From: a virus
Lineage: Duplodnaviria; Caudoviricetes
Length of the DNA: 64,000 nt
Virus record (IMG/VR): IMGVR_UViG_3300014204_000113
Span: 1 to 64,000 of that record
Strand: one strand, 5' to 3'
Shown: positions 1 through 64,000 of the stretch, piece after piece
Layout: every line of letters starts with the position of its first letter
How positions within the stretch are numbered: position 1 is the stretch's first letter
Made by a program: the position numbers and the translations under genes
The notes under the pieces: generated by a model
What the model was told of the DNA's origin: nothing
Databases searched by the model: none
Seen by the model: only the letters and a program-made list of their open reading frames with translations

Positions 1-8
1 ACGGTGAG

Positions 9-257
9 ATGAAATCTCAAACAAATGTGAAATTTGCTTGGGAAATGAATGACAAGACTTATGCAATCTCATCACTACCAATAGAAAGATTTCGTATAAA
101 ATTTGATGAGTCCATCACAAACCCAATAATCAAATTCCGTTGGTCTCGTTGTAATAAAAACGATTTACAACAATTGATGGATCAGCACGTTATATATGCA
201 TTAGTCATTTGTAAAAAAGGTGATTGGCCTGTCCAAATTAAACTTCCTCTAAACTAA
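9..257 (+). CDS. hypothetical protein
   Basis: ORF co-directional with neighbours; no motif recognised. Confidence 0.5.
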   Translation: MKSQTNVKFAWEMNDKTYAISSLPIERFRIKFDESITNPIIKFRWSRCNKNDLQQLMDQHVIYALVICKKGDWPVQIKLPLN

Positions 258-273
258 AAAAAGGAGAATTAAA

Positions 274-534
274 ATGACCAAAGAATATGTTTTTGAAATT
301 TACGGACCACCAGAACTTTTAAACGAAACAATGGAAAAGAAACTAAACAAAATAGCAGAAAAATACAATGGAGAATGGTTTAATTCCGGCACTGCTTTTG
401 ATGGAGAAATGTCACAAAGAGATATAGATTGGTTCTTCAAATCAGTTAAAGATAGAAGCAAATTCAAAAAAGAAATTGAAAAGATGTTTAAAACTAAAGA
501 AGTGTTTTTCAATATGTACACTGATGAGGTGTAA
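274..534 (+). CDS. hypothetical protein
   Basis: AGGAG RBS upstream of ATG. Confidence 0.75.
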   Translation: MTKEYVFEIYGPPELLNETMEKKLNKIAEKYNGEWFNSGTAFDGEMSQRDIDWFFKSVKDRSKFKKEIEKMFKTKEVFFNMYTDEV

Positions 535-559
535 AAAAGTGGTTTCAAAAGGGCATTGA

Positions 560-1165
560 ATGTTAAAAACACATAATCAAATTTTAGAAGATTTGGAATC
601 AAAAATTCCAAATCTTAAAACCAAAAGATTTAAATACACAATAATAAAACATCTTGAAGAAAATATAATAAAAAATTACAAAAAACCGACCAAAAAAGAA
701 ATATCAGAATATTTGAAACTTTTTGACAAAGAAGAATGGTGGACACTAGAGTATTCTTTAAAAAATAACGAACTAATTAATTTCATAAAAGAAGACATTG
801 ATTATATTCCAGATGCCTATTTAATCAAACCTAATGGAATAAATATTTATGAGATAGAAATAACCAATCCAATGAAACCAACTAAATTACAACATTTAGG
901 TTTGCTTTTAGATTGGGTTGATTTTTGGGATGGTCAAAAAGCAGAAAACAGCATATTTTCAGTTGATAGATATGGGAGTATAAAGGAATTAGATTTAATA
1001 AAATGTATCCATGCACCGTCTTATAAAAAACAAAGAGAAATAAAAGACAGAAAGGATACAAGAAAGAAAAACGAATCAGAAATTAAAAGTTTTTTAGGAG
1101 ACCCAAACAGGCCAAAAAGAAGCACGATAGAAGTATTAAAAGAAATTCTCAATAAAAAGAAATGA
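560..1165 (+). CDS. hypothetical protein, possible PD-(D/E)xK-like nuclease fold
   Basis: YIPDAYL...IYEIEIT resembles a PD..ExE motif. Confidence 0.4.
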   Translation: MLKTHNQILEDLESKIPNLKTKRFKYTIIKHLEENIIKNYKKPTKKEISEYLKLFDKEEWWTLEYSLKNNELINFIKEDIDYIPDAYLIKPNGINIYEIEITNPMKPTKLQHLGLLLDWVDFWDGQKAENSIFSVDRYGSIKELDLIKCIHAPSYKKQREIKDRKDTRKKNESEIKSFLGDPNRPKRSTIEVLKEILNKKK

Positions 1166-1219
1166 TGTAAGAATAAATTTGTATTTTCCTAAATAACCCA
1201 ATTTTCCTGAATAAGAAAT

Positions 1220-1250
1220 AAACCTCTTGTGAGAAAGTTTCAAGAGGTTT
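1220..1250 (+). terminator. putative intrinsic terminator
   Basis: AAACCTCTTG/CAAGAGGTTT inverted repeat followed by T-rich sequence. Confidence 0.5.
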
Positions 1251-1261
1251 TAAACTTTTTG

Positions 1262-1290
1262 TTGCGCTACCATAAATAATATGCTATAAT
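1262..1290 (+). promoter_or_regulatory. sigma70-type promoter
   Basis: TTGCGC-N17-TATAAT with extended TG, upstream of the HTH gene. Confidence 0.65.
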
Positions 1291-1314
1291 AAAATTATAC
1301 AAAGGAGGATAAAA

Positions 1315-1587
1315 ATGGACATCCACAAACTGTCAAGCAAGTACCTCAAACCAAAAGGCATCCAGAAATCCAAATATGCAGACCAAGAAGAATTCAATAA
1401 GATTAAGGAATTCTTTGCAGAAAGAGACATACCCAGATGGCGTATAGCGCCTCTATTGGAAGTGTCATATCAAGCTGTCCTCAAATGGTGGAAAGATGGC
1501 ATTCCACAGAAAAGATTCAAACAGTTACAAATCGCCGTGAAAGAAATCCAAAAATGGGAAGAGGAAAACAACAAGAAATTTGAATAG
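1315..1587 (+). CDS. Cro-like helix-turn-helix DNA-binding protein
   Basis: RWRIAPLLEVSYQAVLKWWKDGIP HTH pattern; AGGAGG RBS. Confidence 0.65.
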   Translation: MDIHKLSSKYLKPKGIQKSKYADQEEFNKIKEFFAERDIPRWRIAPLLEVSYQAVLKWWKDGIPQKRFKQLQIAVKEIQKWEEENNKKFE

Positions 1588-1740
1588 CGTTACGGGGCCT
1601 ATAATAGAGAACCCCCACCATTTTCAAATATGGTTGGGGATAATTGCGTTTAGAGAGGTTTGGTTATGAAGAGACCTATAAAAAGAAGAACATTTTCTAG
1701 AATAATAACAGTTACCGAATTAATTTTCTTTTTACCACAC

Positions 1741-2919
1741 ATGGCAAGGAGTTATTATACTTATGAATTACAATATGAGGGAAAACCTTTTTATGTCGGC
1801 AAAGGCAAAGGGAGGAGGATGTATTGCCATAGAACCGAAGCAAAAAATTTATATGAGACAGATGGCGATAAAACAATCAAAATAGGATTTATCCATGATA
1901 TTTGGGATAATGAAAATGATTTCGTTGAAGTTAAAACTAGGGAACATTTGACTAACAGAGAATCGCTTGAATTTGAAGTGGAAGATATTGCTAAATATGG
2001 CAGGATTTGTGATGGTACTGGAATTCTTACCAACATGACGAAAGGCGGAGAGGGTTGTTTTTTATGGACAGAAGAAATTAGAGATTTAGTATATATAAAA
2101 CAGAACAGGTCTATACCAATAAAATATTGCGCCATATGCCAAGAAATCTTCTATAAGAAAAGCAGTAATGAACAATGGGAAAAACAAGAATATTGTAGTA
2201 TGAAATGTAGTGCTCAAGGGAGGATTAAATTCATAGAAATAAAATATTGCGAATGGTGCGGAAAAGTTTATGGAAGAAACGGAAAAACACAAAAACTTTG
2301 GGATAGAAGCCATTTTTGCGGTGGTGAATGTCAAGTTGCAGCACAGAAGAAAAACCATACCAAAATAAAATGGTGTAAACATTGCAACAATGTTTTTCAT
2401 CAAAATAATTATTCAGAAAAAGAATGGGAAAAAGTAGAATTGTGTTCAGATTGCTATAAAATAATCAGAAAGAAAAATTATACAGAAATAAAATGGTGTG
2501 AGAAATGCAATACTGTCTTTCATAAACATAAAGGGATAAATAGAAAGGATTGGGAAGAAAGGGCCAAATGTCAAAAATGTATTCTGAGTGAATTAAATAC
2601 AGGCAAGATTTGCACCGAAGAGCACAAAGAAAAAGTAAGTAAAGCAAAATTGGGAAAGAAACATAAAAACCCTAGAAAAACAATAGATCAAGATTATAAA
2701 AATAGAATAAGTGAAACACAGAGAAAAAACCATCAACTTAAAAAAGAAGGGAAACGAATAGTCAAGGAAAAAGAATATGAAGATAGATATGGATATTGTG
2801 AAATAAAATACTGCATAAGATGCAAGAAGGTATTTGGTAGATTTAAGAAGATGAGCACTAGAGATTGGAACAAAAAGAAATACTGTTGTCATTCATGTGG
2901 TGTTAATAAAAAAGCGTAA
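1741..2919 (+). CDS. GIY-YIG (LEM-3-like) homing endonuclease with Cys-rich repeats and NUMOD3-like motif
   Basis: YYTYEL..KPFYVGKGKGRR and GILTNMTKGGEG; repeated IKxCxxC units; TEEHKEKVSKAKLG; start placed at ATG 1741. Confidence 0.8.
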   Translation: MARSYYTYELQYEGKPFYVGKGKGRRMYCHRTEAKNLYETDGDKTIKIGFIHDIWDNENDFVEVKTREHLTNRESLEFEVEDIAKYGRICDGTGILTNMTKGGEGCFLWTEEIRDLVYIKQNRSIPIKYCAICQEIFYKKSSNEQWEKQEYCSMKCSAQGRIKFIEIKYCEWCGKVYGRNGKTQKLWDRSHFCGGECQVAAQKKNHTKIKWCKHCNNVFHQNNYSEKEWEKVELCSDCYKIIRKKNYTEIKWCEKCNTVFHKHKGINRKDWEERAKCQKCILSELNTGKICTEEHKEKVSKAKLGKKHKNPRKTIDQDYKNRISETQRKNHQLKKEGKRIVKEKEYEDRYGYCEIKYCIRCKKVFGRFKKMSTRDWNKKKYCCHSCGVNKKA

Positions 2920-4237
2920 CGAGGTTATATGTAAAAACCACCCAATATTTTAAAAGACAATATGTAAGTATATGAAACCATAGATGAAATAGAAAAGGGC
3001 TACTATCATATGCTTGGGGTGAGAGGCACCCCCCACGCTTGTATGGCCGTGGCTTCTCGGGATTGGTCACCGCCGTAGGCCCCTGGTACTGGCAAACCCA
3101 CGCCCAGCCTGCCTTTGCACCACCTCAACCTTTACAAAATCTTTTCAATCATCCTTTACACAAAATCATACCATATCATTTACACCGATGCACCTATGCT
3201 CATATCATTCTAACCATAGGCCATAACCCCTTGCCCTACCTATCCTCCCCTTTGCCTATCCTGCCAGCTTGACGCCTATCTATCATACCTATCCTTCATT
3301 TAAACATATCCCATTATGGCCTATGCAAGGAACATTCCAGGATAGGCCATTATCTATCCTCCGTTTGTCTCATATCTCCTTATCCTGACAGGTCTTTAAG
3401 CGCGTTCTAAGGCCGATAGCAAGGTTTTATTGACAATCCCTTGTGATAGCATGGATATCCCTTGTTTTAAACATGTGCCTTATCTATATGATATTATTGG
3501 ATAATCAGGATAGGATATGATGATAGTGGGATAGCATACCTATTTTATGGCAGGTTAGCGAATTGTCTAATATTATTGGTTAGTTATGATAATTATGATA
3601 TGATTATTTTTTATTGATATGATGATATGAAATATATGGTTATGGCAAGGGTGATTAGTCTATTGATTATATATTCTTTTGGTAGGGTATAGTTAATTCA
3701 TAGCTAATTAGTATGCTATCCTTTGCCTATCCTTGTCTAGTGCTCTATCCTTTGTCTAGTGCTCTATCCTGATAACCTCTTGCCTTGCCTATCATCCTAT
3801 CAGTTATCATCTTATCGCTTGCCTATGGCCGTCTAGTGGTCTTATGGTATAGGTCTATCTATGGTTATCTTGATATGTTTCAAGAGGTTATCTATCTTTA
3901 TGGTTATTCACTTCTTGAATTCTTTACAAGTTAATACCCATCTTGTAAACTATTGCTATTTTTTGCGTTTAATGTAGGGGTATTAGAAAGGCTCACAGGG
4001 GTATTTTAGAAAGGTGAATGGTTTCGGTAGGGGTTAAAAAATATACCCTTGTGGGCTTATGTAAGGCCGATAGAGAGGCGATAAATTACCATGAACAGAT
4101 GTCAGGTTATGACAGGTTAGGCTATGTCAAACCATGATAGGTTATGACAGGTTAGGCTATGTCTGTCATAGACTTGACAGATAACTTACAATTTCATAAA
4201 ATAAATATAACTAAACTTTTTAAGGAGAATTAAAATT
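2920..4237. repeat. non-coding, low-complexity repeat-rich region
   Basis: recurrent CCTATC/CTATCC words; TTGTCTAGTGCTCTATCCT x2 (~3732-3770); GGTTATGACAGGTTAGGCTATGTC x2 (~4105 and ~4140). Confidence 0.7.
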
Positions 4238-4513
4238 ATGGCAGAAAAAATCAAGGTTGAGAAAATGGCTGGACCTATGCGCGCTCCTGTCAAGCGAAAC
4301 CCAGCTAAAGCTTTTATGTACTGGGCTATTGAGAAGTCATTAGATGGTCAAGATAACCTCTTGAAATCTTTTTTAAGGACTAATGAAAGGGATAGATGGG
4401 TAAACGAAAAACCAGACATTAGGGAAATGATTTTAGCTGATACCCCTCTTGTGAGAAAGGCAAGAAAACTGTATGAATTAGAGGGACCATGTGAAATTCC
4501 TTATTATGATTGA
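4238..4513 (+). CDS. hypothetical protein
   Basis: AAGGAG RBS. Confidence 0.75.
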   Translation: MAEKIKVEKMAGPMRAPVKRNPAKAFMYWAIEKSLDGQDNLLKSFLRTNERDRWVNEKPDIREMILADTPLVRKARKLYELEGPCEIPYYD

Positions 4514-4629
4514 CAATTTAAAACCTCATAAACTGCATATTTCTATCAATCCATAGGAAAGTATAGGTCTATCAATTATCGCTTGATATGCGGGATATCT
4601 ACACGTTTTCAGGCGTATTCTACACAAAG

Positions 4630-4666
4630 AAAAACCCCTTTGAGATAGATAATCAAAGGGGTTTTT
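4630..4666. terminator. bidirectional intrinsic terminator
   Basis: AAAAACCCCTTTGA/TCAAAGGGGTTTTT between convergent genes. Confidence 0.8.
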
Positions 4667-4679
4667 ATGGTTGGGGGAA

Positions 4680-4880
4680 TTAAGAATTTATAACGAGGGA
4701 AATTTCTTTTTTGCAGTTTTCATGATAAGGAAAATCAAAATCTCTCCCTTTAAAGGTTTTCACATTTACCCAAATTTCTTCTTTCTTTTCAATTGGCTTA
4801 TAGCAATAATGACAAATGTTTTTTCCCCATTGTGATAATCTCCTTATCCTTAATTTTCCCTTATGGGAATTAAGCTGCAT
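4680..4880 (-). CDS. small Zn-finger-like hypothetical protein
   Basis: CHYC...HENC; ends at the bidirectional terminator. Confidence 0.55.
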   Translation of the reverse strand: MQLNSHKGKLRIRRLSQWGKNICHYCYKPIEKKEEIWVNVKTFKGRDFDFPYHENCKKEISLVINS

Positions 4881-5073
4881 TTGTGAATCTGGCGTATATA
4901 GGAAAGAATGAAACCGGCTTGTGAACCATATAAACTTTCACAGTTTTTCCGATTGAATACACAATCAATCTCCCCATTGGGTTTTTGATAATAATCCCAT
5001 TGGGTTTTTGATAATAATCCCATTGGGAAATCATCCGGGTTTTTTCTTCCTCTTTTGTTTCTTCCCTTGCCAT
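4870..5073 (-). CDS. hypothetical protein
   Basis: AAGGAG RBS on the minus strand; internal tandem repeat. Confidence 0.5.
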   Translation of the reverse strand: MAREETKEEEKTRMISQWDYYQKPNGIIIKNPMGRLIVYSIGKTVKVYMVHKPVSFFPIYARFTNAA

Positions 5074-5955
5074 ATCGCTTGCTCCTTGATTTTCCCTTAT
5101 TATATAGCCTAGAAAACCTATGTCAATAACGCTAATATCATGCCAAAATGAATTATTTTAACGAAAATAATTTAGTCCAGGCGAAAATAAATTGATAATG
5201 ATAAATATATCTATATATGGGAAGTTAATCTATACTAAATTAGGTATAGAATTAAGTATGTGATATTATTAACAAATATGAAGTGTATATACAAATTGTA
5301 TATATAAATGTTTGGCAAGTTTCCGGGGAGAAGTGGTGATTTGTCTTACATTGTCTTACATTCCCCATTATCTACCTAATATCATTAATCTTTTCATATA
5401 TTCATAAAGTGACGCGCCATTCACTTTTTATAATCATATTCACTTTATGAATATATCATTCACTTCACCATATTACCCTTATTCATAATTTACCCCTTGC
5501 CATATAATCCTTATTCTTTCTCAATTCCTTATCTGATAAATTTATATCCCTTTCTCACATATCATCTTATTCCCCCAGTACAATTTTTTATATTTGGTTT
5601 AAATTTTTATATTGATAGATAACTATATATAATCATTAAATTATTTAAGTTTTCGATGTAAATTTAGTATAAATTTTTATACTGATATAGATATGATTAA
5701 TTTGTTAAGTATATATAATCATTAAATAAATTTATTATGGTATAAATCTTGCTTGTTAATATGGTAAATCTAACCTCAAATCTGCAATAGGTGATTATCA
5801 TGGCTAAAAAATCCCGCAAAAACGATTTGATTTACAAAATAATCAATAAATTAGGTTTGATTGAATATGATCAAAGGTGTGATTCTTTTAACAGCTTGAA
5901 AAAGCTTTCATTCAAAGAACTGACTAATCTTGCAAATTTTAATTAAGACAGGAGA

Positions 5956-6195
5956 TTGAATATGTATAATTCAGAAAAAGACTATGTTAAATCATCCGAT
6001 TATGATCAAGTGCAAGCGCGGATTAATCGGGAACGCGTAGGAGATTTAACTTTAATAGGCATAACTGAAAATTCCAGACGGTTTAAAAAGTCTGGCCATG
6101 CTTGGGGTTATTGGATTATCTGCAAAGTGTTTTCAATTGACCGATACGAAACAGTTTATGAAACGTTTCTTGACGGCGAAAAATGTTATGTATAA
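5956..6195 (+). CDS. hypothetical early protein
   Basis: AGGAG RBS; near the start of a long co-directional run of small genes. Confidence 0.65.
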   Translation: MNMYNSEKDYVKSSDYDQVQARINRERVGDLTLIGITENSRRFKKSGHAWGYWIICKVFSIDRYETVYETFLDGEKCYV

Positions 6196-6204
6196 GGGGG
6201 AATT

Positions 6205-6300
6205 ATGAAAGGAATCGTAACCATAGGAATAAATGTATTTTTGGTAGGTTTATTTTACTACCTGTTTTTGAAGCAAATTTATCTCGCATTAACTTTTTAA
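6205..6300 (+). CDS. 31-aa single-TM membrane peptide
   Basis: AAGGGGG RBS; MKGIVTIGINVFLVGLFYYLFLKQIYLALTF; paralogue at 6508. Confidence 0.55.
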   Translation: MKGIVTIGINVFLVGLFYYLFLKQIYLALTF

Positions 6301-6338
6301 AGGGGTGAAATCTATCCTTTTTGGGAATAGGGGAAATT

Positions 6339-6515
6339 ATGAAAAAGCAAGGTGAAATCATTCAAGGGAAATATGGCCAAGCTTGCCGTTTGCAAGATGG
6401 TACGTGGTCATGTATGAATCATACATATCCCGTGGCAATCCATTGCGCGGATAAAGAAACCGCATTATGGACCTTGAACCAAAATTATAACGAGGTTGAA
6501 AGAGATTATGTATAA
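6339..6515 (+). CDS. hypothetical early protein
   Basis: AGGGG RBS before ATG 6339. Confidence 0.6.
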   Translation: MKKQGEIIQGKYGQACRLQDGTWSCMNHTYPVAIHCADKETALWTLNQNYNEVERDYV

Positions 6516-6615
6516 AGTTATTTTTGCCATGGTAAACGCCTTGTTAATCGGTTTATGTATATCCTTGTATCTGAAGGAATTGTTTTTAACTATTGTTTCT
6601 TCATTACATTTTTAA
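6508..6615 (+). CDS. 35-aa single-TM membrane peptide
   Basis: MYKVIFAMVNALLIGLCISLYLKELFLTIVSSLHF; similar to 6205-6300 including the downstream TTTTTAAAGGGGTGAAAT. Confidence 0.55.
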   Translation: MYKVIFAMVNALLIGLCISLYLKELFLTIVSSLHF

Positions 6616-7240
6616 AGGGGTGAAATTATGTTATGGTTATGGTACAATGATCTTTGTGATTTTGGCACGGTGAATTTAAGTGATTACACTCTATCTCTTT
6701 GCGAAAAATATTTCGAAAACGGGATAGAAACATATTACAAGCCTTGGTATAAAGGGTTTTATTGGTTTACCCTTTAAAGGAGAAATAATTATGTCTCCCG
6801 AAAAATCTTTAATGACCTTTAAGGCGATTCACGCGGCAAGGGAAAAAGATGATCAAGTTTTATTGAATTGTCTTTTACATGATTTATTTAATAACGCGGA
6901 TGAAGATTGCAGGCCGATGGTTTATGACGTGCCTGTGAACTGGCTTAAACCTTTACCAAGCTGTTAAGGAGATTATGGTTATGTCTACCTTTAATAGAAA
7001 TTTAAAAATGATGATAGAAGTTATCCGCGATTATGAAAAAGAAAACGGTTTTACACCTAGTATAATCTCGGATATGGATTATGACGAAATTAAAAGCTAT
7101 TACTATTGGATTATCCAATAAAGGAGAATATGTTATGAAATTTTTCTTTGAGAAAGAAATTTAACTTCTTTTTCTTGCCATAATGCTTTGATAGGTTATG
7201 GTAAGCATAAGCAGTTAAATAAAAAGGCAAAGGCGAAATT

Positions 7241-7546
7241 ATGAAAACCTACCAAGAATTGACGGAAGAACAAAAAAGCGAAGCGCGGGAAATTGCCTTG
7301 AATGAATTGTTAGAGGCAATAATGGAAGGTGTCATAAGGTTTAATGACACCTTAAACGGGGATGATTTGCAGGCAAGGATTGACGCCGCGGGGGAAAAGG
7401 CCGAAGCAATGAAAACCCCTTGGTTTATGCATGAATACGTTATGGATACTTGCCGCGAAGACCTAGAAGCTATGGCCGCGGCCGACGCGGAAGATTCACT
7501 CTATCCCGAAAAAGGGGAAAGAGTTATCTATCTTAAAGGAGAATAA
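7241..7546 (+). CDS. acidic hypothetical early protein
   Basis: ORF; MKTYQELTEEQKSEAR N-terminus typical of phage early proteins. Confidence 0.75.
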   Translation: MKTYQELTEEQKSEAREIALNELLEAIMEGVIRFNDTLNGDDLQARIDAAGEKAEAMKTPWFMHEYVMDTCREDLEAMAAADAEDSLYPEKGERVIYLKGE

Positions 7547-7607
7547 TGCTATGTATTCTAAATGCAGAAATTATGCAGGAAATTTAATAAATAAGGAGAA
7601 TAAAACC

Positions 7608-7751
7608 ATGGAATTTAACTTTCTTAAAAAACCTTTGAAGTGTTCACATTGCCCTAGTGCAAACATTTATATCATGAAGCACTTTGTTTCAATTAGGGAA
7701 ATCTATATTTACTGCAATATTTGTAACCGAATTACTGTCATTAAATATTAA
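7608..7751 (+). CDS. small Zn-ribbon protein
   Basis: AAGGAG RBS; CSHC...CNIC. Confidence 0.55.
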   Translation: MEFNFLKKPLKCSHCPSANIYIMKHFVSIREIYIYCNICNRITVIKY

Positions 7752-7764
7752 GGGGAATAAAACC

Positions 7765-8235
7765 ATGAAACGGAAAACCAAAAGTTATCCCATGGGGTCC
7801 ATATCATCCGGCACTATGCAGGAAAGGGATTTGATACCTTGTTTTCTTGACGAATTGGAATGGCAAGTTAGGCAAGGCAAAAAACGCGGATATCTCAGGG
7901 AAATAAACCGCATAAGGCGCGCCGCAGATAAGGATATTGACGATTCATATTTTCACTCTGAGGACGCGTCTTTTGACCTTGAATATCTTTTCAATTCCTT
8001 GAATGAATTTGCCGCGCCATATTTTTACTTTGGCGCGAATCCCGGAGACGGCGCAGATTATGGTTACTGGTTATCTGAGGATATGGAATATGGTTTTGAC
8101 GGTTTAAAGGTGGAAGACCTGTCAGAAGTACCAAAAGACTACCGCGGAGAAGTCTTATATTGTAATGATCATGGGAATATGACATTGTATGTCAAGAATT
8201 CCCGCGGTTTTAAAGAAATCTGGGGTATCGTTTAA
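7765..8235 (+). CDS. conserved phage hypothetical protein
   Basis: RBS before ATG 7765; GSISSGTM, YFGANPGDGADYGYW and NDHGN motifs. Confidence 0.75.
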   Translation: MKRKTKSYPMGSISSGTMQERDLIPCFLDELEWQVRQGKKRGYLREINRIRRAADKDIDDSYFHSEDASFDLEYLFNSLNEFAAPYFYFGANPGDGADYGYWLSEDMEYGFDGLKVEDLSEVPKDYRGEVLYCNDHGNMTLYVKNSRGFKEIWGIV

Positions 8236-8476
8236 CCATCTAACCATAAAAGGAGAAATTTACCATGAATAAAGACCTTATTAGGGAATTAGGGAAGCGC
8301 GGGATATCTATCTATAAGGCAAATAGCAAAGATATCAAGATAGCTGGCCGCGCTATCGACAAGAAAAACAAGAAGTATGAAAACCGGGAGAAAAATTAAC
8401 TTTTTTCTTTTGCCATAATGTTATTATAAGTTATGGCAAATGTAAGAAGTTAAATATAAGATAGGAGACTTTTACC

Positions 8477-8740
8477 ATGGAAAAGAAAACGGCCATAAAA
8501 TACGCGGAGGAATTGAAATCAAAAGGTTTTCCCGCCATAATCCGACTCGGATATTTTACCCGCGGTTATAACGTCAAGGTTGATTATTATGGACCTATCA
8601 ATTTTGAAAACCAGCTAACAGGAAGGATAGAAACGCGCTGGTATGACAATACTTATATGATAGTCCATGATAGGCGCGATATGGATTTATTCAGGAACAT
8701 GATCACCTATAAGCAAGCTAAAAAACCGATTGAAAAGTAA
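8477..8740 (+). CDS. hypothetical early protein
   Basis: AGGAG RBS. Confidence 0.7.
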   Translation: MEKKTAIKYAEELKSKGFPAIIRLGYFTRGYNVKVDYYGPINFENQLTGRIETRWYDNTYMIVHDRRDMDLFRNMITYKQAKKPIEK

Positions 8741-8819
8741 TTTAAAATACCCTTGCAAGGTCACTAGGCCGCGCTGGGCGATATGAAATAAACCATCTAA
8801 CCATAAGGAGCAACCTACC

Positions 8820-9002
8820 ATGAATTTTGACAAGAAATATAATAAATGGTTATCGGATTGTAAAAAAGAACTGGAAAATAAAGGATTTACAAAGCAAGAA
8901 ATCAAAAAGGCGGAAATATGTGAAAACGGCCAAGTTTATTTTGGCCGTGGAAGTCTTTTTGATATCACTCAACCTAATTTTGTTACCCCGTGGAAAGAAT
9001 AA
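8820..9002 (+). CDS. hypothetical early protein
   Basis: AAGGAG RBS. Confidence 0.65.
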   Translation: MNFDKKYNKWLSDCKKELENKGFTKQEIKKAEICENGQVYFGRGSLFDITQPNFVTPWKE

Positions 9003-9031
9003 AACAAACCATCTATAGGAGACTTATTACA

Positions 9032-9160
9032 ATGTCATACCTGCAAAATTTCTGCAATTGGTTTGATAACCTTTCTGATTTAAATTTTGCCTTAATCATC
9101 GGTTTTCTTGCCGCGCTGTTAATCATATCTTTAGGGATAAGTGACAAGAAAGGAGAATAA
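9032..9160 (+). CDS. 42-aa membrane peptide
   Basis: AGGAG RBS; hydrophobic stretch FALIIGFLAALLIISLGI. Confidence 0.5.
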   Translation: MSYLQNFCNWFDNLSDLNFALIIGFLAALLIISLGISDKKGE

Positions 9161-9272
9161 AAGGCTAAATAATCGCATAAAAGTTTAAAAATTCGCATTT
9201 ATTTTGACAAAGAAACATAATTAAATATCTGTTACGACATAGGTTCGTAACAGATAAAGGAGAAAATTGTTT

Positions 9273-9368
9273 ATGAAAGATTCATTAAATTTCTATCGCG
9301 GTCTATTTTTTGCTATCCTTTTGTCAATCCCTTTTTGGGTAATAATCATTTATCTGATAAAAGGCTAA
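9273..9368 (+). CDS. 31-aa membrane peptide
   Basis: AAGGAG RBS; GLFFAILLSIPFWVIIIYLI. Confidence 0.5.
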   Translation: MKDSLNFYRGLFFAILLSIPFWVIIIYLIKG

Positions 9369-9424
9369 ATAATCGCATAAGATCCAAAGATGGTTAAATC
9401 TTGACAACCTTAAAAGGGGATAAT

Positions 9425-9589
9425 ATGAGCGTAAAAGAAACAATTATCGCAGCATTGCAGAAAGATGGTTACGATATGATAACCGCTTGTGAAATCGCCG
9501 CGGATTATATCAAGGAACTTTTGCAAAAGCCCGCGGGGAAATACGTTTATCACACTAACACAAGTAAAATAACCATAATTAAGAAGTGA
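9425..9589 (+). CDS. hypothetical early protein
   Basis: AAGGGG RBS. Confidence 0.6.
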   Translation: MSVKETIIAALQKDGYDMITACEIAADYIKELLQKPAGKYVYHTNTSKITIIKK

Positions 9590-9608
9590 TAAAAGGAGAA
9601 TCTATCGC

Positions 9609-9794
9609 ATGAATGAAATCAACCCTGGATTTTTAACTGTCTTTTATCGGCATATATGGTACAAATTAAACCATTTGGAAAAATTTATCATCATGGCGCA
9701 CTTGTCAAAAGGAAATTGGCATACCTTGACAAGACTTCAGGAATTTTATGAGGATCAATTTTATTTTCAGAAAATCAAAAGATTATGCAAATAA
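9609..9794 (+). CDS. hypothetical early protein
   Basis: AAGGAG RBS. Confidence 0.6.
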   Translation: MNEINPGFLTVFYRHIWYKLNHLEKFIIMAHLSKGNWHTLTRLQEFYEDQFYFQKIKRLCK

Positions 9795-9875
9795 AAGGCA
9801 AATTTTCTGAAAATATTTCTTGACAAGCTAATTTGAAACGCGGTAGAATATAAACCATAAAAGGAGAATAAAACC

Positions 9876-10100
9876 TTGACACAAGCGGAAAGATTGAGAA
9901 AATCGGCAAAAGAGAGTGCGGACTGGCGCAGCCATAAATTAGGCCAATTTAAACATTATCCCAAAAGATACAACGGCCAGAAATTGAAAGGTCAAGAAAG
10001 AGCAATCGCAATTTGTACGGTATGCGGCGCTTATGCCTGTTATGACACTAACCCCGCGGCAAGGAGGGTAAAAGACTATGAATTGGAAATTAAGACTTAA
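9876..10100 (+). CDS. hypothetical protein
   Basis: AAGGAG RBS, TTG start, upstream TTGACA promoter near 9820. Confidence 0.6.
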   Translation: MTQAERLRKSAKESADWRSHKLGQFKHYPKRYNGQKLKGQERAIAICTVCGAYACYDTNPAARRVKDYELEIKT

Positions 10101-10278
10101 CCATTATTTAAAAGATATTAATAATCTTAAAGTTTATCCTCCTTGCCAAAAATGCGAAGAAAATTTAAAACAAACAATGTCAATTTATATAACAAATATG
10201 CGAAAACCAAAAATAATAATATGTGAAAACTGTTTAAAAGATTTAGTTTTAATTTTTCAAAACTATAAAGGAGAATAA
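10078..10278 (+). CDS. small Zn-finger protein
   Basis: CQKC...CENC. Confidence 0.5.
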   Translation: MNWKLRLNHYLKDINNLKVYPPCQKCEENLKQTMSIYITNMRKPKIIICENCLKDLVLIFQNYKGE

Positions 10279-10625
10279 AAAACTATGAATCAAAAGGTTG
10301 TAAGAATGTTAGGCGCTTTGGCGATTGTCTTAAAAGATGAAAGGCAATCATTAATTAACGCGGTTCACGAAGTCGTGAACGATAAAAGAGACGGCTATGA
10401 TTTTGATTTTAAGGCCGCGGCGGAAAATATGCGCCACTTCGTAAAAGGCAAATGTTATGAATAAAACAAAAAATAAATGCACTTGTGGAAATCCTGAATA
10501 TGGTTTTAATTGCTCTTGCGAATGGAGCAAATTGCACCCCGGTAATAATTCTTACTGGTGCGAATATTGCGGCCATTATCACGCAAGCAAACCACAATGC
10601 AATAAATGCGAGGAGGATAAAGGTT

Positions 10626-10820
10626 ATGAATAAAACAACCTGGAAAGTAACCCGCCTTTCTGATACTTCTTGCAAGGTTGAAAACCTCAAAACCGGCTTT
10701 TGCGATTTTCCCATAAGATACATAAATGGGCTTATCGTTTATGACTACCCGGAACTAATACCGGCTTACGTCAAAGAAATGGTATCAAAAGAATTTAAAC
10801 CACTAACCACTAACCAATAA
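10626..10820 (+). CDS. hypothetical protein
   Basis: GGAGG RBS before ATG 10626. Confidence 0.6.
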   Translation: MNKTTWKVTRLSDTSCKVENLKTGFCDFPIRYINGLIVYDYPELIPAYVKEMVSKEFKPLTTNQ

Positions 10821-10839
10821 AAAGGAGGTTTAAAAGATT

Positions 10840-11007
10840 ATGACTAACAAAGAAATGGCAAAGGACAAAGTTTTCGTCAAAGCTTGTGAAATCGCCAAAG
10901 TCGAACCGACCAAAAGACAGGCGGCAAAATTTCAAAACAAGAAAGGTCTGGCGCGCCGTTTCTACGGGTCCGCGTCCTCTGCGGTAAAGCGGCAAGAAAC
11001 GAAGTAA
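10840..11007 (+). CDS. 55-aa basic protein
   Basis: AGGAGG RBS; MTNKEMAKDKVFVKACEIAKVEPTKRQAAKF; below the ORF-track cutoff. Confidence 0.6.
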   Translation: MTNKEMAKDKVFVKACEIAKVEPTKRQAAKFQNKKGLARRFYGSASSAVKRQETK

Positions 11008-11044
11008 AAGAAATTTTTATCGCTTAATAAAGGAGGTTTTGAAA

Positions 11045-11311
11045 ATGTTTACCATCATAGGGCGCAGATGGTTTGAAAAGACTAATGGTAACACTTATCA
11101 TTCGGTCGAGGTTTACAAAGACGGCGAATTATTGGGCCGCGTTCCTTTTGCCTATGGTTACGGGGACCAATACCGCCAAAGTGCTTTTGATATCCTGGTA
11201 AAATTGGGATATTATAAAGAGGGTGAATATTCCAAATTCTTTCTTTCCAAAACGGCGGGAGACGGTAATTTGTTTTCCGTTTCTGACGTTGCCAGAAAGA
11301 AAGACCTTTAA
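11045..11311 (+). CDS. conserved phage hypothetical protein
   Basis: GGAGG RBS; RRWFEKTNGNTYHS..FAYGYGDQY..RKKDL. Confidence 0.75.
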   Translation: MFTIIGRRWFEKTNGNTYHSVEVYKDGELLGRVPFAYGYGDQYRQSAFDILVKLGYYKEGEYSKFFLSKTAGDGNLFSVSDVARKKDL

Positions 11312-11327
11312 AGGAGACCAATTAACT

Positions 11328-11588
11328 ATGGCAAATCCAGCCTATTTTCCCAAAACCAAAGAGGCCAAATTGCAATGGTATGAAGCAAGGATACATGATT
11401 GTATGTATCTTCTTTTACCGGAATCTGGCGCAAGCATCGACTATGCAAAAGGCTCTTTATCCGGGTTGTTAAGTGGTCTCATGGCTTGCAAACCTGGATT
11501 CTTGCCTATCGACTTAAAGCCGTTTTTGCCTCGTGGTTATCGGCGCGAAGCGATACCCGAACCGTGGCGCATTTACCTTTGCGATTAA
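11328..11588 (+). CDS. hypothetical protein
   Basis: AAGGAG RBS before ATG 11328. Confidence 0.6.
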   Translation: MANPAYFPKTKEAKLQWYEARIHDCMYLLLPESGASIDYAKGSLSGLLSGLMACKPGFLPIDLKPFLPRGYRREAIPEPWRIYLCD

Positions 11589-11617
11589 CCTTTAATTGAC
11601 AAGGAGAATAAAACAAA

Positions 11618-11905
11618 ATGAATTTACCCACGATTGACACCTATGGCAATTATTCAAGCGGCAATTATGGTGCTCATTGTCTCCGCGTTGACTTTGACAA
11701 TTTAACTTTGTGGTATTCTTACAATACCATCGTAGCCTTTCGCGGCGGTGAATATGGCCGCGTAGTACGTCAAAATGACTGGGGTCCGACTACTGGCAAA
11801 CATTTAAATGCGATTGACGGCGGCGAGAAGTCTTCTCGTATCCCAGGAGAAAAGTTTGAAAAGATGCTTAACGAAACCTTAAAGAAATTAGGGTTAAGCA
11901 ATTAA
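11618..11905 (+). CDS. conserved phage hypothetical protein
   Basis: WYSYNTIVAF..WGPTTGKHLNAID motif; RBS. Confidence 0.75.
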   Translation: MNLPTIDTYGNYSSGNYGAHCLRVDFDNLTLWYSYNTIVAFRGGEYGRVVRQNDWGPTTGKHLNAIDGGEKSSRIPGEKFEKMLNETLKKLGLSN

Positions 11906-12153
11906 TGGAATTTATCATCTATCGCACAAGTGGCGGCGGCGCGCCTTTGTGGTACAATGAGGATGAAGAAAGAACCGATAAACCTTGTAAAAATGCTTAT
12001 CCAGACGTTATAAAAGATGAAAATGATTATGATATTCATCTTTGGAAAATCAAGATTGATAATCTTGACGAACTTATGAACCTTAACCAAGAAGTCGGCG
12101 CTTTAATTTTGAGAAAAGACAGCATAGAAATTTATGATTCATATCGCGAATAA
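11905..12153 (+). CDS. hypothetical protein
   Basis: start overlaps upstream stop; IEIYDSYRE C-terminus. Confidence 0.7.
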   Translation: MEFIIYRTSGGGAPLWYNEDEERTDKPCKNAYPDVIKDENDYDIHLWKIKIDNLDELMNLNQEVGALILRKDSIEIYDSYRE

Positions 12154-12368
12154 AAGGAGGATTTAACGCAATGCAACCTTATTTAATTTTATATCAAGAT
12201 ACTCGCGGAGAATGGAAAACCTCTCGATTTTGGGATTATGAGAGATTTATGGAAAATGTGCGCTTTATGTGCGCTAACCCAAAAGATTATAAAAACGTGA
12301 CTACTTATCGAATTTCAAGAGAAAAATAACTATAAATTTATAAAAGAATAAAAGGAGGGTTTAAGGAT

Positions 12369-12572
12369 ATGGCGGAACACCCGTTAAAAGGCGCATTTAA
12401 ATTTGATGATCCTGGCCTTGATGAAATTAAACTTGTCAAACTGGATAAAGACAACGTTATCTTAGCAATCCAAAATAACATTCAAGTTAAAGCCAATTTA
12501 AACTTAACTAAACAAGAGGCTTTGAAACTGGCCGCTCAGCTTATGTGCGCTTTTGATTATGATGAAGATTAA
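12369..12572 (+). CDS. hypothetical protein
   Basis: GGAGG RBS. Confidence 0.65.
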   Translation: MAEHPLKGAFKFDDPGLDEIKLVKLDKDNVILAIQNNIQVKANLNLTKQEALKLAAQLMCAFDYDED

Positions 12573-12775
12573 ATAAAAGGAGGGATAAAATTTTGAAAAT
12601 TGGAATACATAAAGCACATAATCGTTACCCATATATTCTACATTATTGGTGGCCGCGTTGGTTAAATACCATTTCTTACAAAGAAGCTGGTTTTAAAATT
12701 TATAAATGGTTATGGTTTTATATCTCATTCAAGAATAAAGATTAACTTTTAACTTACAAAAGGAGGTTTTAACAA

Positions 12776-13033
12776 ATGCAAGACCCTAAATATATCTGCA
12801 TAGATTCATATATCGGCGGTCCTAAATATTTTATCTTCCCGGCCCATATTGAACATTCAGAATTTGCCAAAAAACTTTTGGGAGAAAAAGATAAAGTAAT
12901 TAGCGCCGGCTTTGTTTGTATTAATGATAATAAATTTTGCCCTTATGGAAATTCACATAGCCTCAAAGTTTCATGTGCCGAAGATGATAAAAGGATAATG
13001 AATCTCCAATTCGGAATTAAAATTGACGATTAA
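12776..13033 (+). CDS. conserved phage hypothetical protein
   Basis: RBS; H..SAGFV..CPYGNSHSL motif. Confidence 0.7.
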   Translation: MQDPKYICIDSYIGGPKYFIFPAHIEHSEFAKKLLGEKDKVISAGFVCINDNKFCPYGNSHSLKVSCAEDDKRIMNLQFGIKIDD

Positions 13034-13145
13034 AAAATTAATTTTGCAAAAGGCTCATTTTTCGCTTGACAAAGGTTTTTCTATCGTGGTAATATTCACC
13101 CATCAACTAGGCAAAGCCTAGACATTAAAGGAGGACAAGAAATTT

Positions 13146-13526
13146 ATGAGCAAACAAACTTTTGAAGAGGCTTTTTGTCAAATAGACGCTCATTATAAAA
13201 ACCAAATTTTAGCCGAAACTTGGGGTCATTTAGCGCCAAAGAAAAACAAATTATATAAAGGGTCTATTTTATTCGCTATAGGTTGTTATGGTGATGATCC
13301 TCTTAACCCCACAATCTTACATTGTGAATTTGATGGTTTAAATGATTCTCCTTGGTTTTTCGATTCTTTAATGGAATTTTTAGATAAATCAAATCAAGTA
13401 AGTTATGACAAAATGGAAAGGATTCAAAACTTTAAAGTCGGCAATGTTTATCAATTCGATGGAACTTTCAAAAATTATGTTTTTAAAGGGTCATTTCATC
13501 AATTAAAACTCGAAAACAACACGTGA
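13146..13526 (+). CDS. hypothetical protein whose 3' end overlaps the TnpB1 guide
   Basis: promoter and RBS upstream; ends KLENNT with the stop codon supplied by the element end. Confidence 0.7.
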   Translation: MSKQTFEEAFCQIDAHYKNQILAETWGHLAPKKNKLYKGSILFAIGCYGDDPLNPTILHCEFDGLNDSPWFFDSLMEFLDKSNQVSYDKMERIQNFKVGNVYQFDGTFKNYVFKGSFHQLKLENNT

Positions 13527-13590
13527 ATGTTCCCTTATAAATCTAAGGGCTTTCAGAACGTAAGTTCAAAGACTGCATTCCCAGTCTTAA
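13503..13590 (-). ncRNA. TnpB1 omegaRNA core scaffold plus guide
   Basis: three hairpins and AACATTCAC end conserved with the other two copies; guide = 13522 downwards (GTGTTGTTTTCGAGTTT); 5' boundary unknown. Confidence 0.75.
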
Positions 13591-14661
13591 AATATTAAAA
13601 GAGGAATTGAGGTCACGGTCTATATGCAAGCCACAAACAGGACAATCATAAATTCTATCGGCAAGAGTGAGTTTTTGCCTATTCCCACATTTATGACAAT
13701 CTCGGCTTGTATAGGCCGGATTGACTTTAACAAACAACCTACCGGCACTTTCAGCCTTGTAGGAAAGTTTATTAAAGAACCCAGACCAAGCCGCATCCGC
13801 AATACTTTTTGCAAGATTATGATTTTTAACCATTCTAGTAATAGTCAAATCTTCAACGCAAATTATTCCATAATTATCAACAATTTTTCTAGATTCTTGA
13901 TGAATGAAATTTTCTCTTTTAAATCTTATTCTTTCGTGAATCCTAGAAACGACTTTCTTTCTTTTAATTCTTTCTATAGTTCCTTTTTTAGTTTTGTCAA
14001 ACCTTCTTTGAATTCTGACAAGTTCTTTTTCTTCATTTCTAAAAAACTTAGGATTGTTAATAGAAGTATTATCAGAAAGAACAGCAAAAGATTTAATACC
14101 TACGTCGATTCCAACCTTATTCTTGTTAAATGGAAGAACTTTTCTTTCAACTTCACAAATAAAAGTCACATACCATTTTCCAGTATGGGAACGTTTGATT
14201 GTGGCAGTTTTTGGTTTACCTTCCAATTTTCTGTGTTGTTTAATTTTAATATGACCGATTTTATCAACAACCAATTTCTCATTTTTAATTTGGCAACCTT
14301 TGGGAACTTGCGGGAAGGTGATAGAATCATAATTCCCTTTTCCTTTAAATCTTGGATATCCAGGTTTGCCACCAGATTTAACTCTTTTAAAGAAAGATTT
14401 GAAAGCGAAATCAACTCTACTATTGACATTCTGCAAAACAGCAGCATTAATAATTTTAAAATTTTGATGGAATCTTTTAAGACTTGGCAACAATTTTTGT
14501 TGAATTTTAAGATTAAGAGAAACCCCTTGAATTTCCCAAGCATATTTCCTTTGTTCCAAAAGTTTGTTATAAAGATAACGACATTCTTCAAGAGTAAATT
14601 CCAGAAAGGATGTTTGGTGTTTAGTAGGATAAATCCTAAATTTGAAAGTTTTCATAGTCAC
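13543..14661 (-). CDS. tnpB: RNA-guided endonuclease TnpB (IS200/IS605 family), copy 1
   Basis: KTFKFRIYPT HTH, GYPRFK, RuvC GIDVG / VEDL / DRDLN, CHKC..CPVC Zn finger; likely start GTG 14661 or ATG 14655. Confidence 0.95.
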   Translation of the reverse strand: MTMKTFKFRIYPTKHQTSFLEFTLEECRYLYNKLLEQRKYAWEIQGVSLNLKIQQKLLPSLKRFHQNFKIINAAVLQNVNSRVDFAFKSFFKRVKSGGKPGYPRFKGKGNYDSITFPQVPKGCQIKNEKLVVDKIGHIKIKQHRKLEGKPKTATIKRSHTGKWYVTFICEVERKVLPFNKNKVGIDVGIKSFAVLSDNTSINNPKFFRNEEKELVRIQRRFDKTKKGTIERIKRKKVVSRIHERIRFKRENFIHQESRKIVDNYGIICVEDLTITRMVKNHNLAKSIADAAWSGFFNKLSYKAESAGRLFVKVNPAYTSRDCHKCGNRQKLTLADRIYDCPVCGLHIDRDLNSSFNILRLGMQSLNLRSESP

Positions 14662-14667
14662 ATCTAG

Positions 14668-14719
14668 ATTATAACATTTTGAAAAAGGCAGCGCAAGGTA
14701 AGAGTTCAAATTTTTGTAC
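14668..14719 (-). promoter_or_regulatory. tnpB1 promoter with upstream palindromic operator
   Basis: minus strand GTACAAAAATTTGAAC..TTGCGC..TGTTATAAT, 6 nt before GTG (leaderless-like). Confidence 0.7.
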
Positions 14720-14836
14720 CGAGAAAGAAAATAATTGAAAATAATGGAAGAAAATTGAAAATAATTCTTGATTAATACTTGCAAATAACATAAAATCTAA
14801 TTACTTAACTTGTCAAAGACAAGGCGTTAAAGGAGG

Positions 14837-15595
14837 GTGGAAATTGTGAAAAATTATCAAGAAGCGTTAGAAAAACTAGAAAAGCGCAGTTCTCGTAAGT
14901 TAGAGAATCATACCTATCTTATCCACTACCACGAAGCCAAACCGCATTACATAGGCGTCCGCCTGCACAATACCGACGTTGTGAAATATTACCCGGATGG
15001 GCGCATTATCCTTAATTCCGGCGGCTGGAAAACACCCACCACAAAAGACCGCATAAACAAATATGCGCCGGTGAATGTCTGGACCGATAAAGGAATTTGG
15101 TATATCGGCCAAAACTGGAATAAGCCAGCCGAAGCCATTTATCAAGATGATATGGTTATCAATCCCGATGGTACTTTTTCCGGGGTTATGACTATGAAGC
15201 AAGCCAAAGAAGAAACCAAACTGCGCGGCCAAGTAAGGAAATATGCAAAAGACTTTTTGACCGCTTTAAAAGCTGGCAAAATTCCCATGCCGTCAAGCGG
15301 CGATTGCTGGTATTGTTCACAAGTAGTTTCTTCACCTGATGTTTACAAGGGGCAACCTTTAGGCGAAGTTATGAAAGATAAAAATCATATCCTTTCTCAT
15401 ATAAAAGAAAAATATTATGTCCCTTCCCTGGCCATGAATGCCCTTGAAGCCTTTGGCGCAAGTATGGCCGCAAAATCAACCTTATGGTTTTACATGGGGC
15501 ACGAAAACGCTAACGACTGGGGAGACTTCGCCCTTGAGCAAATCGAAAAGGGCATCAAAAAGTATGTTTACCGGGAATTGGGTTTGGCTTATTAA
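14837..15595 (+). CDS. conserved phage hypothetical protein carrying a recoded TnpB1 target-like site
   Basis: GGAGG RBS; RKLENHTY..LHNTDVV..LNSGGWKTPTTKDRIN. Confidence 0.85.
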   Translation: MEIVKNYQEALEKLEKRSSRKLENHTYLIHYHEAKPHYIGVRLHNTDVVKYYPDGRIILNSGGWKTPTTKDRINKYAPVNVWTDKGIWYIGQNWNKPAEAIYQDDMVINPDGTFSGVMTMKQAKEETKLRGQVRKYAKDFLTALKAGKIPMPSSGDCWYCSQVVSSPDVYKGQPLGEVMKDKNHILSHIKEKYYVPSLAMNALEAFGASMAAKSTLWFYMGHENANDWGDFALEQIEKGIKKYVYRELGLAY

Positions 15596-15605
15596 GGGGT
15601 AAAAT

Positions 15606-15797
15606 ATGAATCGTAAACATTTGAAAAAGATACTTAAAGATTTAATGAATGATTTTAATATCCCTCTTTCTGAATTTTTATACGCTCTTTCTGAATTGTG
15701 CGGAGAAAAGGCAGATAAAAGTTTAGGAATTAAAAATCAATTTCTTAAATTAGCCGAAACTGAAATAAAGGCATTGGCAAACAGAACTAAAATATAA
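15606..15797 (+). CDS. hypothetical protein
   Basis: AAGGGG RBS. Confidence 0.6.
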   Translation: MNRKHLKKILKDLMNDFNIPLSEFLYALSELCGEKADKSLGIKNQFLKLAETEIKALANRTKI

Positions 15798-15813
15798 AAG
15801 GAGAATTTATCGA

Positions 15814-16605
15814 ATGAATGACACCGAAAAAGTTTTAGCAAAAATGCTTAAAGAAAATACCGGAATTCATTTTCTGGATTCAGGCGGCGCTTATGGTAGT
15901 AATTGGGAAAATAACCAGAAAAGAAATTTTGACAAAGAACCGGCAACGGTTTTAAGTTTTGACAATGGTGAAATATCTGTTACTCACAACGTCTATCACT
16001 TCTTGAAAGAACATTTAACCTTTGACAAAGATATGGATAAAAGATTTCATAAGTGGGCCAAAAGACCGGCACAAAAAAATGAAAATTGGCTTACCCTTAT
16101 AGAACAATTCCCATTAACCTTGAAAGGCTCTGGTCTTTATGGTGAAGGTTCGCCCATTACCGTCAATACCTATAATGGGAATGATTTACTATCCCAAACT
16201 ATTCAATACGTCTATTTTGAGTATCAAGGTTTGACTTATGTCCTCTTGCAAATTCATGGCGGTTGTGATGTGCGCGGAGGATATACCAAGCCGCGAGTAT
16301 TTCAAACCGATGAATATTTTCTTTCCTCAAATGCAGATGCAACCATTTATTGTCAAGGCGGGGATGATCCGCGGCAAAAGGCTTTGACACCGGACCTCGA
16401 ACCCAAAAGGCATTACTGGCGAACAGATGATGGTTATAATTGGTATTTTGAAGGGTCCACGGAAGGGCCTAATCTTGAAACCTTTCCCATTGTGGAAGAA
16501 AGTGAATTGGAAGAGGGGGAAAGACCGGAAAGATTTATCTTGGTAGACGCTGAGGGAAAAGGCCATTGTCCTTTTTGTGGTGGCCTTTTAGAAGCATTTT
16601 TCTAA
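15814..16605 (+). CDS. conserved phage hypothetical protein
   Basis: ENTGIHFLDSGGAYG, NTYN and LQIHGGCDVRGGYTKP motifs. Confidence 0.85.
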   Translation: MNDTEKVLAKMLKENTGIHFLDSGGAYGSNWENNQKRNFDKEPATVLSFDNGEISVTHNVYHFLKEHLTFDKDMDKRFHKWAKRPAQKNENWLTLIEQFPLTLKGSGLYGEGSPITVNTYNGNDLLSQTIQYVYFEYQGLTYVLLQIHGGCDVRGGYTKPRVFQTDEYFLSSNADATIYCQGGDDPRQKALTPDLEPKRHYWRTDDGYNWYFEGSTEGPNLETFPIVEESELEEGERPERFILVDAEGKGHCPFCGGLLEAFF

Positions 16606-16632
16606 CCCTTAAATAAAAGGAGAATTTACCGA

Positions 16633-16896
16633 ATGAATAAGATTAAAAATGTTTTCCTTTTACAAGTAAGATTTACAGATGGGGAAGGGGGAGAAATTTT
16701 TACCTCTATTCATCAATATAAAAAAGGTGCTGAAAAAGAATTGGCCCGATGGTGCCGTGACCGCTGGGAAGAATTAGACTTAACAAACGATGTCAATAAG
16801 CCCATTTCAAAAGGCGACAAAAGGGCAATTAAACAATATTTTGATTTTATGGACCCTGATGAAATTTATGAAATTTCAAAAATGCCTTTAAACTAA
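16633..16896 (+). CDS. hypothetical protein
   Basis: AAGGAG RBS. Confidence 0.7.
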   Translation: MNKIKNVFLLQVRFTDGEGGEIFTSIHQYKKGAEKELARWCRDRWEELDLTNDVNKPISKGDKRAIKQYFDFMDPDEIYEISKMPLN

Positions 16897-16923
16897 TCTT
16901 TAAATAAAAGGAGGTTTTATCAA

Positions 16924-17349
16924 ATGTCTAAACTTTTGATAGTAATTGACGGCGAAGTCTGCAAAGTAAAAAAAGTTCACAATTATGGGTATCTTCCCAT
17001 GATTGAATTGGAAGACGGACGCGGGTTTTATCTTGCCAAAGATAGAGAAGAGGCGGGAGAAAAAGCCCGCGAATATTGGGAAGAAATGGCAAATGATGAC
17101 CTGCAAGAATTCGCGGCTTTAGTAGGTGAAAAGACCTTAGTTGCATGGGCTTTAGGGCAGTATGCAGGGCCAGGATCGACCACTGTTAAAAGCCTTGACG
17201 AATGGCTTGATTTGTGGCTTAATACCCCAGAGGAACAGTGGGCCAGCTATGACAGTCAGGAAAAAGATTGCAGACTTAACCTCAACCTCGTTGCAGAGTT
17301 GGGATGGGAAGACGACGAAGTTAACGCGGTTTGTTATCGGCATAATTAA
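16924..17349 (+). CDS. acidic hypothetical protein
   Basis: GGAGG RBS. Confidence 0.75.
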   Translation: MSKLLIVIDGEVCKVKKVHNYGYLPMIELEDGRGFYLAKDREEAGEKAREYWEEMANDDLQEFAALVGEKTLVAWALGQYAGPGSTTVKSLDEWLDLWLNTPEEQWASYDSQEKDCRLNLNLVAELGWEDDEVNAVCYRHN

Positions 17350-17384
17350 AAACAATCTTTATTCACAAAAGGAGGTTTGATTAA

Positions 17385-17927
17385 ATGCCAAGAGCGATTA
17401 CCAAATACGTCTATAAATTCGATGAACTTTCCGAATCAGCCAAACAAAAAGCGATTGATGATTATCGCCAAGATGGCATTGATTATGACTGGTATGATGC
17501 AGTTTATGAAGACGCAAGACAAATAGGAGAAATCCTGGGTATCAAGATTGACAATATCTATTTCTCTGGCTTTTCTAACCAAGGAGACGGCGCTTGTTTT
17601 GAGGGGTCTTATGCCTACACAAAAGGGAACACAAAAGAAATAAAAGACCATGCGCCACAAGACGAAGAACTTCACCGAATCGCCAGAGAGTTGCAAAAAC
17701 TGCAAAAGAAAAATTTCTATTCACTTTCCGCAAAAGTCAAACAAAGCGGCCATTACTCGCATGAATATTGTACAGAAATCGAAGTTTACGACAATCTTAA
17801 TTCATACGGTGGATTTACAAAAGTCTTGAAACCGAATGGGATTATCTTTCATCGGACGAACAAATCATTGAAACCATCCAAGCTAATGAATGGGAGTTTG
17901 ATGAAAATGGTAAGATGGTTTAAATAA
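17385..17927 (+). pseudogene. conserved phage acidic protein, apparently frameshifted near 17808
   Basis: FSGFSNQGDGACF N-part; the expected acidic C-terminus RWIYKSLETEWDYLSSDEQIIETIQANEWEFDENG lies in another frame. Confidence 0.6.
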
Positions 17928-17941
17928 AGGAAAATAAAACT

Positions 17942-18127
17942 ATGGCAAAATTGATCGATGGTAAAATACCAGCATTTACCGAATGTCCTTATAAAAGTAA
18001 ATGCAATCCAGAAATATGTAATCACCAAGGAAGTGATCATCAAGTGGCTTTTTCTTGTGCGTTTGCGCGTGCTTATGAATTACTTGAAAAGAGACAAAAG
18101 GAGAAAATTAAAAATGGGGTTTATTAA
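17942..18127 (+). CDS. small Cys-rich protein
   Basis: CPY..C..C..FSCAFAR. Confidence 0.6.
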   Translation: MAKLIDGKIPAFTECPYKSKCNPEICNHQGSDHQVAFSCAFARAYELLEKRQKEKIKNGVY

Positions 18128-18437
18128 AATTAGTGTCAGGGATAAAATAAACAATGGCGGTTACAATCACAAACACCCTTACCCAAGAGTGCCAGTTGGT
18201 AAAACCAGAAGAGAAGCCGTGTCAGACCCTAATTATCAAGAGGCTTTAGGTTTGTACAACAAAGAAGAAAGTCAACTCTTGAAAGAATTAAAAGAAGATT
18301 TAGAAGAGGAATTCAAAACTTGGGATTGGCACCGCAAAGAAGAGGCTTGGAATTTCGCCTATAATGAAGGATATTCTATGGGATTTAGTGAAATTTTAAA
18401 TTGGTATGGCGATTATGTTGACGATTTCTTTAAATAA
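18114..18437 (+). CDS. hypothetical protein
   Basis: AAGGAG RBS before ATG 18114. Confidence 0.7.
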   Translation: MGFIKISVRDKINNGGYNHKHPYPRVPVGKTRREAVSDPNYQEALGLYNKEESQLLKELKEDLEEEFKTWDWHRKEEAWNFAYNEGYSMGFSEILNWYGDYVDDFFK

Positions 18438-18452
18438 AAAGGGGGTTAATTA

Positions 18453-18695
18453 ATGCCAAACAAATACTATATCAAAAAGACAAATAAAGGTATAGAAGCA
18501 AAGCATATTCCTGGAAAGGAATTAGAACAAGATGTATGGTTCGAAACTTTGTTTGCTATTAACAAATATGGTTTTCTTTTACAAGAAGGAGAAACCTTAA
18601 ACGGTCCAGAATTTGCCGCTTTAATTCGCAAGAAAGGAGCAAAACGACACAAAGAACTTTTGGCAGATTCGATACTAATATCTATGCCTAACTAA
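18453..18695 (+). CDS. hypothetical protein
   Basis: RBS present. Confidence 0.65.
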   Translation: MPNKYYIKKTNKGIEAKHIPGKELEQDVWFETLFAINKYGFLLQEGETLNGPEFAALIRKKGAKRHKELLADSILISMPN

Positions 18696-18845
18696 CCCTC
18701 TTTTATTTTGTGTGAAATACGCCTGAGAACGCGTAGAAATGGCCCAAAAACAAGAGATAATTTAAAAGAGGTACTTTAGGTAGGGTTTGGAGAAAATTGT
18801 CAAAATAAGGGCTATTTAATTCAAATTATAAGGGGGTATAAAATT

Positions 18846-19169
18846 ATGAATTTTGAGAACAGTTATCCTTATTCACAAGATGTAAAATTGCTCAAAGAAT
18901 TGAAGCTGGCCGCTTGGTCTGCAAAACACGGCGAAGAAAAGAAAATCGGCATCGTGGTTTGTGATGAATCAACGGTTGAAATTTTCGTGACTTGTTATCC
19001 GGCGCAATTTTACAAATTCATTATCAAAATTGGTTTAAAAAACTATGATACAGATATTATTTCTCGCCAGATTTATGAAATGACAACTGGGTCTGGTGCA
19101 TTGTCTGACTACTGGCCTATGGCTAAAGCCATTGCTGAAAATATGGTGGTTATCAAGGAAGTTTCATAA
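18846..19169 (+). CDS. hypothetical protein
   Basis: RBS present. Confidence 0.7.
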   Translation: MNFENSYPYSQDVKLLKELKLAAWSAKHGEEKKIGIVVCDESTVEIFVTCYPAQFYKFIIKIGLKNYDTDIISRQIYEMTTGSGALSDYWPMAKAIAENMVVIKEVS

Positions 19170-19189
19170 AAGGTTAAATTATCGCATAT

Positions 19190-19273
19190 GTTCAAAAATT
19201 TGTACTTTCTTCTAAAAATAATTTTCAAAAAGTGAAAATAATTCTTGACAAGTTGATTTGAATAATTTAAGAT
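19190..19273 (+). promoter_or_regulatory. operator plus sigma70 promoter cassette
   Basis: GTTCAAAAATTTGTAC then AAAATAATTTTCAAAAAGTGAAAATAATTCTTGACAAG; similar cassette at ~31959, ~36680 and, without the operator, ~58598. Confidence 0.7.
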
Positions 19274-19472
19274 TAACCATACTTTAAACACTTTGAATCA
19301 TTAACCAAAAACTAAGAGGGGGTGATTATCATGCGTTCCAAAATCAAGGGTTAAATAATTGAGATGGACACCGGCAAGAAAAAATATGAAAACGTGGTAA
19401 GGGGCATGGGCAAACGCCCCTAGAGAATCACATAACAAGCCCTAAATAATGCCAAACAGGAGGGACCAGACA

Positions 19473-19517
19473 ATGAGGGTAGGCCGGAAGGTTAGGAGGC
19501 CAGCACCCGAGGACTAA
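19473..19517 (+). other. putative leader peptide MRVGRKVRRPAPED
   Basis: GGAGGG RBS 8 nt upstream; overlaps a sequence complementary to a downstream hairpin. Confidence 0.4.
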
Positions 19518-19601
19518 AGACCAAAACAGCTTGAGGAATAACACAGAGAGACTACGGGGTGCGGCCTACCCGCACCCCAATTACTAAAAGGAGGGTTAAG
19601 A

Positions 19602-19820
19602 ATGTGGTGGCGTAAACTATATGTATTTCTTAAAGGTAAAAATAGCAAGTTAGTATGGTTGCATGATTTTAATGGTGAAATATTTTTACGAATTGCATGG
19701 CAATCTCATTCGGGTCAATGGTATGCCTATAGATTTTGGAGTATTAAAAGAGTGGTCTTTCTTAATGATGATAAGACCACTTCTGGAGTTAGTTATGTTA
19801 CAAAGTGGTCTAACTTCTAA
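19602..19820 (+). CDS. hypothetical protein
   Basis: AGGAGG RBS. Confidence 0.65.
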   Translation: MWWRKLYVFLKGKNSKLVWLHDFNGEIFLRIAWQSHSGQWYAYRFWSIKRVVFLNDDKTTSGVSYVTKWSNF

Positions 19821-19836
19821 ATTAAGGGGTAAATAA

Positions 19837-20244
19837 ATGAAAATTATCATCATCATTATGTCGTTGCTTTTAATTGGATGCGCTTCCACGGGGCATAAAA
19901 TCGACCAATCAGCAGTCAGCCGGATTCAAAACGGCGTGACTACCAAGGCGGAAGTGATCAACTTGATTGGCAGCCCGGAAATGATCACCAAGAAAGGCAA
20001 CGGGGACACGGTTTTCGTCTACCATTATATCCGTTCGTCCGTGAAGCCAGCTACCTTTATTCCGTACATCGGAGCGTTTGTTGGCGGGGCCGACACCCAA
20101 CAACAAATGACCAATATCACCTTTGGGCCAGACGGGATAGTCAAAGACTATTCCAGCACCCAAGGCGGCATGGAGACCAACATGAACCTGACCGCCGGAG
20201 ACCGACCCAATACTCCTGAAATCGATGAAGGCAAAAGGAAGTGA
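19837..20244 (+). CDS. BamE/SmpA-OmlA-like outer-membrane lipoprotein
   Basis: lipobox LLIGC; IQNGVTTKAEVINLIGSP..ITFGPDGIVKDY. Confidence 0.8.
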   Translation: MKIIIIIMSLLLIGCASTGHKIDQSAVSRIQNGVTTKAEVINLIGSPEMITKKGNGDTVFVYHYIRSSVKPATFIPYIGAFVGGADTQQQMTNITFGPDGIVKDYSSTQGGMETNMNLTAGDRPNTPEIDEGKRK

Positions 20245-20425
20245 GATAAAAATTGAAAGTCAAAACCAAAACAAAAGAACCCAAAATCGGCTCAAGGCAG
20301 AACCCGGAAAGAACGGTTCCGAAAGATTGCTTTGAGAAGAAGAAAGACGGCAAAGTGGTGGTGGGATATAAGGATTATAAACCGTTTGAACCTTATTCTA
20401 AAAGAAAATAAAGGAGGATAAAACA

Positions 20426-20782
20426 ATGTCTTTTGGGTTGGATTACCTTAAAAATGAAATTATGGAAGGCGTTTGTTTGGAATCTGTTGCAAGTCAGCCG
20501 ATAATGAAACGGACAGTACAATTAATTCTAATCAACGCTTCTGTTTTAGGTGGATTGTTTGACCAAGAGGTTTTTGATGATCCTAATTACACGATGGGAA
20601 AAAGCATCATAGAATTAGAAACCTCCTTAAATAACGACGCAAACATAAAATTAGTGGCATATAAACAATTTACAAAAGACCAATGGCTGTCTCTTTTTAA
20701 AGCGGCAAAAGACAAAGGCGAAATTGACGAAAAAGAATATCAAAGATTGGTAAATAACCATTCAAAAGGGGGTTCAATCTAA
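20426..20782 (+). CDS. hypothetical protein
   Basis: AGGAGG RBS. Confidence 0.7.
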   Translation: MSFGLDYLKNEIMEGVCLESVASQPIMKRTVQLILINASVLGGLFDQEVFDDPNYTMGKSIIELETSLNNDANIKLVAYKQFTKDQWLSLFKAAKDKGEIDEKEYQRLVNNHSKGGSI

Positions 20783-20912
20783 TGTCATTAAAAGATTGCC
20801 CAAAATGTTGAGACAAAAGCAACCATTTGTAACGGATGTGTATTTCTCTGTCAAGAAATATTAGATGGTAAAGATACAGTTAAAATTGAATTAAAATAAG
20901 GAGGACTAAATA

Positions 20913-21110
20913 ATGCAAGACGAAAGGTGCAATGGTTGCAACAAATTGGTAGAAGTTGATGGTGAAATCAAGTGCAAAACATATCCTAACCCTGCGGCAA
21001 TATGGCGACGTGGCGGATGTGCTTTATGTTCAACCATTGAAAGAATTAAAGAAGAAAAGAAAAAAATTAATCCTTTAAAAGCCAGCAAGAGGGCTAAAAA
21101 GGGGAAATAA
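20913..21110 (+). CDS. PxxKW-family cysteine-rich protein
   Basis: CNGC..CKTYPNPAAIWRRGGC..KKINPLKASKR. Confidence 0.7.
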   Translation: MQDERCNGCNKLVEVDGEIKCKTYPNPAAIWRRGGCALCSTIERIKEEKKKINPLKASKRAKKGK

Positions 21111-21134
21111 TCTTGAATTAAAGGAGGAAATTAA

Positions 21135-21416
21135 ATGGGCTTTTTCGAAAATTTGCTTAAAGCGGATGAAGGGATGTGGAATCAACACTTGCAAAACAAA
21201 TACGGACCCATAAACGGGATGTTAGTTTGTCCCCATTGCGGAGTTAAAGGGAAAATCCATGTCAAACCCACCACGCAGAAAAGAGGTATTGATGGCGGCA
21301 AAGCTACTGCGGCAGTATTCACTTGCGGATTATCTATGCTGCTGACTGGATTGTCCAAGATGGAGAGGGCGAATAAACTTTATTGCGAAAGCTGCGAGAT
21401 GTCTTGGGTTGTGTGA
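21135..21416 (+). CDS. Zn-ribbon protein with hydrophobic segment
   Basis: CPHC..KRGIDGGKATAAVFTCGLSMLLTGLS..CESC. Confidence 0.75.
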   Translation: MGFFENLLKADEGMWNQHLQNKYGPINGMLVCPHCGVKGKIHVKPTTQKRGIDGGKATAAVFTCGLSMLLTGLSKMERANKLYCESCEMSWVV

Positions 21417-21730
21417 TATAAATTTTTCATAAAAGGAGGATTTATCGCATGGCTAAAACCATTCATATTGTTCCTGTCGAATATCATTTTGACAAGAATG
21501 GTAATTCATTACCAAAACCTGTCAAGAAATGCGTCAAGGTGGATGACTTCAAAAACTTTGACAGGACTTATGATGGTGATGGCAAAAGAATTTTTGAGAG
21601 GAGGGGTGAATGACTTGGGGTGAATTTAAAAAGTTGGCAGAAAAAGCTGGGATAACAGATGATATGGAAATATTCTATATAGACACTGGCAATTATCCAG
21701 AAGAAAAGTATATTTCTTTTTATCCAGCAG

Positions 21731-22135
21731 ATGAAAAAGAAGGAATTTCAATTGGATAAAAGAAACTACCTAAACAAAACCAAACCTTTGCAAGAAGCGA
21801 TATCATTCTTTGAAAGGGGTGATAGTAAATTATATGCTGGTGAAGCCGACCTATCAAAAATAGATAATTCTTTAATTAGTAGATATATCGATACAACCAA
21901 AAAAGAAATATGGTATTATTTCAATAGGCTAATTGTACCTAGGCCATTAAGAGGCCAAGGATTATCTAAAATATTATTACAGAGGGTGGTTAATTGGGCA
22001 GATGAAAACAAAGTAAATATTTGGCTTGAGATAAATCCTTACGGACCTCTGAATATGACACAATTGACAAAATTATATTCAAGATATGGATTTACTGAGG
22101 TTAAACAAGGCTTGATGATAAGGAGAGTGAAATAA
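21731..22135 (+). CDS. GNAT-family acetyltransferase
   Basis: RLIVPRPLRGQGLSKILL..LYSRYGF. Confidence 0.85.
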   Translation: MKKKEFQLDKRNYLNKTKPLQEAISFFERGDSKLYAGEADLSKIDNSLISRYIDTTKKEIWYYFNRLIVPRPLRGQGLSKILLQRVVNWADENKVNIWLEINPYGPLNMTQLTKLYSRYGFTEVKQGLMIRRVK

Positions 22136-22512
22136 TGATAAATAAAAAACAAATAGAAGAAATAATGAGACTCAAAGATGTTCTTAAAGTTGAAGTTGAA
22201 AAAGAACAAACAACTATTTTAACTTCTGATATTTACATGGACAATATTTTGTTAGGTAGATATAAAATAATCTTAAAACCTTATAGTGGAGAAGAAAATA
22301 ATCCCTATATAATACGGCTTGATGCCTTTATAAATGTTATCTTCAGCCATCTTTCCAATGCAGCTATTGTCTATGACAGGTTGCAAGATATCATTCCGTC
22401 ACCTGAACTTGAGGAACAAAAACAAAAGGTGATTGAAGTGCAAAACGAAGCGTTAAATGTTTTCAATCTGATGATTGATGAAAGAGAAGAAAGAAAGGAA
22501 AAAGATAAATGA
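22135..22512 (+). CDS. hypothetical protein
   Basis: start overlaps upstream stop. Confidence 0.65.
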   Translation: MINKKQIEEIMRLKDVLKVEVEKEQTTILTSDIYMDNILLGRYKIILKPYSGEENNPYIIRLDAFINVIFSHLSNAAIVYDRLQDIIPSPELEEQKQKVIEVQNEALNVFNLMIDEREERKEKDK

Positions 22513-22739
22513 TAAACATTGATGGCGAAAAGAATATAGCAATTGAAACTTTGCGCCACTATTGGCTAAAGAGCAGATTGTCAGATGGTCAATTTATCAA
22601 AGAAGTTATGAAACTAACAGGAAGAATTATCTATCAGATGAATGGATTCAGACTAACCAGATTAGGACAAGTAAAACTGGTTGAATATCCAAAAGGCTGG
22701 GCTATCATAAGAAAGGACAAAACCTTATATGCCGAATGA
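22509..22739 (+). CDS. hypothetical protein
   Basis: ATGA overlap with upstream gene. Confidence 0.6.
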   Translation: MINIDGEKNIAIETLRHYWLKSRLSDGQFIKEVMKLTGRIIYQMNGFRLTRLGQVKLVEYPKGWAIIRKDKTLYAE

Positions 22740-22758
22740 AATTTTATATAAAGGTTCA

Positions 22759-22845
22759 TTTTGCTGGCACGGCGAATCGTGAATGTTCTGTCTAAATTCA
22801 GACAGCTTTTTGGATATTATCCAAAGACTCCATCCCGAGTCTCAA
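22759..22845 (-). ncRNA. TnpB2 omegaRNA core scaffold plus guide
   Basis: hairpins and AACATTCAC end at 22779; guide GATTCGCCGTGCCAGCAAAA. Confidence 0.75.
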
Positions 22846-23916
22846 TATGTTAATTGCAGCATTATGATCTCTATCTAACACTAAACCACAATGAGGGCAA
22901 GAATGTATTCTGACAGACAAGTCTTTATCAACAATTTGACTGCAAGAAGAACACTTCTTGCTAGTGTTTCGAGGATTAATGAATATGACTTTTCTACCAG
23001 CATATTCTGCTTTGTAGACGGTCATATTCATAAATTGATTCCAAGCAACATTACCTATAGATTTTCTAATCCCTTTGAAAGATTTATCTTTCATTTGTTC
23101 GATATTCAATTTCTCAAAAACTATGATTTGATTCTCATTCACAATTCTTCTAGACAATTTATGGGCAAAATCGATTCTTTTGTTTACAATCTTAGAATGA
23201 ATCTTAGCAACAATCTTTTTGAGTTTATTTCTTTTAAAAGAGCCTTTTTTCTCTTTACTGAGTTTTCTCTGACATTTAGTAAGTTTGTCTTCACTTTCTT
23301 TAAAGAATCTAGGATTATCAACTTTCTCACCATCAGAAAATGTTGCAAAGTTGATAAGACCGACATCAATTCCAATAGATTTGTCAATAATAGGCAATTT
23401 AATATTTTCAACTTCACAACTAAAACAAGCATACCATTTGCCGGTGGAATCTCTTCCGATAGTAAGTGTCTTAATTTTTCCTTCAGTTGGTCTATGTTGT
23501 TTGATTCTGACAGAGCCAATTTTAGACATCTTAAGTTTGTTGTCAACAAGTTTAAAACCATCTTGAGTAAATGTAAAAGAATTATATCTGTCATAACCTT
23601 GAAATCTTGGATATCCTGGTTTGTCACCAGATTTTATTCTTCTGAAAAAAGATTTAAAAGCTTTGTCAAGCCTGTCTTGTGCATTTCTAAGACAATGGAT
23701 ATGAATATCTTTAAGTTCTGGTTTGGTTTTTCTCCATTCTGGGATAAACTTTTGAGTGTCATACAAACCAAGACTTTTCTTTTCTTCTTCCCAACTCTTT
23801 TTGCAAACTTCCAAAGTCTTATTATATACCCATCTGCAACCATCAAGATAAGATTGCAAAGATTTCTTCTGTTTGGAAGTAGGATAAATCCTGAATTTAA
23901 ATGTTTTCATGCTCAT
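22798..23916 (-). CDS. tnpB: RNA-guided endonuclease TnpB, copy 2
   Basis: GIDVG / FEKL / DRDHNAAINI intact RuvC triad; CSSC..CPHC. Confidence 0.95.
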   Translation of the reverse strand: MSMKTFKFRIYPTSKQKKSLQSYLDGCRWVYNKTLEVCKKSWEEEKKSLGLYDTQKFIPEWRKTKPELKDIHIHCLRNAQDRLDKAFKSFFRRIKSGDKPGYPRFQGYDRYNSFTFTQDGFKLVDNKLKMSKIGSVRIKQHRPTEGKIKTLTIGRDSTGKWYACFSCEVENIKLPIIDKSIGIDVGLINFATFSDGEKVDNPRFFKESEDKLTKCQRKLSKEKKGSFKRNKLKKIVAKIHSKIVNKRIDFAHKLSRRIVNENQIIVFEKLNIEQMKDKSFKGIRKSIGNVAWNQFMNMTVYKAEYAGRKVIFINPRNTSKKCSSCSQIVDKDLSVRIHSCPHCGLVLDRDHNAAINILRLGMESLDNIQKAV

Positions 23917-23922
23917 GTCTAG

Positions 23923-23973
23923 ATTATAACATATGGGAAAAATAATGCAATAGAAAAGTACAAAATTTTGTAC
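23923..23973 (-). promoter_or_regulatory. tnpB2 promoter with perfect palindromic operator
   Basis: GTACAAAATTTTGTAC (23958-23973)..TTGCAT..TGTTATAAT. Confidence 0.7.
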
Positions 23974-23995
23974 TAGAGATAAGGAGGCGAACTAA

Positions 23996-24226
23996 ATGAT
24001 TTTGTTTAAAGTGGTTTTCTGTTGGCATGGTGAAAGCCATATTTTGTATTCTCATGCTGCCAATGAAACCAAGGCATTTCAAAATTGCTGTGTCCAGTTG
24101 GCAAAGAAATTGGAATATTCGGCAAGCGCGGTTAGAAACTATTTCAGGAATTCGGATAGGTATGAAATTACAAAGGAGAAAAATAATGTTAAACGAATGG
24201 TCTGCCGAAATAATGTGGCCGAATGA
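23996..24226 (+). CDS. hypothetical protein carrying a recoded TnpB2 target-like site
   Basis: AGGAGG RBS; MILFKVVFCWHGESH. Confidence 0.75.
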   Translation: MILFKVVFCWHGESHILYSHAANETKAFQNCCVQLAKKLEYSASAVRNYFRNSDRYEITKEKNNVKRMVCRNNVAE

Positions 24227-24542
24227 AGAATTTTGTAAAAAAGAAGGAAATCATAGAGAAACTTGGGCAGTCACAAATGGATTCTGTACTGGGTGTGGAA
24301 AAAGAGATATTTCACAATGGAATCCAGAAACAGACAAAAATCAACTCTTTGAATTTCTTGAAAAATTACAACTGAACATTCAAATTGAATATAATCCCTA
24401 TAGTATTAGTTCTCAAAAATATTTATGTATAGTTGCAATGGAAAATCCTTATACCCTTCAATATGAATATGGCGAAAATTTAAATACAACGGCGTTGCAA
24501 GCAATAAAAAAGATATTCGATCATAAAGGAGGAAATAAATGA
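24186..24542 (+). CDS. hypothetical protein
   Basis: AAGGAG RBS before ATG 24186. Confidence 0.65.
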   Translation: MLNEWSAEIMWPNEEFCKKEGNHRETWAVTNGFCTGCGKRDISQWNPETDKNQLFEFLEKLQLNIQIEYNPYSISSQKYLCIVAMENPYTLQYEYGENLNTTALQAIKKIFDHKGGNK

Positions 24543-24847
24543 TTGAAGTAACATTACGTTTGATTAAATCAGATTCTTCTGGGAAAGGGTGGAAAGATTA
24601 TAATACATCTCTTGCAATGTTAGACGAAGCCTTCACTGGCTCTTGTGATGGAAATTTCATCTCTGGCCAAGACCGTCGTAATTTCCTTAACGGGGAAAGA
24701 ATTAGATTCAGGATAACTTTCGAACAGTTTGCCAGATTTATCATTTTAAGAAGGGATAAAGATGTGTATAACCGCGTAGGGTGGAGTGATGGGAAAATAT
24801 GTGAAGGTTTAGGAAGAATCATTGATTTGAGAGACAAGAGAAGATAA
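24539..24847 (+). CDS. hypothetical protein
   Basis: GGAGG RBS. Confidence 0.7.
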   Translation: MIEVTLRLIKSDSSGKGWKDYNTSLAMLDEAFTGSCDGNFISGQDRRNFLNGERIRFRITFEQFARFIILRRDKDVYNRVGWSDGKICEGLGRIIDLRDKRR

Positions 24848-24868
24848 AATCAATAAGGAGGTATCAAA

Positions 24869-25321
24869 ATGAGAAGAACCATAGAAGAAATACTAAAAGA
24901 ATTTAATAATAAAGAAATAATTGAAGCGGCAGAAAGATGTCAAAAGCTAAAAATTTCTCCAGAGCAAGGGAAAGCAACAATGAATTTCTTAAATATTTTA
25001 AAAAAGAACCAAAAAAGTGGAGATAAAGGAAAAGTTCTGAATGCAGTAATTTTTGATCTCGCTTTTGGAAACGTCAGATTAAAAGACCATTATCATGAAA
25101 ATATCCCCCTTGACACACGATTTTGGAGAATCCTTGATAGAGATTTTTCATATTTAAATGCTGAAAAGGGAATTTATTGTGAACAATGTTATTTTGGTAG
25201 AGAATACGCCAAAAGAGACTTAGGTTCAAATAGGTTTATTGGCGATTATGTCACCGCTATTGAGTCGTCACCAAAAACAAAAGGCTTCAAATGTGTTGTT
25301 TGTGGTTCAAAAACTCCATAA
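24869..25321 (+). CDS. hypothetical protein with CxxC pairs
   Basis: RBS; CEQC..CVVC. Confidence 0.7.
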   Translation: MRRTIEEILKEFNNKEIIEAAERCQKLKISPEQGKATMNFLNILKKNQKSGDKGKVLNAVIFDLAFGNVRLKDHYHENIPLDTRFWRILDRDFSYLNAEKGIYCEQCYFGREYAKRDLGSNRFIGDYVTAIESSPKTKGFKCVVCGSKTP

Positions 25322-25367
25322 ACAATTAAAACAAAGAGGGTAGAATTCTCACAAAGGAGGTATCAAA

Positions 25368-26108
25368 ATGAGAGAAGGAAGAGATAACAACTTTCTGGAA
25401 ATAGACGGCAAAATCATTGGCATTAATTTAGGCGCTGATTATTGCTCCGAACATGAATGGGGAATTAAAGAATTGAAAAGGCAACTTGGTATTCCTGGAA
25501 TCGAAAAGTTTCTTGGAATAAAAGGTAGGACAACCACTCTCTTTCCAGAAAACCAATTCTTCTTTGATAAAGGAAAAACCCACACTTGTTTAACTTTTGA
25601 GAAGAATTATATCCGTCCACATATTGGATGGAAAAATTATGAATTGGATAACAAACCTAAAAAATTGGCCACGGCTTGGGATGAAGGAACTTTTGGGATC
25701 GTGGTGGAAAACACCCATCAGAAAGTCCTTGAAGAAATATATGAAGCCTTTAAGCGTAAAGATATTTCTCTCTGGTTAGGCGGTGGTCATGTCTTTCAAA
25801 ACGCAGGACTGTGTATCGCCATAACTTCGTTAATTCCAGAAGAATTGACAAACAAAATGCTTCAAGCTGATTTTGATTATCAGGAATTGCAAGAAGCGGC
25901 GAAAGCTACCGGAATTCACAAAATTCTCAAAGGGGCCAAGAAAGAATATTTCGCTTTGTCCCCACGCTGGAAAAACGATGAAAAAACCGAAATCACGTTT
26001 TGGTTAAACCCTTGCGAACAGCAAGAAAACAATTTTGGATGGTATTCTGTAGATGATTTAAAACTGTGGGCGGAAGGGAAAGGGCCTATACCGAAAAAGC
26101 GAAAATAA
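25368..26108 (+). CDS. conserved phage hypothetical protein
   Basis: LGADYCSEHEWGI, ATAWDEGTFG, FALSPRW..FWLNP..NFGWY. Confidence 0.85.
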   Translation: MREGRDNNFLEIDGKIIGINLGADYCSEHEWGIKELKRQLGIPGIEKFLGIKGRTTTLFPENQFFFDKGKTHTCLTFEKNYIRPHIGWKNYELDNKPKKLATAWDEGTFGIVVENTHQKVLEEIYEAFKRKDISLWLGGGHVFQNAGLCIAITSLIPEELTNKMLQADFDYQELQEAAKATGIHKILKGAKKEYFALSPRWKNDEKTEITFWLNPCEQQENNFGWYSVDDLKLWAEGKGPIPKKRK

Positions 26109-26200
26109 TTTTGATTTAAGTACGTTTTTTGCTTGACAAGGCTTTTCAACAATATAAAATATGAATCATCAAATCAACTAATCAAAGGAGGAACAAAATT

Positions 26201-26467
26201 ATGCTGGAAATTCAGAAGGGAGTACCCATGCCGGAAGCGGAAGCGAAGACGCGGAAGAATGCGAAGTACCCGTTTAAGGGTATGGAACTCAATGACAGCT
26301 TTCTTGTCCCTCTCAAGAAGGATGAGGACATCGAGAAGGCCATGGTCAAGGTCAATGCCAATGCCCGCAGGTATGGCAAAGACCTCAGCGCCACCTTTGA
26401 GACCCGCATCGTCAAGGAAGAGAAGACTGGCAAGGTCCAGGGGATCGGTGTGTGGCGGACGAAGTGA
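26201..26467 (+). CDS. small putative DNA-binding protein, probably highly expressed
   Basis: IQKGVPMP..KYPFKGMELNDSFLVP..GIGVWRTK; own promoter and terminator; GC-rich codons. Confidence 0.75.
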   Translation: MLEIQKGVPMPEAEAKTRKNAKYPFKGMELNDSFLVPLKKDEDIEKAMVKVNANARRYGKDLSATFETRIVKEEKTGKVQGIGVWRTK

Positions 26468-26483
26468 GGTGAAGTCAGCCTAA

Positions 26484-26512
26484 TTCCCCTCCTTTATAAA
26501 TAAGGAGGGGAA
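26484..26512 (+). terminator. putative terminator hairpin
   Basis: TTCCCCTCCTT/AAGGAGGGGAA. Confidence 0.6.
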
Positions 26513-26542
26513 ATGGCTTTAAATTAAAAGAAAGGAGGATGG

Positions 26543-26764
26543 ATGAAAATAATAGTTCCAATTTTATCTGCTCTTATTTGTCAAATCATCTTTATTCTTA
26601 GTCTTTCTTATGATATTAAAAAAGAAAATGAAAATTCAAATTATCTACATATAACTAAAGATATTATTCTCAATATAAAATTTCAAATAAATATTTTTAT
26701 AATAAGTTTTTGTGTTGGGACAATGGTCTATATTCTTATGAATGTCAAATGGGTAAATATATAA
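26543..26764 (+). CDS. membrane protein
   Basis: two hydrophobic segments; RBS. Confidence 0.6.
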   Translation: MKIIVPILSALICQIIFILSLSYDIKKENENSNYLHITKDIILNIKFQINIFIISFCVGTMVYILMNVKWVNI

Positions 26765-26799
26765 TACTAAATCCATGAAATAAAAAAGGAGGAAAAACT

Positions 26800-27018
26800 A
26801 TGACCGTAGATGCTTTGAATCAAATCGACAAAACGATTGACACTGGAAAAGGAATAACCCTTGTAGGAGAAGCGGCAAAATCTTGGGTTGATCTCCAATG
26901 GTACAAAGAATTGATTCATGATTTCTTTAGTTTATTGGTTATCGTTGTAGCAATTTATCTTGTTTATAAATATAAAGCAGAAATTAAAAACTTTTTCAAG
27001 GAGTTTGGAGAAGATTGA
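26800..27018 (+). CDS. membrane protein
   Basis: one TM segment; RBS. Confidence 0.65.
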   Translation: MTVDALNQIDKTIDTGKGITLVGEAAKSWVDLQWYKELIHDFFSLLVIVVAIYLVYKYKAEIKNFFKEFGED

Positions 27019-27249
27019 TGAAAGAATAATTAAGAAAAATAAAAGACAAAGAACAAGAGTTGACAGAGGAATTATTAAGACTTACTCACAATAAAGCCAT
27101 ACTTGAAGCAACAATTCTTGTTGAAAGAATAATAACAAAAGCTGAAAAAGAAAATAAAGCAATTATTACATTTACAAAAGGTTATTTACAAGCTTGCGAA
27201 GATATTATCTGTGATCTTCAACTTTTAAAAAAATAAAAGGAGCGACAAT

Positions 27250-27504
27250 ATGAAAACAGTAGAAGATTTAATTAAAATTTTACAAAAACTTCCACCCACT
27301 TTGCCTATTGCAACTCACGCCAATAATCACACCTATATGTCTGGAAATGACGACGGCTCATTAAAAGTTGCTTTACTGAAAACATATGGTGGCGACCATA
27401 TAATAATAGGCAATTTTTATAAGAGAAATTTAAATAAACCAAATTGGTACATAACCGAAGTGTTTGAAGGTGAGAAGGAGATTAACCTATATGAATCTAT
27501 CTGA
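27250..27504 (+). CDS. hypothetical protein
   Basis: MKTVEDLIKILQKLPP N-terminus; RBS. Confidence 0.7.
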   Translation: MKTVEDLIKILQKLPPTLPIATHANNHTYMSGNDDGSLKVALLKTYGGDHIIIGNFYKRNLNKPNWYITEVFEGEKEINLYESI

Positions 27505-28027
27505 AATTCCAAAGATGACCAGAGCACACTATCGCATAACTATCACATTTGATTCTTTGGAAAGAACCATCGAACATTTCAAGGAGACTTGTGAAGAATT
27601 TGGATATGAACTGGAACTCGAACCAGACTTCCAAAGAGGCCATATCTGGCAAAAAGAACAACAAGTTGCTTACATAGAATATATAATGAGGGCAGGATTA
27701 GGTGGAAGAGAAATTTATTTTAATCATCCTGGCTGGATGCACAGTTACAAAGGTGATATGCAATTAGTGGATGGTTTACAAAGAGTCACTGCCATTCTTA
27801 AATTTATGCATAATGAACTGCCTATCTTCAATGGCAATTATCTAAAAGACTTTGAAGACAAAGACTGGGCAATTAGAGATTTAGATTATTCTGTATTTTT
27901 CAATGTGAATAATCTTAAAACAAGAGCCGAAGTTCTTCAATGGTATTTGGATTTAAATTCTGGAATTGCACACACTGATGTTGAAATTGAAAGGGTTAAG
28001 GCGTTATTGAGAAAGGAGAATAAGTGA
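27491..28027 (+). CDS. DUF262 / ParB-like (GmrSD N-terminal type) protein
   Basis: LEPDFQRGHIW and LVDGLQRVTAI motifs. Confidence 0.85.
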   Translation: MNLSEIPKMTRAHYRITITFDSLERTIEHFKETCEEFGYELELEPDFQRGHIWQKEQQVAYIEYIMRAGLGGREIYFNHPGWMHSYKGDMQLVDGLQRVTAILKFMHNELPIFNGNYLKDFEDKDWAIRDLDYSVFFNVNNLKTRAEVLQWYLDLNSGIAHTDVEIERVKALLRKENK

Positions 28028-28171
28028 GAAAATTATATTCTGGAAAACCACTTTATTCTATAGATAAGAAAATTTTATGGTGGTGTGTTAAAACCAAAAA
28101 AGGACGAGTGGAGAACTACTGTTCGCGAAGCCATCTTGAAGGCCATAGAAGACGAAAAAGGGGAATAATTT

Positions 28172-28432
28172 ATGGAGTGGGTACAAGTCTCTAAGCATAA
28201 TCACACAGATGAAGAACATGAGATTTATGGGTTTTCTCTAATCAAATGGGAAGAAAAAGGGAACCCAAACTTCTGGGTGCTATATAGAACGAAAGCGACT
28301 TTGACAAGAGAGGACAGATTGCTTGAAATTCCAAGAGAAACATCGACTGAGAGGGCTAAAGAAATGGCAATGAATTTCATGATTGATAAACTCAGTAATC
28401 AAGAATTGAGAGAATTATATAAGGAGACATAA
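28172..28432 (+). CDS. hypothetical protein
   Basis: RBS present. Confidence 0.65.
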   Translation: MEWVQVSKHNHTDEEHEIYGFSLIKWEEKGNPNFWVLYRTKATLTREDRLLEIPRETSTERAKEMAMNFMIDKLSNQELRELYKET

Positions 28433-28433
28433 A

Positions 28434-28730
28434 ATGACAACCATGTTTGACGAAAGGCTAAAGTCTCAATATGAAGCAGGCCCAGAAGAATTGGAAAGAA
28501 GAGAAAAAGTTTATGACCTTCGTGAAAAAGCAGACAATATCAGAAATGCTTGGGATTCATGGCAAGAGTTCAACAAGTGTTTACATAGCCTTAATCCTCC
28601 ACAAGAAATCGTTGATGCTTGGGACAAGATAAGACCTTGGCTTAAAGAATTGGGAGAAGAAACATTGAAAAATATTGAAGAATTGGGAGAAGAAACATTG
28701 AAAAATATTGAAGAATTGGAAGGGAGGTAA
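28434..28730 (+). CDS. hypothetical protein with C-terminal 33-nt tandem duplication
   Basis: ELGEETLKNIE x2. Confidence 0.65.
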   Translation: MTTMFDERLKSQYEAGPEELERREKVYDLREKADNIRNAWDSWQEFNKCLHSLNPPQEIVDAWDKIRPWLKELGEETLKNIEELGEETLKNIEELEGR

Positions 28731-28961
28731 TTATGAAAAATACAGAGGTTTTATGTCAAACATAATAATCATGAATAAAAATTTAAAATTCCACTCATTT
28801 GAAATCACACTAGAAGGTGAGAGATTTATAGTTTTTGAAGACGAAGATGAAGATTTAATAAAAGTCAATTTAAATGATTTGAATATTATTATAAACACAA
28901 TTAAAGAAGGGGTTGAGGTTGTCAAAAACTTAATGGAAGAATTTATAAAAGGGGGTTATGA

Positions 28962-29333
28962 ATGAAACCAACCGTGATCGGCAGAGCCATTACTTCATTT
29001 GTCTGTATTTCCTGTGGAAGAATCTTTGATATGAATGATGGTTCTAATTGTCCATATTGTTGCGGTGCAATCAAAAATATTTGGGGATTGACTAAAAGTG
29101 TAAGTTTACAAGAAACAAAAGACAAAATAAAAGAAATTATCAAAGGAGGGATAGAAGATGGAATTGCTCTTGGTAAACAGCAAGCGTATTCGAAGTTGCT
29201 TGTTTTGATTCTTTCTCATATTGAATTTATTGAAGAATTTTTTAGAATATACCCAACTGCAAAAATACAAGGGAGGTTAGAAAGTTATATAAATGTGGCA
29301 GAGACGATAAGTAAATTAAAGGAGGAAATATAA
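28962..29333 (+). CDS. Zn-ribbon hypothetical protein
   Basis: CISC..CPYC. Confidence 0.65.
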   Translation: MKPTVIGRAITSFVCISCGRIFDMNDGSNCPYCCGAIKNIWGLTKSVSLQETKDKIKEIIKGGIEDGIALGKQQAYSKLLVLILSHIEFIEEFFRIYPTAKIQGRLESYINVAETISKLKEEI

Positions 29334-29680
29334 TGAAATATATCGCAAGGCTTGAATTAAGCATAAGTTATGAACCTCTTGTTGATTATCAACAGTCATT
29401 CCCTAGACTGATTATAAAGAATTTTGTAAAAGAGATTGAGATAGATAAAGAAACAATTTATCCCTCTTATTTTATTTTCTATTTTGGAGGAAAAAAGACG
29501 GTTGTCCCGCCTAGAAAAGATGGAATATTAACAGATGGTAAATTTATAACAACATACAGATTCTTTAAACAAATTGATTTTCGTGCGTCCGAAGAAAAGG
29601 AAGCTCTTGAAATTATTGACCAACTCCTAAAATCAGATTGGAAAGAAGTAGAACATCTTTCCGAATGGTATTTTATTTAA
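29333..29680 (+). CDS. hypothetical protein
   Basis: GGAGG RBS. Confidence 0.65.
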   Translation: MKYIARLELSISYEPLVDYQQSFPRLIIKNFVKEIEIDKETIYPSYFIFYFGGKKTVVPPRKDGILTDGKFITTYRFFKQIDFRASEEKEALEIIDQLLKSDWKEVEHLSEWYFI

Positions 29681-29737
29681 AATTTTTCTTGACAAACCTT
29701 TCAGCCTATAGGATAATCTTCCAAAAGGAGGAAAAAT

Positions 29738-30319
29738 ATGTCTGACTTCCAAACTGCTCTAAAACAGGTTGAGGCTAAACCGAAGGCCAAGAAGCAAGAA
29801 ATCCCTTTCCTTAAAATCCCCCAGCGAATTAAAGACGCAGTGGACACCTTCCAAGCTGCCAAGAAAAACAAAATCCAGGCAGAAGCCACCATGAAGGAAA
29901 AAGAAGCCGTCATAATTGACTTCGTTAGAGAGAAACAAGACCTTGATGGTTTTGCTGATAAGTACCATAATTCCTATGCCTTGAAAGGAGAGGGGCATGA
30001 AGTCAAAGTTATCTATGCAAAAAAATGGTCTATAAATCCTGAATCAAAAAGTGAACTGAAAAAACTTTTGAAAAGGAATTACAATATTTTGATAAAAGAA
30101 AGTTATTCATTAAGTTTAAGAAAAGAAGTTTTTGAAGATGGGCAATTACAAAAGGATTTGTTATCACTTATTGGTGATAGATTCAAAGACTTCTTCGAAA
30201 GCAAATTGGTTTTGAATGTGACTGAAAATTTCAGCCAAGAAATATATCAAATGGTTGATAAAGATGGATTGAAATTACTGAGAAGTCTTTGTCAACAAAA
30301 TAAACCAAGTTTGAAGTAG
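29738..30319 (+). CDS. hypothetical protein
   Basis: TTGACA promoter and AGGAGG RBS. Confidence 0.8.
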   Translation: MSDFQTALKQVEAKPKAKKQEIPFLKIPQRIKDAVDTFQAAKKNKIQAEATMKEKEAVIIDFVREKQDLDGFADKYHNSYALKGEGHEVKVIYAKKWSINPESKSELKKLLKRNYNILIKESYSLSLRKEVFEDGQLQKDLLSLIGDRFKDFFESKLVLNVTENFSQEIYQMVDKDGLKLLRSLCQQNKPSLK

Positions 30320-30329
30320 GAGGGTAGAA

Positions 30330-30548
30330 ATGAAAGAATTTACTACATTACAAATTTGCTTTATAATAAAATTAATTAATAGTATAATATTTACATTAAT
30401 CTTTCTTTTGATAGTCGCAGGAAAGATATATAATAGATTGTTAATAGCGCCAGATGTAGCTATCTGTCTTTTTATTTCTACAATAGAATTGTTTCTTATA
30501 GCCCATATAAGAGAAAAAAAATTGGCAAAAGAAAATAAGGAGGAATAA
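30330..30548 (+). CDS. membrane protein
   Basis: two TM segments; RBS. Confidence 0.6.
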   Translation: MKEFTTLQICFIIKLINSIIFTLIFLLIVAGKIYNRLLIAPDVAICLFISTIELFLIAHIREKKLAKENKEE

Positions 30549-30551
30549 TTT

Positions 30552-30812
30552 ATGTATCAATTCAAAATTTCTGGCCCGTGGTGGAAAATTAAACATCCAA
30601 AGAAAGATTATCCTTGGCCTTGGGAAGGGAACACAAAAAGAACCATAACCATATTTGATGATGATATTTTAAACAAAACTGCGCCAAACACCTACACAAA
30701 AGTGACTGGGCTATGTTGTTGTAATATCAAAATTCCAGATGAAGATACCGTTGAAATGAACGAAGAAAAGAACTTGATTATGACAAATTTTACTGAAATG
30801 TGTGGAGGATAA
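30552..30812 (+). CDS. hypothetical protein
   Basis: AGGAGG RBS. Confidence 0.7.
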   Translation: MYQFKISGPWWKIKHPKKDYPWPWEGNTKRTITIFDDDILNKTAPNTYTKVTGLCCCNIKIPDEDTVEMNEEKNLIMTNFTEMCGG

Positions 30813-30815
30813 TTC

Positions 30816-31175
30816 ATGTCTTACGATATCTCACTATGTGACCCAATTACCAAGAAGGTTTTACACTTTGAAGAGCCACATGACATGAAAGGTGGGACTT
30901 ATGCACTTGGCGGTACAACAAAAATGTGGCTAAATGTGACATATAACTATGTTCATATATTCAGAAAAGTCATCGATAAAGAAAAAGGTATCAGATTCCT
31001 TTATGGTCTGACCGGAGAAAAATCAATTCCTATTCTTGAAAAGGCTATGAGTCAATTAGCAGATGATATTGATGATGACTATTGGAAGCCGACAGAGGGT
31101 AATGCAAAGGAAGCCTTGAAGAATCTATTAATCTTAGCACAAACAAGACCTGATGGGATTTGGATGGGAGATTGA
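30816..31175 (+). CDS. conserved phage hypothetical protein
   Basis: MSYDISL..GGTYALGGT..LNVTYNY..DYWKPTEGNAK..RPDGIW. Confidence 0.8.
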   Translation: MSYDISLCDPITKKVLHFEEPHDMKGGTYALGGTTKMWLNVTYNYVHIFRKVIDKEKGIRFLYGLTGEKSIPILEKAMSQLADDIDDDYWKPTEGNAKEALKNLLILAQTRPDGIWMGD

Positions 31176-31179
31176 ATCT

Positions 31180-31953
31180 ATGAAAAACAATCCAAAAGCA
31201 AAATTTTGGAAGCTTACACCAAATCAAAAACACACCGTAAACATTTTGCCAAAAGAGGGTCATCAATTATTGCATGATTATTTTATTACCAATCATAAAA
31301 CGGGGAACGAGAATAAGAATTTGGGAGAAGAGATAAGACAAGTTGTTGATTATAAAAATGACCTTTTTGGTTATACTAAAGAAGAAATGGCTCAGATAGA
31401 ACCAATGCCAAGGTTTGGCGATTATGCAAACGAACTTGGTGGAAACTGGGAAATACATGATGACACCATAAGAAGAACAATACCAAGAATTAATTGGGAA
31501 CAAATAATAAATAAAGAAAATTGGGAAGAATGGCATTTTGAAGGATACAAACTTTTCCATACTACAGAATTTAAAAGATGGAGTCTGCATCACGATTTTG
31601 ATATTATTGGACATATGCCTTATGACATACCAATAGAAAAAGCCTTCGCATGGGCAGAAGAACATATTTTCTCTAGAGATATTCATAATGTAAAAACCAT
31701 AAAAGAATCAGGAGGTAATCCAAACATCATGGCCGAAAAAGAACTACCCATCAATGTCACGCTGGAAAGAGCCAAGATTGTCAATGAGTGGGTTCCTAAA
31801 GAAATAAACGATTATAGAAGATTGGCAAATCGCTGTTCTGATTTGTGGAATTGTGACTTAAGTACAAAAGACGCGGAACAGCTTATCGAAGAGGTTTTTA
31901 TTCGCCTCAAAGAAGAGAGGATAAAGCCGAATTTCTTCAAACATCGAAGTTGA
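31180..31953 (+). CDS. hypothetical protein
   Basis: long ORF; GGAG RBS before ATG 31180. Confidence 0.65.
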   Translation: MKNNPKAKFWKLTPNQKHTVNILPKEGHQLLHDYFITNHKTGNENKNLGEEIRQVVDYKNDLFGYTKEEMAQIEPMPRFGDYANELGGNWEIHDDTIRRTIPRINWEQIINKENWEEWHFEGYKLFHTTEFKRWSLHHDFDIIGHMPYDIPIEKAFAWAEEHIFSRDIHNVKTIKESGGNPNIMAEKELPINVTLERAKIVNEWVPKEINDYRRLANRCSDLWNCDLSTKDAEQLIEEVFIRLKEERIKPNFFKHRS

Positions 31954-31958
31954 GTCTG

Positions 31959-32045
31959 GTACAAATTTTTGTACCCTCTTGAAAAAATAATTTCAAGAAA
32001 GCGAAGAAATTTCTTGACAAGCCAACCATAAAAATTTAAGATAAT
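31959..32045 (+). promoter_or_regulatory. operator plus promoter of the ubiquitin-like operon
   Basis: GTACAAATTTTTGTAC..AAAATAATTTCAAGAAAG..TTCTTGACAAG. Confidence 0.7.
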
Positions 32046-32065
32046 TTCATAAGGAGGACAAACGA

Positions 32066-33385
32066 ATGTGGTTCATGCTTGACAATCACCTTGACGCAGA
32101 AAAAATCTTGACCAAGGCTTTAATACCCACTCTGCTTCACACAATCACCACCCCAAGAGAAATCAAAGGGTTGGCTTTCCCGGAAGAAGAAAAAGACAAG
32201 GTGCTCAAACTTCTGAAATTGGAAGAAAAAACTTGGGCGACGGTTAGAACCAACGATGACAATATTCTCCTTATGGAAGCACAAGGAAGGGTCGTCAAAA
32301 TTGGCGGTCATCTTCAAACTTGGGATGAATTTTCTGGAGTTTTAGAAGAATACGCAGAATTGCTAAATGTTAAAATAGTGGTTTCAAATCCACATGTGAA
32401 TCAAATTATAGGAAAAGGAGTAACTTTAGAACCAGAGGCAGAAGAAGGAACTTTGTTTATAAAATTCTATGCCTCCCCTGAAAAAACCAAAGCAAAATCA
32501 TACAAAGAAGTTTTCGGTTTTAAATTAGGAACAAGTCAAAGCGATGGAGTAGAGCCTTCCGGTCAAGGACAACCAATTATTGACCCTTCTTCTGAAACCA
32601 CCATCGCAGAAGTAATTGGTGACAGCCTTTATGTTCTATTCGATTTGCCTCATAATGACGGTTTGAAAAACAGCCAAGAAATTATGCGACAAATCATGGA
32701 ACAATATTCTCTTCTGCAAAAGTCGCCAGAAGAATTGAAAAAATGGCGAGAAGAAGCGAAAGAAAGAGAAGCGACCAAAACAAAAACTGCCTATGTTAAG
32801 GAGTGTTCAAAAAGATTAAAAGCAGTAAAGAATGAACTGATAGAGGATATTGAAGGAAATGAAAACGAACTAAACGCATTAGGGCAAAGAATTACTGAAT
32901 TGGTGAGACAAATTGATGAGAAGAAGAAACAACTCTTCGGTTTTGACGACCTTGGAGATAGGGAAGAAAGATTTTCTCAAGAATATGATAAGTTGTTAGG
33001 ATTGCCTCATGTCAAGAAAGTTTTGGTTGAAGAGGGCAAGGTTAAAGTTTTCACCAATACTATCTTTCTTGAAAGTGATGGCAAGGTCTATGAAATGGGG
33101 GATTATCGCATTGACATTCCTACACAAGACACCAATTTAAAAATCGCCAATCTGAGGATGGAAGAGTTGACTGGGCAAACATATTTCCACCATCCTCATG
33201 TTTCTGGAAATAAAGATGGCGCAACTCCTTGTTTGGGGAACATTTCAGAAGGTGTTATGCGTCTAATTGGTGCATATGAATTTTCAGTAGTGGCACAAAT
33301 TCTCATTGAATATCTACATAGCAATAGATATCAAGACGAATTGACAACTTACTGGAAGCCAATAAAGAAAGCAAAAAGGGCGTAA
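32066..33385 (+). CDS. prokaryotic E2-like (UBC-fold) protein with N-terminal domain and coiled coil
   Basis: HHPHVSGNKDGATPCLGNI motif; first gene of the E2-JAB-E1-Ubl operon. Confidence 0.7.
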   Translation: MWFMLDNHLDAEKILTKALIPTLLHTITTPREIKGLAFPEEEKDKVLKLLKLEEKTWATVRTNDDNILLMEAQGRVVKIGGHLQTWDEFSGVLEEYAELLNVKIVVSNPHVNQIIGKGVTLEPEAEEGTLFIKFYASPEKTKAKSYKEVFGFKLGTSQSDGVEPSGQGQPIIDPSSETTIAEVIGDSLYVLFDLPHNDGLKNSQEIMRQIMEQYSLLQKSPEELKKWREEAKEREATKTKTAYVKECSKRLKAVKNELIEDIEGNENELNALGQRITELVRQIDEKKKQLFGFDDLGDREERFSQEYDKLLGLPHVKKVLVEEGKVKVFTNTIFLESDGKVYEMGDYRIDIPTQDTNLKIANLRMEELTGQTYFHHPHVSGNKDGATPCLGNISEGVMRLIGAYEFSVVAQILIEYLHSNRYQDELTTYWKPIKKAKRA

Positions 33386-33417
33386 ATGAAATTAAAGATA
33401 AATAAAAGGAGGAACAA

Positions 33418-34242
33418 ATGAAAATTGAATCGGTAGTTCCAATCATTGCCATAACCCCAGACGCCAAGGCAAAATTAGATGCCTATATCGGCATCTGCAA
33501 AGAAGAAATTAGTGGTTTGGGTGTTGTAAGGAGATTGCCACAATGGAAATTCCTTATTGAAGACATCATTCTCTTTTCCCAAGAAGTGACGGCAGGAACG
33601 ACAAACCTTGATGAAGAAACCCTTCACCAATTTTTGACCGAAGCTGTGGAACAAAATTTGGACCCATCGGTTTTAAAATTGTGGTGGCATAGCCACGTCA
33701 ACGGGTCTTGCTTTTGGTCTGGAATTGACACTGGGACTATTAACAAGGCGTTATTAGGTGACGATTGGATGTTATCTATTGTAGGCAATAAAAAAGGCGA
33801 ATACAAATGCCGTCTTGACACCTACGATCCAGTCCGCATCGCCTTAGATGAATTATCCTTGCAGTTGCAGCAAACAACTGATGTCGGCCTTTGGAAGCAA
33901 TTGAAGGCCGAAGTTAAAGAAAAGGTGAGAAAAAAGAAATATACCACATATCAAGGTGGTGGTGGAATTTGGGAAAAAGGAAAGGTTTGGGATAAAAAGA
34001 ATTATAAGTGGGCGTGGCCGGATGAAATTGATGAGACCGATGAAAACGACCAACCCATCCTTCCCAAACATTCTTCAAAGAATTCTTGCGGGGAATGCAA
34101 GGATTTTCTTGAAGGAAAAAAAACTTGCAAACAAAACTTTGCCAGTGGAAAATTTATGGCTGCTTGCAGACTATTTGAACCTATCCAAATAGGCGAAAGT
34201 GAAGAAACAAAAGAACAAGACTTGCAAGTGGGGATGGTTTAA
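33418..34242 (+). CDS. JAB/MPN+ (JAMM) metallopeptidase with Cys-rich tail
   Basis: EISGLG..WWHSHVNGSCFWSGID. Confidence 0.88.
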   Translation: MKIESVVPIIAITPDAKAKLDAYIGICKEEISGLGVVRRLPQWKFLIEDIILFSQEVTAGTTNLDEETLHQFLTEAVEQNLDPSVLKLWWHSHVNGSCFWSGIDTGTINKALLGDDWMLSIVGNKKGEYKCRLDTYDPVRIALDELSLQLQQTTDVGLWKQLKAEVKEKVRKKKYTTYQGGGGIWEKGKVWDKKNYKWAWPDEIDETDENDQPILPKHSSKNSCGECKDFLEGKKTCKQNFASGKFMAACRLFEPIQIGESEETKEQDLQVGMV

Positions 34243-34904
34243 TGGTAAATCAAGAACCCGATTTTTGGAGGCAGTTTGACATTCTTCGGCCTACCGACTT
34301 AGAATTCCCTGTTCATATGGGAGGTTGTGGAGGTATCGGATCGCCCACTGCTTTGGCTATGGCGAAAATGGGGTGTAAAGATATGACCTTACATGACCAT
34401 GACACTGTGGAAAACCACAATTTACCCAATCAGATTTACCGATTGACAGACGTGGGAATGTTCAAGGTGGAAAGTTTGGCCAAAACCATTGAAGACTTCA
34501 CTGGTGTAATACCAAAAACTTCCCTCGAAAAGATAACTGCCGATTCAAAATTGGTCGGGTTAGTAGTGTCTGGGGTTGATTCTATGGCAGCTAGGAAAGA
34601 AATTTGGCAAGCCATCAGATATAAAACGACAATCCCTTTGTATGTGGATGCCAGAATGGGGGCGGAAGTTTGTCGCATCTATTCCATCAGGCCGACTAAT
34701 CCCATTGATGTAGCGATGTATGAAGGGACGTTGTATGATGATGCAGAAGCCCAAGAATTGCCTTGCACGGGCAGAAGCATTATCTACAATGTATTTATGA
34801 TCGCGGCATTGATTTGCAGTCAAATCAAGAAATTTGCTCGTGGACAAGAGTTCAATAAAGAAGTTATCTTTGATTTGGTTACATTGATGTGTTTGACTGA
34901 GTGA
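34242..34904 (+). CDS. ThiF/E1-like ubiquitin-like activating enzyme
   Basis: GCGGIGS, DHDTVENHNLPNQ, GVDSMAAR, DARMG; candidate catalytic Cys in ELPCT. Confidence 0.92.
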   Translation: MVNQEPDFWRQFDILRPTDLEFPVHMGGCGGIGSPTALAMAKMGCKDMTLHDHDTVENHNLPNQIYRLTDVGMFKVESLAKTIEDFTGVIPKTSLEKITADSKLVGLVVSGVDSMAARKEIWQAIRYKTTIPLYVDARMGAEVCRIYSIRPTNPIDVAMYEGTLYDDAEAQELPCTGRSIIYNVFMIAALICSQIKKFARGQEFNKEVIFDLVTLMCLTE

Positions 34905-34967
34905 AACTATCAACTTTAAATAAATCTATCATGAGAATAGGAGGAAAATAAAAGGGATAACAAACAG

Positions 34968-35153
34968 ATGTTTATCAAGGTGGTGTGGAAGGGGAAAGTA
35001 ACCGAAGTTATCCTTCCCCAAAATGGGACAACGGGAGATGCGTTGAAAGCGGCCCAAATCCCATCAAGTCAAGTAACTGGAATAACCGTAACCGGAGTTC
35101 GCTGCTGCGCTGATACCCAATTGAGACCTGACGACGCGGTTTACGCAACTTAA
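34968..35153 (+). CDS. ubiquitin-like (beta-grasp) protein lacking C-terminal GG
   Basis: MFIKVV..TTGDALKAA..TQLRPDDAVY; similar to the next ORF. Confidence 0.7.
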   Translation: MFIKVVWKGKVTEVILPQNGTTGDALKAAQIPSSQVTGITVTGVRCCADTQLRPDDAVYAT

Positions 35154-35188
35154 CCATCAACCTTAAACAAAAAAGGAGGAATTAAAGC

Positions 35189-35395
35189 ATGTTCGTTAAA
35201 GTGGCAAAGTTGGGCGCGAAAGTGGAAGAAGTGAATCTGGCTACCGGGGCCACCGTGGGCGAAGCCCTGAATGTGGCGGGCGTCACCGGGGACAACATGG
35301 AGATGAAGTTCAACGGGATGGTGGTTCAGAAGGACACCCAACTCCATGCGGATGGCGTTTTGACCCTCGTAGGCCAGATCAAGGGCGGCGCATAA
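35189..35395 (+). CDS. ubiquitin-like modifier precursor (C-terminal GG-A)
   Basis: beta-grasp pattern ATVGEALNVAG..LHADGVLTLVGQIKGGA; strong RBS. Confidence 0.88.
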   Translation: MFVKVAKLGAKVEEVNLATGATVGEALNVAGVTGDNMEMKFNGMVVQKDTQLHADGVLTLVGQIKGGA

Positions 35396-35407
35396 TCTAA
35401 CCTAAAC

Positions 35408-35447
35408 CGGCAGCCTTGTGATGTTTGCAAGGCTGCCGAACCTTTTT
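35408..35447 (+). terminator. intrinsic terminator of the Ubl operon
   Basis: CGGCAGCCTTG/CAAGGCTGCCG followed by a T run. Confidence 0.75.
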
Positions 35448-35479
35448 AAAATTGGGAGAATCATTTGTATATTTGTATA

Positions 35480-35567
35480 TTTGTATATAAAAATCAGTGG
35501 TGAATGTTCTATCTAAAGTCAGACAGCTTTTAGAACCAAGTTCAAAGACTCCATCCCGAGTCTTAAA
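35480..35567 (-). ncRNA. TnpB3 omegaRNA core scaffold plus guide
   Basis: hairpins and AACATTCAC end at 35500; guide CACTGATTTTTATATACAAA. Confidence 0.7.
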
Positions 35568-36637
35568 ATATTAATCGCGGCATTGTGATCACGATCAATA
35601 ACTAAATTACAATGAGGGCAAGAATGAGTTCTAACAGACAACTCTTTATCAACCAAGTTATAACATCCAGAACACATCTTGCTGGTGTTTCTTGGATTTA
35701 CGAAGATTGTTTGTCTACCAGCATATTCTGCTTTGTATTTAACAAAATTCATAAATTGATTCCAAGCAACATTACTTATGGATTTTCTAATTCCTTTAAA
35801 GGTAGTTTGTTGCATACTTTTAATATCAAGTTTTTCAAAAACTATTATTTGATTTTCATTTATGATTCTTCTGCTGAGTTTATGTGCAAAATCTGTTCTT
35901 TTGTTTGTGATTTTAGAATAAATTTTAGCAACAATTTTCTTGAGTTTATTTCTTTTTCTAGAACATTTTTTCGCATTAGAAAATTTACTTTGATATCTTG
36001 CAAGTTTCTGTTCAGATTCTTTGAAAAATCTAGGATTAGGAATCTTCTCGCCATCAGAGAAAGTAGCAAAAGAAACAAGACCCACATCAATACCAATAGG
36101 TTTCTCAATATTTGGCAAAATATTCGTTTCAACTTCACAACTAAAACATGCAAACCACTTGTTTGTAGAATCTCTTCTGATAGTGAGAGTTTTAATCTTG
36201 CCCTCAATATTCCTATGTTGTTTGATTCTAACAGCGCCTATTTTAGACATCTTCAAAAACTTATCTTTAATCTTAAAGCCGCCTTGAGTAAATGTGAAAC
36301 TATTATACCTATCATAACCTTGAAATCTAGGATAACCGGGTTTATCGCCTTTCTTAACTCGTCTAAAGAAAGATTTAAAAGCTTTATCAAGTCTATTTTG
36401 TGCATCTCTAAGGCAATGAATATGAATATTTTCAAATTCAGGTTTTTCTTTTTTCCATTGAGGCAAAAGATTATAAGTATCATAAAGACTAAAACTTTTC
36501 TTTTCTTCTTCCCAGCTTTTCTTTCTAGTTTCAAGCGTTTTGTTGTAAATCCAGCGACAAGAATCAAGATAGGCTTGCAAAGATTTTTCTTGTTTACTAG
36601 TAGGATAAATCCTGAATTTAAAAGTTTTCATGCTCAC
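35519..36637 (-). CDS. tnpB: RNA-guided endonuclease TnpB, copy 3
   Basis: GIDVG / FEKL / DRDHNAAINI; close paralogue of copy 2; start GTG 36637 or ATG 36631. Confidence 0.95.
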   Translation of the reverse strand: MSMKTFKFRIYPTSKQEKSLQAYLDSCRWIYNKTLETRKKSWEEEKKSFSLYDTYNLLPQWKKEKPEFENIHIHCLRDAQNRLDKAFKSFFRRVKKGDKPGYPRFQGYDRYNSFTFTQGGFKIKDKFLKMSKIGAVRIKQHRNIEGKIKTLTIRRDSTNKWFACFSCEVETNILPNIEKPIGIDVGLVSFATFSDGEKIPNPRFFKESEQKLARYQSKFSNAKKCSRKRNKLKKIVAKIYSKITNKRTDFAHKLSRRIINENQIIVFEKLDIKSMQQTTFKGIRKSISNVAWNQFMNFVKYKAEYAGRQTIFVNPRNTSKMCSGCYNLVDKELSVRTHSCPHCNLVIDRDHNAAINILRLGMESLNLVLKAV

Positions 36638-36643
36638 ATCTAG

Positions 36644-36760
36644 ATTATAACATATGGAAAAAGACAATGCAAGCTAGTAGTTCAAATTTTTGTACTGAGG
36701 ATGAAAATAATTTGGTTTGAGTGAAAATTTTTCTTGACAAGGTGATTTTAATGATTTAAT
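36644..36760. promoter_or_regulatory. divergent promoters sharing one operator (36680-36695)
   Basis: minus-strand TTGCAT..TGTTATAAT for tnpB3; plus-strand TTGACA cassette for the second E2 operon. Confidence 0.7.
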
Positions 36761-36793
36761 ATGAACTAAGAAATTGATTTGCAAGGAGGTTTA

Positions 36794-37984
36794 ATGGAAC
36801 CAAAACCCGGCACCAAAGTAAAGTTATTAAAAACAAGTCGATTCTATAATCAAGCGCCTGATGAAATTGGAATAATTGTTGAAAGTGTATATGTTGATGA
36901 CCCTGATACTGATTGGTGCAAAGTACAATTTCCAAATAAAACAGACGCATATCGTTTCAGAGGAGAAGGAATAGACTTGGAATTAGCTGAAAAATGGACT
37001 TATAAAAAAGTTGGTGAATTAAAACCAAAAGATTTGGAAGATGAACAACCGACTTCTTGTGTATATAAGGATGGAATAGTCTTATTGTTACCAAAGAAGT
37101 TTTATGAACTATTTGAAGAAAAACAAGTTGAAATTACCGGACAAATAATTTCTTCTCATTGGGGGTGGCCAGCTAATGGGAAATTCCGTTTCATAAAAGA
37201 AGGTTGGCGTGGTTATTGGTATAATAAAGAAAAAGAATTTCTTGACGACCTTTTAAAAGCAATTGCCATCGCTAATGAAGAACCTTTTACTGAAATAAAA
37301 GAAGAAAACACATTGGAAAAAGCAATAATGGAAAAAGCAAAACAAGAACAGGAAGAAATTGATTTAAAAGAATCAAGGAACAGGTATGCAAAAGAATGTA
37401 CAAAAAGATTAAAAAACAAGAGACAAGAATATGAAAAAAGAATTAAAGAATATGAAGAAGAAACAAAAGAAATTTCTCGGCGCTTAGTTGAATTGACTAG
37501 GAATATTGATGAAAATAAAAGGATGGTTTTTGGTTTAAACGATCAAAAAGACCAACTTGAAAGATATAAAGAAGAATATGACAAGTTATCAGAACTGCCC
37601 CATGTTAGGAAAGTTTTGGTAAAAAATGAGAAAATAACAGTATTCACCGACACAATATATTTATCTTACGAAAATGAAACCTATGAATTAGGTGAATATC
37701 AAATAAATTTTGAAGGACAAGTTAGAATAATTAACGAAAGACCTATATTTAACCCAACCCATGGCACTAATGGACAATGGTTTCATCATCCCCATGTTTT
37801 TGAAAAAGATGGAAGCAATACTTGTTTGGGAAATATTACAGCAGGAATTCGTGAATTAGTAGGAAAATATGAATATGCAATAGCCACTGCAATTCTGATT
37901 GATTTTTTACATACTTGCAAATATCCTCATTATTTACAAAGGAATTGGAAGCCAATGGAGAAAAAGGAGGCATTATGGGCCTAA
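36794..37984 (+). CDS. E2-like paralogue 2 (different N-terminal domain, coiled coil)
   Basis: YAKECTKRLK..LPHVRKVLV..HHPHVFEKDGSNTCLGNI; clearly similar to the C-half of 32066. Confidence 0.7.
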   Translation: MEPKPGTKVKLLKTSRFYNQAPDEIGIIVESVYVDDPDTDWCKVQFPNKTDAYRFRGEGIDLELAEKWTYKKVGELKPKDLEDEQPTSCVYKDGIVLLLPKKFYELFEEKQVEITGQIISSHWGWPANGKFRFIKEGWRGYWYNKEKEFLDDLLKAIAIANEEPFTEIKEENTLEKAIMEKAKQEQEEIDLKESRNRYAKECTKRLKNKRQEYEKRIKEYEEETKEISRRLVELTRNIDENKRMVFGLNDQKDQLERYKEEYDKLSELPHVRKVLVKNEKITVFTDTIYLSYENETYELGEYQINFEGQVRIINERPIFNPTHGTNGQWFHHPHVFEKDGSNTCLGNITAGIRELVGKYEYAIATAILIDFLHTCKYPHYLQRNWKPMEKKEALWA

Positions 37985-38469
37985 TGGAATTGATCGCAGA
38001 AGGATTAGATGTTTCTGGAAGTTATTTTGATTGGAATAGTTTGCCTGTAGTTGAAAGAAAAGTAGTTTTGGTTGAACCAGAAAAATTCATTCATATGACA
38101 AACAGGGAAATGAAGTCAATTTTGAACAATTCTCTTGTAGAAAAAGTAGAAGAGAACAATTCATGCTATGGAATCGTTGCCCACATAAAGCCATTCACCA
38201 TCAAATATGCTGCCTATTTTGGAAAAGAACCAATGGAAATGAATAATGGTTGCAGAATTTTACTGAGAACAAGAGGAAAAGGTCCAATGGTAAAATTTTA
38301 TCATTATAGATATCCAGAAAGAATTGGTCATCATTATAATGTAAGGACAAATGGGGGTGTTTGTTTGAGAAATCTTGAAAAACCAATTTCTAAACTGCTC
38401 AAAGCAAAAGAATACGCGGTAGCACTTAGTTTGTTAATTGAATTTATCCAAGTATTTAATGGAGCATAA
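37975..38469 (+). CDS. E2-like paralogue 3
   Basis: GHHYNVRTNGGVCLRNL..EYAVALSLLIEFI. Confidence 0.55.
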   Translation: MGLMELIAEGLDVSGSYFDWNSLPVVERKVVLVEPEKFIHMTNREMKSILNNSLVEKVEENNSCYGIVAHIKPFTIKYAAYFGKEPMEMNNGCRILLRTRGKGPMVKFYHYRYPERIGHHYNVRTNGGVCLRNLEKPISKLLKAKEYAVALSLLIEFIQVFNGA

Positions 38470-38499
38470 ATCAACCAACTAAATAAGGAGGAACAAAAA

Positions 38500-38949
38500 A
38501 TGCCAAGGTATCGAGTAACGGAAAAGATTTATCGCGATTTGGAAGTGAAGCAATACGGCATCCAAGTGTTTGACGTGGAGGCTGATAACGAAGGTGAAGC
38601 TAAAGAGATGTCTTCAGATGAAGGCGAATTGGTCTCTGAAACTTGGGAACCTGTAGCACAAGAAAAAATGGAAGAAGCCATAAAAGAAGCTGATGAAGAT
38701 GATTATCATGACTATGACGAAAACATCAGCGTCGTCCAAATTGGTGGTTCTTCCACAGACCATATGTTTGTCAAAGTGGTCTACAAAGGCAAAGTGGATG
38801 AAGTGATGATTTCTCGCGGTGGCGTCATCAGGGAAGCGTTAGGTGCCGCGAATATCTCTTCAAGAGATGTCATCAACCTCACTGTCACCGGCATCGCTTG
38901 TTGTCTGGATACTGAATTGCGCCCCGATGACATGGTTTATGTGGACTGA
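38500..38949 (+). CDS. acidic domain fused to a GG-less ubiquitin-like domain
   Basis: C-terminal MFVKVVYKGKVDEV..TVTGIACCLDTELRPDD matches 34968-35153. Confidence 0.75.
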   Translation: MPRYRVTEKIYRDLEVKQYGIQVFDVEADNEGEAKEMSSDEGELVSETWEPVAQEKMEEAIKEADEDDYHDYDENISVVQIGGSSTDHMFVKVVYKGKVDEVMISRGGVIREALGAANISSRDVINLTVTGIACCLDTELRPDDMVYVD

Positions 38950-38951
38950 TT

Positions 38952-38983
38952 TAATGGGGTCGTATTAAGCGACCCCATTATTT
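38952..38983 (+). terminator. intrinsic terminator
   Basis: TAATGGGGTCG/CGACCCCATTA. Confidence 0.7.
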
Positions 38984-39016
38984 AACTAAAAGGAGGAAAA
39001 ATATGATATTGAAGTT

Positions 39017-40276
39017 TTGAAAGTTGTTCTAGAAGAAGAAATGCAATCAACATTCGCAATCAAAGGTGTCCGCAAAGATAAGAATTTTAAACCTAACTAT
39101 AAGACAATTGATAAAATAAAATCAAAATATGATTCTGTCTATCTTGAAATATCAGATTACAACATTAACAAAACCCAACTAAATACAGGATACACTAGCA
39201 GAAGTTTTTTGTCTAATGGCTCTAACATTTTCTATATGGCACCAACTATGGCACCAGTGGACTATAATCCTCAATTTCCTAACTACCTTGAACATCCAGA
39301 AACTTGTTTTGAATATTATCGCCAAAGAGGAATAACCCATCTGATAGGCGAAGAAAAATACATGGGAAGCAGAGCAGAATTGCTCATATTTAAAGACAAA
39401 GAAAAAGCAAATATGATGGGATATGAACATCCAGTAATTGTCAATTCTCGCTCTGGTTATGAATTTTTTGATGATGAAGAAACTAAAAATAAAATTCACG
39501 ATGATATAAAAGATAAAATGAAGGGAATATGTGACTTCATCATATTAGATGCTGAAATCATGCCCTGGAATTATAAGGCTGATAAATTAATAATAAAAGA
39601 ATTTCTTTCACCTATAGAATCAACTTTGCTATCAAGAAAATATACTGATAAAGGTTCATTAGAAAATGCATGGAAGGCTTTGCTTTCGCTTGGAAGGTTT
39701 TCAAAAGAATCACCAATTGAAATAAGACCTTTTCATATATTGGCAAAAGGCAGTGTCGTTGAAAAGAAAGGAAAAAGAATATTTTCAAATGTTGAAGTTG
39801 GTTTTTTAAAAAATCATATTCAACATATGACAGAAATCGAATCTCTTACAAAGAATGGAATTATTTTTAAACCTTGTAAATGGCATTGTTTTGATTTGAA
39901 TGACCAATATCTAAGAAACGAATCTATTAAAAAATGGGAAGAATTTTGCCAAATAGGTGAAGGTTTTGTTTATAAACCTTATGATTTCTTAAATTATGCG
40001 CCCAATTACCACCTGATTCAACCTGCTATGAAAGTCAGAGGCAAAGAATATTTGAGGATAATTTATGGAATTGACTATCTTGAACCTGAATGTTTTCAAA
40101 GACTTACCCATAGACACACCATAAGAAAGAGAATTTTGGCCATCCAAGAGCAAGAATTGGCAATAAAAATCTTGCTTTCCTTCCTGAAAGGGAATAGAAT
40201 AATGAAAGAAAAATTTGTGGCAGCTTTCATAGGAATGGAATCAGTAAACATGGCGAATATTGACGCTACGTTATAA
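39017..40276 (+). CDS. Pnkp-type RNA ligase (adenylyltransferase) domain, stand-alone
   Basis: LEHPETCFEYY, EEKYMGSRA, ILDAEIMPW, EGFVYKP, QPAMKVRGKEYLRIIYG. Confidence 0.85.
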   Translation: MKVVLEEEMQSTFAIKGVRKDKNFKPNYKTIDKIKSKYDSVYLEISDYNINKTQLNTGYTSRSFLSNGSNIFYMAPTMAPVDYNPQFPNYLEHPETCFEYYRQRGITHLIGEEKYMGSRAELLIFKDKEKANMMGYEHPVIVNSRSGYEFFDDEETKNKIHDDIKDKMKGICDFIILDAEIMPWNYKADKLIIKEFLSPIESTLLSRKYTDKGSLENAWKALLSLGRFSKESPIEIRPFHILAKGSVVEKKGKRIFSNVEVGFLKNHIQHMTEIESLTKNGIIFKPCKWHCFDLNDQYLRNESIKKWEEFCQIGEGFVYKPYDFLNYAPNYHLIQPAMKVRGKEYLRIIYGIDYLEPECFQRLTHRHTIRKRILAIQEQELAIKILLSFLKGNRIMKEKFVAAFIGMESVNMANIDATL

Positions 40277-40342
40277 TTATGCTAATAGTAACCATTATCA
40301 TAATAGCTTTACTTTTATCTATATTCCATAGTGAGTGAATAA

Positions 40343-40810
40343 ATGGCGTCGATTAAAAAATTAATGAAAATAGACAGAGAGATTTCAAATTGTATTGATG
40401 ATAGAGAAATCAATTTTATTGAAGCAGAGAATATAATCTCTACAATTTGTGAGAAACTTAATTTACCAAAGATGACAATTAAATTTTGTTTTTATGAAAA
40501 GAAAGCTGATTGGTTTTTGAGAAAATTATGCAGATTTTTCAACAAAGAAAAACTTTGTGATTTGTATGAAGAAAAAATAGGAAAAAGAAGATTAAGAGTT
40601 GGAGAAGCATATCATGAAATAAATTATATAGTATTATATTCTTCTGGTCAAAATATTAGTACACTATTGCATGAGATTGCTCACTTATTGCCAAATGGAG
40701 TTAATCATGGGAAGAATTGGATAAAGAATTTTAAAGAAGTAGTGAAAATATATAACAAGGAAATTTCAATATGCGCCTGTCGCCAAGCGGACATGGCAGA
40801 AGACTTCTAA
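40343..40810 (+). CDS. HEXXH zinc metalloprotease-like (SprT-type) protein
   Basis: TLLHEIAHLL..NHGKNW. Confidence 0.65.
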   Translation: MASIKKLMKIDREISNCIDDREINFIEAENIISTICEKLNLPKMTIKFCFYEKKADWFLRKLCRFFNKEKLCDLYEEKIGKRRLRVGEAYHEINYIVLYSSGQNISTLLHEIAHLLPNGVNHGKNWIKNFKEVVKIYNKEISICACRQADMAEDF

Positions 40811-40855
40811 TCTTCCGGGGAACCATCGGAGGTTCGAATCCTCCCAGGCGTGCCA
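40773..40855 (+). tRNA. tRNA-Arg(UCU)
   Basis: GCGCCTG/CAGGCGT acceptor stem, GAAGA-CTTCTAA-TCTTC anticodon arm, GGAGG-TTCGAAT-CCTCC T arm, encoded CCA. Confidence 0.9.
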
Positions 40856-40888
40856 TAATATAAATTCTCAAAGTTAAAGGATAAACGA

Positions 40889-41443
40889 ATGCACGAATTT
40901 GGATCGGGTCCAATCTTTGATGTTGGTGTTTATATCGGAAGATTTAATCCTATTCATAAAGGACATCAAAGAACAATTGAACAGATGATGTTTAATCACA
41001 CTATCAACCATTCTTTATTAATGATTGGTTCTCCAAATGTAAATCTTTCTTTAAGAAATTTATTTACATATAAAGAGCGTAGAGATTTTATAAAAGCAAT
41101 ATATCCAAATATTAGAATTGCTCCATTGCCAGATCAAATATCAGATGAAGATTGGTTTTCTTCACTAATAGATATAATTGAAATATCTTTTCCATTTTAT
41201 CATAATGTGAACATATATTGCGGAGATATTAAAGATTTAGAACACTTTAATTATCATAACAAAGCAACCGTAAAAATTATAGATAGATATGAAGAGCAAG
41301 TATATTCTGCTACAGAAGTAAGGCGTTGTATTATGATGGGTGAAATTGAACCACTAACTAAACTGATACATCTTGATTTATTATATCCAGTTTATGAGTT
41401 AGGAAGGAAAAGACTTGAAGAAATGTTAAGAGGAGAAAAATAA
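40889..41443 (+). CDS. NMN adenylyltransferase (NadM-like cytidylyltransferase fold)
   Basis: GRFNPIHKGH, IGS..NLFTYKER, SATEVR; in an operon with NAMPT. Confidence 0.85.
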   Translation: MHEFGSGPIFDVGVYIGRFNPIHKGHQRTIEQMMFNHTINHSLLMIGSPNVNLSLRNLFTYKERRDFIKAIYPNIRIAPLPDQISDEDWFSSLIDIIEISFPFYHNVNIYCGDIKDLEHFNYHNKATVKIIDRYEEQVYSATEVRRCIMMGEIEPLTKLIHLDLLYPVYELGRKRLEEMLRGEK

Positions 41444-42273
41444 TGGGCAAAGAACTTAAAGCAGAAAACTTAACTATTAGCGTCCCCAATGTGGGTTGTG
41501 ATAAAAACTGTCCTTATTGTGTAAGCAAAATGACTGGATATATAAAATCAGATATTGTTAAAATGAATATGAATATAAAAAAGGTTATAAATATTTCACA
41601 AATAGCTGAAGTTACTTCTGTCTTATTTACTGGTAAAGGAGAGCCAACTTTAAATTTTGAAGCAATAGAACAGCTTTCTTTCAATTTTAAAAATCTATTC
41701 CCATTAGAATTACAAACAAATGGGGTCTTTTTATCTAAAAATCTAAATAAAGTTGATTCTTTATTAATTCAAGGGTTTGATATAATAGCGATATCAATAG
41801 ATACAGAATTACAATTAGAAAATTATCAAAAGCTATTTAAAAAAATAATTGATTTAAATATGATTTGTAGATTAACCATCAACATCACAAATAAACTTGA
41901 TAAAGAATTCACATTTGAAAAGACGATAAAATATTGTACTGAAAATGGAATACAACAATTAACTTTAAGAAGAGTAGCAATCCCCCAAAAACCATTAGAT
42001 AAAAAAGTGGTTGGTTGGATCAAAGAAAACGCTCCTCTTGATTTATATGAAAATGTAATGAGGGATGTTTTTCTAATTATAAAAGAAAAAGGCAATTTAA
42101 TCAGAATATTAAATCAAGGGACAAAAATATATGATATTGATGGCGTTTCTTTTACTTACTCTGATTATTGTTTACAAGAAAAAGACAATGGAAATAATAT
42201 TCGATCATTAGTCTTTCAGGAAGATGGACATTTATACACTTCTTGGGCTTCTAAGGCGTCAATTTTATTTTAA
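41443..42273 (+). CDS. radical SAM protein
   Basis: CDKNCPYC, TGKGEPTL, LQTNG. Confidence 0.9.
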   Translation: MGKELKAENLTISVPNVGCDKNCPYCVSKMTGYIKSDIVKMNMNIKKVINISQIAEVTSVLFTGKGEPTLNFEAIEQLSFNFKNLFPLELQTNGVFLSKNLNKVDSLLIQGFDIIAISIDTELQLENYQKLFKKIIDLNMICRLTINITNKLDKEFTFEKTIKYCTENGIQQLTLRRVAIPQKPLDKKVVGWIKENAPLDLYENVMRDVFLIIKEKGNLIRILNQGTKIYDIDGVSFTYSDYCLQEKDNGNNIRSLVFQEDGHLYTSWASKASILF

Positions 42274-42285
42274 AGGAGAAAAATA

Positions 42286-43668
42286 ATGATAAATCAAATC
42301 TTAAATACAGACTCATACAAACTTTCTCATTTTCTTCAATATCCACCAAACACAGAACAAGTTTCTTGTTACGTAGAATCTAGAGGAGGAAGGTTTAATA
42401 GAACCTTATTTTTTGGCTTACAAATATTTCTAAAAGAATATATGACAAAATTTATAACTAAAGAAGATATTGAACTTGCTAATCTTTTTAGTTCTGAACA
42501 TGGAGAACCTTTCAACATGAAGGGTTTTTTGGAATTACAAGAGTTGGGTTATTGGCCTGTACAAATTCAAGCAATTCCAGAAGGAACAATTATTCAAACC
42601 AATAATGTGTTGGTTCAGATAACCAACACCGACCCTAGATTCTATTGGCTACCATCTTTTCTTGAAACAATGTTATTGAGAGGAGTTTGGTATCCAACTA
42701 CTGTGTGTACTTTATCTTGGATGTGTAAACAATTAATCAAAGATTTCATGTTAAAAACTTCTGATAATCCAGACGATATCAACTTCAAATTACATGATTT
42801 TGGAGCAAGAGGGGCATCTTCATTAGAAACTGCATCAATAGGTGGTTGTTCCCATTTGGTTAATTTCATGGGCACAGATACTATGGTTGGTATTTTAGCA
42901 GCACAAAAATATTACAATGCCAAAATGGTTGGTTTTTCAATTCCAGCCGCAGAGCACTCTACCATCACTTCTTGGGGTGGAGTGGAAGGTGAACTGGATT
43001 CTTACAAAAACATGTTAAATCAATTTGCCAAACCTGGAAAAATAGTAGCAGTAGTGTCTGATTCGTACGATATATTCAAAGCTATTAAAGAATTATGGGG
43101 AGGACATTTAAAAAATAAAATAATTGACTCAAAAGCCACTATAGTGATTCGACCTGATTCTGGAAATCCAGTAACAGTAGTTAGAGATGTAATCAAAGAA
43201 CTGATGAATGTTTTTGGATACGAAACTAACACTAAAAATTATGATGTTCTTCCACCATATATCAGAGTAATACAAGGAGACGGAATTGAATATGATTCTA
43301 TCTTTGATATTTTAACTGAGATGACTAATTGTAAATTATCAACAGATAATATATCTTTTGGTATGGGTGGTGCTTTGCTTCAAAATTTAGATAGAGATTT
43401 TTTAAAATTTGCAATGAAAACATCTGCTATTAAAATAAATGGTAATTGGATTGATGTTTATAAAGACCCTATAACAGATACTACTAAAAGGTCAAAAAAG
43501 GGTAGATTGGCTTTATGTAAGAATAATATCAATCAGTTTATCACAATTCGTGAAAATGAAGCAATTGCTTTTGGCGCAGAAAATCTGCTAAAAGATGTTT
43601 ATCTTAATGGGAAAATTCTTCGTGAATTTGAGTTTGAAGAAGTCAGAAAAAACGCTTCTGGAAATTAA
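42286..43668 (+). CDS. nadV: nicotinamide phosphoribosyltransferase
   Basis: TDSYKLSH, LHDFGARG, SIPAAEHS, VSDSYD, IRPDSG, IQGDG, FGMGGALLQ. Confidence 0.95.
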   Translation: MINQILNTDSYKLSHFLQYPPNTEQVSCYVESRGGRFNRTLFFGLQIFLKEYMTKFITKEDIELANLFSSEHGEPFNMKGFLELQELGYWPVQIQAIPEGTIIQTNNVLVQITNTDPRFYWLPSFLETMLLRGVWYPTTVCTLSWMCKQLIKDFMLKTSDNPDDINFKLHDFGARGASSLETASIGGCSHLVNFMGTDTMVGILAAQKYYNAKMVGFSIPAAEHSTITSWGGVEGELDSYKNMLNQFAKPGKIVAVVSDSYDIFKAIKELWGGHLKNKIIDSKATIVIRPDSGNPVTVVRDVIKELMNVFGYETNTKNYDVLPPYIRVIQGDGIEYDSIFDILTEMTNCKLSTDNISFGMGGALLQNLDRDFLKFAMKTSAIKINGNWIDVYKDPITDTTKRSKKGRLALCKNNINQFITIRENEAIAFGAENLLKDVYLNGKILREFEFEEVRKNASGN

Positions 43669-43697
43669 AAATCGCAACTTAAAAGGAGGAACAAATC

Positions 43698-44174
43698 ATG
43701 ATGGTATTCATAATTTTGGCAAGTACGCTTATTTTGACTGTTTCTTGGTTGTATTTCTTAAAAAAGTATGGAGAAGGAACATATAACGAAACAAACGTCA
43801 CAGATATTCTATTTGGTTTTTCTGTTGTAGGATGGATAATTTCAACATTTACTTTGGTCACATTGCTTATTGTCTATACACACCATGCAACAAACTTGGG
43901 CACCATTCGCCAAGGATATTCTGTAGTTAAAGTCCAACAAGATAGGTTAAATAGGTTAAGAACCGATTTGACGCTTGTAAATGATTCTATCAAACAAGGA
44001 AATGTGGCTTTAGTCAACTCTGACAGCCCTATTAAAAGTTTAATAGACCAAATTGCTTTGGCTGAAACTTCTGTAGCAGAAGCCAATCTTAAAATTGCTA
44101 ATGCAGAAGTTAGTATCGCTCAACGTAAAGCTGGACCAGGATATTTTATTGTTTCTTGGTTTGGAGACAAATAA
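43698..44174 (+). CDS. membrane protein with coiled coil
   Basis: two TM segments followed by a helical region. Confidence 0.7.
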   Translation: MMVFIILASTLILTVSWLYFLKKYGEGTYNETNVTDILFGFSVVGWIISTFTLVTLLIVYTHHATNLGTIRQGYSVVKVQQDRLNRLRTDLTLVNDSIKQGNVALVNSDSPIKSLIDQIALAETSVAEANLKIANAEVSIAQRKAGPGYFIVSWFGDK

Positions 44175-44322
44175 CTTATGGAGGAAATTCAATCAATTTA
44201 TATTGGTAATGGAAAATTTATTCAATCCACTTCTAATCATCAATTTCTAACTGAATTTGGTTATAAAGAATTGAAAGATTTATCACCAGAAGAAATTTCT
44301 AATATCAAACGAAGAGAGGAAA

Positions 44323-44817
44323 ATGACTATGAGAAAATTTAAGAAATTCATTTGTTTTATCACTGGCATAACTTTAGTCAGATATATAAAAAGAAGGATT
44401 GAATTAAAGAAAGAATTGGAATTGATTTCAACCTTTCCTAAAGTTAAAAGCTTTCTTTTCAAAAAGAAAAATTTAATTGTTAAAACAATGCCGATTAAGA
44501 TGGACGGACACTTATTGGGTGATTTTGAAATAATCATAAAAACAAAAAATATATATGATGTTTTAAATATTCAAAATTTAACTGGGAAAAGAAGAATAAG
44601 AGACTCAATATATCACCATCCACATATTTGGTCTAGTTGGATATTAAATACAGAACCAACCTTTTGTCTAGGGAATATTTCAGTAGAAGTAAAATGGTTA
44701 ATTCAAGAAAAAGAATATTCCGCAGTCGTTCTTCTTCTAATCCAGTTTTTAGAAGAAGGATATGGTTGGGAAGAATGGGAAAAAGAAGAATGTCTATCTC
44801 ATTGGCCTGAAATATAA
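44323..44817 (+). CDS. E2-like paralogue 4
   Basis: LGDFEI..HHPHIW..FCLGNI..EYSAVVLLLIQFL. Confidence 0.65.
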   Translation: MTMRKFKKFICFITGITLVRYIKRRIELKKELELISTFPKVKSFLFKKKNLIVKTMPIKMDGHLLGDFEIIIKTKNIYDVLNIQNLTGKRRIRDSIYHHPHIWSSWILNTEPTFCLGNISVEVKWLIQEKEYSAVVLLLIQFLEEGYGWEEWEKEECLSHWPEI

Positions 44818-44829
44818 AGGAGGAATAAA

Positions 44830-45405
44830 ATGTATAACTATTATGATTTTACAAATGATTGTACGATTGGATATTGGTCAGCAACAGAAAACTTTTTTAA
44901 ACCAGAACTAGTTAAAAAAATCGAACCTATTAAAATTGAATTGTCTGCAAATGATTTAGAAATCATAAGAAGTTTTTCTGAAATTCAAGAAATTTCTCTT
45001 CTTAAAGATAAATTATCAATACTAACCAACATAATAAATATGTCAAACCATGAATTAGGACAATATCAAATTGAAATTAATAAAACTTTTGAAAAATATG
45101 ATGCCATAAGCGCGATATACATCTGCAATCAAACAAGAACTGTAGATGTAGACAAGTTTCATGACACTAATGGAAGTTTTGTTTTCCACCATCCTCATAT
45201 CTGGGCAAGAGGAGATAATGTTAAAAACACGGAAATTTGTTTTGGTAATATAAAAGAATACATTGAAAAAATGTTGATAGCAAAAGAACCTATCGTATTA
45301 ATAAGCACAATTTTGGAATATCTCAAGAATGGCTATGGATGGCGTCATAACAAAAAAGAATACTTGAAGTGTTGGCCTGAAGTAAATTCTTCGCCTCGTC
45401 TATAA
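44830..45405 (+). CDS. E2-like paralogue 5
   Basis: ELGQYQI..HHPHIW..ICFGNI. Confidence 0.65.
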   Translation: MYNYYDFTNDCTIGYWSATENFFKPELVKKIEPIKIELSANDLEIIRSFSEIQEISLLKDKLSILTNIINMSNHELGQYQIEINKTFEKYDAISAIYICNQTRTVDVDKFHDTNGSFVFHHPHIWARGDNVKNTEICFGNIKEYIEKMLIAKEPIVLISTILEYLKNGYGWRHNKKEYLKCWPEVNSSPRL

Positions 45406-45431
45406 GAATGAGACGATTTTTTAAGGCGGAT

Positions 45432-45484
45432 GGTACAAAAATTTGAACTTTTGTCTTGCACTAAGGATTTCTAAATTCTATAAT
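45432..45484 (+). promoter_or_regulatory. operator plus promoter with the same architecture as the tnpB promoters
   Basis: GGTACAAAAATTTGAACT (identical to the tnpB1 operator)..TTGCAC-N17-TATAAT. Confidence 0.7.
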
Positions 45485-45661
45485 AAAGAAGGAAATTTAT
45501 GCGATAATTGCCTATACATATTGTGGTCTATTTTTTCTATACATACATAATATAGGAAAGGCTAAATTTATGCTAGTTTTGACTTGCGCTATCTATAAAA
45601 TTAAAGTAAAATTATAATAGAGGCTTTTATTTTAAAATAGATTTAGTCTAAAGTTTTTATA

Positions 45662-47053
45662 TTGAAAAAATTTATTGATTCTGAAATAGATAACATAGAA
45701 GAAAGAAGATTTTATGTCTATGCTCTAAGGAGACCTGACTGGCCAGACCCGTTTTATGTTTGGAAGTGGCAGCCGTTTTATATTGGTAAAGGGTTTGGAA
45801 AAAGAATGTTTGACCATAGAAAAGAAGCTGAGAAAGATTGGTATTTAGCAATAAAACCAAAAGATATTAAAATTAATATCATCCATAAATTACTAAACAA
45901 AAAATTAAATTTTATTGAAGAAATATTGTTTGATAATCTCACAGAACAAGAAGCCTTTGAAATTGAAATAAAACTCATTGCCAAATATGGGAAAATATGT
46001 GATGGAACAGGATGTTTAGCTAACCTTACTGATGGCGGGGAAGGAGCCTCGGCAAAAAATTATGAAAAATTTTTATCAGATTTGAAAGATAAACATGGTG
46101 ATATTGCATACGATTTATTTGTTAATTATTTAGATGATCCATTGATAACTCAAGCTGATATTTCTGAATATACTAGCCTTACACGTGAAGGAGTTAGATA
46201 TTTTTTAAAGAAAATTCATGGTGATGATGTTAAAAAAATAAAATTAGAAAATTCTCACCAAGAAAAACTTTCTTGTTACCCATCTAATCTTCAAGGGATA
46301 ATTGGAGACAAATTAAGAGAAGAAAGAATAAGATATAAGAAGAAATATAAAACTATTTGGGAATGTGAAAATAATAAGACATTTACTGTTAAAAAATTAG
46401 TGTTACATAAAGAAAGCAAATTATATATTTTAACTCTATATACTAAAACTGATTATATAATTACTTCTAAAGACAATAATGTCTATTTGATTCCATTTCC
46501 AAATTCTGATGTTGATAGAATTTATTTGCACTATCCACAGGATTTAGAACAATACAAAGATTTCACTAATTTGAGAAATTTAGATTTAGATGGGAATGAA
46601 AAAGAATTAATTTGTAAATTTGAATTTGATGGGGAAGAACCAATTAATGAATATATTCCTTATGGTTATTGCCAATGTGGTTGTGGGCAGAAAACAAATA
46701 TAATTAAAACTAACAATAAGAGTAAAGGACGAGTTAAAGGAGAACCATATAAATATATTTCTGGCCATAATAAAAATAGACAATTAAAAAAATTAACTAA
46801 AGAAAAAATTCAGAATATGATAGATTTATTTAACCAAAAAATTTCTATTTATGAGATAGCAAATTTATTTAATATAACCTATCCAACAGTTTTATATCAT
46901 TTAAGAAAAAATAATATAATTTCTCAACGGTCATCTGATGGATATTCATTCTTGCCACAAGAATTTATTTGTTCTGTTTGTGAAAAAACTTTTATAAAAA
47001 AAAGAAAGCCTAAAGAAATGATTTGTTTATCTTGCAAAAAAGACCTTACATAA
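45662..47053 (+). CDS. GIY-YIG (LEM-3-like) homing endonuclease with HTH and Cys motifs
   Basis: FYVYAL..PFYIGKG..R..H; LANLTDGGEG; CQCGCG; two HTH-like segments. Confidence 0.8.
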   Translation: MKKFIDSEIDNIEERRFYVYALRRPDWPDPFYVWKWQPFYIGKGFGKRMFDHRKEAEKDWYLAIKPKDIKINIIHKLLNKKLNFIEEILFDNLTEQEAFEIEIKLIAKYGKICDGTGCLANLTDGGEGASAKNYEKFLSDLKDKHGDIAYDLFVNYLDDPLITQADISEYTSLTREGVRYFLKKIHGDDVKKIKLENSHQEKLSCYPSNLQGIIGDKLREERIRYKKKYKTIWECENNKTFTVKKLVLHKESKLYILTLYTKTDYIITSKDNNVYLIPFPNSDVDRIYLHYPQDLEQYKDFTNLRNLDLDGNEKELICKFEFDGEEPINEYIPYGYCQCGCGQKTNIIKTNNKSKGRVKGEPYKYISGHNKNRQLKKLTKEKIQNMIDLFNQKISIYEIANLFNITYPTVLYHLRKNNIISQRSSDGYSFLPQEFICSVCEKTFIKKRKPKEMICLSCKKDLT

Positions 47054-47058
47054 AAATT

Positions 47059-47982
47059 ATGCCTTTTATTGACTTTCCTCGTCTCTTAGATTCTATCCAT
47101 GTGCCTTATAAAACTTCTGGCGCAGGTATATCCAGAGACTTCATTGGTATCTACTGTCCTTTCTGCTCTAATCCACATGGCCCCAGAGGAGGATTCAGCC
47201 TAGACAAAGGATTCTATTCTTGTTGGCGTTGTGGTCATCACAAACTTGTGGATGTGATTAAGGCTTTAGCAAGATGCACAGAAAAGAAAGCCTATGAATT
47301 AATTCAAGCCCATAAAACCAACAATCCTGCCTATCCCTTACAAGATCATTCGTTTGAAAGAAACTCTTCGCTACGAGGCTCTGAGGCAGCCACAGGCACC
47401 TTAAAATTGCCTGGAAATGAGTTGTCTGAGAGACACAGAAAATATTTATTGGATAGGAATTTTGATCCTGATTATTTAATGTCTAGATATGGTGTTAGAG
47501 GCGTCGGTCCAGTTGGTGATTTTAAGTGGCGAATAATAATTCCCATTAAAGTTGGTGGACAAATAATTAGTTATCAAGGGCGAGATATAACTAAAATGTC
47601 GATTATGAAGTATCGTCCTTGTCCAAAAGAATTGGAATTAATTCCTTATAAAAATTGTTTGTATGAATTAGATTCTTGTGGCAAGAAGTTGGTCGTTGTT
47701 GAAGGTGTCATGAAGGTTTGGCGTTTAGGTATTGGATCGACAGCTACATTTGGAATTAAATATACCCAAGAACAAGTGAAAAGAATAGTTGAAAAAAAAA
47801 TAGAAAAAGCATTTGTTTTATTTGACAATGGTTTTGAAGCACAAAGGCAAGCTGGGAAGATGGCAAATGATTTGAATTGTTTTGGTATTGAAACGGAAAT
47901 TATTACTTTGTTAAAATATGACGATCCTGATAATATGCCAAATGATGAAGCTAAACAATTGATGAGAGACCTGTTAGGATAA
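47059..47982 (+). CDS. DNA primase (Zn-binding plus TOPRIM)
   Basis: CPFC..CWRC; RIIIPI..YQGR; VVEG; FDN; DPD. Confidence 0.9.
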   Translation: MPFIDFPRLLDSIHVPYKTSGAGISRDFIGIYCPFCSNPHGPRGGFSLDKGFYSCWRCGHHKLVDVIKALARCTEKKAYELIQAHKTNNPAYPLQDHSFERNSSLRGSEAATGTLKLPGNELSERHRKYLLDRNFDPDYLMSRYGVRGVGPVGDFKWRIIIPIKVGGQIISYQGRDITKMSIMKYRPCPKELELIPYKNCLYELDSCGKKLVVVEGVMKVWRLGIGSTATFGIKYTQEQVKRIVEKKIEKAFVLFDNGFEAQRQAGKMANDLNCFGIETEIITLLKYDDPDNMPNDEAKQLMRDLLG

Positions 47983-47984
47983 AA

Positions 47985-48170
47985 ATGGCTAAAAAATATA
48001 GAAGAAAGAAAAGAGAAATTGTAGTTAGCAGTGATGGTTTATTTAGATGTCCTATTTTACCAACCAGACATTTTACATCAACGGAAGTTTGTTTGAATAG
48101 AAGAAGCAAATTAAAATTATTCCAAGAATGTGTTGGTTGTAAAATTGAATTGCCAGAGGTTGAAGAATGA
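47985..48170 (+). CDS. small Cys-rich protein
   Basis: ORF downstream of the primase with four Cys. Confidence 0.55.
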   Translation: MAKKYRRKKREIVVSSDGLFRCPILPTRHFTSTEVCLNRRSKLKLFQECVGCKIELPEVEE

Positions 48171-48202
48171 GCCATTTATGAGCCATTTAAATTGAGGTTA
48201 AT

Positions 48203-48475
48203 ATGCCAGACTTAAATGTTTTACCTACAGAAGAAGAATTGAAATTCATAGAAGATTATGATGTAATAAAAAATGGCCCTGTAGATTTAATAAAATATTT
48301 AAAAACTTTATGGCTTTGGGATGATTATATTAAATTTGATAACGAAACTGGCATATTAGAATTACATACTGGTGGAGGAGGACCAAACGAGGTAATAATT
48401 CAAACTTTGGAAAAAACATTCTTTTGGTTTTTCTACTGGCAAAAAGTTTTCGTGGTGGTCACTATTATTTTTTAA
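48203..48475 (+). CDS. conserved phage hypothetical protein, possible frameshift near the 3' end
   Basis: LELHTGG..NE; RGGHYYF lies in an adjacent frame after an A5 run. Confidence 0.55.
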   Translation: MPDLNVLPTEEELKFIEDYDVIKNGPVDLIKYLKTLWLWDDYIKFDNETGILELHTGGGGPNEVIIQTLEKTFFWFFYWQKVFVVVTIIF

Positions 48476-48499
48476 TTCCAAAAAGGTTTGTTGATTATT

Positions 48500-48718
48500 A
48501 TGAAGATAAATAAATTTAAAGCAGACCTAAAACAAATGACTTGTCCAGAATGTGGCTGTCCATTAAGAATGGTAGATTTTTCATATCAATCTGATAACTT
48601 TATTTTTGACCATAAAATTGGTTTTGATTTACAAAATAAAAATTGCAGTCTTAGATATAAACCTATTTTATTGCCTTTTGATGATGTAATTGACTTTTAT
48701 GGATTGGATGAAAAATAG
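48500..48718 (+). CDS. small Zn-ribbon protein
   Basis: CPECGC. Confidence 0.5.
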   Translation: MKINKFKADLKQMTCPECGCPLRMVDFSYQSDNFIFDHKIGFDLQNKNCSLRYKPILLPFDDVIDFYGLDEK

Positions 48719-48795
48719 TTTTAAATAAATGTAACTTTTCGTTGACAAGAATAGTAATCTATGATAAACTATAGATGTGGATAGGAGAAATTTAA

Positions 48796-48975
48796 ATGGA
48801 TAAACTTTATGACATGGGCCAAACATCAGAATTGTTGAAAGTATCTAAGTCTACTTTGGCAAGATGGAAGAAAGAAAGAATTATACCATATATTAAGATA
48901 GGTAGAAAGACATTATTTGATTATGAAGATTTGATTGAATTGATTGAAAAGAATAAGATTGGTGTGGAAAAATAG
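48796..48975 (+). CDS. excisionase-like MerR/HTH_17 DNA-binding protein (59 aa)
   Basis: TSELLKVSKSTLARWKKERIIPYIKIGRKTLFD; promoter and AGGAG RBS; below the ORF-track cutoff. Confidence 0.8.
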   Translation: MDKLYDMGQTSELLKVSKSTLARWKKERIIPYIKIGRKTLFDYEDLIELIEKNKIGVEK

Positions 48976-49274
48976 TGTTTTAAAAAAAGCACAGACTAGT
49001 GATTTTGGATATTTTTACAATTTATTTGTCAATAATATCAATATGTTGAAAAGTCATTTTTGGCTATTTTCATAAAACTAATGATATTGGTCAAGTATTT
49101 TCGTTGAAAAAGTTGAAAAAACAAATTGTTTAATATTATCAAATAGTTATTGAATTTATGTAACGCTTTAAGAAATAAAAAGATTCAACCTGAGATTTAA
49201 TGACATTTTCTTGGCGCAAAGCAGGTACTTAGGTCATATTTTGTTGGAATGAAAATAATAAAAAAGGAGGATTT

Positions 49275-49859
49275 ATGAGTGTTGACAAATGGACAGACCG
49301 TTGGTTAGAAAGAGGTAAAAATTGGCTATGTCCAGTCTGTTATGAAATTTTTGATACAAAAGTATATCATTGTTTACATTGTGACCACCATTGGGAAGTC
49401 CCAGCAACTTCTTGTCGCAATTGCTATAACACATCAAGAAAAATGCCAAGAGCCTTCAAGATAACAGTTGAAGAAGCGAAAGAAATATTCAATGGACAAG
49501 AAAAAGTAAGAAAAGAAGAAATAGAAAAATTAAAAAGACCTTCTGTTTTTTATCGAGATTCAAATGGTTTTGAACCAGTCAAAGATTGGTTAGAAAAGAA
49601 TGGTTGGCCAAGAACAGATTATAATCGCAGTTTAGATGAATATGAAACAAACATTCCAAATTGTCATTTACATTGGGTAAGTGGTCATTTAAAAGGTGGA
49701 TATGTCGCAACAATAATTGTTGGTATTTTTCCTAGTCTTTTTATTTCTTTACATGCCGACTTTTTTAAAATACCGATTGATAAAAACCAAGAAAAAGAAG
49801 CAGTTGCTGTCGCTTTAAAACGATTAAATGAAATAAAATTAAGTAATTATCTACAATAA
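49275..49859 (+). CDS. Zn-finger hypothetical protein
   Basis: CPVC, CLHC, CRNC. Confidence 0.7.
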   Translation: MSVDKWTDRWLERGKNWLCPVCYEIFDTKVYHCLHCDHHWEVPATSCRNCYNTSRKMPRAFKITVEEAKEIFNGQEKVRKEEIEKLKRPSVFYRDSNGFEPVKDWLEKNGWPRTDYNRSLDEYETNIPNCHLHWVSGHLKGGYVATIIVGIFPSLFISLHADFFKIPIDKNQEKEAVAVALKRLNEIKLSNYLQ

Positions 49860-49879
49860 AATAAAAAGGATGATGAAAA

Positions 49880-50146
49880 ATGACAGTTAAAGAATTAATA
49901 AAAGAATTAGAAAAATTTGACCCAGATTTAGAAGTTTTTAACAAACTGTGGTCTGATGAATGTTTAAATTGTGATTTTCATTGTGGTCCAAATGCAGAGG
50001 GAGAGATAGACGGAATCCCTTGTGAATTTGCTTGGGATGTACCTGATCTAAAGGTTGGAGAATGGGAAATATACAAAGTTGATAGTGATGGCAAAACTTT
50101 GTTAGATGAAGAGGTAGAAGTAGTTGAATTTTTAACTATTTTTTAA
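49880..50146 (+). CDS. hypothetical protein
   Basis: MTVKELIKELEKFDPDLEV. Confidence 0.7.
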   Translation: MTVKELIKELEKFDPDLEVFNKLWSDECLNCDFHCGPNAEGEIDGIPCEFAWDVPDLKVGEWEIYKVDSDGKTLLDEEVEVVEFLTIF

Positions 50147-50185
50147 GTAGGAATATATGAAAAGATAAAGAGGAGAATTTAAAGA

Positions 50186-50440
50186 ATGAAAATAGGAAAA
50201 TTTTTATATCTTAAAGAAACAATAAAATGGGAAGAAGTTTATGAAGAATTTGAATATGATGAAGAATTTGAATATGATGAGGTTGATGACTTAGCCTATG
50301 AAATACGTAGCAAAGTTGCTGATGAACCAGAATGTGTTGTTGTTAAAAAAATAAAATGGTTTGATGAGAAACAAGATTCTTGGGTTGATGTTTTTTGCGA
50401 AGAAGGTTATGAAAATTGTGAATTTGATAAGGAGAAATAA
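50186..50440 (+). CDS. acidic hypothetical protein
   Basis: RBS; EEFEYD x2. Confidence 0.6.
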   Translation: MKIGKFLYLKETIKWEEVYEEFEYDEEFEYDEVDDLAYEIRSKVADEPECVVVKKIKWFDEKQDSWVDVFCEEGYENCEFDKEK

Positions 50441-50443
50441 AGA

Positions 50444-50632
50444 ATGGAAAAATTCCCGAATAAAATTAGCTGTGCGAAATGTAAAAAACCAATAACTGGA
50501 TGGGTCTATTATCAAAATGGTAACATTTTTGATTCAAGCGGGTTTATCCCTTTTGATGATGGATATCAATGTGATAAATGTATAATTGGTGGCGATCCTG
50601 AATTTGAAAGTGAATTAGCAAATGAAAAATGA
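50444..50632 (+). CDS. small Zn-finger protein
   Basis: CAKC..CDKC. Confidence 0.6.
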   Translation: MEKFPNKISCAKCKKPITGWVYYQNGNIFDSSGFIPFDDGYQCDKCIIGGDPEFESELANEK

Positions 50633-50735
50633 TCGAAAGATTGTGTGGAAATTTATCAAACGACCAAAAAACAGCTATTGCTTTGTCTTTTATACGAAAA
50701 CATAAATTGGCAACTAAAAAATAAGGATAAAATAC

Positions 50736-51983
50736 ATGGAACAGATGACAATTGGAAATATAGAAAGAAAAATAATTATCGATCAAGAAATCAAAGCGTT
50801 AATTCCACCAATTTCACCAGAAGAATACAAACAACTTGAAACCAATATTCTAACAGAAGGTTGTCGCGATTCTTTGGTTGTATGGAATGGAATTTTGTTG
50901 GATGGACACAATAGATTATCTATTTGTGAAAGATATAATATTTCATATAATATAAAAAACATTGAATTTGATGATCGTGATGCTGCTAAATTGTGGGTCT
51001 ATGAAAACCAACTTGGTAGACGAAATTTAACAACTGACCAAACAGCATCAATAGGTTTTGCGATTCTTGAACTAAGAACAGCAATAGAAAAGAAATTAAG
51101 AGCGCAGAAAGCAGGGGAAAAGCGTGTAGAAACCGCAGAAAGAAAACCAGATGGAACTTTAGGCACCAGCTTGTCGGACAACGTGTCCGACAAGCTGGTG
51201 GTCCCTTCCCAAGCCCAAGCACAGAATTTAGGGATGGTGGGGGAAGTTAATGTAGAACCCAAACCAAAGATAAAAAAAGATTCTCGCGCTTCTGTTGCAA
51301 AGGAGTTAAACATCCCAGAGCGCAAATTAAGGGATATATCTGAAATCGCAAAAACTAAACCAGAAGTTGTTAAAGAAATAGCTAATGGCACAATTACTAT
51401 CGCCCAAGCCAAACGTGAAATTAAACGTGAAGAAACAATTAATAAATTAGAAGACATCAAAGTCAAAGAAGCAAAAGCTGTAGAAGGTGTTTATGACGTT
51501 TTGGTTATAGACCCACCTTGGCCTATGCAAAAAATAGAAAGAGATGTACGTCCAAATCAATCTGAATTTGATTATCCAACAATGACAGAAGAAGAACTTA
51601 ATGAACTTCATATTCCTTCTGCTAATGATTGTCATGTTTGGTTATGGACAACTCATAAATTTCTTCCAATGGCATTTAGACTTTTAGAGGAATGGAATTT
51701 AAAATATGTTTGCACTTTTGTATGGCATAAAGCAGGTGGTTTTCAACCCATAGGATTACCACAATATAATTGTGAATTTGTACTTTATGCTCGTAAAGGT
51801 ACACCTAAATTTGTTGATACAAAAGCGTTCCCCGTTTGTTTTGAAGCACCTCGTGGTGCTCATAGTGAAAAACCAAAAGAATTTTATGAATTAGTTAATA
51901 GAGTTACTGCTGGCAGGCGACTTGATATGTTTTCAAGACGTAAAATTGATGGATTTGATTCTTGGGGGAACGAAGTTGTCTAA
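50736..51983 (+). CDS. ParB-like domain fused to MT-A70 family adenine methyltransferase
   Basis: LLDGHNRL..NQLGRRNL; IDPPW, LWTT, FVWHK, HSEKP, DMFSR..WGNE. Confidence 0.9.
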   Translation: MEQMTIGNIERKIIIDQEIKALIPPISPEEYKQLETNILTEGCRDSLVVWNGILLDGHNRLSICERYNISYNIKNIEFDDRDAAKLWVYENQLGRRNLTTDQTASIGFAILELRTAIEKKLRAQKAGEKRVETAERKPDGTLGTSLSDNVSDKLVVPSQAQAQNLGMVGEVNVEPKPKIKKDSRASVAKELNIPERKLRDISEIAKTKPEVVKEIANGTITIAQAKREIKREETINKLEDIKVKEAKAVEGVYDVLVIDPPWPMQKIERDVRPNQSEFDYPTMTEEELNELHIPSANDCHVWLWTTHKFLPMAFRLLEEWNLKYVCTFVWHKAGGFQPIGLPQYNCEFVLYARKGTPKFVDTKAFPVCFEAPRGAHSEKPKEFYELVNRVTAGRRLDMFSRRKIDGFDSWGNEVV

Positions 51984-52515
51984 ATTTTGGAAAGATGACA
52001 AGAAGTGGTCTGATATTTTTATTCCAGAAATAAAACAAATTCTGGGTAAAACTTTTAATGTTGATGAAGACCTTATCGTTGAAGCAGACGATGAAGAAGA
52101 TATGAAACACAACACAGATATTGTTTTGTTAATAAATTCAAAAAGGGTTGCTTGTAGGATAAGGAGACTTTTTTATTATAATAAACATTATTATCGCAAT
52201 GATTTTACAATAAGGACAGACAGACCAAGTGGTAGTAAAACTGAACTTGAAAAAATAAGAGAAGGATGGGGTGATTATTTTTTCTATGGTTTCGGTGATG
52301 AAGAAAAATTATTATGGTGGGGAATAGGCGATTTGAAAACATTCAGAAATTGGTTTGAAGAAAACACAACAATTACAAGATTTGGTGGAGAAATATTTCC
52401 AAGTATTAAACATTCAAACAAGGATGGCTCTAGTGATTTTCATGTCTTTAAATGGAATGACTTACCATCTAACTTTATAATTAAAAAAGCACCGGGATAT
52501 CGTAAAGTAAAATAA
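51976..52515 (+). CDS. hypothetical protein (possible nuclease-fold partner of the methyltransferase)
   Basis: EDMKHNTD..VACRIR..FTIR..TELEKI..GDYFFYGF. Confidence 0.6.
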   Translation: MSKFWKDDKKWSDIFIPEIKQILGKTFNVDEDLIVEADDEEDMKHNTDIVLLINSKRVACRIRRLFYYNKHYYRNDFTIRTDRPSGSKTELEKIREGWGDYFFYGFGDEEKLLWWGIGDLKTFRNWFEENTTITRFGGEIFPSIKHSNKDGSSDFHVFKWNDLPSNFIIKKAPGYRKVK

Positions 52516-52521
52516 CCAATC

Positions 52522-53064
52522 ATGCCACTACCATCACTTGAAGAATCTAACCAACAATATATAAATTCTTTCAACAGGTACAAAACTAATACAGAAAGAA
52601 ATAATCAAACATTGAAAAATTACATACTTAAACAAATATTCAATAACCATGATGTAGGCATCATAGCTAGAAAAGATGATAATTTTCATGATATAAACAA
52701 ACTATACATTGAAACATCTACCAAGACTAATTCAGAAGAAGAATACATACCATCTGAATTATACACCAGTAATGATTGGTTATATTACATAGGAGACCAA
52801 CAAACAATTTGGATATTTGGATGCAAACAACTTAAAGAATTACTTAGACCAAGTAGTATGAAATGTAAGTTTAAAAATACTATATTTGGTTTTGACTTTG
52901 GTGAATATGAGGACTGTTTCGATAATTGTGAAAATTGGTTGGAATGTAGAATAGCTAAAGATAGGAAATATGAATTAAAAACTTCTGTGGTATCAAAAGG
53001 GTATATGATGCCTATAGAAGATGCAGATAAGTTTTGTTTGAAGAAGGTAGAAATTAAAATTTAA
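52522..53064 (+). CDS. hypothetical protein
   Basis: ORF; LYIETSTK resembles nuclease-fold phage proteins. Confidence 0.55.
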   Translation: MPLPSLEESNQQYINSFNRYKTNTERNNQTLKNYILKQIFNNHDVGIIARKDDNFHDINKLYIETSTKTNSEEEYIPSELYTSNDWLYYIGDQQTIWIFGCKQLKELLRPSSMKCKFKNTIFGFDFGEYEDCFDNCENWLECRIAKDRKYELKTSVVSKGYMMPIEDADKFCLKKVEIKI

Positions 53065-53069
53065 CAGCT

Positions 53070-53129
53070 TCTTGGACTAGGGTGCGCACCCGAAAAAGGA
53101 AGATGCCTCATCATCTTCCTTGTCCAAGA
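53070..53129 (+). ncRNA. c4-antisense-like three-way-junction RNA
   Basis: TCTTGGAC/GTCCAAGA closing stem, GGGTG/CACCC hairpin, GAAAA linker, AGGAAGATG/CATCTTCCT hairpin with CCTCAT loop. Confidence 0.6.
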
Positions 53130-53156
53130 TTTAACAGTCTATGAGGAGACTAAATT

Positions 53157-53873
53157 ATGGCAAAAATTATCAGGATTGTTGATAGAGAAAAAAGAACACC
53201 AAAACCAAAAGATATTTCAAAAACCGTTGATGTTTGGAGAGATTATTTTTCTATCATCACCCAAGAAAAATTAGACAATAATGAATTAACAATACCAGAA
53301 AAATATTTTAAAAAATATAATGATAATTATACAGAAGCAGAAAAAGCATTTATATTTGATGAACAGTGTAGACTAACTAAAGAATTCTACAAAACAATTG
53401 ATGAAGAAAAAGAGAAAGATAAACACCTTTTATCAAAAAGTTTTAAAGATAGTTGGCCACCTTCTTGGGCAATTAGAGATAAGAGGATAAGAGAAATGAG
53501 AAGAAAATTTAGATTTGATGACTTTAATAATTATCTTAGAAGTCAAGCGACTTCAGCAGTTTCATATAAATTAGGAAAAATTCTTCCTAAAGAATTAAAC
53601 AAGAATTATGTTTTAATTCAAATTGATGCAGAAAAAGCAGCCGAAAAACTTGATATGTCAAAATGGACTTTCTATAAATATCGAGAGGCTTTCTTAAAAA
53701 TAGGCATCATAAAAGATTTAGGCAGATGGGGTGAGAAAGAAAACAATCATATTATGGCCATAGGAAATTGGCAAACTTATCCCACTAAAAGAAAACTATG
53801 GTTTTTGAAAGAGACCCCAGAATGGAAGGAAAAACTTAGGAATTTCTCTCTTCATGAACCAAAAAATAAGTAG
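53157..53873 (+). CDS. HTH-containing putative replication/regulatory protein
   Basis: AEKAAEKLDMSKWTFYKYREAFLKIGII winged-HTH-like. Confidence 0.55.
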   Translation: MAKIIRIVDREKRTPKPKDISKTVDVWRDYFSIITQEKLDNNELTIPEKYFKKYNDNYTEAEKAFIFDEQCRLTKEFYKTIDEEKEKDKHLLSKSFKDSWPPSWAIRDKRIREMRRKFRFDDFNNYLRSQATSAVSYKLGKILPKELNKNYVLIQIDAEKAAEKLDMSKWTFYKYREAFLKIGIIKDLGRWGEKENNHIMAIGNWQTYPTKRKLWFLKETPEWKEKLRNFSLHEPKNK

Positions 53874-54290
53874 GTTTTCATTGTATTGAATACAACGAAC
53901 ATTTTGGTCCCAGTACTAATGAACACCTGTTTTTGAGGCTTCTGTTGTATTGGCAAAACTTGCAAGTTGTTTATTTTTAAAGAAAATTAGACACAAGACC
54001 AGCCACAACACTAGTCAACAGACATTTTCATTAGTACCTATATCATGACACAATTTACTTTCTTCTAATTGAAGACCTGTATTATTCATTCCATTCATAA
54101 CACAGGATACTATCTTCAATTATTCAGAAAGTAAATAAGTTTTTCACTTTGTGAAAAACGTAAACATACTAATTTTCAAAAAATTGGTTTCAAAAGGTGA
54201 TTATTTTTTAAAACAAACAACTCTTTTGAAAATTAATTAACTAATAATTTGTTTTTTAAAAAAACAAACCTCTTTGCTACCATCCGATAG
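53874..54290. other. AT-rich intergenic region with long inverted repeats (origin-like)
   Basis: 84-nt imperfect inverted repeat 54053-54136, smaller inverted and direct repeats; sits among replication genes. Confidence 0.45.
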
Positions 54291-54293
54291 GAT

Positions 54294-55193
54294 ATGTTTT
54301 GCCGTAAATTTTTAATTATGCCGAATTCAAAAATTAAGAAGGATATGCCGATGCCAGACACAGCTAGTGAATTAAGACCAGATTATTTTAAAATTATAAA
54401 CCAAGTAACTACAAAACCCGAACCTAAACCAAAAAAAGTACATCGTAAAAATAGAGAATTGGAAGAAATGTTGATTTGTTTTCCTAGATTGCCGAAAGTC
54501 AAGACAACTGAAAAAGCCTATTTGGAATGTGGCAAAGTTATCAGAGCATTAAAAAATGGTTTGTATGAAACTTATGGAATGGAATTAGTTGATAAAATAT
54601 CTGCTAACTTGAAACCAGAAGGAATAACCAAAAGCCAAGTGTTGAAAGTATTCCGTATTGAATATTCCAAAGAAGAAAGATTTGAATTTTATTCCAGACT
54701 CGAACAATTGAAAGACCCGAAGTATATTCCTAATTTAAAAACCAACAATATAAAATTAAACACCGCGCTTTGGAATGAATTTGGTTTAGGCATAAAGTCT
54801 TGGTTGGTTTACGTGATGATTAAACCACCTGTCAAAAAACTTGAATGGACTGATGATGAATTACAACAAAGAAATAACGCTTTGAAGCAATTGAAAGAAG
54901 CATGGGAAAACATGAATGACAATAGAATTGATAATGTTTTGAAATGGCTGCATATCCATTATAAAAAAGACTTGGTTAATGAAGATGGTAAATTAGGTGA
55001 ATTATGCAGTGGTGGTTTTGATAAATTCATAAGCAGATATATCGCTTGGATGATGGTTTACTATGGTGATATGGTTGATAAAGATGATGCCATAGTTAAT
55101 GTTGGATGGTTAGATAAGAAGTCTAAGCCATTTAGGAAATTTATGGAAACATACAAAAATTATATGGACCATTTAATGGAATGCGTGAGATAA
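54294..55193 (+). CDS. hypothetical protein in the replication module
   Basis: long ORF; start uncertain. Confidence 0.7.
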   Translation: MFCRKFLIMPNSKIKKDMPMPDTASELRPDYFKIINQVTTKPEPKPKKVHRKNRELEEMLICFPRLPKVKTTEKAYLECGKVIRALKNGLYETYGMELVDKISANLKPEGITKSQVLKVFRIEYSKEERFEFYSRLEQLKDPKYIPNLKTNNIKLNTALWNEFGLGIKSWLVYVMIKPPVKKLEWTDDELQQRNNALKQLKEAWENMNDNRIDNVLKWLHIHYKKDLVNEDGKLGELCSGGFDKFISRYIAWMMVYYGDMVDKDDAIVNVGWLDKKSKPFRKFMETYKNYMDHLMECVR

Positions 55194-55231
55194 TAAAGAA
55201 AGTGAATTTAATATTTGATAAGGAATAAACC

Positions 55232-55426
55232 ATGAAACATTATAAAATTGGTTCAAGATTCTTAATTAATGGCGAAAGATATATCTTAACGCAAGTCAAT
55301 CAAATGGAAGTATATTTAGTTAATGTCACAACTGGTGTACAATTTGGCAATAAACTTACTTTTGAGTCTATATCAGAAAAAGACTTTAAAGACATCTGTA
55401 ATAAAGAATATAAACTTATAGGATGA
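55232..55426 (+). CDS. hypothetical protein
   Basis: RBS present. Confidence 0.6.
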   Translation: MKHYKIGSRFLINGERYILTQVNQMEVYLVNVTTGVQFGNKLTFESISEKDFKDICNKEYKLIG

Positions 55427-55429
55427 GAT

Positions 55430-55690
55430 ATGAATAATATAAAAATAATTACAAATGACCTTGGAGAATTTATAATGGTTAATGATGATAACCAAACAGA
55501 ATGTGGATGTTTTGAAGAAGAATATGAAGAAGTTGTATTATCTAAAGAAAAGGTTGAAAATATAGTCTATATGTTTGAAAAGATATTGAGTATTCTTTAT
55601 GTGAATATTGAATTAGGTAGCATAAAAACTGTCCAACTTTTGAAAAAATTGGAAGGCAATATGAAAAATATTGTAGAGGATTTGTCTTGA
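55430..55690 (+). CDS. hypothetical protein
   Basis: ORF overlapping the helicase start. Confidence 0.55.
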   Translation: MNNIKIITNDLGEFIMVNDDNQTECGCFEEEYEEVVLSKEKVENIVYMFEKILSILYVNIELGSIKTVQLLKKLEGNMKNIVEDLS

Positions 55691-57066
55691 TGCTTTCATT
55701 AATAGTAGATTCAAGACTGCGCCTTCCTCTTGGTCAACTCTCACCAGGATTGTTGGAAAAAATAAAGAAAGAGTTTGAATTCAAAAATCCTCAATACTAT
55801 ATTAATAAGGCTCGAAACTATAGCAATTATAAAACTCCCGAGGTAATTAAAGCTCACAAACAAACAAAGAAGGAACTTACTTTACCTAGAGGAACAACTT
55901 CAAATGTCATATCTTTGTTGGAAGATGAAGGAATAGAATATCAAGTAATAAATAAAACAAGAATGTTGCCGAAAGTGGATTTTGAATTTCATGGCGAATT
56001 GAGAGAAACACAGATAGAGCCAGTTGAAGCTATTCTAAGTAGGAAGTTTTCAACTTTGTCTGCGCCTCCAGGATCAGGCAAGACGACAATTTCTTTATAT
56101 ACCGTTGCTAAGAGAAGCCAAAAAACACTTGTAATTGTTCACACAAAGGCGCTTCTTGTCCAATGGCAAGAAAGGATAGAACAATTTCTTGGAATAGATA
56201 GAAAAGATATTGGTACGATAGTAGAAGGAAAAATTAAATTAGGCGAAAAAATAACAGTAGGTATGGTTCAAACATTAACAAAATGCAGTCATAAAGTCAA
56301 ACCATATATAGGTTATATAATTTGTGATGAATGCCATCACCAACCTGCAAAATCCTTCTCTGATGTTGTTTCTGTTTTTGATTCAGCATATAGTGTTGGT
56401 TTAAGCGCAACTCATGTGCGTAGAGACAAACTTGAAAGACTTATAGCATGGTATCTTGGTCCAATAGTTTCTGTTGTGGGATTAAATGACCTTATCAAAC
56501 AAGGTAATGTTATGATGGTAGAACCTATAATAAGAGAGACAAATTTTCGTTCAAATCTGATGGAACCCAGTTGGTCAAATTTAATATCTGAGTTGATTTT
56601 AGATGAAGAAAGAAATTTATTGATAGCAAATGATGTAGTTAAAGAATCTAAAAAGGGACCATGTGTGGTCTTATCAGATAGGAAAGCACATTGTGAAATT
56701 TTGACTAGTTTGATTGATAGTTTTGGAATTGATGTTGAAATGGTTACTGGCGATGTCAAAGGAGAAGACAGAGATAATATTTTAAAGAAATTGAAGGAAA
56801 AGAAAATAGACGTAATAGTTGCAACCGGACAACTGCTTGGAGAGGGTTTTGATGAAAAGTCTTTGACTGCATTATTTCTGACAACACCAATCTCTTGGGC
56901 TGGAAGGTTAACACAATATCTAGGAAGAATTTCTCGAATATGTGATGGAAAAACACGAAGCGTGGCATACGACTATAAGGACACCTTTTGTGATTATCTA
57001 ATGAAGGCTTTCGAAGAAAGAATGCGCACTTATCGTAAATTAAAAAAACAAAGTTTAAAGAAATAA
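55687..57066 (+). CDS. superfamily 2 DExH helicase (UvsW/XPB-like)
   Basis: APPGSGKT, DECHH, GLSAT, EGFD, QYLGRISR. Confidence 0.93.
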   Translation: MMLSLIVDSRLRLPLGQLSPGLLEKIKKEFEFKNPQYYINKARNYSNYKTPEVIKAHKQTKKELTLPRGTTSNVISLLEDEGIEYQVINKTRMLPKVDFEFHGELRETQIEPVEAILSRKFSTLSAPPGSGKTTISLYTVAKRSQKTLVIVHTKALLVQWQERIEQFLGIDRKDIGTIVEGKIKLGEKITVGMVQTLTKCSHKVKPYIGYIICDECHHQPAKSFSDVVSVFDSAYSVGLSATHVRRDKLERLIAWYLGPIVSVVGLNDLIKQGNVMMVEPIIRETNFRSNLMEPSWSNLISELILDEERNLLIANDVVKESKKGPCVVLSDRKAHCEILTSLIDSFGIDVEMVTGDVKGEDRDNILKKLKEKKIDVIVATGQLLGEGFDEKSLTALFLTTPISWAGRLTQYLGRISRICDGKTRSVAYDYKDTFCDYLMKAFEERMRTYRKLKKQSLKK

Positions 57067-57070
57067 ATAT

Positions 57071-58606
57071 ATGACTGAAAAATCTCAATTTTCCAGAAAA
57101 CGCCTCGACTTTTCGATAGAGGGAAGGATATTAACTTCTCTCATTATGTCTGATAAGTTTATTCAGAACGTTGCTCTGATGCTGAAAATTGAATATTTTA
57201 CCAATGCTTTCTCTCGTACTATTGCTATTTGGTGTCTTGATTACTATAAGATTTATGGAAAGTCTATTAAAAAAGATATTCAAAATGTTTACGAATCAAA
57301 TAGACGTTCTGGTCAGATAAGAGAAGATGCAGATTTGATAGCCTCGTTTTTGCAAGGACTTTCCACTAAATTTGAAGAAGAATTGGAAGAAAGTGAAACA
57401 TATAATTTAGAATATCACTTGGATCAGGCAGAAGCATATTTTAAAGAGAGAGCATTAACTTTACTTTCTGACAATCTGCAACAAGCATTAACTAACGGAA
57501 GAATTTTAGAAGCGCATGAAGCAGTAGCTACATTCAGAGTGCCAGACAGGGTAATGGAAATAGGCTCTGAGCCATTTGATAACCCAGATTTAGTAAAGAA
57601 AGCATTAGAGAAGAAGAATGGTTTTTTTAAGATGCCAGGAGCACTTGGCAAAATGATGGGAGACTCAAAAAGAAGTACATTAGCTGCGATTGCAGCACCG
57701 ATGGGATTCGGCAAAACGAGTTATATGCTTGACTTCGCTTTACAAGCCTATTATAGCAGATTAAATGTAGCTTTCTTCTCTCTTGAAATGGCAGAAGATG
57801 AAGTGACAGAAAGGATGGCAAGAGCCATCACTGCATCACCTAGAAAATCAGGAAAATATTTATTTCCAGTTTGGGACTGTCTAAATAACCAATTGGGAAC
57901 TTGTAAAAAGAGAGGTTTTGAAAATCCTACCATAGCAAGAAGTATTCAAAAAGGCAGAAGCACTATAATTGAAAGAGACGACTTTCCAGTACATAATTAT
58001 CGACCATGTACTCAATGTGATAAATTCAAAGTTACTGCATGGTGGGAAGAAATTGATAAGAAAGGAATATCTACTAAAGAAGCAATTCAGAAATTTAAAG
58101 GTTTGAAAGAAACGTTTTCTTCCAGATTCAAATTGGTATCTTGGCCTATGTACTCAGCAGGATTACAGGAAATTATTTCTTGTCTAAGAATATGGGAAAA
58201 CATGGAAGGTTTTATACCAGATTTGATAGTAGTTGATTATGCAGATTTACTTAAACCAGAATCTAATCAGAAAGAAGAAAGGCATAATCTAGATAGAATT
58301 TGGAAAGGATTAAAAGCTCTGTCTCAATCTACCAAAACTTTGGTTTTGACAGGGACGCAGACCAGAAGAAGCACTCTAGAAAAAGGTGAGGTTGGACAAG
58401 CTGACATGGCAGAGGACATTAGAAAATTGGCTCATGTGGACGCTATGTGGGGCTTGAGCCAAACGCCTGATGAGAAAAGGTGGGGTTTGGCTAGGATAGG
58501 AATGCTGAAGCAGAGGCATGACGAATTCGATGTGGTTTCACAATGTTACATATTGCAACAGTTGAAATGTGGTCAGTTTTGCTTGGATTCAAAGCTCAAA
58601 AAATAA
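57071..58606 (+). CDS. dnaB: DnaB-like replicative helicase
   Basis: APMGFGKT, FSLEM, IVVDYADL, TQTRR, AEDIRK..D, LKQR. Confidence 0.88.
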   Translation: MTEKSQFSRKRLDFSIEGRILTSLIMSDKFIQNVALMLKIEYFTNAFSRTIAIWCLDYYKIYGKSIKKDIQNVYESNRRSGQIREDADLIASFLQGLSTKFEEELEESETYNLEYHLDQAEAYFKERALTLLSDNLQQALTNGRILEAHEAVATFRVPDRVMEIGSEPFDNPDLVKKALEKKNGFFKMPGALGKMMGDSKRSTLAAIAAPMGFGKTSYMLDFALQAYYSRLNVAFFSLEMAEDEVTERMARAITASPRKSGKYLFPVWDCLNNQLGTCKKRGFENPTIARSIQKGRSTIIERDDFPVHNYRPCTQCDKFKVTAWWEEIDKKGISTKEAIQKFKGLKETFSSRFKLVSWPMYSAGLQEIISCLRIWENMEGFIPDLIVVDYADLLKPESNQKEERHNLDRIWKGLKALSQSTKTLVLTGTQTRRSTLEKGEVGQADMAEDIRKLAHVDAMWGLSQTPDEKRWGLARIGMLKQRHDEFDVVSQCYILQQLKCGQFCLDSKLKK

Positions 58607-58657
58607 TTTCAAGAAAGTGAAAATAATTCTTGACAAGGGATTTTGATGGTCTATAAT
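58598..58657 (+). promoter_or_regulatory. sigma70 promoter cassette
   Basis: AAAATAATTTCAAGAAAGTGAAAATAATTCTTGACA..TATAAT. Confidence 0.75.
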
Positions 58658-59131
58658 ATAGGAAAATTAAGAAGGGGAGGGAAATTTTTGGATACAACTC
58701 ACGAAGAAGAATTAAAAATTCTAGGCAAAGAATTGATGGGTTGGACTCTTTTTGGGATTTCTCCTGCTGAATATACATTGACAATAAAAATGGACGAAGA
58801 TGAATTTGCAATTATGTCAGCCGCGGCAAATTCAGAAGGTAAATTTCTTCGAGGAAAAATTAAAGATATGGTGGATCAACATTTACGCGCTGTCCAAATG
58901 GTTTATAATATAAAGAAAGAAAATAAAAAATATGAATTAATCTATGAAAACATTGATAATCCAGATAAAAACTATACAGATATCGTGAGTAGCATCACGA
59001 TAGGCCAAATGGAAGAAGTTTTTGGAGATTTTGATAAAAAATCTAAAATTGGGGACAAAATAGAAAAACTTTATAATAGTATTTATTACAAAGTTGAATG
59101 TATTGGATTTTTTAATCGTCATGGATTATAA
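58643..59131 (+). CDS. hypothetical protein (start uncertain)
   Basis: long ORF after the promoter. Confidence 0.55.
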   Translation: MMVYNIGKLRRGGKFLDTTHEEELKILGKELMGWTLFGISPAEYTLTIKMDEDEFAIMSAAANSEGKFLRGKIKDMVDQHLRAVQMVYNIKKENKKYELIYENIDNPDKNYTDIVSSITIGQMEEVFGDFDKKSKIGDKIEKLYNSIYYKVECIGFFNRHGL

Positions 59132-59172
59132 TTAAATTGTTTAATAAATTCTAAATACAAGGAGGATAAATT

Positions 59173-59481
59173 ATGGAAGACCTTTTTGATTTTGTTTGTG
59201 AATTTGGGCTATTTTTTATTGGGGGATTTTTGTTTATTGCTCTTCTTCTCTTGCCGTTCAATTATTACTCGACTAAAAGCGAAATAGTCGAATTCAAATC
59301 AATTCAATCTACTTTGGAAAACGCTCGCGAAAATAAAAACGCCAGTCCTTATGAAATTGCTGCCATCCAACAAAAAGTTGTGGACGCCAACAAATGGTTG
59401 GCTAGCAATCAATATTGGAACGACACCGTTTTAGGTTGGTATATTCCTGACGAAGTTGACGATTTGAAACCGATAAAGTAA
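59173..59481 (+). CDS. membrane-anchored protein
   Basis: N-terminal TM segment; RBS. Confidence 0.75.
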   Translation: MEDLFDFVCEFGLFFIGGFLFIALLLLPFNYYSTKSEIVEFKSIQSTLENARENKNASPYEIAAIQQKVVDANKWLASNQYWNDTVLGWYIPDEVDDLKPIK

Positions 59482-59534
59482 TGATATATGAAAACCAAAG
59501 GTAAATATTTTTGGAAATATGATGGGAAATTAAA

Positions 59535-59720
59535 ATGAAACATAAAAAGGCAACTTGTCCTAATTGTGGCAGAACAGTTGATGTTGATGAAAATGGAGAA
59601 TTCTTATGTCATCGTAAAAAAATAATGGGAAAGAAAGTTGTTTGTAGTAATCATAGAAAGCTTAAATCAAAGAAAAGATTGTGGCCAGCTAAAGGTGGAT
59701 TAATTTTAATCGATAATTAA
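59535..59720 (+). CDS. small Zn-binding protein
   Basis: CPNC..H..C. Confidence 0.55.
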   Translation: MKHKKATCPNCGRTVDVDENGEFLCHRKKIMGKKVVCSNHRKLKSKKRLWPAKGGLILIDN

Positions 59721-59733
59721 GGAGGATATAACA

Positions 59734-60057
59734 ATGATTGGATCAACCAAAGAAAGTGTCACAACCATAATATCTTCTTGTCTTCATTGTGAATATCTTC
59801 ATCAAGGAAAATATATTTACCCATCACATCTTAAACCACCACTATTTTTTGAAAGTTTTTGTAGACATCCTGATATAATCAAACATTTTGGCAGTGGTCT
59901 TGGATTGCCAGATGGGAAAGCAGGAAAAACACTTGAAGAAATTAAGAATCCAGAAAGCACCATAACTCCAAGTTGGTGTCCTGTGAACAAACCAGTTAGC
60001 GAATGGCCAACAGTGATGAAAAGAATAAATAGAATAGAAAACGGTGATATAAAATGA
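59734..60057 (+). CDS. Cys-rich hypothetical protein
   Basis: CLHC..CRHP..TPSWCP. Confidence 0.65.
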   Translation: MIGSTKESVTTIISSCLHCEYLHQGKYIYPSHLKPPLFFESFCRHPDIIKHFGSGLGLPDGKAGKTLEEIKNPESTITPSWCPVNKPVSEWPTVMKRINRIENGDIK

Positions 60058-60254
60058 ACATTCTATGTAAAAGTTGTGGTGATCCCATCAACCATCTTTC
60101 TCTTTTGTTGAAAGGAGAAGAAGTTTTCGGCAATGGTTCCGCGACCAATGAAGGCGATTGCCTATCTTGCTATTTCATCAAGAATCCAATAGGAAGTGAG
60201 CCTGAGTGGTTCAAGGATTTGGAAAGATGGGGTTGTCTGGATTTTATGAACTGA
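60054..60254 (+). CDS. small Zn-finger protein
   Basis: CKSC..CLSC. Confidence 0.55.
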   Translation: MNILCKSCGDPINHLSLLLKGEEVFGNGSATNEGDCLSCYFIKNPIGSEPEWFKDLERWGCLDFMN

Positions 60255-60333
60255 AAAATTATTTTCAATTTTCCCAACTTTTCTCTTGCGCTATGGGTTT
60301 TGGCATTCTATAATATAGGTAATAAAAGATTTT

Positions 60334-60408
60334 GTGAGTGTAGCTCAGAGGTAGAGTGCAGGTTTTGGGAACCTGAAGTCAGGATTTCGAAATTCCCCAC
60401 TCGCACCA
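60334..60408 (+). tRNA. tRNA-Pro(UGG), atypical
   Basis: GTGAGTG/CACTCGC acceptor stem, CAGGT-TTTGGGA-ACCTG anticodon arm, CCA end; weak T stem; promoter TTGCGC-N17-TATAAT upstream. Confidence 0.85.
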
Positions 60409-60428
60409 ATTAAAAAGTTTAAATAAGT

Positions 60429-60551
60429 TTAGGCAAAAGAGATTCCTATAAATTATACAATCATAATGTTAATATCTCTCGCCTAATCAGTAAAAGTTTT
60501 GAGGCAAACAGGGTTCCTATAAAATTCATTGGCGAAATTACCCTCGGCCTC
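60429..60551 (+). ncRNA. two tandem structured RNA motifs
   Basis: two copies of stem-AAAN-stem-TCCTATAA bulge-stem with compensatory changes. Confidence 0.55.
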
Positions 60552-60578
60552 TAATAAAATGAAGGAGGACAAATTCAC

Positions 60579-62465
60579 ATGAAATCTACTTTAAAACTTT
60601 TCAGAGCAGTTCCCATCAAAGAAAAGAAAGATGGCATTCTCGACAAGAAGGTGCTGTCCAGAACTATTAAAAGTGGATTTGTCCTCTCTTCTGAAATCTT
60701 CGCCAATTATTCTGGAAAAGAATTAGATAGGCTTGTAGCTCAAATTGAAAAAGAAATCGGCCTTTCCGCAAAACAAGCAAACAGTTCCTTCCACAAATCT
60801 TGGAAAAAAGTCAAAGAAGCAAGCATTGAACAGTTAGTTTTGGAACAATTGGTTCATTATTTTACAACTTATGGAATGGAAAGATTAGGTTTGTATGATG
60901 AGAATTTCATTTACATTCCAACTGAAGAATTGAAAATTCCTAAAATCAACATTGATAAAGTTCCTTTGATTGTCATCAAAGGATATACCAAAGAAGAACT
61001 GCAACAAAAGTTGATGCAACTGCTGGGAACTGGAATTGCTCTAGGTGAAGATACCATTAAGGCGGTTTTGGATGTCATAACTTATGTTGGTTTCAATCCA
61101 GAAGATATTGATAATGTCAAGAATAAAGAAGTAAAAATTGCTTTGTATGATTATTTGAATATCGTTCCTGAAAATCCAGTTGAATTTTTGAGATATGTTG
61201 TTTATAGAGCCACCAATAAAACTTTGTTGATTAAAGACACAACCACCATTGATGCTATCAAAACAAGAAACAATCTTGATGTCTTGGGATTGTTTGTGAG
61301 ATATTCTCAAACTTATAAACTTGAAAACTTGGCAACCATCTTTTATAGATTCAAACCTATTTTTCTGGCATTCAGAACCAACAGGCAATTAAAAACAATC
61401 ATAAACAAAATCAGGAAATTAGCAAACATTTATCACAAACCAATGCTGGAAGATTATCTGAATGAAATAACCGCTAAAATCAAAAGAAACGAAAAAATTG
61501 ACGAAGAAAAACTAATTAAAGAATTATCTAAAGTCAATCCTTTCAGGAAAATTAGACTAGCCTACGCTTTGAATTATAGAATGGGTGATGTTGAATCTAT
61601 TTTATATAAAATAAGAAATGGGAAGGCATTTGCATCTGATTTCAATTTTGATAATTTTGGTGCAACTAATAATGTTTTGGTGACTGTTAAAGAATCTATT
61701 ATTAATGACTTGAAAAAGAATGTCAAAGGCAAGAAAATATACATTCCTGACAATATTGAATATGCTTTGCCAGCAACGGAAAAGCAATTTACTGGTCAAT
61801 TTCCATCCGGCACTTGCGTTAAACTACCTAAGAATATGGTCTTTGGCGTTTATTGGAAAAATGTTGATGGTAATAGAATCGACTTGGACTTATCTTTGAT
61901 TGATGTCAATAATAAATTTGGTTGGGACGGACATTATCGAAATGACAAAAGGAGTATTTTGTTTTCTGGCGATATGACTGATGCACATAATGGTGCTTCT
62001 GAACTGTTTTATATTCAAAAACAATCAGAAAGTCAGTTTCTTGTTTGTCTGAATTATTACAATTATGACACTGAAATTGAAGTACCAATCAAAATTTTTG
62101 TAGCTAATCAAGAAATAACTAAATTAAAACAAAATTATATGGTCAATCCTAACAATGTGGTTGCTACTGCTGAAACTAAAATAAATAAGAAACAAATAGT
62201 ATTGGGATTGGTGGTTATAAACAAATATGAAAGCAAATTTTACTTTTCTGAAACCAGTATAGGTAAGTCAATAACTGCAAACAATTTGCCTTATGTGGAA
62301 AATACTCGTAAATATCTTCGCGATTTTTATTCAAATACAATAAATTTGAAAGATTTGTTGATTGGCGCTGGCGCTGAATTTGTTGATGAAGAAAGTTGTG
62401 AAATCAATTTATCACCACAAAAACTTGAGAAAGATACTGTTATAAATTTATTAAAGGTCAACTAA
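60579..62465 (+). CDS. large protein with C-terminal TerD-like domain
   Basis: FGVYW..RIDLDLS..GWDG..LFSGDMTDA..GASELFY..LNYYN. Confidence 0.7.
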   Translation: MKSTLKLFRAVPIKEKKDGILDKKVLSRTIKSGFVLSSEIFANYSGKELDRLVAQIEKEIGLSAKQANSSFHKSWKKVKEASIEQLVLEQLVHYFTTYGMERLGLYDENFIYIPTEELKIPKINIDKVPLIVIKGYTKEELQQKLMQLLGTGIALGEDTIKAVLDVITYVGFNPEDIDNVKNKEVKIALYDYLNIVPENPVEFLRYVVYRATNKTLLIKDTTTIDAIKTRNNLDVLGLFVRYSQTYKLENLATIFYRFKPIFLAFRTNRQLKTIINKIRKLANIYHKPMLEDYLNEITAKIKRNEKIDEEKLIKELSKVNPFRKIRLAYALNYRMGDVESILYKIRNGKAFASDFNFDNFGATNNVLVTVKESIINDLKKNVKGKKIYIPDNIEYALPATEKQFTGQFPSGTCVKLPKNMVFGVYWKNVDGNRIDLDLSLIDVNNKFGWDGHYRNDKRSILFSGDMTDAHNGASELFYIQKQSESQFLVCLNYYNYDTEIEVPIKIFVANQEITKLKQNYMVNPNNVVATAETKINKKQIVLGLVVINKYESKFYFSETSIGKSITANNLPYVENTRKYLRDFYSNTINLKDLLIGAGAEFVDEESCEINLSPQKLEKDTVINLLKVN

Positions 62466-62779
62466 TATGGGTTTCTTTGGTTTTCTTAAAAACAAATGTG
62501 ATATTTGTGGTAAAAAGGGGAATCTTAAAAAAAAAGATTTAAAAGATTTAAATGTAACATTTATGTAAATGAATATTATGCCTATCACCTAGAATGCTTG
62601 AAGGATGTAATTAAGAATCCAGAAAAATACACTAATTTAAAAGTAGACAAGGCTATTGAAATTACAGACATTCTTGAAGAAATGCAGAAAAAAGAAGAAA
62701 ACGAAAAACAAGAAAGGCAGGAAAAACTCGATAAAGTTAGAAATAAAATTTGTTCTTTGTTAAATAATTAAACCATTTT

Positions 62780-63133
62780 GCAAGCAGGTGGGTGGGGTGC
62801 AGCCTGAGAAAGAAATAAGGAGTCGTTAAGCGTCTTTGAAGTTCTTTCTAAATAGTGCCTCTTATGTGTCTGGTGCCGCGTGTCGGCTCGATATGGATAA
62901 TCCCAGCCGGACATGACCACAGAGAAGACGTTCTCTGTTTGTAACCCCAGGTCTCACCTGCCTGTCTGAATAAGAGAAGGGTGGCCCTGATGTGGGCGTC
63001 CTGCCTCTGGACAAAATCAGAGGTAACTTGGCAGGGGCAAGTGACAGCACCGGCTAAAACTGCGATTGAGCCATGGTAATTAATCGTGGGGTTGGCAGGG
63101 CCTCAAAAGAAGTCCGAAGCGGCTTGTCTTTGC
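62780..63133 (+). ncRNA. candidate large structured ncRNA
   Basis: GC-rich intergenic island with multiple long-range helices; strand assumed from context. Confidence 0.5.
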
Positions 63134-63309
63134 TAAGTTTATATTTTTTATAGAAGGAGGAATATGATAATGAAAGTAGTTAATATATCTAATGAATTAC
63201 AAAATTTGAGTTTTTCTAATTTGAAATTATCTATCAAATTATTAAAGATTATTGCTCTGAAAAGAGGATATACATTTATTATGCCAAGTCAAAAATAGAG
63301 AATTAAATA

Positions 63310-63822
63310 ATGACCAATCTTATTTCTAGACAAGACCTTAAAAAAGCAATCAAAGAAGTAAATGAGAAGTTCAAAATTAAACAAAGTCTTGCTGTTTCAA
63401 CAGAAGACTTGTCCAGTTTTTTACGTTCTGTTTATATTAAACACAAAGAAGCGATGCCTAAATTTGCAAGACAAGTGGCAGAATTGATACCGGAAGAAGA
63501 AACTTGTCCTGAATTTGGTTATGGATATAATCCTAAAGAATGCCAAGGATGTGATGAAGGACAAGAGTGTAGGAGATTGTCAGACCTTGCAGCAAAAGGT
63601 GATTACGACCCAGTTAAAAGATTCGTGGACAAATATGGGAATGTCCAACCTGTAAATGTCATGTTTGATATTCTTTGTAGAGAACCAGATATAGATAAGA
63701 ATGAATTTGAAAAAAGAGTGAAGGAGACTGGAATAGATTATAGTTATCATGGTTTTGATTTGGCATGGAGAATGACGCAAAAAGTTGTTGCAGGATTGAG
63801 AAGGCATAAATGGATGAAATAA
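63310..63822 (+). CDS. hypothetical protein with Cys cluster
   Basis: CPEFG..ECQGC..C. Confidence 0.7.
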   Translation: MTNLISRQDLKKAIKEVNEKFKIKQSLAVSTEDLSSFLRSVYIKHKEAMPKFARQVAELIPEEETCPEFGYGYNPKECQGCDEGQECRRLSDLAAKGDYDPVKRFVDKYGNVQPVNVMFDILCREPDIDKNEFEKRVKETGIDYSYHGFDLAWRMTQKVVAGLRRHKWMK

Positions 63823-64000
63823 TGGAAGAATTAATAATCACACAAAAATATCTTCAAGACAATCCAGACCATATCTTTGTTTTTGGGGATAATCTTTTAA
63901 GGAAAGGAAAGGCTGGGGCGGCAAAACTGAGAGACCTTCCTAATTCTTATGGATTCATTACAAAGAAATATCCAAACAATGACATTAAAAGTTTTTACAA
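63822..64000 (+). CDS. conserved phage protein (FVFGDN family), truncated by the window edge
   Basis: NPDHIFVFGDNLLRKGKAGAA..GFITKK. Confidence 0.65.
   Translation, partial: MEELIITQKYLQDNPDHIFVFGDNLLRKGKAGAAKLRDLPNSYGFITKKYPNNDIKSFY

Follow-up and report, generated by a model that had tools for sequence, protein, structure and literature searches.

The tnpB genes, their omegaRNAs and their promoters

The window is a 64,000-nucleotide stretch, positions 1-64,000 of a 187,988-bp phage genome (G000; ~188 kb), and a single relative, G001, was used for comparison. Three tnpB ORFs lie in the window, all on the minus strand (13543-14655, 22798-23910 and 35519-36631). All three products contain OrfB_IS605, Cas12f1-like_TNB and HTH_OrfB_IS605 domains with E-values of 1e-11 to 1e-26, above the curated cut-offs, and keep the zinc-finger cysteines (CxxC...CxxC) and an intact RuvC D-E-D triad (D184, E268 and D350 in copy 2 numbering). 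No Y1 or serine TnpA was found in the full 187,988-bp genome or in G001. These results confirm the original observation of three tnpB genes with intact RuvC residues and no tnpA, and extend the absence of TnpA from the window to both phage genomes. The features of copies 1 and 2 and of the related promoters are as follows.

13543..14655, minus strand: tnpB copy 1, 370 aa, identified by its domains and RuvC triad
13523..13600, minus strand: copy 1 omegaRNA 3' scaffold, three predicted hairpins supported by covariation, ending in AACATTCAC
14668..14719, minus strand: copy 1 tnpB promoter (-10 TATAAT, -35 TTGCGC) with the 16-bp operator at 14704-14719
14768..14796, plus strand: outward promoter in the copy 1 cassette, driving the downstream gene G'
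22798..23910, minus strand: tnpB copy 2, 370 aa, identified by its domains and triad; G001 ortholog at 98765-99973
22779..22856, minus strand: copy 2 omegaRNA 3' scaffold
23923..23973, minus strand: copy 2 tnpB promoter with a perfect 16-bp palindromic operator at 23958-23973
19190..19205, no strand assigned: operator with no tnpB, ahead of a plus-strand promoter
45433..45485, plus strand: tnpB-type operator and -35/-10 pair, ahead of a GIY-YIG nuclease-like ORF (45662-47053)

The right end, AACATTCAC, is common to the three copies (13523-31, 22779-87 and 35500-08), as originally described. The predicted omegaRNA scaffold overlaps the 3' end of tnpB, finishes at this right end and folds into three hairpins; compensatory double changes keep 15 of the 16 predicted pairs in the 11 sequences compared. 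A search of Rfam returned no family matching the scaffold. Orthologous tnpB copy 2 genes of G000 and G001 have a dN/dS of 0.13, which indicates purifying selection. The triad, the omegaRNA covariation and this ratio together make the three tnpB genes apparently active and maintained. In addition, the reverse strand has an open frame of about 345 codons that spans the entire tnpB gene. The encoded antisense protein shows no sequence conservation (dN/dS about 1.1); what is maintained is only the lack of stops, which suggests adaptation to read-through from phage operons.

Two known classes were considered and rejected. The intact triad in all copies rules out TldR, a nuclease-dead TnpB-like repressor, and agrees with the earlier view that the genes, from their sequence, look nuclease-active. 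An IStron, which combines a group I intron with IS200/IS605, is ruled out by the lack of an Rfam intron match and by strand, the tnpB genes lying opposite to the interrupted genes.

The cassettes point opposite to the phage genes, and each runs in the order guide, omegaRNA scaffold, tnpB, promoter and 16-bp operator. The upstream element, GTACAAAAATTTGAAC, is followed by a -35/-10 pair and precedes tnpB. The same element with a -35/-10 pair occurs in the same orientation at two non-tnpB sites (45433 and 78463), and the element faces plus-strand promoters with no tnpB at 19190 and 31959; reuse of the tnpB operator at non-TnpB phage promoters, claimed earlier, is thus documented at four sites. 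At the 19190 locus, G001 has a tnpB cassette and the window has an ORF (18846-19169). The copy 1 -10 box ends 12 nt upstream of the ATG, and the tnpB promoter is phage-type and probably leaderless. Cassettes usually also carry an outward promoter from which transcription of the downstream gene starts anew, and the copy 1 block at 14623-14771 is homologous to the equivalent block of G001 cassettes. Neither a right-end-like hairpin nor any other stable hairpin was found upstream of tnpB to mark a left end; the single palindrome there is the phage operator, which is present at non-tnpB promoters too. A cognate tnpA with canonical left ends elsewhere in the genome had been named as an ordinary explanation of the flanks, and neither a TnpA in the two phage genomes nor a left-end hairpin was found; a TnpA may be encoded by the host.

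Gene-start fragments in the guide position of copies 1 and 2

Copies 1 and 2 lie inside the 5' end of a phage gene, and the interrupted start survives only where it abuts the right end, in the guide position. A second, strongly divergent start with its own RBS or UTR, on the far side of the cassette, keeps the gene whole, so that the guides would match the uninterrupted gene of related phages.

13146..13526, plus strand: ORF126, with 360 homologues in a family of ~110-130 aa; not in G001
13506..13522, minus strand: copy 1 guide position; on the tnpB strand, the 17 nt immediately 3' of the right end
14797..14920, plus strand: divergent 5' tract of G', comprising a UTR hairpin with compensatory changes, an RBS and codons 1-25; contains the guide-like site 14897-14913
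14846..15595, plus strand: gene G', 249 aa, a conserved phage protein (Kyano_Gp96-like)
22729..22782, plus strand: remnant of gene X, a complete in-frame start (TTG, 17 codons, MPNEILYKGSFCWHGES) with its stop inside the right end
22759..22778, minus strand: copy 2 guide position, 20 nt
23996..24226, plus strand: resident gene X' (76 aa), which has an RBS of its own and a guide-like site at 24017-24036

The claim that the flanks of copies 1 and 2 encode nearly the same peptide as a site in the next gene was confirmed for both. The copy 2 flank (22759-22778) encodes FCWHGES, as does 24017-24036 in X', with 14/20 nucleotides identical and all differences synonymous. The match extends to a 17-codon in-frame gene start (TTG at 22729), typical of the X family N-terminus, which overlaps the 3' end of the upstream gene (22509-22739). 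Throughout this remnant the differences from X' are synonymous only and include two TCN/AGY serine switches, which indicates that each copy was a functional allele while they diverged in separate lineages. For copy 1, the flank (13506-13522) encodes KLENNT and G' has KLENHT at 14897-14913, with 10/17 nucleotides identical. The guide corresponds to codons 18-23 of the version of gene G that relatives carry, and a KLENNT-type motif is conserved in the G family. The same six codons form the end of ORF126, whose TGA stop lies inside the tnpB right end. ORF126 is, by its homologues, a genuine member of a widespread small-protein family, and is now preceded by the promoter, UTR hairpin and RBS found ahead of gene G in G001 (orthology to G001 86923-87060).

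G001 lacks copy 1, and its allele of the gene at 14846 encodes exactly KLENNT with mismatches to the guide at positions 3, 9 and 12. This orthologous site is the unique best match to the guide in the whole G001 genome (3 mismatches); it lies within the 75-nt stretch replaced in the window and extends to the divergence junction. G' differs from G001 by 29% up to codon 25, with 18 of the first 25 codons different, and by 3-5% from codon 27 over the next 78 codons. The drop lies within two codons of the guide-matching site. From these alignments, the site is at a sharp recombination or divergence junction. The expectation that a tnpB-less homologue would match the guide better than the resident allele agrees with the one such relative available for copy 1 (G001 14/17 versus resident 10/17, same peptide). 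For copy 2, where G001 also bears tnpB, the G001 gene matches the guide no better than the resident one (14/20 each). The G001 copy 2 cassette has a 52-bp deletion that removed the remnant and the guide and kept tnpB.

The prediction had also described the resident allele as recoded at the target, with synonymous divergence peaking there. This was not upheld: the entire 5' tract of G', the UTR and 25 codons, is divergent, which argues for mosaic recombination and not for target-focused synonymous escape. What looked like recoding is more readily explained as a divergent stretch of the allele, UTR plus 25 codons, that came along with the cassette. A consistent 5' TAM did not emerge either, since the putative targets have different sequences on their 5' side from copy to copy (for copy 1, GGTAG or GATAG; for copy 2, ATATGG; for a copy-1-like element of G001, TTTAT).

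Chance matches between right-end flanks and neighbouring genes were gauged with 3000 flank/region pairs drawn at random from this genome. A peptide match of at least 5/6 occurred in 1.7% of pairs, which leaves some room for coincidence at copy 1, and a 6/6 match in 0.03%. Taken alone, the copy 1 match is weaker than that of copy 2, because the KLENNT tail is partly in line with the pattern of the ORF126 family. Codon-level coincidences do occur, as a perfect 17/17 nucleotide match to L076, an unrelated phage of high GC content, illustrates. A 7/7 match arose in none of the 3000 trials, and coincidence for the 17-codon in-frame match of copy 2 is already very unlikely on these counts. The location of the only G001 sequence within 3 mismatches of the copy 1 guide, inside the replaced segment and at its junction, also speaks against chance, which is highly improbable as an account of both loci.

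Cassette exchange and a possible role in homing or exclusion

Copies 1 and 3 are missing from G001, and two G001 copies are missing from the window genome. Copy 3 is delimited by the G001 empty site.

35455..36770, minus strand: copy 3 cassette, ~1316 bp between short AAATTG repeats
35480-35499: copy 3 guide
35500-35577: copy 3 omegaRNA scaffold
35519-36631: copy 3 tnpB
36644-36695: copy 3 promoter/operator
36734-36762: copy 3 outward promoter

The copy 3 cassette has 45 nt beyond the right end, guide included. All four polymorphic cassettes are replacement indels with extra DNA beyond both ends. None of these four looks like an autonomous or TnpA-mobilisable IS200/IS605 insertion, as in each case the empty site does not equal the left flank joined to the right flank. 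Cassettes exchange with other genes between conserved regulatory borders. The layout of a gene-start fragment with a divergent copy is present in 2/6 tnpB copies across the two phages; the flanks of copy 3 and of all three G001 copies held no duplicate of a neighbouring gene, and none was found at 32 other tnpB loci.

These flanks could be relics. IS200/IS605 elements moved once by a host-encoded TnpA would have landed in G and X, a divergent 5' patch from another phage would have been selected, the guide fragments would be leftovers, and TnpB would persist for element maintenance or by hitch-hiking. The guide of any IS605 insertion is its flank, and the 82% identity of guide and G001 is about equal to the genome-wide identity of the two phages. 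The X remnant is complete up to the insertion point, G001 dispensed with the copy 2 guide and retained tnpB, the four remaining copies have ordinary flanks, and the plus-strand G001 copy just truncates a gene. This history is nonetheless unlikely. There is no TnpA, left-end hairpin or clean joint at the four polymorphic sites, and strong purifying selection on tnpB and the omegaRNA without TnpA needs a function. A random homologous patch is not expected to end within two codons of the guide site, and what copy 1 retains of G beside its right end is no longer than a guide.

A function of another kind is improbable. Domesticated modules might supply promoters or operators, or TnpB-omegaRNA might act on host DNA, on other mobile elements or in the initiation of replication or recombination, with the two duplicates incidental. 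The outward promoters and shared operator, the open antisense frame and the exchange of cassettes between regulatory borders are consistent with such a job, as is the copy 3 guide, which has no nearby match. Against this, a promoter role needs neither an intact nuclease nor omegaRNA conservation, the guides match nothing else convincingly in the two phage genomes, and the fact that two guides are fragments of the adjacent gene is left unexplained.

The best explanation, at a probability of roughly 45%, is that the TnpA-less TnpB-omegaRNA cassettes are recombination-borne modules of a variable early region whose guides would be aimed at cassette-free relatives. The homing or exclusion reading is plausible from the sequences. 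Each guide would be complementary to the uninterrupted allele of cassette-free relatives and is mismatched to the resident copy (7/17 for copy 1 and 6/20 for copy 2, several in the seed). With a TAM present, TnpB would cut cassette-free relatives in a mixed infection, and repair from the cassette-bearing genome would copy the cassette together with the linked divergent gene start (homing with co-conversion); alternatively, the competitor would be destroyed. The drop in divergence at the guide site is as expected for break-initiated exchange, or for erosion of a foreign tract to the immunity boundary. For plasmids and phages, spread driven by TnpB and independent of TnpA has been considered under the term 'non-restorative homing' (PMC13565253).

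A fuller version of this reading is more tentative. The cassettes would be RNA-guided, free-standing homing or marker-exclusion units in a lytic-type phage that no longer need TnpA; each would carry, next to its right end, a guide-length copy of a site from the neighbouring gene of rivals, plus a divergent, guide-resistant gene start, and the stop-free antisense frame would be adaptive. Cutting a co-infecting relative would then copy in the cassette along with the resistant start, and the gene would stay functional. If this is true, the open antisense frame would let phage read-through translation cross the inverted cassette. The proposal that domesticated TnpBs act in homing or allele exclusion thus survives in part: the TnpA-less, maintained and polymorphic genes, the phage promoters and the copy 1 match favor it; the recoding and the consistent TAM did not hold, and the layout is limited to the two copies.

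Relation to known systems

TldR proteins, reportedly described by Wiegand and colleagues in 2024, are said to have lost the RuvC catalytic residues, to act as repressors, and to come from elements that carry their own variant of the guide-addressed gene. The cassettes are similar in that the guide would address a gene for which the mobile element bears its own variant, and unlike TldR in their intact D-E-D triad.

Among the closest relatives are the IS200/IS605 TnpB-omegaRNA homing systems (Meers et al. 2023, PMC10055086; review PMC13565253), which share the TnpB family, an omegaRNA overlapping the tnpB 3' end and a guide outside the right end. By analogy, the nuclease would be expected to cut the uninterrupted site, into which the element is copied by homologous repair (PMC10055086). 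In contrast to those elements, the phage cassettes have no TnpA, recognisable left end or clean insertion joints, they reside in a virulent-type phage genome under phage promoters, the interrupted gene is functional through a second divergent 5' end, and the presumed target is a co-infecting relative and not the excised donor site. The tnpB of cyanophage A-1(L) and Anabaena is dual-coding (bioRxiv 10.64898/2026.02.14.705889) and likewise has a ~345-codon reverse frame open across a phage-borne tnpB; it belongs to a different TnpB lineage, and the antisense sequence here, unlike that system, is not conserved.

Phage nucleases have been placed at boundaries of genetic exchange (PMC10448857), and the copy 1 cassette similarly coincides with a sharp switch between divergent and near-identical sequence in the two related phages. 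Those nucleases are protein-guided homing endonucleases of ICP1-type phages, whereas the junction here is at a site matching an RNA guide. The T4-type free-standing homing endonucleases SegF, SegG and MobE, which exemplify intronless homing and localized marker exclusion (PMC13565253), resemble the cassettes in several respects: a nuclease gene between conserved genes, polymorphic among relatives, with a presumed target in the neighbouring gene, a resident allele that differs by substitutions and a co-inherited linked flanking segment. The GIY-YIG nuclease-like gene behind a tnpB-type promoter and operator in the window adds to this likeness. The cassettes differ from the T4-type enzymes in protein family and in recognition, which in this phage would be RNA-guided; such recognition requires the nuclease gene to have a copy of the target next to it.

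TnpB proteins and their expression signals

The three minus-strand ORFs listed here encode bona fide TnpB proteins.

13543-14655, minus strand: tnpB copy 1
22798-23910, minus strand: tnpB copy 2
35519-36631, minus strand: tnpB copy 3

A domain search located HTH, OrfB_IS605 and Cas12f1-like TNB domains in all three, and the zinc-finger cysteines and RuvC D-E-D triad are intact in each protein. Protein identity is 77% between copies 2 and 3 and 47% between copies 1 and 2. On the tnpB strand, three hairpins follow each gene and are succeeded by a common terminus, AACATTCAC. Genes resembling tnpB are common in phage records (310 of 50,697).

The IMG/VR record has direct terminal repeats and a length of 187,988 bp (G000), and its first 64 kb form the window, which has a G+C content of ~33% and nearly all of its genes on the plus strand. 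The GenBank phage collection gave no DNA match to the window. The sole relative found was G001, an IMG/VR contig of 189,632 bp that is syntenic with the window at ~75-94% identity, and every comparative statement rests on this single genome. Scans of IMG/VR, metagenome and genome contigs gave no relative beyond G001, and a DNA scan with a motif from gene X, which lies beside copy 2, returned one match that was judged to be chance. Copy 2 and its G001 orthologue have a sense dN/dS of 0.13 at a dS of 0.81. Among 11 sequences (the six copies in the two phages plus five viral homologues that are more distant), 15 of 16 predicted omegaRNA pairs are preserved by double changes, which indicates that the omegaRNA scaffold is under selection.

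The original prediction of three tnpB genes with an intact D-E-D triad, a common right end and no tnpA was confirmed, and neither a Y1 nor a serine TnpA is present in either phage genome. No right-end-like hairpin lies upstream of tnpB at any copy. The alternative that the flanks are ordinary insertion sites of an element with a cognate tnpA or a left-end hairpin thus finds neither component, in both genomes and upstream of every copy. An IStron reading was also rejected: there is no intron match, and tnpB lies on the strand opposite to the interrupted gene.

The order upstream of tnpB is GTACAAAAATTTGAAC, 7 nt, TTGCRY, 17 nt, TATAAT, 12 nt and ATG, and the GTACAAAAATTTGAAC operator of copy 2 is a perfect palindrome. 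No Shine-Dalgarno sequence precedes the ATG (14656-14673, 23911-23928 and 36632-36649, minus strand). As the ATG follows 12 nt after the -10 box and lacks a Shine-Dalgarno sequence, the tnpB mRNAs are probably leaderless. The predicted reuse of the operator at other promoters was seen at four sites. A phage operon at genome position 78463 is driven by an operator/-35/-10 arrangement like that of tnpB, and the palindrome lies upstream of plus-strand TTGACA-type promoters at 19190 and 31959. At the fourth site (45433-47053, plus strand), a tnpB-type operator, -35 and -10 precede an ORF that combines a LEM-3-like GIY-YIG nuclease domain with a C-terminal HTH; this ORF is a second kind of selfish-nuclease gene under tnpB-type control. 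The palindrome likewise precedes TTGACA-type promoters on the far side of copies 1 and 3, and the cassettes (guide, omegaRNA scaffold, tnpB and promoter/operator) carry an outward promoter for the downstream gene.

Read in the exact antisense frame, five of the six tnpB copies have 344-358 codons without a stop; the stop-free frames in the window (345-358 codons) are as follows.

13591-14667, plus strand: antisense frame of copy 1
22885-23922, plus strand: antisense frame of copy 2
35606-36643, plus strand: antisense frame of copy 3

The tnpB genes are almost free of TTA, CTA and TCA, though their K, E and Q codons are 78-90% A-ending; AT-rich tnpB homologues elsewhere contain 13-31 TTA/CTA/TCA codons. 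A conserved antisense protein is not supported (no Pfam match, dN/dS about 1.1). A 347-aa reverse-strand frame was recently reported for the tnpB of cyanophage A-1(L) (bioRxiv 10.64898/2026.02.14.705889).

Gene starts beside copies 1 and 2

Two cassettes each lie within the start of a gene. The guide comes from the start that is interrupted, and the gene is made whole by a second, divergent start. The features concerned are listed below.

13146-13526, plus strand: ORF126
13506-13522: guide of copy 1 (17 nt)
14846-15595: G', resident allele of phage gene G
22729-22782: remnant start of phage gene X
22759-22778: guide of copy 2 (20 nt)
23996-24226: X', resident allele of X

The 54 nt before the right end of copy 2 encode MPNEILYKGSFCWHGES, with a TTG start that overlaps the end of the upstream gene and a stop inside the right end. 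Close X homologues begin in the same way, which identifies the remnant as a complete in-frame gene start. Beyond the cassette, X' has its own RBS and starts MILFKVVFCWHGES. The flank and the resident site match at the peptide level, as predicted: all six differences between remnant and X' in the 20-nt guide are synonymous. Of the last nine codons, 8 are free to vary and 7 of these differ; two of the changes are serine switches between TCN and AGY. This pattern can arise only with both copies under protein constraint, so the remnant and X' appear to come from different allele lineages. In the G001 orthologue of copy 2 (98740-98780 and 99940-100020, locus L010), a deletion of 52 bp has taken out the X remnant, the guide and the final base of the right end, together with the end of the upstream gene, whose ORF consequently reads into the cassette. 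G001 X matches the window's copy 2 guide no better than X' does. It has apparently lost the RBS and ATG found in the window, and the tnpB -35 box, read as its reverse complement, supplies an in-frame ATG.

At copy 1, a promoter, UTR hairpin and RBS stand directly before G in G001, and the orthologous promoter, UTR and RBS stand before ORF126 in the window. ORF126 belongs to a widespread family of ~110-130 aa (360 homologues) with the conserved motifs TWGHLAPKKNK, SPWFYDAL and GTFRNYxFxG; it has no Pfam or PHROG match and is not present in G001, and in other phages its place beside G is not conserved. The number of homologues and a family-typical N-terminus rule out that ORF126 is a junk chimera derived from G. 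The final six codons of ORF126 (KLENNT) adjoin the right end, and its stop codon lies within that end. Past the cassette, G' has a different promoter, its own RBS and a UTR hairpin altered by compensatory changes. The 5' UTR hairpins of G (G001 about 87000), ORF126 (13113-13127) and G' (14807-14822) share one architecture of AACT, hairpin and TTAAAGGAGG; the changes in the stems are compensatory, which suggests a hairpin conserved for regulation or processing.

Within the first 75 nt of G, the window and G001 have 22 differences that change 18 of 25 codons, mostly synonymously, and divergence in the next 78 codons is 3-5%. The switch lies no more than two codons from where the guide-matching site ends. 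This switch and the promoter/UTR layout indicate that, in place of codons 2-25 of G as found in G001, the window has ORF126, the guide, the cassette and a divergent start made up of a UTR and 25 codons. The predicted recoding of the resident allele at the target is ruled out by the same data, as the divergence spans the whole UTR and codons 1-25.

A motif around KLENNTYL is conserved at the N-terminus of the G family, with KLENNT in G001 and KLENHT in the resident allele. Escape by the N-to-H change was rejected; NHT variants are common across the family. A search of the whole G001 genome with the copy 1 guide gave a single best match, the KLENNT site of G, with 3 mismatches in 17 nt versus 10/17 identity for G'. 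The expectation that a relative without the cassette matches the guide better than the resident allele was thus upheld at copy 1, but the match is not near-perfect. Its 14/17 nt are about what an identical peptide would give, and the match is weakened by the partial agreement of the ORF126 tail with its own family's pattern. A 17/17 match to the guide in IMG/VR locus L076 was judged to be a codon coincidence in an unrelated, GC-rich phage.

Cassette borders and differences between the phages

None of the four presence/absence differences between the window's genome and G001 is a clean IS insertion. Copy 1, treated above, is one of the four. The copy 3 cassette is a ~1316-bp block between short AAATTG repeats that includes 45 nt past the right end, with the guide, and ~75 nt past the operator, all missing in G001. 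An 8-nt unit is repeated three times in tandem within the 45-nt flank, overlapping the guide position (35463-35490, plus strand). Just upstream of copy 3, within a locally G+C-rich stretch, is a 68-aa ThiS/ubiquitin-like ORF ending GG-A (35189-35395, plus strand). A G001 cassette at 90.4-91.7 kb stands where the window has an ORF (18846-19169), with conserved borders. In G001, a plus-strand, copy-1-like tnpB of 41% G+C (70180-71347, locus L009) stands in place of ~400 bp of the window's genome, where a 114-aa gene is intact (G000 183722-184281, locus L083); the replaced sequence covers the first ~63 codons of this gene. The intact allele has TTTAT directly 5' of a 17/20 match to the guide of this G001 copy. 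The simplest reading is that the cassettes moved by recombination rather than by TnpA.

A possible homing or exclusion mechanism

TnpB preserves its own transposon by cutting the vacated donor site. Spread between co-resident genomes independently of TnpA has been demonstrated in plasmids; in phages it is so far a proposal only. In the cassettes described here, the guide would match uninterrupted alleles and mismatch the resident allele. TnpB could then cut cassette-free relatives, and the cassette would be copied in with the linked gene start. From the sequence comparisons, we place the probability of such a homing or exclusion mechanism at somewhat below one half (about 0.45). A junction at the site matching the guide is compatible with an exchange started by a break, with back-crossing that trimmed the foreign tract to the part needed for self-immunity, and with a precise composite insertion. 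For a random homologous patch, the junction would be expected at this position in only about 2% of cases.

Several observations count against a functional reading. Between the copy 1 guide and the G001 allele there are three mismatches, copy 2 of G001 has lost its guide, and four of the six copies in the two phages have ordinary flanks. At 32 other tnpB loci on viral and cellular contigs, no flank/upstream duplicate like those of copies 1 and 2 was found. Candidate TAMs from left-end flanks, empty sites and relatives disagree between copies, contrary to the consistent 5' TAM that had been expected. The original prediction is supported in part: the layout and the G001 match at copy 1 stand, and the recoding and the consistent TAM do not.

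If this mechanism is true, the cassettes would be a natural example of RNA-guided intronless homing, with TnpA-less cassettes in gene starts, a resistant replacement start and a junction at the guide-matching site. OMEGA nucleases would then be connected with phage mosaicism and with the ecology of competition between phages, and the cassettes would represent one route of transposon-nuclease domestication preceding any CRISPR-like array. A 2026 review (PMC13565253) includes co-infecting phages as theoretical recipients of 'transposon non-restorative homing', and our literature search found no paper demonstrating it in phages. The cassettes differ from a mobilisable IS200/IS605 element in three defining features, namely tnpA, a left end and clean joints. 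In their placement, their polymorphism and a recombination boundary they are like the free-standing homing endonuclease genes of T4-type phages; their cleavage activity is putative, and if functional they would be a variant form of TnpB homing.

Follow-up and report, generated by a model that had tools for sequence, protein, structure and literature searches.

A phage tnpB gene lodged in the start of a conserved gene has the layout of a possible RNA-guided homing cassette

Introduction

The TnpB nucleases of IS200/IS605 elements of the ISDra2 type bring about restorative homing, and their TnpA-independent spread in plasmids has been described (10.1101/2023.03.14.532601; PMC8612924; PMC11870625). 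In T-even phages the endonucleases SegF, SegG and Mob are responsible for intronless homing and localized marker exclusion (reviewed in PMC13565253; also PMC10448857). The mORF elements of fungal mitochondria (Allomyces atp6; Glomus atp6, atp9, cox2 and nad3) import a foreign gene end of 64–81% nucleotide identity, in which most of the changes are synonymous, and the native end remains close to relatives (PMC3630166). The homing of TnpB into co-infecting phages is treated in a 2026 review as a theoretical possibility only (PMC13565253).

Here, a locus of an uncultured 188-kb phage containing a tnpB gene (tnpB1) is described from a window of 64 000 nucleotides, by which the whole stretch of DNA analysed is meant. 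The segment 13135–14905 is interpreted as a TnpB homing cassette inserted in the 5′ region of a conserved phage gene, an interpretation to which we would assign a probability of about one half. The features of the locus are listed in Table 1. No published description of a TnpB cassette with a displaced guide remnant and a re-spelled gene start was found.

Table 1. Features of the tnpB1 locus, in window coordinates
Feature	Position	Strand	Details
Native 5′ signals	13066–13134	+	Promoter TTGACA-18-TAATAT 13066–13095; 5′-UTR hairpin 13107–13121; RBS 13127–13134
ORF13146	13146–13526	+	126 aa; family with TWGHLAPKKNK motif; last codons form the guide flank
TnpB1 guide position	13506–13522	-	17 bases directly outside the right end; guide strand GTGTTGTTTTCGAGTTT
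Right end and 3′ part of omegaRNA scaffold	13523–13680	-	Three hairpins, then AACATTCAC; overlaps the tnpB 3′ end
tnpB1	13543–14655	-	370 aa plus stop; full length
tnpB promoter and left side	14656–14734	-	TTGCGC-17-TATAAT; AT-rich palindrome 14704–14719; 11 nt; ATAA 14731–14734
Replacement 5′ region of the 14846 gene	14735–14845	+	Promoter-like TTGATT-17-TAAAAT 14768–14796; hairpin 14809–14823; RBS 14831–14836
Conserved phage gene (14846 gene)	14846–15595	+	249 aa; weak PF23790 Kyano_Gp96-like N-terminal part; phrog_19389
Re-spelled first 24 codons	14846–14917	+	Codons 11–24 all differ from relatives; guide-homologous site 14897–14913 (KLENHT)

Results

TnpB1 and its omegaRNA

The product of tnpB1 combines the HTH_OrfB_IS605, OrfB_IS605 (RuvC) and zinc-ribbon TNB domains of a TnpB, with matches to PF12323 (4.8e-11), PF01385 (2e-21) and PF07282 (1e-22), and residues 2–360 were aligned with the TnpB of ISDra2 (8exa/8bf8; E = 3e-63). 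The RuvC D/E/D residues are kept, with GIDVG, VEDL and DRD aligned to the motifs of a solved TnpB-type chain, and to judge from these alignments the nuclease looks functional. The nearest homologues of TnpB1 are only 68% identical. Element copies share the end ...AACATTCAC and diverge beyond it, and the omegaRNA scaffold contains 12 pairs with compensatory changes among seven element copies. A search of Rfam with 13300–15000 gave no family match and no intron family, and the Y1 transposase TnpA (PF01797) had no match in the complete 187 988-bp genome, control genomes being matched in the same search.

The insertion block and alleles without it

The block 13135–14905 (1771 bp) is absent from relatives, which have 70 bp in its place, and contains ORF13146, TnpB1 with its omegaRNA, and a new promoter, 5′-UTR hairpin, RBS and start of the 14846 gene. 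Both ORF13146 and tnpB were missing at the locus in L004/L005, L006, L007 and L116. The left edge of homology to these tnpB-less relatives is position 13134, and the native signals that end there precede the 14846 gene in the relatives and ORF13146 here. A 2503-nt contig from run X3 links 13134 to 14906 through 70 other letters, in a run where cassette-bearing contigs without differences were also present, and in run X6 the loose ends of the naive allele fell at the same two places (13134, 14906). Cassette and naive alleles co-occur in one groundwater run, and the cassette sequence is identical across four independent assemblies. Between the window and L006, identity is 76–82% on the immediate left of the cassette, ~90% on its immediate right and 97–99% further off, and the phages are strongly mosaic around this region.

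No match was returned when 11600–16600 was compared by blastn with GenBank phages. A second phage lineage with an element at the KLENNT site was found in neither IMG/VR nor the JGI metagenomes, and in no IMG/VR sequence did a TnpB right end adjoin KLENNT, whatever its spelling. A single JGI metagenome match for the right end with KLENNT had neither tnpB nor the family gene and was discarded as a chance match.

The guide flank and its match to the adjoining gene

The 17 bases of the flank, AAACTCGAAAACAACAC on the + strand, are in frame with ORF13146 and read K L E N N T(AC). The original prediction held that this guide is a codon-swapped copy of a site in the neighbouring gene, and on re-reading the match itself was confirmed: the site at 14897–14913, AAGTTAGAGAATCATAC, reads K L E N H T in the frame of the downstream gene, and flank and site have 10 of 17 bases (7/17 positions differ) and five of six residues in common, all five complete codons being different. 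The copy relation stands, but its polarity is reversed, the flank having the ancestral spelling and the resident gene being the re-spelled copy. The start of that gene had been placed at 14837; the GTG at 14846, 9 nt downstream of AGGAGG and opposite the ATG of relatives in the alignment, is most likely the real start.

KLENNT is the family-wide consensus at codons 18–23 of the 14846 gene. The tnpB-less homologues, which had been proposed as the place to look, carry KLENNT encoded by DNA that is like the flank at 13–15 of the 17 bases (L007, 15; L004, L005 and L116, 14; L006, 13), and mismatches to the guide in the sampled tnpB-less relatives number two to four, guide position 3 among them. 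The exact 17-mer occurs in L014, a distant family member, at the homologous RKLENNT/YL site. The TAM-proximal half of the flank, AACAACAC, represents the most conserved residues of the gene family. These comparisons support the suggestion that the guide flank is a leftover of codons 18–23 of the adjoining gene in their un-recoded spelling.

The whole 188-kb genome, searched on both strands (376 kb), has no other site with fewer than three mismatches to the guide 17-mer. Among 119 ORFs of the window only the adjoining gene matched KLENNT at five or more of six residues, and the tail of one ORF matches another ORF at this level with an empirical frequency of 0.00135 per pair. A chance origin of the match is unlikely on these counts.

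The guide supplies the last codons of ORF13146 and the element end supplies its stop codon, as had been predicted: the TGA at 13524–13526 lies inside the right end of TnpB1, where GTGAATGTTC, which begins at 13523, is common to all three tnpB elements (alignment A1). The match would be coincidental if homologues of ORF13146 normally ended in KLENN, yet this was seen in 0 of 33 aligned homologues, which end near the same position with variable tails (e.g. RRLKLT, RRLKLL), none of them in KLENNT. ORF13146 is full length and not truncated. The residues KL are plausibly native to it, so the junction is probably inside AAACT, and the leftover of the gene start in the flank may be as short as ~11–17 bases. 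In other phages the homologues of ORF13146 are ordinary small genes that adjoin neither tnpB nor the family of the 14846 gene; as a single protein, ORF13146 had no match in IMG/VR.

The re-spelled start of the 14846 gene

The 14846 gene is intact and of full length when judged against its family. Its codons 11–24 form an unbroken series of differences from three relatives, which are identical to each other there, and identity is 56–60% in the re-spelled patch as against ~90–96% downstream. All 12 of the codons that can be compared for synonymous change differ (P = 1.5e-4, assuming independent draws from phage codon usage and with the codon window picked post hoc). Divergence runs as far as the guide-matching site and no further, and from 14906 onwards the sequence is again homologous to the tnpB-less contig. 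The replacement hairpin (14809–14823) agrees with the native one in loop and spacing and differs from it by two compensatory changes in the stem.

The resident re-spelled allele was not found elsewhere in IMG/VR. When 80 distant family loci were examined for an upstream tnpB, the only case was L021, which has a distant tnpB and a motif that is not comparable. As separate observations, P0054 is another KLENHT allele, and L006, from the same sample, has two seed changes, AAT CAT (N to H), in common with the resident gene. The 14846 gene is a widespread phage gene and the presumed target is its most conserved motif, as is typical of homing sites.

The left end and the TAM

The palindrome at 14704–14719 is the probable left-end hairpin, and ATAA at 14731–14734 (TTAT on the tnpB strand) could be the TAM and could mark where a classical element begins on the left. 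The promoter type of tnpB was also found ahead of non-tnpB genes, and the palindrome and the AAAATAATT motif were considered as possible phage promoter parts rather than left-end parts. Comparison of element copies suggests that the TAM of the TnpB1 clade is probably TTAT or TTTAT. The flank of the P0158 element (the 68%-identical TnpB of the relative phage G001) has a matching site in this genome, and that site is preceded by TTTAT, which also stands before the left-end hairpin of L124. The sequences of L122 and L123, copies of one bona fide IS, begin to agree at TTTTTAT, and in TnpB1, TnpB3, L004 and L006 a TTAT is found 11 nt from the palindrome on its outer side. GTAC, which precedes the exact-match site in L014, was dropped as a TAM on comparison with bona fide elements.

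The naive alleles have GGTAA or GGTAG beside the KLENNT site, not TTAT or TTTAT, and the Tyr codon at the place of the TAM cannot yield TTAT. Owing to the absence of TTAT and TTTAT beside the site in known naive alleles, their cleavage by TnpB1 is put forward as a proposal only.

TnpB2, TnpB3 and other elements

TnpB2, in the same window, has a layout like that of TnpB1, its flank being the native 17-codon start of gene 23996 with a re-spelled start on the other side. In the relative G001 the re-spelling of gene 23996 is limited to ~23 guide-matching bases, and the G001 orthologue of TnpB2 has lost the guide and the tip of the right end by a 52-nt deletion. Neither the exact target of the TnpB2 guide nor a degenerate version of it was found in IMG/VR. 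TnpB3 departs from the model: its block moved with its flanks, and its guide does not match the empty site. Among nine elements checked, the arrangement of a displaced remnant and a re-spelled patch was found only in TnpB1 and TnpB2, and it was absent from the contexts of the nearest TnpB1 homologues (L099, L121, L124, L125).

Discussion

Flank homology, insertion polymorphism, a sharply bounded patch, an intact nuclease with its omegaRNA, the lack of TnpA and the co-occurring alleles make up a layout such as would be expected of an RNA-guided homing element, and from this layout we infer cutting, TAM compatibility and homing. On the right-end side the cassette would have retained the native promoter, UTR and RBS, now serving the passenger ORF13146, and what is left of the displaced gene start, its final 17 bases, would lie exactly where the omegaRNA guide is templated. 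The other side brings a diverged promoter, UTR hairpin, RBS and first 24 codons, and the 14846 gene therefore stays whole. The guide would thus carry the spelling of the naive alleles, and between guide and resident allele 7 of 17 positions are different. During co-infection the TnpB–omegaRNA complex would cut naive 14846 alleles at the conserved RKLENNT/Y site, and the rival genome would receive ORF13146, tnpB and the replacement gene start when the break is repaired by recombination with the cassette-bearing genome. Heterology would then end at the cut site, matching the observed edge. We suggest, as a tentative extension, that the locus could be a natural phage RNA-guided gene drive, composed of a TnpA-less TnpB, a displaced-start guide, an immune replacement start and a passenger, with resistance alleles in the co-occurring tnpB-less relatives.

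The locus could instead be a classical IS200/IS605-type insertion concerned with maintenance only, an account that we regard as rather unlikely. TTAT would have overlapped the stop codon of ORF13146, the guide would act only on genomes from which the element has been lost, by destroying or repairing them, intact alleles of the neighbouring gene would never be cut, and the KLENNT likeness and diverged start would be by-products of older recombination or of partial duplication at a mosaic boundary. The likely TAM (TTAT or TTTAT) is in keeping with this, as is ATAA at 14731–14734, which follows a left-end-like palindrome with the spacing seen in other copies. If TTAT is the TAM, the precise empty site becomes ...KLENNT(ACA) TAA, an ordinary end for a gene, so that the local sequence also agrees with a classical insertion behind ORF13146; the strong mosaicism around the region and the TnpB3 block, an example of such units travelling with their flanks by recombination, also speak for it. 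However, it leaves unexplained the position of the element exactly between a displaced and a re-spelled copy of one gene start at two separate loci, the end of the diverged stretch at the guide-matching site, and the confinement of the re-spelling of G001 gene 23996 to guide-matching bases, and the genome has no TnpA for excision, although a host TnpA is possible.

A cassette that arose by homing may also have since become a relic, with TnpB1 cutting nothing useful and the guide a fossil, or with the protein in another role, e.g. regulation. Such decay does occur, as the 52-nt deletion in the G001 orthologue of TnpB2 demonstrates, and mismatches to the guide in all sampled naive alleles and a promoter type that also precedes non-tnpB genes point the same way; nevertheless we consider a relic improbable, given an intact TnpB1 with its catalytic residues, an omegaRNA scaffold conserved with covariation, at least 17 guide bases kept although ORF13146 replaced the rest of the displaced gene start, and a cassette identical in four independent assemblies. 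That the tail of ORF13146 resembles the motif of the neighbouring gene by chance is very improbable. K, L, E and N are common residues in an AT-rich phage and KL agrees with the tail of the ORF13146 family, but tail matches at five of six residues occur at 0.00135 per ORF pair, in relatives the site agrees in six of six residues and in as many as 15 of 17 bases, nothing below three mismatches was found in 376 kb of the phage's own sequence, the match falls on the edge of the re-spelled stretch, and the pattern is repeated at TnpB2.

If the guide does cut naive alleles, phage TnpB proteins would be programmable homing endonucleases. The homing cassette proposed here, if correct, would mean that TnpB can spread without a transposase, leaving the landing gene unharmed and dragging passenger genes between co-infecting phages; it would join TnpB restorative homing, phage intronless homing and the mitochondrial mORF elements, help to account for the frequent occurrence of tnpB without tnpA in large phages, and supply a case from nature of a drive that brings its own rescue and in which resistance alleles can be seen. 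As the guide, its target allele and the immune allele are known, the layout of TnpB1 lends itself directly to experiment.

TnpB1 resembles the ISDra2-type TnpB of IS200/IS605 elements (10.1101/2023.03.14.532601; PMC8612924; PMC11870625) in protein family, with a full-length match and D/E/D, in a guide templated just outside the right end and in a homing logic whereby the guide recognizes the element-less allele. Unlike that system, it is found in a genome without TnpA and inside a gene that has a replacement start; the resident allele is distinguished by re-spelling and not just by the presence of the element, the copied unit would include a passenger gene, and the TAM beside the presumed target differs from that inferred for the clade. 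TldR (10.1101/2023.11.30.569447; PMC13418256) is likewise a phage TnpB relative beside a gene copy, with a guide that matches another allele or homologue, but TldR has lost the RuvC residues and represses transcription, whereas D/E/D is retained in TnpB1, whose guide has its match in a coding site of related phages. IStrons (group I intron with TnpB; PMC10690162) also place a TnpB element within a gene without destroying it; an IStron, however, is in sense orientation and is spliced from the mRNA, while tnpB1 is antisense, has no intron family match and leaves the gene whole by means of the replacement start.

The likeness to the free-standing homing endonucleases SegF, SegG and Mob of T-even phages (PMC13565253; PMC10448857) extends to a nuclease gene between conserved genes and absent from relatives, a presumed target in the adjoining conserved gene of the nuclease-less relative, a resident allele that differs by substitutions, flank divergence that is higher near the element, and both alleles in one sample. 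The differences are that recognition by TnpB1 would use a guide RNA templated beside the gene, not a protein, and that the gene start is physically present twice, once as a displaced remnant and once as a replacement. With the mORF elements (PMC3630166) the locus has in common a nuclease gene that arrives with a diverged, mostly synonymous copy of the displaced gene end, a native end that is left behind and is close to relatives, and an intact hybrid gene, which is also what was found here. It differs from them in that the TnpB1 cassette replaces the 5′ end together with promoter, UTR and RBS, that the nuclease is RNA-guided and that the remnant doubles as guide template. From these comparisons we read the TnpB1 cassette as an RNA-guided counterpart of the free-standing homing endonucleases and of the fungal mORF elements.

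tnpB genes and the right end

The record is a complete virus genome of 187,988 bp with direct terminal repeats, of which the window covers the first 64 kb. Three tnpB genes were identified in the window, all on the minus strand amid plus-strand phage genes. TnpB1 possesses all three Pfam domains, aligns end to end with ISDra2 TnpB and retains the three catalytic motifs; the 3' scaffold of the omegaRNA comprises three hairpins, with 12 pairs exhibiting compensatory change among seven element copies. No Y1 transposase is encoded in the whole genome. Alignment of the three elements demonstrated a common right end (...GAACATTCAC) beyond which the copies diverge, and as the last base of TnpB1 is 13523, the guide position is the adjoining 17 bases (the flank).

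Each of the three tnpB genes has, on its opposite strand, an open frame of 343-347 aa aligned to its codons; the frame stays open because TTA, CTA and TCA are nearly absent as sense codons from tnpB (2, 0 and 0 per gene against ~19 expected). For a cyanophage/Anabaena tnpB, a 2026 preprint describes an ORF of 347 residues on the reverse strand, supported by peptide evidence (10.64898/2026.02.14.705889).

Features of the tnpB loci (positions in the window unless stated)
Feature	Position	Strand	Remark
TnpB1	13546-14655	-	tnpB
TnpB2	22819-23910	-	48% identical to TnpB1
TnpB3	35537-36631	-	48% identical to TnpB1
Reverse open frames	13624-14667, 22891-23922, 35612-36643	+	antisense to the three tnpB genes
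Flank (guide position)	13506-13522		final codons of ORF13146
Resident site	14897-14913		in the 14846 gene
Native promoter, UTR hairpin, RBS	left of block		now upstream of ORF13146
Second promoter-like site	14768-14796		inside block, beyond tnpB
Second hairpin	14809-14823		inside block; loop and spacing as native hairpin, two compensatory stem changes
RBS and first 24 codons of 14846 gene			inside block, beyond tnpB
TnpB2 element	22779-23982
TnpB2 mini-ORF	22728-22778
Gene beyond TnpB2	23996-24223
TnpB3 block	35455-36770
Palindrome and AAAATAATT without tnpB	31959-31974, 45433-45448; genome 78463-78478		at promoters

The flank and the resident site

The original prediction, that the guide of TnpB1 is a codon-swapped copy of a site in the neighbouring gene, gave sequences, frames and counts that were correct on rereading. 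The flank encodes KLENNT, the stop codon TGA being supplied by the element end; the resident site encodes KLENHT and matches the flank at 10 of 17 bases, all complete codons being different. The downstream gene carries the site as described, but its start is most likely not 14837 but 14846, where a GTG lines up with the relatives' ATG. Among the window's 119 ORFs, none other than the downstream gene matches KLENNT at five of six residues (such tail matches occur at a background rate of 0.00135 per ORF pair), and the phage's own 188 kb contains no other site with fewer than three mismatches to the 17-mer.

The downstream protein is one of a large phage family (163 protein-search matches and 279 relatives in IMG/VR stretches), in which R-K-L-x-N-N-T-Y is among the best-conserved parts; the nearest homologues of the protein carry KLENNT. 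The locus was compared in four contigs of close relatives (L004/L005, from the 189-kb relative phage G001; L006; L007; and L116). In all of these only an intergenic region separates an 85-aa gene, matching 12776-13033 of the window, from the 14846-gene homologue, and neither ORF13146 nor tnpB is present at the locus. These tnpB-less alleles match the flank at 15/17 bases (L007), 14/17 (L004, L005 and L116) and 13/17 (L006). In L014, a distant member of the family, the homologous position carries the 17-mer without a mismatch, and many of 80 IMG/VR members match at 14-16 of 17 bases, the best-conserved half lying on the right-end side (AACAACAC). Given these matches, and no closer site in the phage's own 188 kb, the flank is a copy of the 14846-gene site in its ancestral spelling. 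The predicted homology is thus upheld by the spelling of the relatives, but its polarity is reversed, the ancestral spelling belonging to the flank.

In the right-end half of the site, tnpB-less L006 (3363-3379) reads AAT CAT (N to H), as does the resident gene; the family consensus and the other relatives read AAC AAT. L006 comes from the same sample as a cassette-bearing assembly. The shared triplets could mark an escape allele; alternatively, they could stem from a short conversion tract.

ORF13146 is itself a complete member of a small phage protein family with variable C-terminal tails. The match would be coincidental if its homologues ended in KLENN regardless of tnpB; none ends in KLENNT, and those in other phages adjoin neither tnpB nor the 14846-gene family. 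From the family pattern ...L-x-L, 'KL' may be ORF13146's own, so that the junction probably lies within AAACT. In L097 (3809-4190), a near-identical assembly of the same phage from JGI sample 3300037067, ORF13146 is called as 51-aa and 49-aa pieces; from this split call, the passenger gene may be disrupted in some members of the population.

The insertion block and the re-spelled gene start

Homology with tnpB-less alleles extends up to 13134 (the RBS end) and resumes from 14906, blastn and contigs agreeing, so that 1,771 bp of the window stand where relatives have 70 bp. From codon 11 to codon 24 the resident gene differs without interruption from three relatives, which do not differ among themselves in this stretch. 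Nucleotide identity to relatives is 56-60% over codons 11-20 and ~90-96% over most of the remaining gene; across the first 78 bases the resident gene matches relatives at 55/78 and is as distant from them as a homologue with 59% protein identity (59/78). Of codons 11-24, 12 are synonymous-comparable, and every one of these differs (P=1.5e-4, assuming independent draws at phage codon usage, for a codon range picked post hoc). The cassette recurs at 99.8-100% identity in three other assemblies, one from the JGI sample of tnpB-less L006, and the public groundwater run X3 yielded both cassette-bearing contigs and a tnpB-less contig. The guide-position remnant, the insertion polymorphism and the bounded re-spelled patch are considered secure.

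The TnpB2 and TnpB3 loci

The TnpB2 layout, as read from its sequence, is the same. Its right-end flank is a 17-codon mini-ORF (MPNEILYKGSFCWHGES), a native gene start in native context, whose start overlaps the upstream gene's stop and whose own stop is supplied by the element end. On the far side an RBS precedes gene 23996, which starts MILFKVVFCWHGES in codons different from those of the mini-ORF. G001 has lost the guide and right-end tip here; its copy of the 23996 gene has 11 bases identical to the window's remnant, then differs over only ~23 guide-matching bases. TnpB3 has a clean empty site in G001 at about 109413-109418. Its block carries 45 guide-side bases with three copies of TTTGTATA and, on the other side, an 85-base outward promoter module, and its guide has no match to the G001 empty site. 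Such units thus move with their flanks by recombination. At 19172-19219 the window carries a remnant resembling the tnpB promoter and palindrome, at the place of a complete tnpB element in G001 (L004); ORF 18846-19169 stands there in the window instead.

Homing or maintenance

The layout is plausibly the expected outcome of a break at a naive (tnpB-less) guide-matching site repaired from a cassette-bearing genome. A double-strand break would fall at the guide-matching site of the naive allele and repair would be templated by the cassette-bearing genome; heterology would extend from the first left homology, in the RBS region, to the target, and all between would be copied, the passenger gene included as well as the gene start of the donor itself. 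The donor's gene start would have to differ from the guide, because the donor would otherwise cut itself.

Alternatively, the guide may serve classical maintenance only, the duplication being of other origin. The main weakness of the homing model is the TAM, the motif beside the guide-matching sequence, which in the clade of TnpB1 is probably TTAT or TTTAT. A G001 element of TnpB1 type (P0158, 68% identical to TnpB1) has its flank-matching site in the present genome preceded by TTTAT, a related phage element has TTTAT upstream of its left-end hairpin, the sequences of two bona fide IS copies from a single MAG begin to agree at TTTTTAT, and TnpB1, TnpB3, L004 and L006 have TTAT 11 nt outside an AT-rich palindrome resembling a left-end hairpin. 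With TTAT as TAM, the precise empty site would be ...KLENNT(ACA) TAA, a normal gene end. At the TAM place naive alleles read GGTAA or GGTAG, TTAT being impossible there because a Tyr codon follows, and those of sampled relatives carry 2-4 guide mismatches. TnpB1 may tolerate other TAMs, or the sampled naive alleles may be resistant ones.

The left end is also uncertain. The palindrome GTACAAAWWTTTGWAC lies beside all tnpB genes and also upstream of non-tnpB genes; with AAAATAATT it occurs at tnpB-less promoters, of which those at 45433 and 78463 are of the TTGCRY-17-TATAAT type, as for tnpB. Such palindromes could be solo left ends that came to serve as promoters, or else a phage operator that the tnpB cassettes took up. 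Owing to the probable TAM missing from naive alleles, the guide mismatches and the uncertain left end, functional homing is placed at about even odds, while the homology within the original prediction is supported by the relatives' alleles.

The flank of the P0158 element (L099 4001-5148) is, by translated frame, the inner part of a putative Pyr_excise-like gene, which is whole in the present genome (183,870-184,420, outside the window); G001 lacks ~400 bp comprising a small ORF and the 5' part of this gene.

Comparison with known systems

Literature searches found no published description of a layout of the TnpB1 type, and in a 2026 review the homing of TnpB into co-infecting phages figures as no more than a theoretical possibility (PMC13565253). 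Free-standing phage endonucleases follow the same logic of intronless homing as the model proposed here (PMC13565253). The mORF elements of fungal mitochondria, which bring a foreign gene end, mostly synonymously diverged, and leave behind the native end, close to relatives (PMC3630166), are a close precedent for the TnpB1 gene patch, but in the TnpB1 cassette the displaced piece doubles as guide RNA template. The cassette would thus unite TnpB homing, intronless homing and gene-end replacement of the mORF type.

Follow-up and report, generated by a model that had tools for sequence, protein, structure and literature searches.

The closest described system is the TnpB-omegaRNA pair of ISDra2 (PMC8612924, PMC10097598), in which the guide derives from about 16 nt of flank past the right end of the element (PMC8612924) and mismatches such as a double mismatch in positions 1-12 abolish cleavage (PMC10097598). 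TnpB can also spread independently of TnpA by homing, or gene drive, in which an empty allele is cut and then repaired from a cassette-bearing genome (PMC10055086). Demonstrations of such homing come from bacteria and plasmids (PMC10055086, PMC11870625); its occurrence between co-infecting phages, as "non-restorative homing", has been discussed as a possibility only (PMC13565253). Two further systems bear comparison. In the intronless homing of phage T4 SegF and SegB, a nuclease gene is wedged between conserved phage genes and substitutions close to the insertion point set the resident allele apart from sensitive ones (PMC13565253), while in IStrons, which combine IS605 or IS607 elements with group I introns, a TnpB element sits inside a gene without destroying it (PMC10690162).

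Here we report a locus in a phage genome that resembles each of these systems in part. The window, by which we mean the whole 64,000-nucleotide stretch of DNA analysed, covers the initial 64 kb of a viral genome that is 187,988 bp long and carries direct terminal repeats. Within it, the cassette of one TnpB gene (TnpB2) lies inside the 5′ end of a small gene, referred to here as gene X, such that a relic of the gene start occupies the guide position and the interrupted gene is re-started across the cassette. We consider this anatomy to be real and unusual.

As in ISDra2, a TnpB with a RuvC triad (full-length homology to solved ISDra2 TnpB structures, residues 4-361, E 7e-59) is accompanied by an omegaRNA scaffold that overlaps the tnpB 3′ end, with a guide predicted to come from the DNA just beyond the right end (PMC8612924). 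The differences from ISDra2 are that the phage genome carries no TnpA, that the inferred TAM is TTAT, one base off the TTGAT of ISDra2, that the left end consists of a promoter and a 16-bp palindrome also found at other phage promoters, and that the cassette stands between the copies of a diverged duplication of the target gene 5′ end, whereas canonical insertion duplicates nothing. TnpB homing offers a route of spread that needs no TnpA, and cassette-free alleles that nearly match the guide exist; however, the protospacers in the known empty alleles are without the inferred TAM. Recognition would here be by an RNA guide, not by protein as for SegF and SegB, and because the substitutions at our locus are common to nuclease-free alleles they provide no evidence of selected immunity. 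In IStrons the gene is restored by RNA splicing, whereas here a second 5′ copy with new translation signals keeps the gene whole at the DNA level, which represents a different way for a TnpB cassette to occupy a coding region. The locus unites a maintained TnpA-less phage TnpB, a gene relic as putative guide, near-matching cassette-free alleles and a non-matching resident allele.

The TnpB genes of the phage

Nearly all genes in the window are on the plus strand, and three minus-strand ORFs are TnpB genes:

13543-14784, minus strand: TnpB1, with all three Pfam TnpB domains
22798-23916, minus strand: TnpB2 (tnpB2), 372 aa, with Pfam OrfB_IS605, Cas12f1-like_TNB and HTH_OrfB_IS605 above cut-offs and the RuvC D-E-D present
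35519-36667, minus strand: TnpB3, with all three Pfam TnpB domains

By its three Pfam domains and its full-length match to ISDra2, TnpB2 conforms to the TnpB type of OMEGA elements, which combines HTH/WED-REC with a zinc ribbon and a split RuvC bearing D-E-D, and its GIDVG, FEKL and DRDHN motifs align with the RuvC motifs of ISDra2. The residues D184, E268 and D350 are invariant across TnpB1, TnpB2 and TnpB3; as they are kept in all three copies and the guide lies within coding sequence, a nuclease-dead TnpB of the TldR type, which would have lost RuvC catalytic residues and direct its guide to a promoter, was rejected. The closest relative of TnpB2, at about 81% nucleotide identity, is the TnpB cassette at the same place in a related 189,632-bp phage, G001 (locus L006), and the dN/dS of 0.13 between the two tnpB copies (range 0.13-0.17) indicates purifying selection. 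No Y1 TnpA was found in the 187,988-bp genome, where PF01797 was without a match and controls were positive, and a megablast search of phage GenBank returned no match.

Anatomy of the TnpB2 cassette

The cassette comprises the following parts:

22779-23978, minus strand: TnpB2 cassette, a TnpA-less IS605-type TnpB/omegaRNA element inside the 5′ end of gene X
22779-22868, minus strand: 3′ portion of the omegaRNA scaffold, predicted by RNAalifold to form three hairpins and an unpaired tail, overlapping the tnpB2 3′ end
23958-23973: perfect 16-bp palindrome, outermost part of the tnpB promoter region
23974-23982, minus strand: left-end spacer of 5 nt, then ATAA (23979-23982), the complement of TTAT

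The scaffold was delimited by comparing 12 elements, namely the three window copies, two from the related phage and seven more distant ones, in all of which a conserved 3′ block ends in TTCAC and the flanks directly beyond are unrelated. RNAalifold on the last 90 nt of these elements gave 14 predicted pairs, 13 of which are kept via changes on both sides, and the omegaRNA matched no Rfam family. The predicted arrangement, a structured omegaRNA at the tnpB 3′ end whose guide comes from the flank, is that of an OMEGA element; no intron was detected. Read on the plus strand, the last omegaRNA hairpin with its T-run (22788-22805) scores as intrinsic-terminator-like just past the relic of gene X. 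Between the cassette and the downstream copy of X, no promoter was predicted.

Moving outward from the tnpB2 start, the order is promoter, palindrome, five bases and ATAA, and at TnpB1, TnpB3, L006 and a further G001 cassette (L034) the palindrome is followed by 11 nt and ATAA, with unrelated sequences beyond. The window contains six copies of the palindrome (GTWCAAAWWTTTGWAC) against 0.06 expected, at 14704, 19190, 23958, 31959, 36680 and 45433; half of them belong to tnpB promoters and the other three do not. One of the latter, at 45433, is followed by a plus-strand TTGCAC...TATAAT promoter that has the layout of the tnpB promoters. The palindrome at 23958-23973 may act as a phage operator or else form the left-end hairpin of the element. 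The intact relatives L015-L020 have a GC-rich left-end hairpin that is absent at TnpB2, where TTAT is present; the palindrome, which lies 5-11 nt from TTAT, also occurs at promoters not associated with tnpB.

In the same relatives the left end is bordered by TTAT, and L018 and L019, which are one element in two contexts, become identical starting at TTAT. These borders suggest, with moderate confidence, that TTAT is the insertion motif and also the TAM. The confidence is only moderate because the palindrome also stands at three non-tnpB sites and because A/T-rich promoter UP elements look alike.

A relic of gene X at the guide position

On the right-end side of the cassette the relevant features are:

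22509-22739, plus strand: upstream ("left") gene, 76 aa, whose stop overlaps the first codons of the relic, as in cassette-free relatives
22729-22782, plus strand: relic of X, ATG and 16 codons (MPNEILYKGSFCWHGES), the native 5′ end of X closed by a TGA at 22780-22782
22759-22778, minus strand: predicted omegaRNA guide position, 16-nt core 22763-22778, read directly after the scaffold

A sequence-only reading of this DNA had observed that 22759-22778 and 24017-24036, in the copy of X beyond the cassette, both encode FCWHGES and differ at six nucleotides, all synonymous. We confirmed this: in the frame opened by the ATG at 22729 the first stretch reads F C W H G E S, with two nucleotides of the serine codon, the mismatches fall at positions 1, 2, 6, 9, 15 and 18 counted from the scaffold, and the serine is of the TCN codon family in the relic and of the AGY family in the resident copy. 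The weaker similarity that was said to extend back to an ATG is also present (ILYKGS against ILFKVV), the in-frame ATG of the relic being that at 22729; another ATG, at 22736, lies in a different frame.

The same reading saw in this flank a remnant of the native X 5′ end, and comparison with five cassette-free or differently interrupted X alleles from metagenomes bears it out. Homology searches retrieved four tnpB-less loci with gene X (L007, equal to L008; L009, equal to L010; and L011), and the relic is collinear with them, with the start overlap kept: in L007, L008, L009 and L011, X is preceded by a homologue of the left gene with an 11-nt overlap. The 50 nt of relic sequence (22729-22778) are identical to L007 at 43/50 positions and to L011 at 44/50, the context of the relic ATG is the same as in L007, and each residue of the 17-residue relic peptide is found in some natural allele. 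As the overlap, the ATG context and the identity all reproduce the native start of X, the relic is genuine. Its stop codon comes from the cassette right end, and no microhomology at this junction was seen by eye. The left gene belongs to no Pfam or PHROG family.

That the match reflects chance resemblance or an assembly artefact is extremely improbable. Only its short length speaks for such an explanation, whereas collinearity with native alleles over 50 nt, including the overlap with the upstream gene, speaks against it, as does the tblastx match at TnpB2 (E 1.9e-5) between 90 nt of right-end flank and 700 nt of flank on the opposite side. Furthermore, contigs from two other samples (Logan SRR6484787 and ENA ERZ27247358) are 100% identical over the locus, and three assemblies with the same structure exclude an artefact of assembly. 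Samples JGI 3300014205, 3300037067 and 3300029288 contain this phage group, as do ERZ27247358 and SRR6484787.

Because the relic touches the omegaRNA scaffold, its last 16-20 nt would be transcribed as guide, and the conserved scaffold end together with the divergence of the flanks beyond it shows the relic end to be the predicted guide of TnpB2. With up to three mismatches allowed, the guide had no further match in the whole genome or in G001.

The resident copy of gene X

Beyond the left end of the cassette, gene X begins anew:

23983-23998, plus strand: new SD (GGAGG, 23983-23987) and ATG of resident X, absent from the natural alleles L007, L009 and L011 and from L006
23996-24226, plus strand: resident X, 76 aa, complete, native from about codon 5 on
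24017-24036, plus strand: site in resident X equivalent to the guide

The claim that X on the far side of tnpB has its own ribosome-binding site was correct, GGAGG standing 8 nt before an ATG that is not the native one and that may derive from native codons 3-4 by loss of 2 nt. The new leader has no second copy in the window and none elsewhere in IMG/VR. Resident X is 79-85% identical to four homologues, with 79-84% nucleotide identity in the gene body; searches for its function gave no Pfam, PHROG or informative Atlas match. With the relic on one side and a complete X on the other, the cassette is bracketed by a direct repeat of 38 nt whose copies have diverged (25/38 identical), and X remains intact. 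What is found is not the simple insertion of an OMEGA element, which would be free of target duplication and would leave an empty site consisting of TAM and guide match.

Natural haplotypes account for the apparent recoding

The sequence-only reading took the resident 5′ end of X for an immune replacement. As a full model, TnpB2 would be a domesticated RNA-guided homing or allele-exclusion nuclease that cuts X in cassette-free co-infecting relatives, the resident X being immune through recoding. We consider this model unlikely. Scans of metagenomes and IMG/VR for more alleles returned only the known loci and two unrelated chance matches. Across the 20-nt site the alleles compare as follows:

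L007 against L009, both tnpB-less: 6 mismatches, including the TCT/AGT serine
Resident copy against L006: 0 mismatches
Resident copy against L007: 2 mismatches
Relic against L011: 1 mismatch
Relic against L009: 2 mismatches

On these sequences there are two natural haplotype groups at the site, group A comprising the relic, L009 and L011, and group B comprising the resident copy, L006 and L007. The synonymous differences had been taken as immune recoding, but two tnpB-less alleles differ from each other by just as many nucleotides, and the supposedly recoded codons of the resident copy are those of natural tnpB-less L007 and of L006, the latter at 20/20 positions. Special recoding was rejected on these grounds, and the comparison shows the differences to be standing variation between haplotype groups and not purpose-made. 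The two phage lineages are nearly saturated for synonymous change, with a pS of 0.50-0.59 in tnpB, so that differences at 5 of the 6 synonymous-capable codons are unremarkable for alleles of different groups. Perfectly synonymous "recoding" beside a guide can therefore arise by the joining of two natural haplotypes at saturated divergence.

One observation does favour allele exclusion. Synonymous diversity at the seven FCWHGES codons is about double that in the remainder of X (30/60 against 106/385 codon comparisons), although this is a hint only, coming from non-independent pairs in a small sample of five sequences (L006, L007, L009, L011 and the window).

Origin of the arrangement

The reading that we prefer, and to which we give about an even chance, is that the cassette in the 5′ end of X, with a group-A relic as guide and a group-B X re-started beyond it, arose from insertions at two sites followed by recombination. 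Two lineages would each have received a canonical insertion 3′ of TTAT, but at different points in X: one at codon 3 in alleles of group B (site 1), a state that would be kept in L006, and the other at codons 20-21 of an L009-type allele (site 2). A crossover inside the shared cassette would then have joined a group-A left flank to a group-B right flank, and the recombinant would retain a working X whose SD and ATG were gained later. The consequence would be a guide that matches group-A alleles free of the cassette but fails to match the resident copy. An extra step is needed, namely the loss of 4 nt (TCAC) exactly at the right-end junction.

Several features of the related loci agree with this sequence of events. 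In L006 native X resumes at codon 3 directly after ATAA; ATAA at codon 3 is found only in L007 and L006, both of group B, and at codons 20-21 only in L009. Identity is highest with L009 for the left gene (85.1%) and with L006 for the X body (84.0%), so that the flank affinities point as two-site insertion with recombination predicts, though the differences are small. No genome with a simple site-2 insertion was found, and sliding identity between the TnpB2 and L006 cassettes gave no clear signal of a mosaic breakpoint.

The duplication may instead have come first. An ancestor with a relic-SD-X junction, formed for example by illegitimate module exchange or by loss of an older mobile element, would have received a single TnpA-catalysed canonical insertion 3′ of TTAT at that junction. 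Both junctions would then be canonical for one event and no 4-nt loss would be required; IS200/IS605 insertion makes no target duplication (PMC8612924), and turnover of intergenic cassettes is common in these phages. Nevertheless, the element would have had to land exactly between two copies of an existing repeat, the L006 cassette at the same locus, which has no relic and more native X at its left end, is hard to derive by this route, and a cassette-free relic-SD junction was not found in IMG/VR. We therefore hold a duplication-first origin to be improbable.

In L006 itself, X lacks its native start, and an 84-aa ORF (3938-4192) that begins at an ATG in the cassette promoter/left-end region runs into X, so that the X protein of this phage may include residues that the cassette encodes.

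Candidate targets and the role of TnpB2

Whether two-site insertion with recombination or another route produced it, the guide has near-perfect protospacers in tnpB-less alleles: 19/20 positions match in L011 and 18/20 in L009, against 14/20 in the resident copy. This speaks for allele exclusion, as does the position of the resident mismatches. The earlier claim that TAM-proximal mismatches protect the resident copy stands in so far as 4 of them (1, 2, 6 and 9) fall within the 12 TAM-proximal positions, with a double mismatch at 1-2 of the kind that abolishes cleavage by ISDra2 TnpB (PMC10097598); it does not stand as evidence of special recoding. Allele exclusion would also be in keeping with an intact tnpB under purifying selection, with the lack of tnpA, which leaves only homing-type spread available, and with the presence of cassette-bearing and tnpB-less phages together in one sample, ERZ27247358.

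The flank of the protospacer, however, argues the other way. In group-A alleles it is GTGA and not the inferred TTAT, which adjoins the protospacer in no known allele (in L009 a TTAT lies four bases further out), and the proposed cleavage of natural alleles is therefore unsupported under the canonical rule. A TTAT beside the protospacer would place a stop codon after the serine, which rules out every functional X allele as a canonical target. Such a target would exist only in a cassette-less form of the rearranged locus, which was not found in IMG/VR. Further points count against allele exclusion: no similar relic was found at 12 related elements, the proposed parallel at TnpB1 fails, and in the orthologous cassette of L006 the junction of scaffold end and right end is degenerate, with no relic.

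In the absence of a canonical target with a TTAT TAM, the guide is more likely a by-product of its position than an allele-exclusion weapon, and we regard allele exclusion as a minority possibility. Purifying selection, the intact catalytic triad and the intact scaffold nonetheless argue that TnpB2 does something, possibly with this guide. One such role, which we consider quite doubtful, is that the TAM has drifted from TTAT and that TnpB2 cuts group-A X in co-infecting relatives and converts them, in what would be an RNA-guided form of intronless homing. If so, the group-B copy of X beyond the cassette, being resistant, would travel along, and the partial duplication would let a guide aimed at coding sequence spread without killing the gene. 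The locus provides defined natural substrates on which cleavage and TAM can be cleanly tested.

Other cassette sites

A same-orientation duplication across the flanks, sought by tblastx, was found only at TnpB2 among 13 elements, with nothing comparable at the 12 related ones, including TnpB3. At TnpB1 a "KLENNT" guide had been thought to copy a neighbouring gene; tblastx showed no duplication there, and the flank instead encodes the native C-terminal tail of a 126-aa protein, whose conserved family (35 homologues) ends in ...FKNYxFKGxxxRLKL.

The TnpB3 cassette is intergenic, and the orthologous G001 site (L036) is without it. Also missing from G001 are 45 nt next to the guide (35455-35499), which include three 8-mers in tandem, and 69 nt at the opposite end (36711-36770 region, with a consensus-like promoter), so that the unit by which the two phages differ is larger than the cassette. 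Definition of the cassette ends from empty sites was attempted and abandoned, since with the extra flank also absent the TnpB3 site in G001 gives no clean junction. L034 was likewise rejected as an empty-site pair because its counterpart in the window is a different gene. L034 (G001:88960-93060) is a full TnpB cassette; at the corresponding place (18814-19212) the window has a 107-aa ORF (18846-19169), followed by a lone 16-bp palindrome (19190-19205) and the same downstream promoter as in L034. This region may represent either replacement between cassette and gene or a solo left-end remnant.

At TnpB1, where the ORF (13146-13526) is the conserved 126-aa gene, and at TnpB2 (22729-22782), the right end of the cassette supplies the incoming ORF with its stop (...N|G TGA).

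What the first reader, a model, noticed from the sequence alone, without database searches (positions are those of the whole stretch)
32066..45405. Five E2-like paralogues with variable N-termini apparently served by one E1
ORFs 32066, 36794, 37975, 44323 and 44830 share H(P/Y)(H/N)-x7-13-C(L/F)(G/R)N and a following helix. The two large ones share a coiled coil plus E2 but have unrelated N-terminal domains; the three small ones are nearly bare. They are spread over three loci, two of them under the same operator, with TnpB3 between those two. This suggests E3-free substrate diversification by swapping targeting domains.
Basis: partly seen in the sequence, partly recalled or inferred. Interest (0 to 1): 0.7.

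Follow-up and report, generated by a model that had tools for sequence, protein, structure and literature searches.

The report
Phage tagging system with multiple E2s
A 188-kb uncultured phage carries its own ubiquitin-style protein-tagging kit in which one activating enzyme and one Gly-Gly tag come with five intact copies, and one broken copy, of a eukaryote-like carrier enzyme (E2) with different front ends, which suggests a virus that aims one tag at several targets, although nothing has been tested at the bench.

Summary
The family has 2,234 representatives in a 1.84-billion-protein library; none of the five window proteins matches Pfam, NCBIfam, PADLOC or PHROGs. The refutation test fails. 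AlphaFold models (pLDDT 92 and 86) match almost only UBC-superfamily folds (Z 6.6-7.4). The family profile's best PDB hit is UbcH7 (E 0.0015), with HPH on the E2 HPN motif and the invariant Cys on the Cys of UbcH7's GQVCLP segment (catalytic Cys86, by my knowledge). All five are under purifying selection (dN/dS 0.07-0.36). The genome has one E1, with an invariant loop Cys, one JAMM peptidase and one Ubl ending KGG-A. The "three loci" are one ancestral module: a sister phage has it nearly contiguous, without TnpB3 or the NAD-salvage cassette. The shared "operator" occurs at eight sites genome-wide, and the copy before E2-2 lies inside the TnpB3 insertion. In nine other loci the core E2-JAB-E1-Ubl cassette recurs with 1-3 E2s that all keep the canonical N-domain. 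Substrate diversification is plausible but untested. This scan already noted the same operon in the sister phage. I found no paper.

The parts
22135..22512 (+). Relic of a sixth E2-like paralogue (E2-6). Residues 1-66 are the N-terminal half of the core, fused in frame to the C-terminal part of the next gene. The HPH...Cys half is deleted.
   Evidence: Profile hit at 22117-22290, E 1.4e-10. 65% identity to the intact 164-aa sister gene (4e-27) and 81% identity to the sister's next gene (7e-37).
31959..32042 (+). Palindrome GGTACAAATTTTTGTACC followed by a sigma-70-like promoter (TTGACA-17-TAAGAT) in front of E2-1.
32066..33385 (+). E2-1 (439 aa), the canonical family architecture: N-domain 1-200, long helix/coiled coil 221-294, UBC-like core 296-433 with H376-P377-H378 and Cys389.
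   Evidence: AF2 pLDDT 91.8. UBE2S Z 7.4 over 115 residues. N-domain HMM present in 107/152 representatives. dN/dS 0.065.
33418..34242 (+). JAB/JAMM peptidase (274 aa) with the motif WHSHVNGSCFWSGID.
   Evidence: Weak hits to AMSH-like protease and Rpn11 that align the H-x-H...S-x-x-D motif. Conserved as the gene after the E2(s) in nine loci elsewhere. dN/dS 0.067.
34242..34904 (+). E1 (220 aa), a single ThiF-type adenylation domain with an invariant Cys175 (ELPCTG). It is the only ThiF in the genome.
   Evidence: PF00899 at 2.4e-17. One match in the genome. Cys invariant in 8/8 E1 sequences. dN/dS 0.026.
34968..35153 (+). Ubl1 (61 aa), a beta-grasp-like protein ending ...AVYAT with no Gly-Gly.
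35189..35395 (+). Ubl2 (68 aa), the conjugatable tag candidate, ending ...QIKGG-A.
   Evidence: Weak ThiS match. [KR]GG plus a 0-2 residue tail in 7 of the 9 Ubl sequences listed from this phage, the sister and the other loci. dN/dS 0.02.
35408..35438 (+). Intrinsic-terminator-like hairpin (14-bp stem, T-rich tail) ending the E2-1...Ubl2 unit.
   Evidence: Conserved in the sister phage.
35455..36770 (-). TnpB3 element (tnpB at 35519-36667, minus strand), an insertion relative to the sister phage. Its far end carries the palindrome (36680-36695) and an outward promoter (36734-36762) facing E2-2.
   Evidence: blastn collinearity break. Pfam OrfB_IS605 and Cas12f1-like_TNB. Promoter scan.
36794..37984 (+). 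E2-2 (396 aa): a lineage-specific N-terminal region 1-~170, a coiled coil, and a UBC-like core with HHPH...CLGN.
   Evidence: dN/dS 0.15.
37975..38469 (+). E2-3 (164 aa), the most divergent copy (HHYN...CLRN), with no coiled coil and no C-terminal Trp segment. Its start overlaps the E2-2 stop.
   Evidence: dN/dS 0.118.
38500..38949 (+). Fusion of an acidic N-terminal region with a Ubl1-type beta-grasp domain (149 aa), with no Gly-Gly end.
40872..44311 (+). Indel cassette absent from the sister phage: NMNAT-like gene, radical-SAM gene, NAMPT and one unknown ORF. It separates E2-3/UblF from E2-4/E2-5.
44323..44817 (+). E2-4 (164 aa), a nearly bare core with HHPHIW...CLGN and a GYGW tail.
   Evidence: dN/dS 0.21.
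44830..45405 (+). E2-5 (191 aa), a nearly bare core with H121-P-H and Cys137 (CFGN).
   Evidence: AF2 pLDDT 86.4, pTM 0.80. UBE2S Z 6.6 over 123 residues, and the top 50 of 48,161 PDB representatives are almost all UBC-superfamily. dN/dS 0.36.

Best explanation
The region is one phage-borne ubiquitin-like conjugation module. Its ancestral core is a four-gene cassette: E2 (N-domain, coiled coil, UBC core), JAB, E1 and Ubl. In this phage lineage it has gained extra E2 paralogues. The proposed mechanism is inferred from family chemistry and has not been shown. The JAMM peptidase trims the terminal Ala of Ubl2 to expose ...KGG. The single ThiF-type E1 adenylates Ubl2 and probably carries it on its invariant loop Cys175. 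The tag then passes to the invariant Cys of each E2-like protein, where HPH takes the place of the classical HPN. Each E2 then transfers the tag to its own target without a separate E3. Target choice would come from the N-terminal domain plus a dimerising coiled coil in E2-1 and E2-2, and from the core surface or an unknown partner in the bare E2-3, E2-4 and E2-5. The targets are unknown; they could be host proteins, the phage's own proteins or rival phages.
For: Shown: the five are paralogues, and a sixth is a relic. The models are confident and match UBC-superfamily folds almost exclusively, including in a search of 48,161 PDB representatives that does not depend on Foldseek. The family profile's best PDB hit is UBE2L3 (E 0.0015), with HPH aligned to HPN and the Cys aligned to the Cys of GQVCLP. 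One of 50 members reaches Pfam UQ_con at 2.9e-05. The Cys is invariant and H, P, H, G and N are nearly invariant. dN/dS between sister phages is 0.065-0.36 for all five. The genome has one E1, and its Cys is invariant in 8/8 sequences; the Ubl ends [KR]GG plus 0-2 residues in 7 of 9 Ubl sequences. The JAMM motif is intact. The order E2(xN)-JAB-E1-Ubl holds in nine other loci with 1-3 E2s. The published view that Bil systems lack an E3 and that their E2 picks the target comes from PMC11601596.
Against: There is no biochemistry. The fold scores are only middling (Z 6.6-7.4; Foldseek E no better than 0.02), and Pfam UQ_con is below threshold for all five. The classical Asn of HPN is a His here. 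E2-3 lacks the Pro, the Gly after the Cys and the C-terminal segment. E2-4 and E2-5 evolve faster (dN/dS 0.21 and 0.36), and E2-6 has been lost from this phage, so single paralogues are dispensable. Neither N-terminal region matches any known fold or family, so calling them 'targeting domains' is a guess. In other loci the extra E2s keep the same N-domain, so duplication does not always come with domain swapping.
Confidence: 0.6

Rival explanations
1. Only E2-1, the copy that is universal in the cassette, is the working E2. Some or all of the extra paralogues, above all E2-3 and the bare E2-4 and E2-5, are cofactors or regulators. They might pair with E2-1 as UEV/Mms2 pairs with Ubc13, hold the charged tag in reserve, or tune chain formation.
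For: E2-1 is the most constrained copy (dN/dS 0.065), and it has the only architecture present in all nine other loci. E2-3 departs from the motif (HHYN, CLRN) and lacks the C-terminal segment. E2-6 was lost without loss of the system. UEV and RWD folds score almost as well as E2s.
Against: All five keep the Cys and the first His, which non-catalytic UBC-like domains normally lose. All five are under purifying selection. E2-4, E2-5 and E2-6 belong to a well-supported clade of short forms that keeps HHPH...C in unrelated metagenomic members.
Confidence: 0.2
2. The extra E2-like proteins are decoys or inhibitors aimed at a host or rival-phage ubiquitin-like system such as Bil, Bub or type II CBASS. 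They would soak up a foreign E1 or Ubl rather than serve the phage's own E1.
For: The module lies among accessory genes that include an NMNAT/NAMPT pair, TnpB elements and a GIY-YIG endonuclease. From my own knowledge, an NMNAT/NAMPT pair in a phage is usually read as NAD-salvage counter-defence. Earlier scan notes on this genome describe many inter-phage conflict systems (unchecked). The bare forms lack any extra domain.
Against: They are paralogues of the phage's own E2, sit in one ancestral operon with its E1, JAB and Ubl, and keep the catalytic residues, which a pure decoy would not need. Their similarity to Cap2 and CdnG-E2 is no better than to eukaryotic E2s.
Confidence: 0.1
3. The domain is an RWD-like coiled-coil scaffold, as in Mad1 or Knl1, with a structural or assembly role. 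The conserved His and Cys would bind metal or stabilise the fold rather than carry a Ubl.
For: Mad1 C-terminal domain was the first weak profile hit (E 0.047). Knl1 RWD scores Z 6.1-6.9, on a par with E2s. The coiled-coil-then-RWD layout matches.
Against: Gene linkage to JAB, E1 and a Gly-Gly Ubl holds in nine of nine loci elsewhere. With the deeper profile, UBE2L3 becomes the top hit and the active-site motifs align residue for residue.
Confidence: 0.05

Closest known systems
Eukaryotic-type E2 enzymes (Pfam UQ_con; UBE2L3/UbcH7, UBE2S, UbcH5, Ubc13)
   Same: The fold order is the same: a helix, a beta-meander, the H-P-x loop, the Cys, then three helices. The profile alignment puts HPH on HPN and the Cys on UbcH7's GQVCLP Cys.
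   Different: The third motif residue is His rather than Asn. A near-invariant G-N follows the Cys. Extra strands are present. Most members carry a 200-residue N-domain and a coiled coil. The Pfam model is below threshold, and sequence identity is 12-18%.
Bil systems, types I and II (BilA Ubl, BilB E2, BilC JAB, BilD E1; operon classes 6d and 6c of Iyer et al. 2006; 10.1101/2023.09.26.559546, 10.1101/2023.09.04.556158, PMC11601596)
   Same: The four functions sit on separate genes, there is no E3, a Ubl precursor is trimmed by the JAB, and the E2 is proposed to choose the target.
   Different: The Bil E1 is multidomain (IAD-AAD-CYS), whereas this one is a 220-aa single ThiF domain. The class 6d E2 lacks the upstream His and has a downstream one, and 6c is CEHH, whereas this family keeps the classical upstream His. 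The gene order differs (E2-JAB-E1-Ubl against Ubl-E2-JAB-E1). Bil is a bacterial defence with one E2, whereas this system is phage-borne with five to six.
Bub systems (class 6e/DUF6527; PMC11601596)
   Same: A bacterial E1/E2/Ubl/peptidase operon with very diverse Ubl and N-terminal domains.
   Different: Bub works through Ser and Tyr oxyesters and its E2 has no conserved Cys. It has a DUF6527 protease and E1 fusions. None of these features is seen here.
Type II CBASS Cap2 and E2-CBASS (classes 6a/6b; PDB 7to3, 8hsb)
   Same: A UBC-like domain with a catalytic Cys, working with a ThiF-type E1 and a JAB. The structural match is Z 5.6-5.8.
   Different: Cap2 is an E2-E1 fusion that conjugates the cyclase itself. 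Here there is no cyclase and no fusion.
Coiled-coil plus RWD modules of the kinetochore and checkpoint (Mad1 C-terminal domain, Knl1)
   Same: A long coiled coil leads into a UBC-like/RWD head.
   Different: Those domains are non-catalytic and lack the His...Cys pair.
This scan's own earlier notes on the sister phage (e1-5823457, e1-5823474) and on other large phages with expanded E2 sets (e1-3288994, e1-5635245, e1-5337990)
   Same: The sister phage has the same operon with six paralogues, which I re-derived independently.
   Different: Those are unchecked AI notes on other DNA. The giant-phage cases concern a different E2 family (Prok-E2_D).

Membership tests
UBC/E2 superfamily (catalytic E2-like) | UBC fold: N-terminal helix, antiparallel beta-meander, active-site loop, C-terminal helices | tested here: met
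   AF2 models with pLDDT 91.8 and 86.4. UBE2S Z 7.4 (115 aa, rmsd 3.8) and Z 6.6 (123 aa, rmsd 3.6). 201 chains at Z>=5 are nearly all E2s, and the top 50 of 48,161 representatives are almost all UBC-superfamily. Caveat: the Z values are middling and Foldseek E is no better than 0.02.
UBC/E2 superfamily (catalytic E2-like) | Cys at the E2 active-site position, about 8-13 residues after an H-P-N type motif | tested here: met
   The profile-to-UBE2L3 alignment puts fhHPHvkkdgevCLG on IYHPNIDEKGQVCLP (E 0.0015, top PDB hit). The Cys is invariant and HPH nearly invariant. That this UbcH7 Cys is catalytic Cys86 is my own knowledge.
UBC/E2 superfamily (catalytic E2-like) | Score above the Pfam UQ_con gathering threshold | tested here: not met
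   No UQ_con hit for any of the five at E<=0.1. One of 50 family members hits at 2.9e-05.
UBC/E2 superfamily (catalytic E2-like) | Forms a Ubl thioester and transfers the Ubl to a target | not testable with these tools
   Requires biochemistry.
Bil type I (class 6d; BilB / Prok-E2_D type E2) | E2 lacks the classical upstream His and has an absolutely conserved His downstream of the Cys (Iyer 2006, Table 1 row 6d) | tested here: not met
   This family keeps the upstream H-P-H, and no invariant downstream His is seen. No Prok-E2 Pfam hit.
Bil type I/II | Multidomain E1 (IAD-AAD-CYS) | tested here: not met
   The E1 is 220 aa with one ThiF domain. Its nearest solved relatives are single-domain ThiF, MccB, MoeB and UBA5.
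Bil type I/II | Separate Ubl, E2, JAB and E1 genes in one operon, with no E3 | tested here: met
   No zf-RING_2 match in the genome (a limited test).
Bil type II (class 6c, CEHH) | CEHH signature, with a Cys in place of the classical His | tested here: not met
   The classical His is present.
Bub (class 6e/DUF6527) | E2 without a conserved Cys (Ser oxyester), a DUF6527 serine protease, and E1 fusions | tested here: not met
   The Cys is invariant. The E1 and JAB are separate genes. Pfam scans of the module and its neighbours gave no DUF6527 hit.
Type II CBASS Cap2 (classes 6a/6b) | E2-E1 fusion protein next to a CD-NTase | tested here: not met
   The E2 and E1 are separate genes and no nucleotidyltransferase was found in the module. 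The E1 gives only partial PADLOC 'E1-E2' hits over its Rossmann part.
Non-catalytic UBC-like domains (RWD, UEV) | UBC-like fold that has lost the catalytic Cys | tested here: not met
   The Cys is retained in all five paralogues and in every aligned family member.

The most novel reading that the evidence does not exclude
A virus-run protein-tagging network without an E3. One E1 and one Gly-Gly tag feed five to six E2 enzymes whose front ends, or bare cores, each pick a different host, self or rival-phage target. This would be an independent viral parallel to the way eukaryotes diversified ubiquitin signalling. The E2 family involved keeps the classical H-P-x...Cys site, so it may be among the closest prokaryotic or viral relatives of canonical eukaryotic E2s.
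Probability: 0.35. Interest if true: 0.85.

Novelty: new variant of a known kind. Interest (0 to 1): 0.68.

Why it matters
In the papers I could search, bacterial ubiquitin-like conjugation (Bil, Bub, type II CBASS) is described as host defence against phages, with one E2 per system. Here the machinery sits on the phage side. It uses an E2 family that none of the five window proteins places in Pfam, NCBIfam, PADLOC or PHROGs. It is built on a compact cassette that also occurs in a CPR bacterium, and it has been expanded to several E2s. If the paralogues are charged by the one E1 and tag different proteins, this is a small and tractable model of how target choice can evolve through E2 duplication and N-terminal change alone. 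Because Ubl2 ends ...K-GG, tryptic digestion should leave a Gly-Gly remnant on modified lysines, so standard ubiquitin-remnant proteomics could find the targets directly.

Tried and rejected
- Pfam, NCBIfam, PADLOC and PHROGs scans of the five proteins gave only coiled-coil noise.
- megablast and tblastn against GenBank phages found no match.
- Foldseek against the PDB put E2s on top for both models, but never below E 0.02. Against BFVD it found only weak hits to uncharacterised phage proteins.
- The ESM Atlas gave nothing for either N-terminal region.
- pdb_via_wide with the full-length model was filled by coiled-coil hits, so the N-domain fold was not tested on its own.
- Homologues of the E2-2 N-terminal region were limited to its own orthologues, within the length range searched.
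- The search for related loci with the 115-sequence alignment failed because no stretch was conserved enough. With the narrower alignment it reached only two viral loci, one genome locus and eight metagenome loci, so the copy-number survey is small.
- I did not identify which family member hit UQ_con (one search was unhelpful).
- The idea that the palindrome is an E2-specific operator is rejected, because it occurs at eight sites genome-wide.
- The idea that the paralogues are recent tandem duplicates is rejected. Core identities are 23-46%, and E2-4, E2-5 and E2-6 form a separate old clade.
- Five literature searches and four papers read gave no description of a phage-borne multi-E2 system or of this E2 family. 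The library lacks most subscription journals, so this is not proof of absence.

Full report
WHAT IS THERE. The window is the first 64 kb of a complete 187,988-bp phage genome with direct terminal repeats. On the plus strand it carries, in order:
- E2-1 (32066-33385, 439 aa)
- a JAB/JAMM peptidase (33418-34242)
- a ThiF-type E1 (34242-34904)
- two small beta-grasp proteins, Ubl1 and Ubl2 (34968-35153 and 35189-35395)
- a strong terminator-like hairpin (35408-35438)
- a TnpB gene on the minus strand (35519-36667)
- E2-2 (36794-37984, 396 aa)
- E2-3 (37975-38469, 164 aa), whose start overlaps the E2-2 stop
- a fusion of an acidic region with a Ubl domain (38500-38949)
- an RNA-ligase-type gene, a weak SprT-like gene, an NMNAT-like gene, a radical-SAM gene, NAMPT and an unknown ORF
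- E2-4 (44323-44817, 164 aa) and E2-5 (44830-45405, 191 aa)

- E2-1 and E2-2 share 41% identity over their last 216 residues (E 5e-54) and nothing before that.
- E2-4 and E2-5 match at 4e-20. E2-3 matches E2-2 at 1e-05 over the motif and the helix after it.
- The motif is H-P-H (H-Y-N in E2-3), then 7-13 residues, then C-[LF]-[GR]-N.
- A profile of the five cores finds 2,234 proteins at E<=1e-3, and 519 at 1e-10, among 1.84 billion cluster representatives.
- In alignments of 50, 115 and 40 members the Cys is invariant, and H, P, H, G and N are invariant or nearly so.
- None of the five has a match in Pfam, NCBIfam, PADLOC or PHROGs.

IS IT AN E2, AND IS THE CYS IN THE RIGHT PLACE?
- An AlphaFold2 model of E2-1 (pLDDT 91.8) shows an alpha/beta N-domain (1-200), a 74-residue helix (221-294), and a core at 296-433. 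The core runs helix, beta-meander, HPH loop, Cys389, then three helices.
- E2-5 gives the same core on its own (pLDDT 86.4, pTM 0.80; Cys137 followed by helix 139-150).
- Foldseek lists almost only E2 enzymes, but at E 0.02-0.2.
- VIA-align gives UBE2S at Z 7.4 (115 residues, rmsd 3.8) for E2-1, with 201 chains at Z>=5 that are nearly all E2s.
- For E2-5, a search of 48,161 PDB representatives that does not rely on Foldseek gives UBE2S at Z 6.6. Its top 50 are almost entirely UBC-superfamily: E2, RWD, UEV, Cap2, CdnG-E2, Atg10, UFC1 and FANCL.
- These Z values are middling, and I do not treat them as proof by themselves.
- The sequence evidence agrees independently. The 40-member family profile has UBE2L3/UbcH7 as its best hit in the whole PDB (E 0.0015). 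The alignment places fhHPHvkkdgevCLG on IYHPNIDEKGQVCLP. So HPH falls on the E2 HPN motif, and the family Cys falls on the Cys that I know to be UbcH7's catalytic Cys86.
- One of 50 members also reaches Pfam UQ_con at 2.9e-05.
- The refuting condition is therefore not met. The proteins are divergent UBC-superfamily members with the Cys at the active-site position.

ARE THE PARALOGUES ALIVE? A sister phage (IMGVR_UViG_3300029288_001872, 189,632 bp) has orthologues of all five. dN/dS between the two phages is 0.065 (E2-1), 0.15 (E2-2), 0.118 (E2-3), 0.21 (E2-4) and 0.36 (E2-5). For comparison, the E1 is 0.026 and Ubl2 is 0.02. All five are constrained, and E2-1 is the most constrained. E2-3 is the odd one: it has Tyr for the Pro, Asn for the second His, Arg for the Gly, and no C-terminal Trp segment.

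A SIXTH COPY.
- The sister phage has six intact copies.
- A profile scan of our genome finds the five plus a partial hit at 22117-22290.
- ORF 22135-22512 is a chimera. Residues 1-66 match the N-terminal half of the sister's sixth gene (65% identity, 4e-27). Residues 64-125 match the sister's next gene (81% identity, 7e-37).
- An in-frame deletion has therefore removed the HPH...Cys half.

ONE MODULE, NOT THREE LOCI. blastn against the sister phage shows the following.
- Window 31002-35454 and 36771-39006 are adjacent in the sister, so the TnpB3 element (35455-36770) is an insertion here.
- Window 40202-40871 and 44312-45594 are also adjacent in the sister, so the NMNAT/radical-SAM/NAMPT cassette (40872-44311) is an indel.
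- In the sister, E2-2 starts 17 nt after the same terminator tail and has no promoter of its own.
- In our phage the palindrome (36680-36695) and a TTGACA-17-TAATAT promoter (36734-36762) lie inside the insertion.
- The palindrome GT[AT]CAAATTTTTGTAC occurs at about eight sites genome-wide: 14707, 19193, 23961, 31962, 36683, 45433 and 78475, with 23961 counted on both strands. These include the upstream ends of all three TnpB genes.
- It is a general element of this phage and is not specific to the E2 genes.

THE REST OF THE MACHINERY.
- The genome has one ThiF/E1. It is a single 220-aa adenylation domain, nearest to ThiF, MccB, MoeB and UBA5. Its Cys175 (ELPCTG) is invariant in eight E1 sequences: this phage, the sister and six other loci.
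- The JAB carries WHSHVNGSCFWSGID, which aligns with the JAMM motif of AMSH and Rpn11.
- Ubl2 ends ...QIKGG-A. In 7 of the 9 Ubl sequences listed from this phage, the sister and the other loci, the end is [KR]GG plus 0-2 residues; the two in the most distant locus end KGN.
- Ubl1 and the Ubl fusion have no Gly-Gly.
- No zf-RING_2 match occurs in the genome. This is a limited test.

THE FAMILY ELSEWHERE.
- Among 152 representatives, 107 have the E2-1-type N-domain plus core. Nineteen have another N-terminal region of at least 150 residues, 12 have a short one and 14 are bare. Ten carry two cores.
- Nine loci outside the sister pair all show the order E2(xN)-JAB-E1-Ubl. They comprise a 193-kb phage, a Candidatus Saccharibacteria MAG contig where the cassette sits between ribosomal and translation genes, and seven metagenome contigs.
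- In those loci N is 1, 2 or 3, and every copy keeps the canonical N-domain.
- Several E2s per E1 is therefore a recurring trait of this cassette. Replacing or losing the N-domain is what marks our phage lineage.
- A core-domain tree puts E2-4, E2-5 and E2-6 in a well-supported clade (0.95) of short forms together with unrelated metagenomic members. E2-1, E2-2 and E2-3 lie among the long forms with weak support. These are old subfamilies rather than fresh duplicates.
- The N-terminal region of E2-2 has relatives only in its own orthologues. Neither N-terminal region could be given a fold.

HOW IT PROBABLY WORKS (inferred). The JAB trims Ubl2. The E1 adenylates it and probably holds it on Cys175. 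Each E2-like protein takes it on its Cys and passes it to a target lysine without an E3, as is proposed for Bil (PMC11601596). E2-1 and E2-2 would find targets through their N-domains on a dimerising coiled coil, and the bare copies through their core or through partners. The targets and the biological role are open. They could be host takeover, counter-defence, self-modification, or attack on rival phages.

COMPARISON WITH KNOWN SYSTEMS. None of the operon classes 6a-6e of Iyer et al. 2006 fits.
- Classes 6a and 6b are E2-E1 fusions.
- Class 6c is CEHH.
- The class 6d (Bil type I) E2 lacks the upstream His, and the Bil E1 is multidomain (10.1101/2023.09.26.559546).
- Class 6e (Bub) uses Ser and Tyr oxyesters and a DUF6527 protease.
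This system works most like Bil, but it is not a Bil member. I found no paper on a phage-borne version or on this E2 family. The paper library is incomplete.

EARLIER SCAN NOTES. This scan's own earlier notes describe the same operon in the sister phage, with six carrier paralogues, and E2 expansions in other large phages. I re-derived the six copies myself. I did not check the other notes.

VERDICT. The E2 reading is supported.

Noticed in passing
window 22135-22512: Chimeric ORF: the N-terminal half of a sixth E2-like gene fused in frame to the tail of the next gene. The sister phage has both genes intact, and the site lies just upstream of TnpB2.
   Followed up: yes
window 35455-36770: The TnpB3 element is a clean insertion right after the Ubl2 terminator. 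The left junction reads TAAAATTG|GGAG, the right junction AGAAATTG|ATTTGCAAGGAGG, and the empty site in the sister TAAAATTG|CATTGAAGGAGG. The element brings an outward-facing promoter that would restore transcription of E2-2.
   Followed up: partly
window 14707, 19193, 23961, 31962, 36683, 45433; genome 78475: The palindrome GT[AT]CAAATTTTTGTAC recurs at promoter-like sites and at the upstream end of all three TnpB genes. At three sites it lies 47-48 nt before a TTGACA box. It may be a binding site for a phage regulator.
   Followed up: partly
window 40872-44311: The cassette of an NMNAT-like gene, a radical-SAM gene, NAMPT and an unknown ORF is absent from the sister phage, and its flanks are contiguous there. 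The RNA-ligase region 39007-40201 is replaced by unrelated DNA in the sister.
   Followed up: partly
window 34968-35153 and 38500-38949: Two beta-grasp domains related to Ubl2 lack a Gly-Gly end and carry a vicinal Cys-Cys (...GVRCCAD..., ...GIACCLD...). One is fused to an acidic N-terminal region. Both are under purifying selection (dN/dS 0.13).
   Followed up: no
L015:7062-10009: A Candidatus Saccharibacteria MAG contig carries the same E2-JAB-E1-Ubl(KGGH) cassette between the L25, RF1 and L31 genes on one side and the S2 and EF-Ts genes on the other. It appears to sit in the chromosome, with no obvious prophage genes nearby.
   Followed up: partly
P0039, P0043, P0055, P0067, P0072, P0090 (about 645 aa); P0005 (695 aa): Some family members carry two E2-like cores, or two N-domain/coiled-coil/core units, in one protein. 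In P0005 the first unit has lost the HPH...Cys motif.
   Followed up: no
L023:3264-13844: A distant metagenome locus has three full-length E2-like genes, a JAB, an E1 and two Ubl genes ending KGN rather than GG. One of the Ubl genes encodes a tandem double Ubl.
   Followed up: no
window 45662-47053: A GIY-YIG plus HTH homing-endonuclease-like gene lies directly after E2-5, preceded by a copy of the palindrome at 45433-45445.
   Followed up: no
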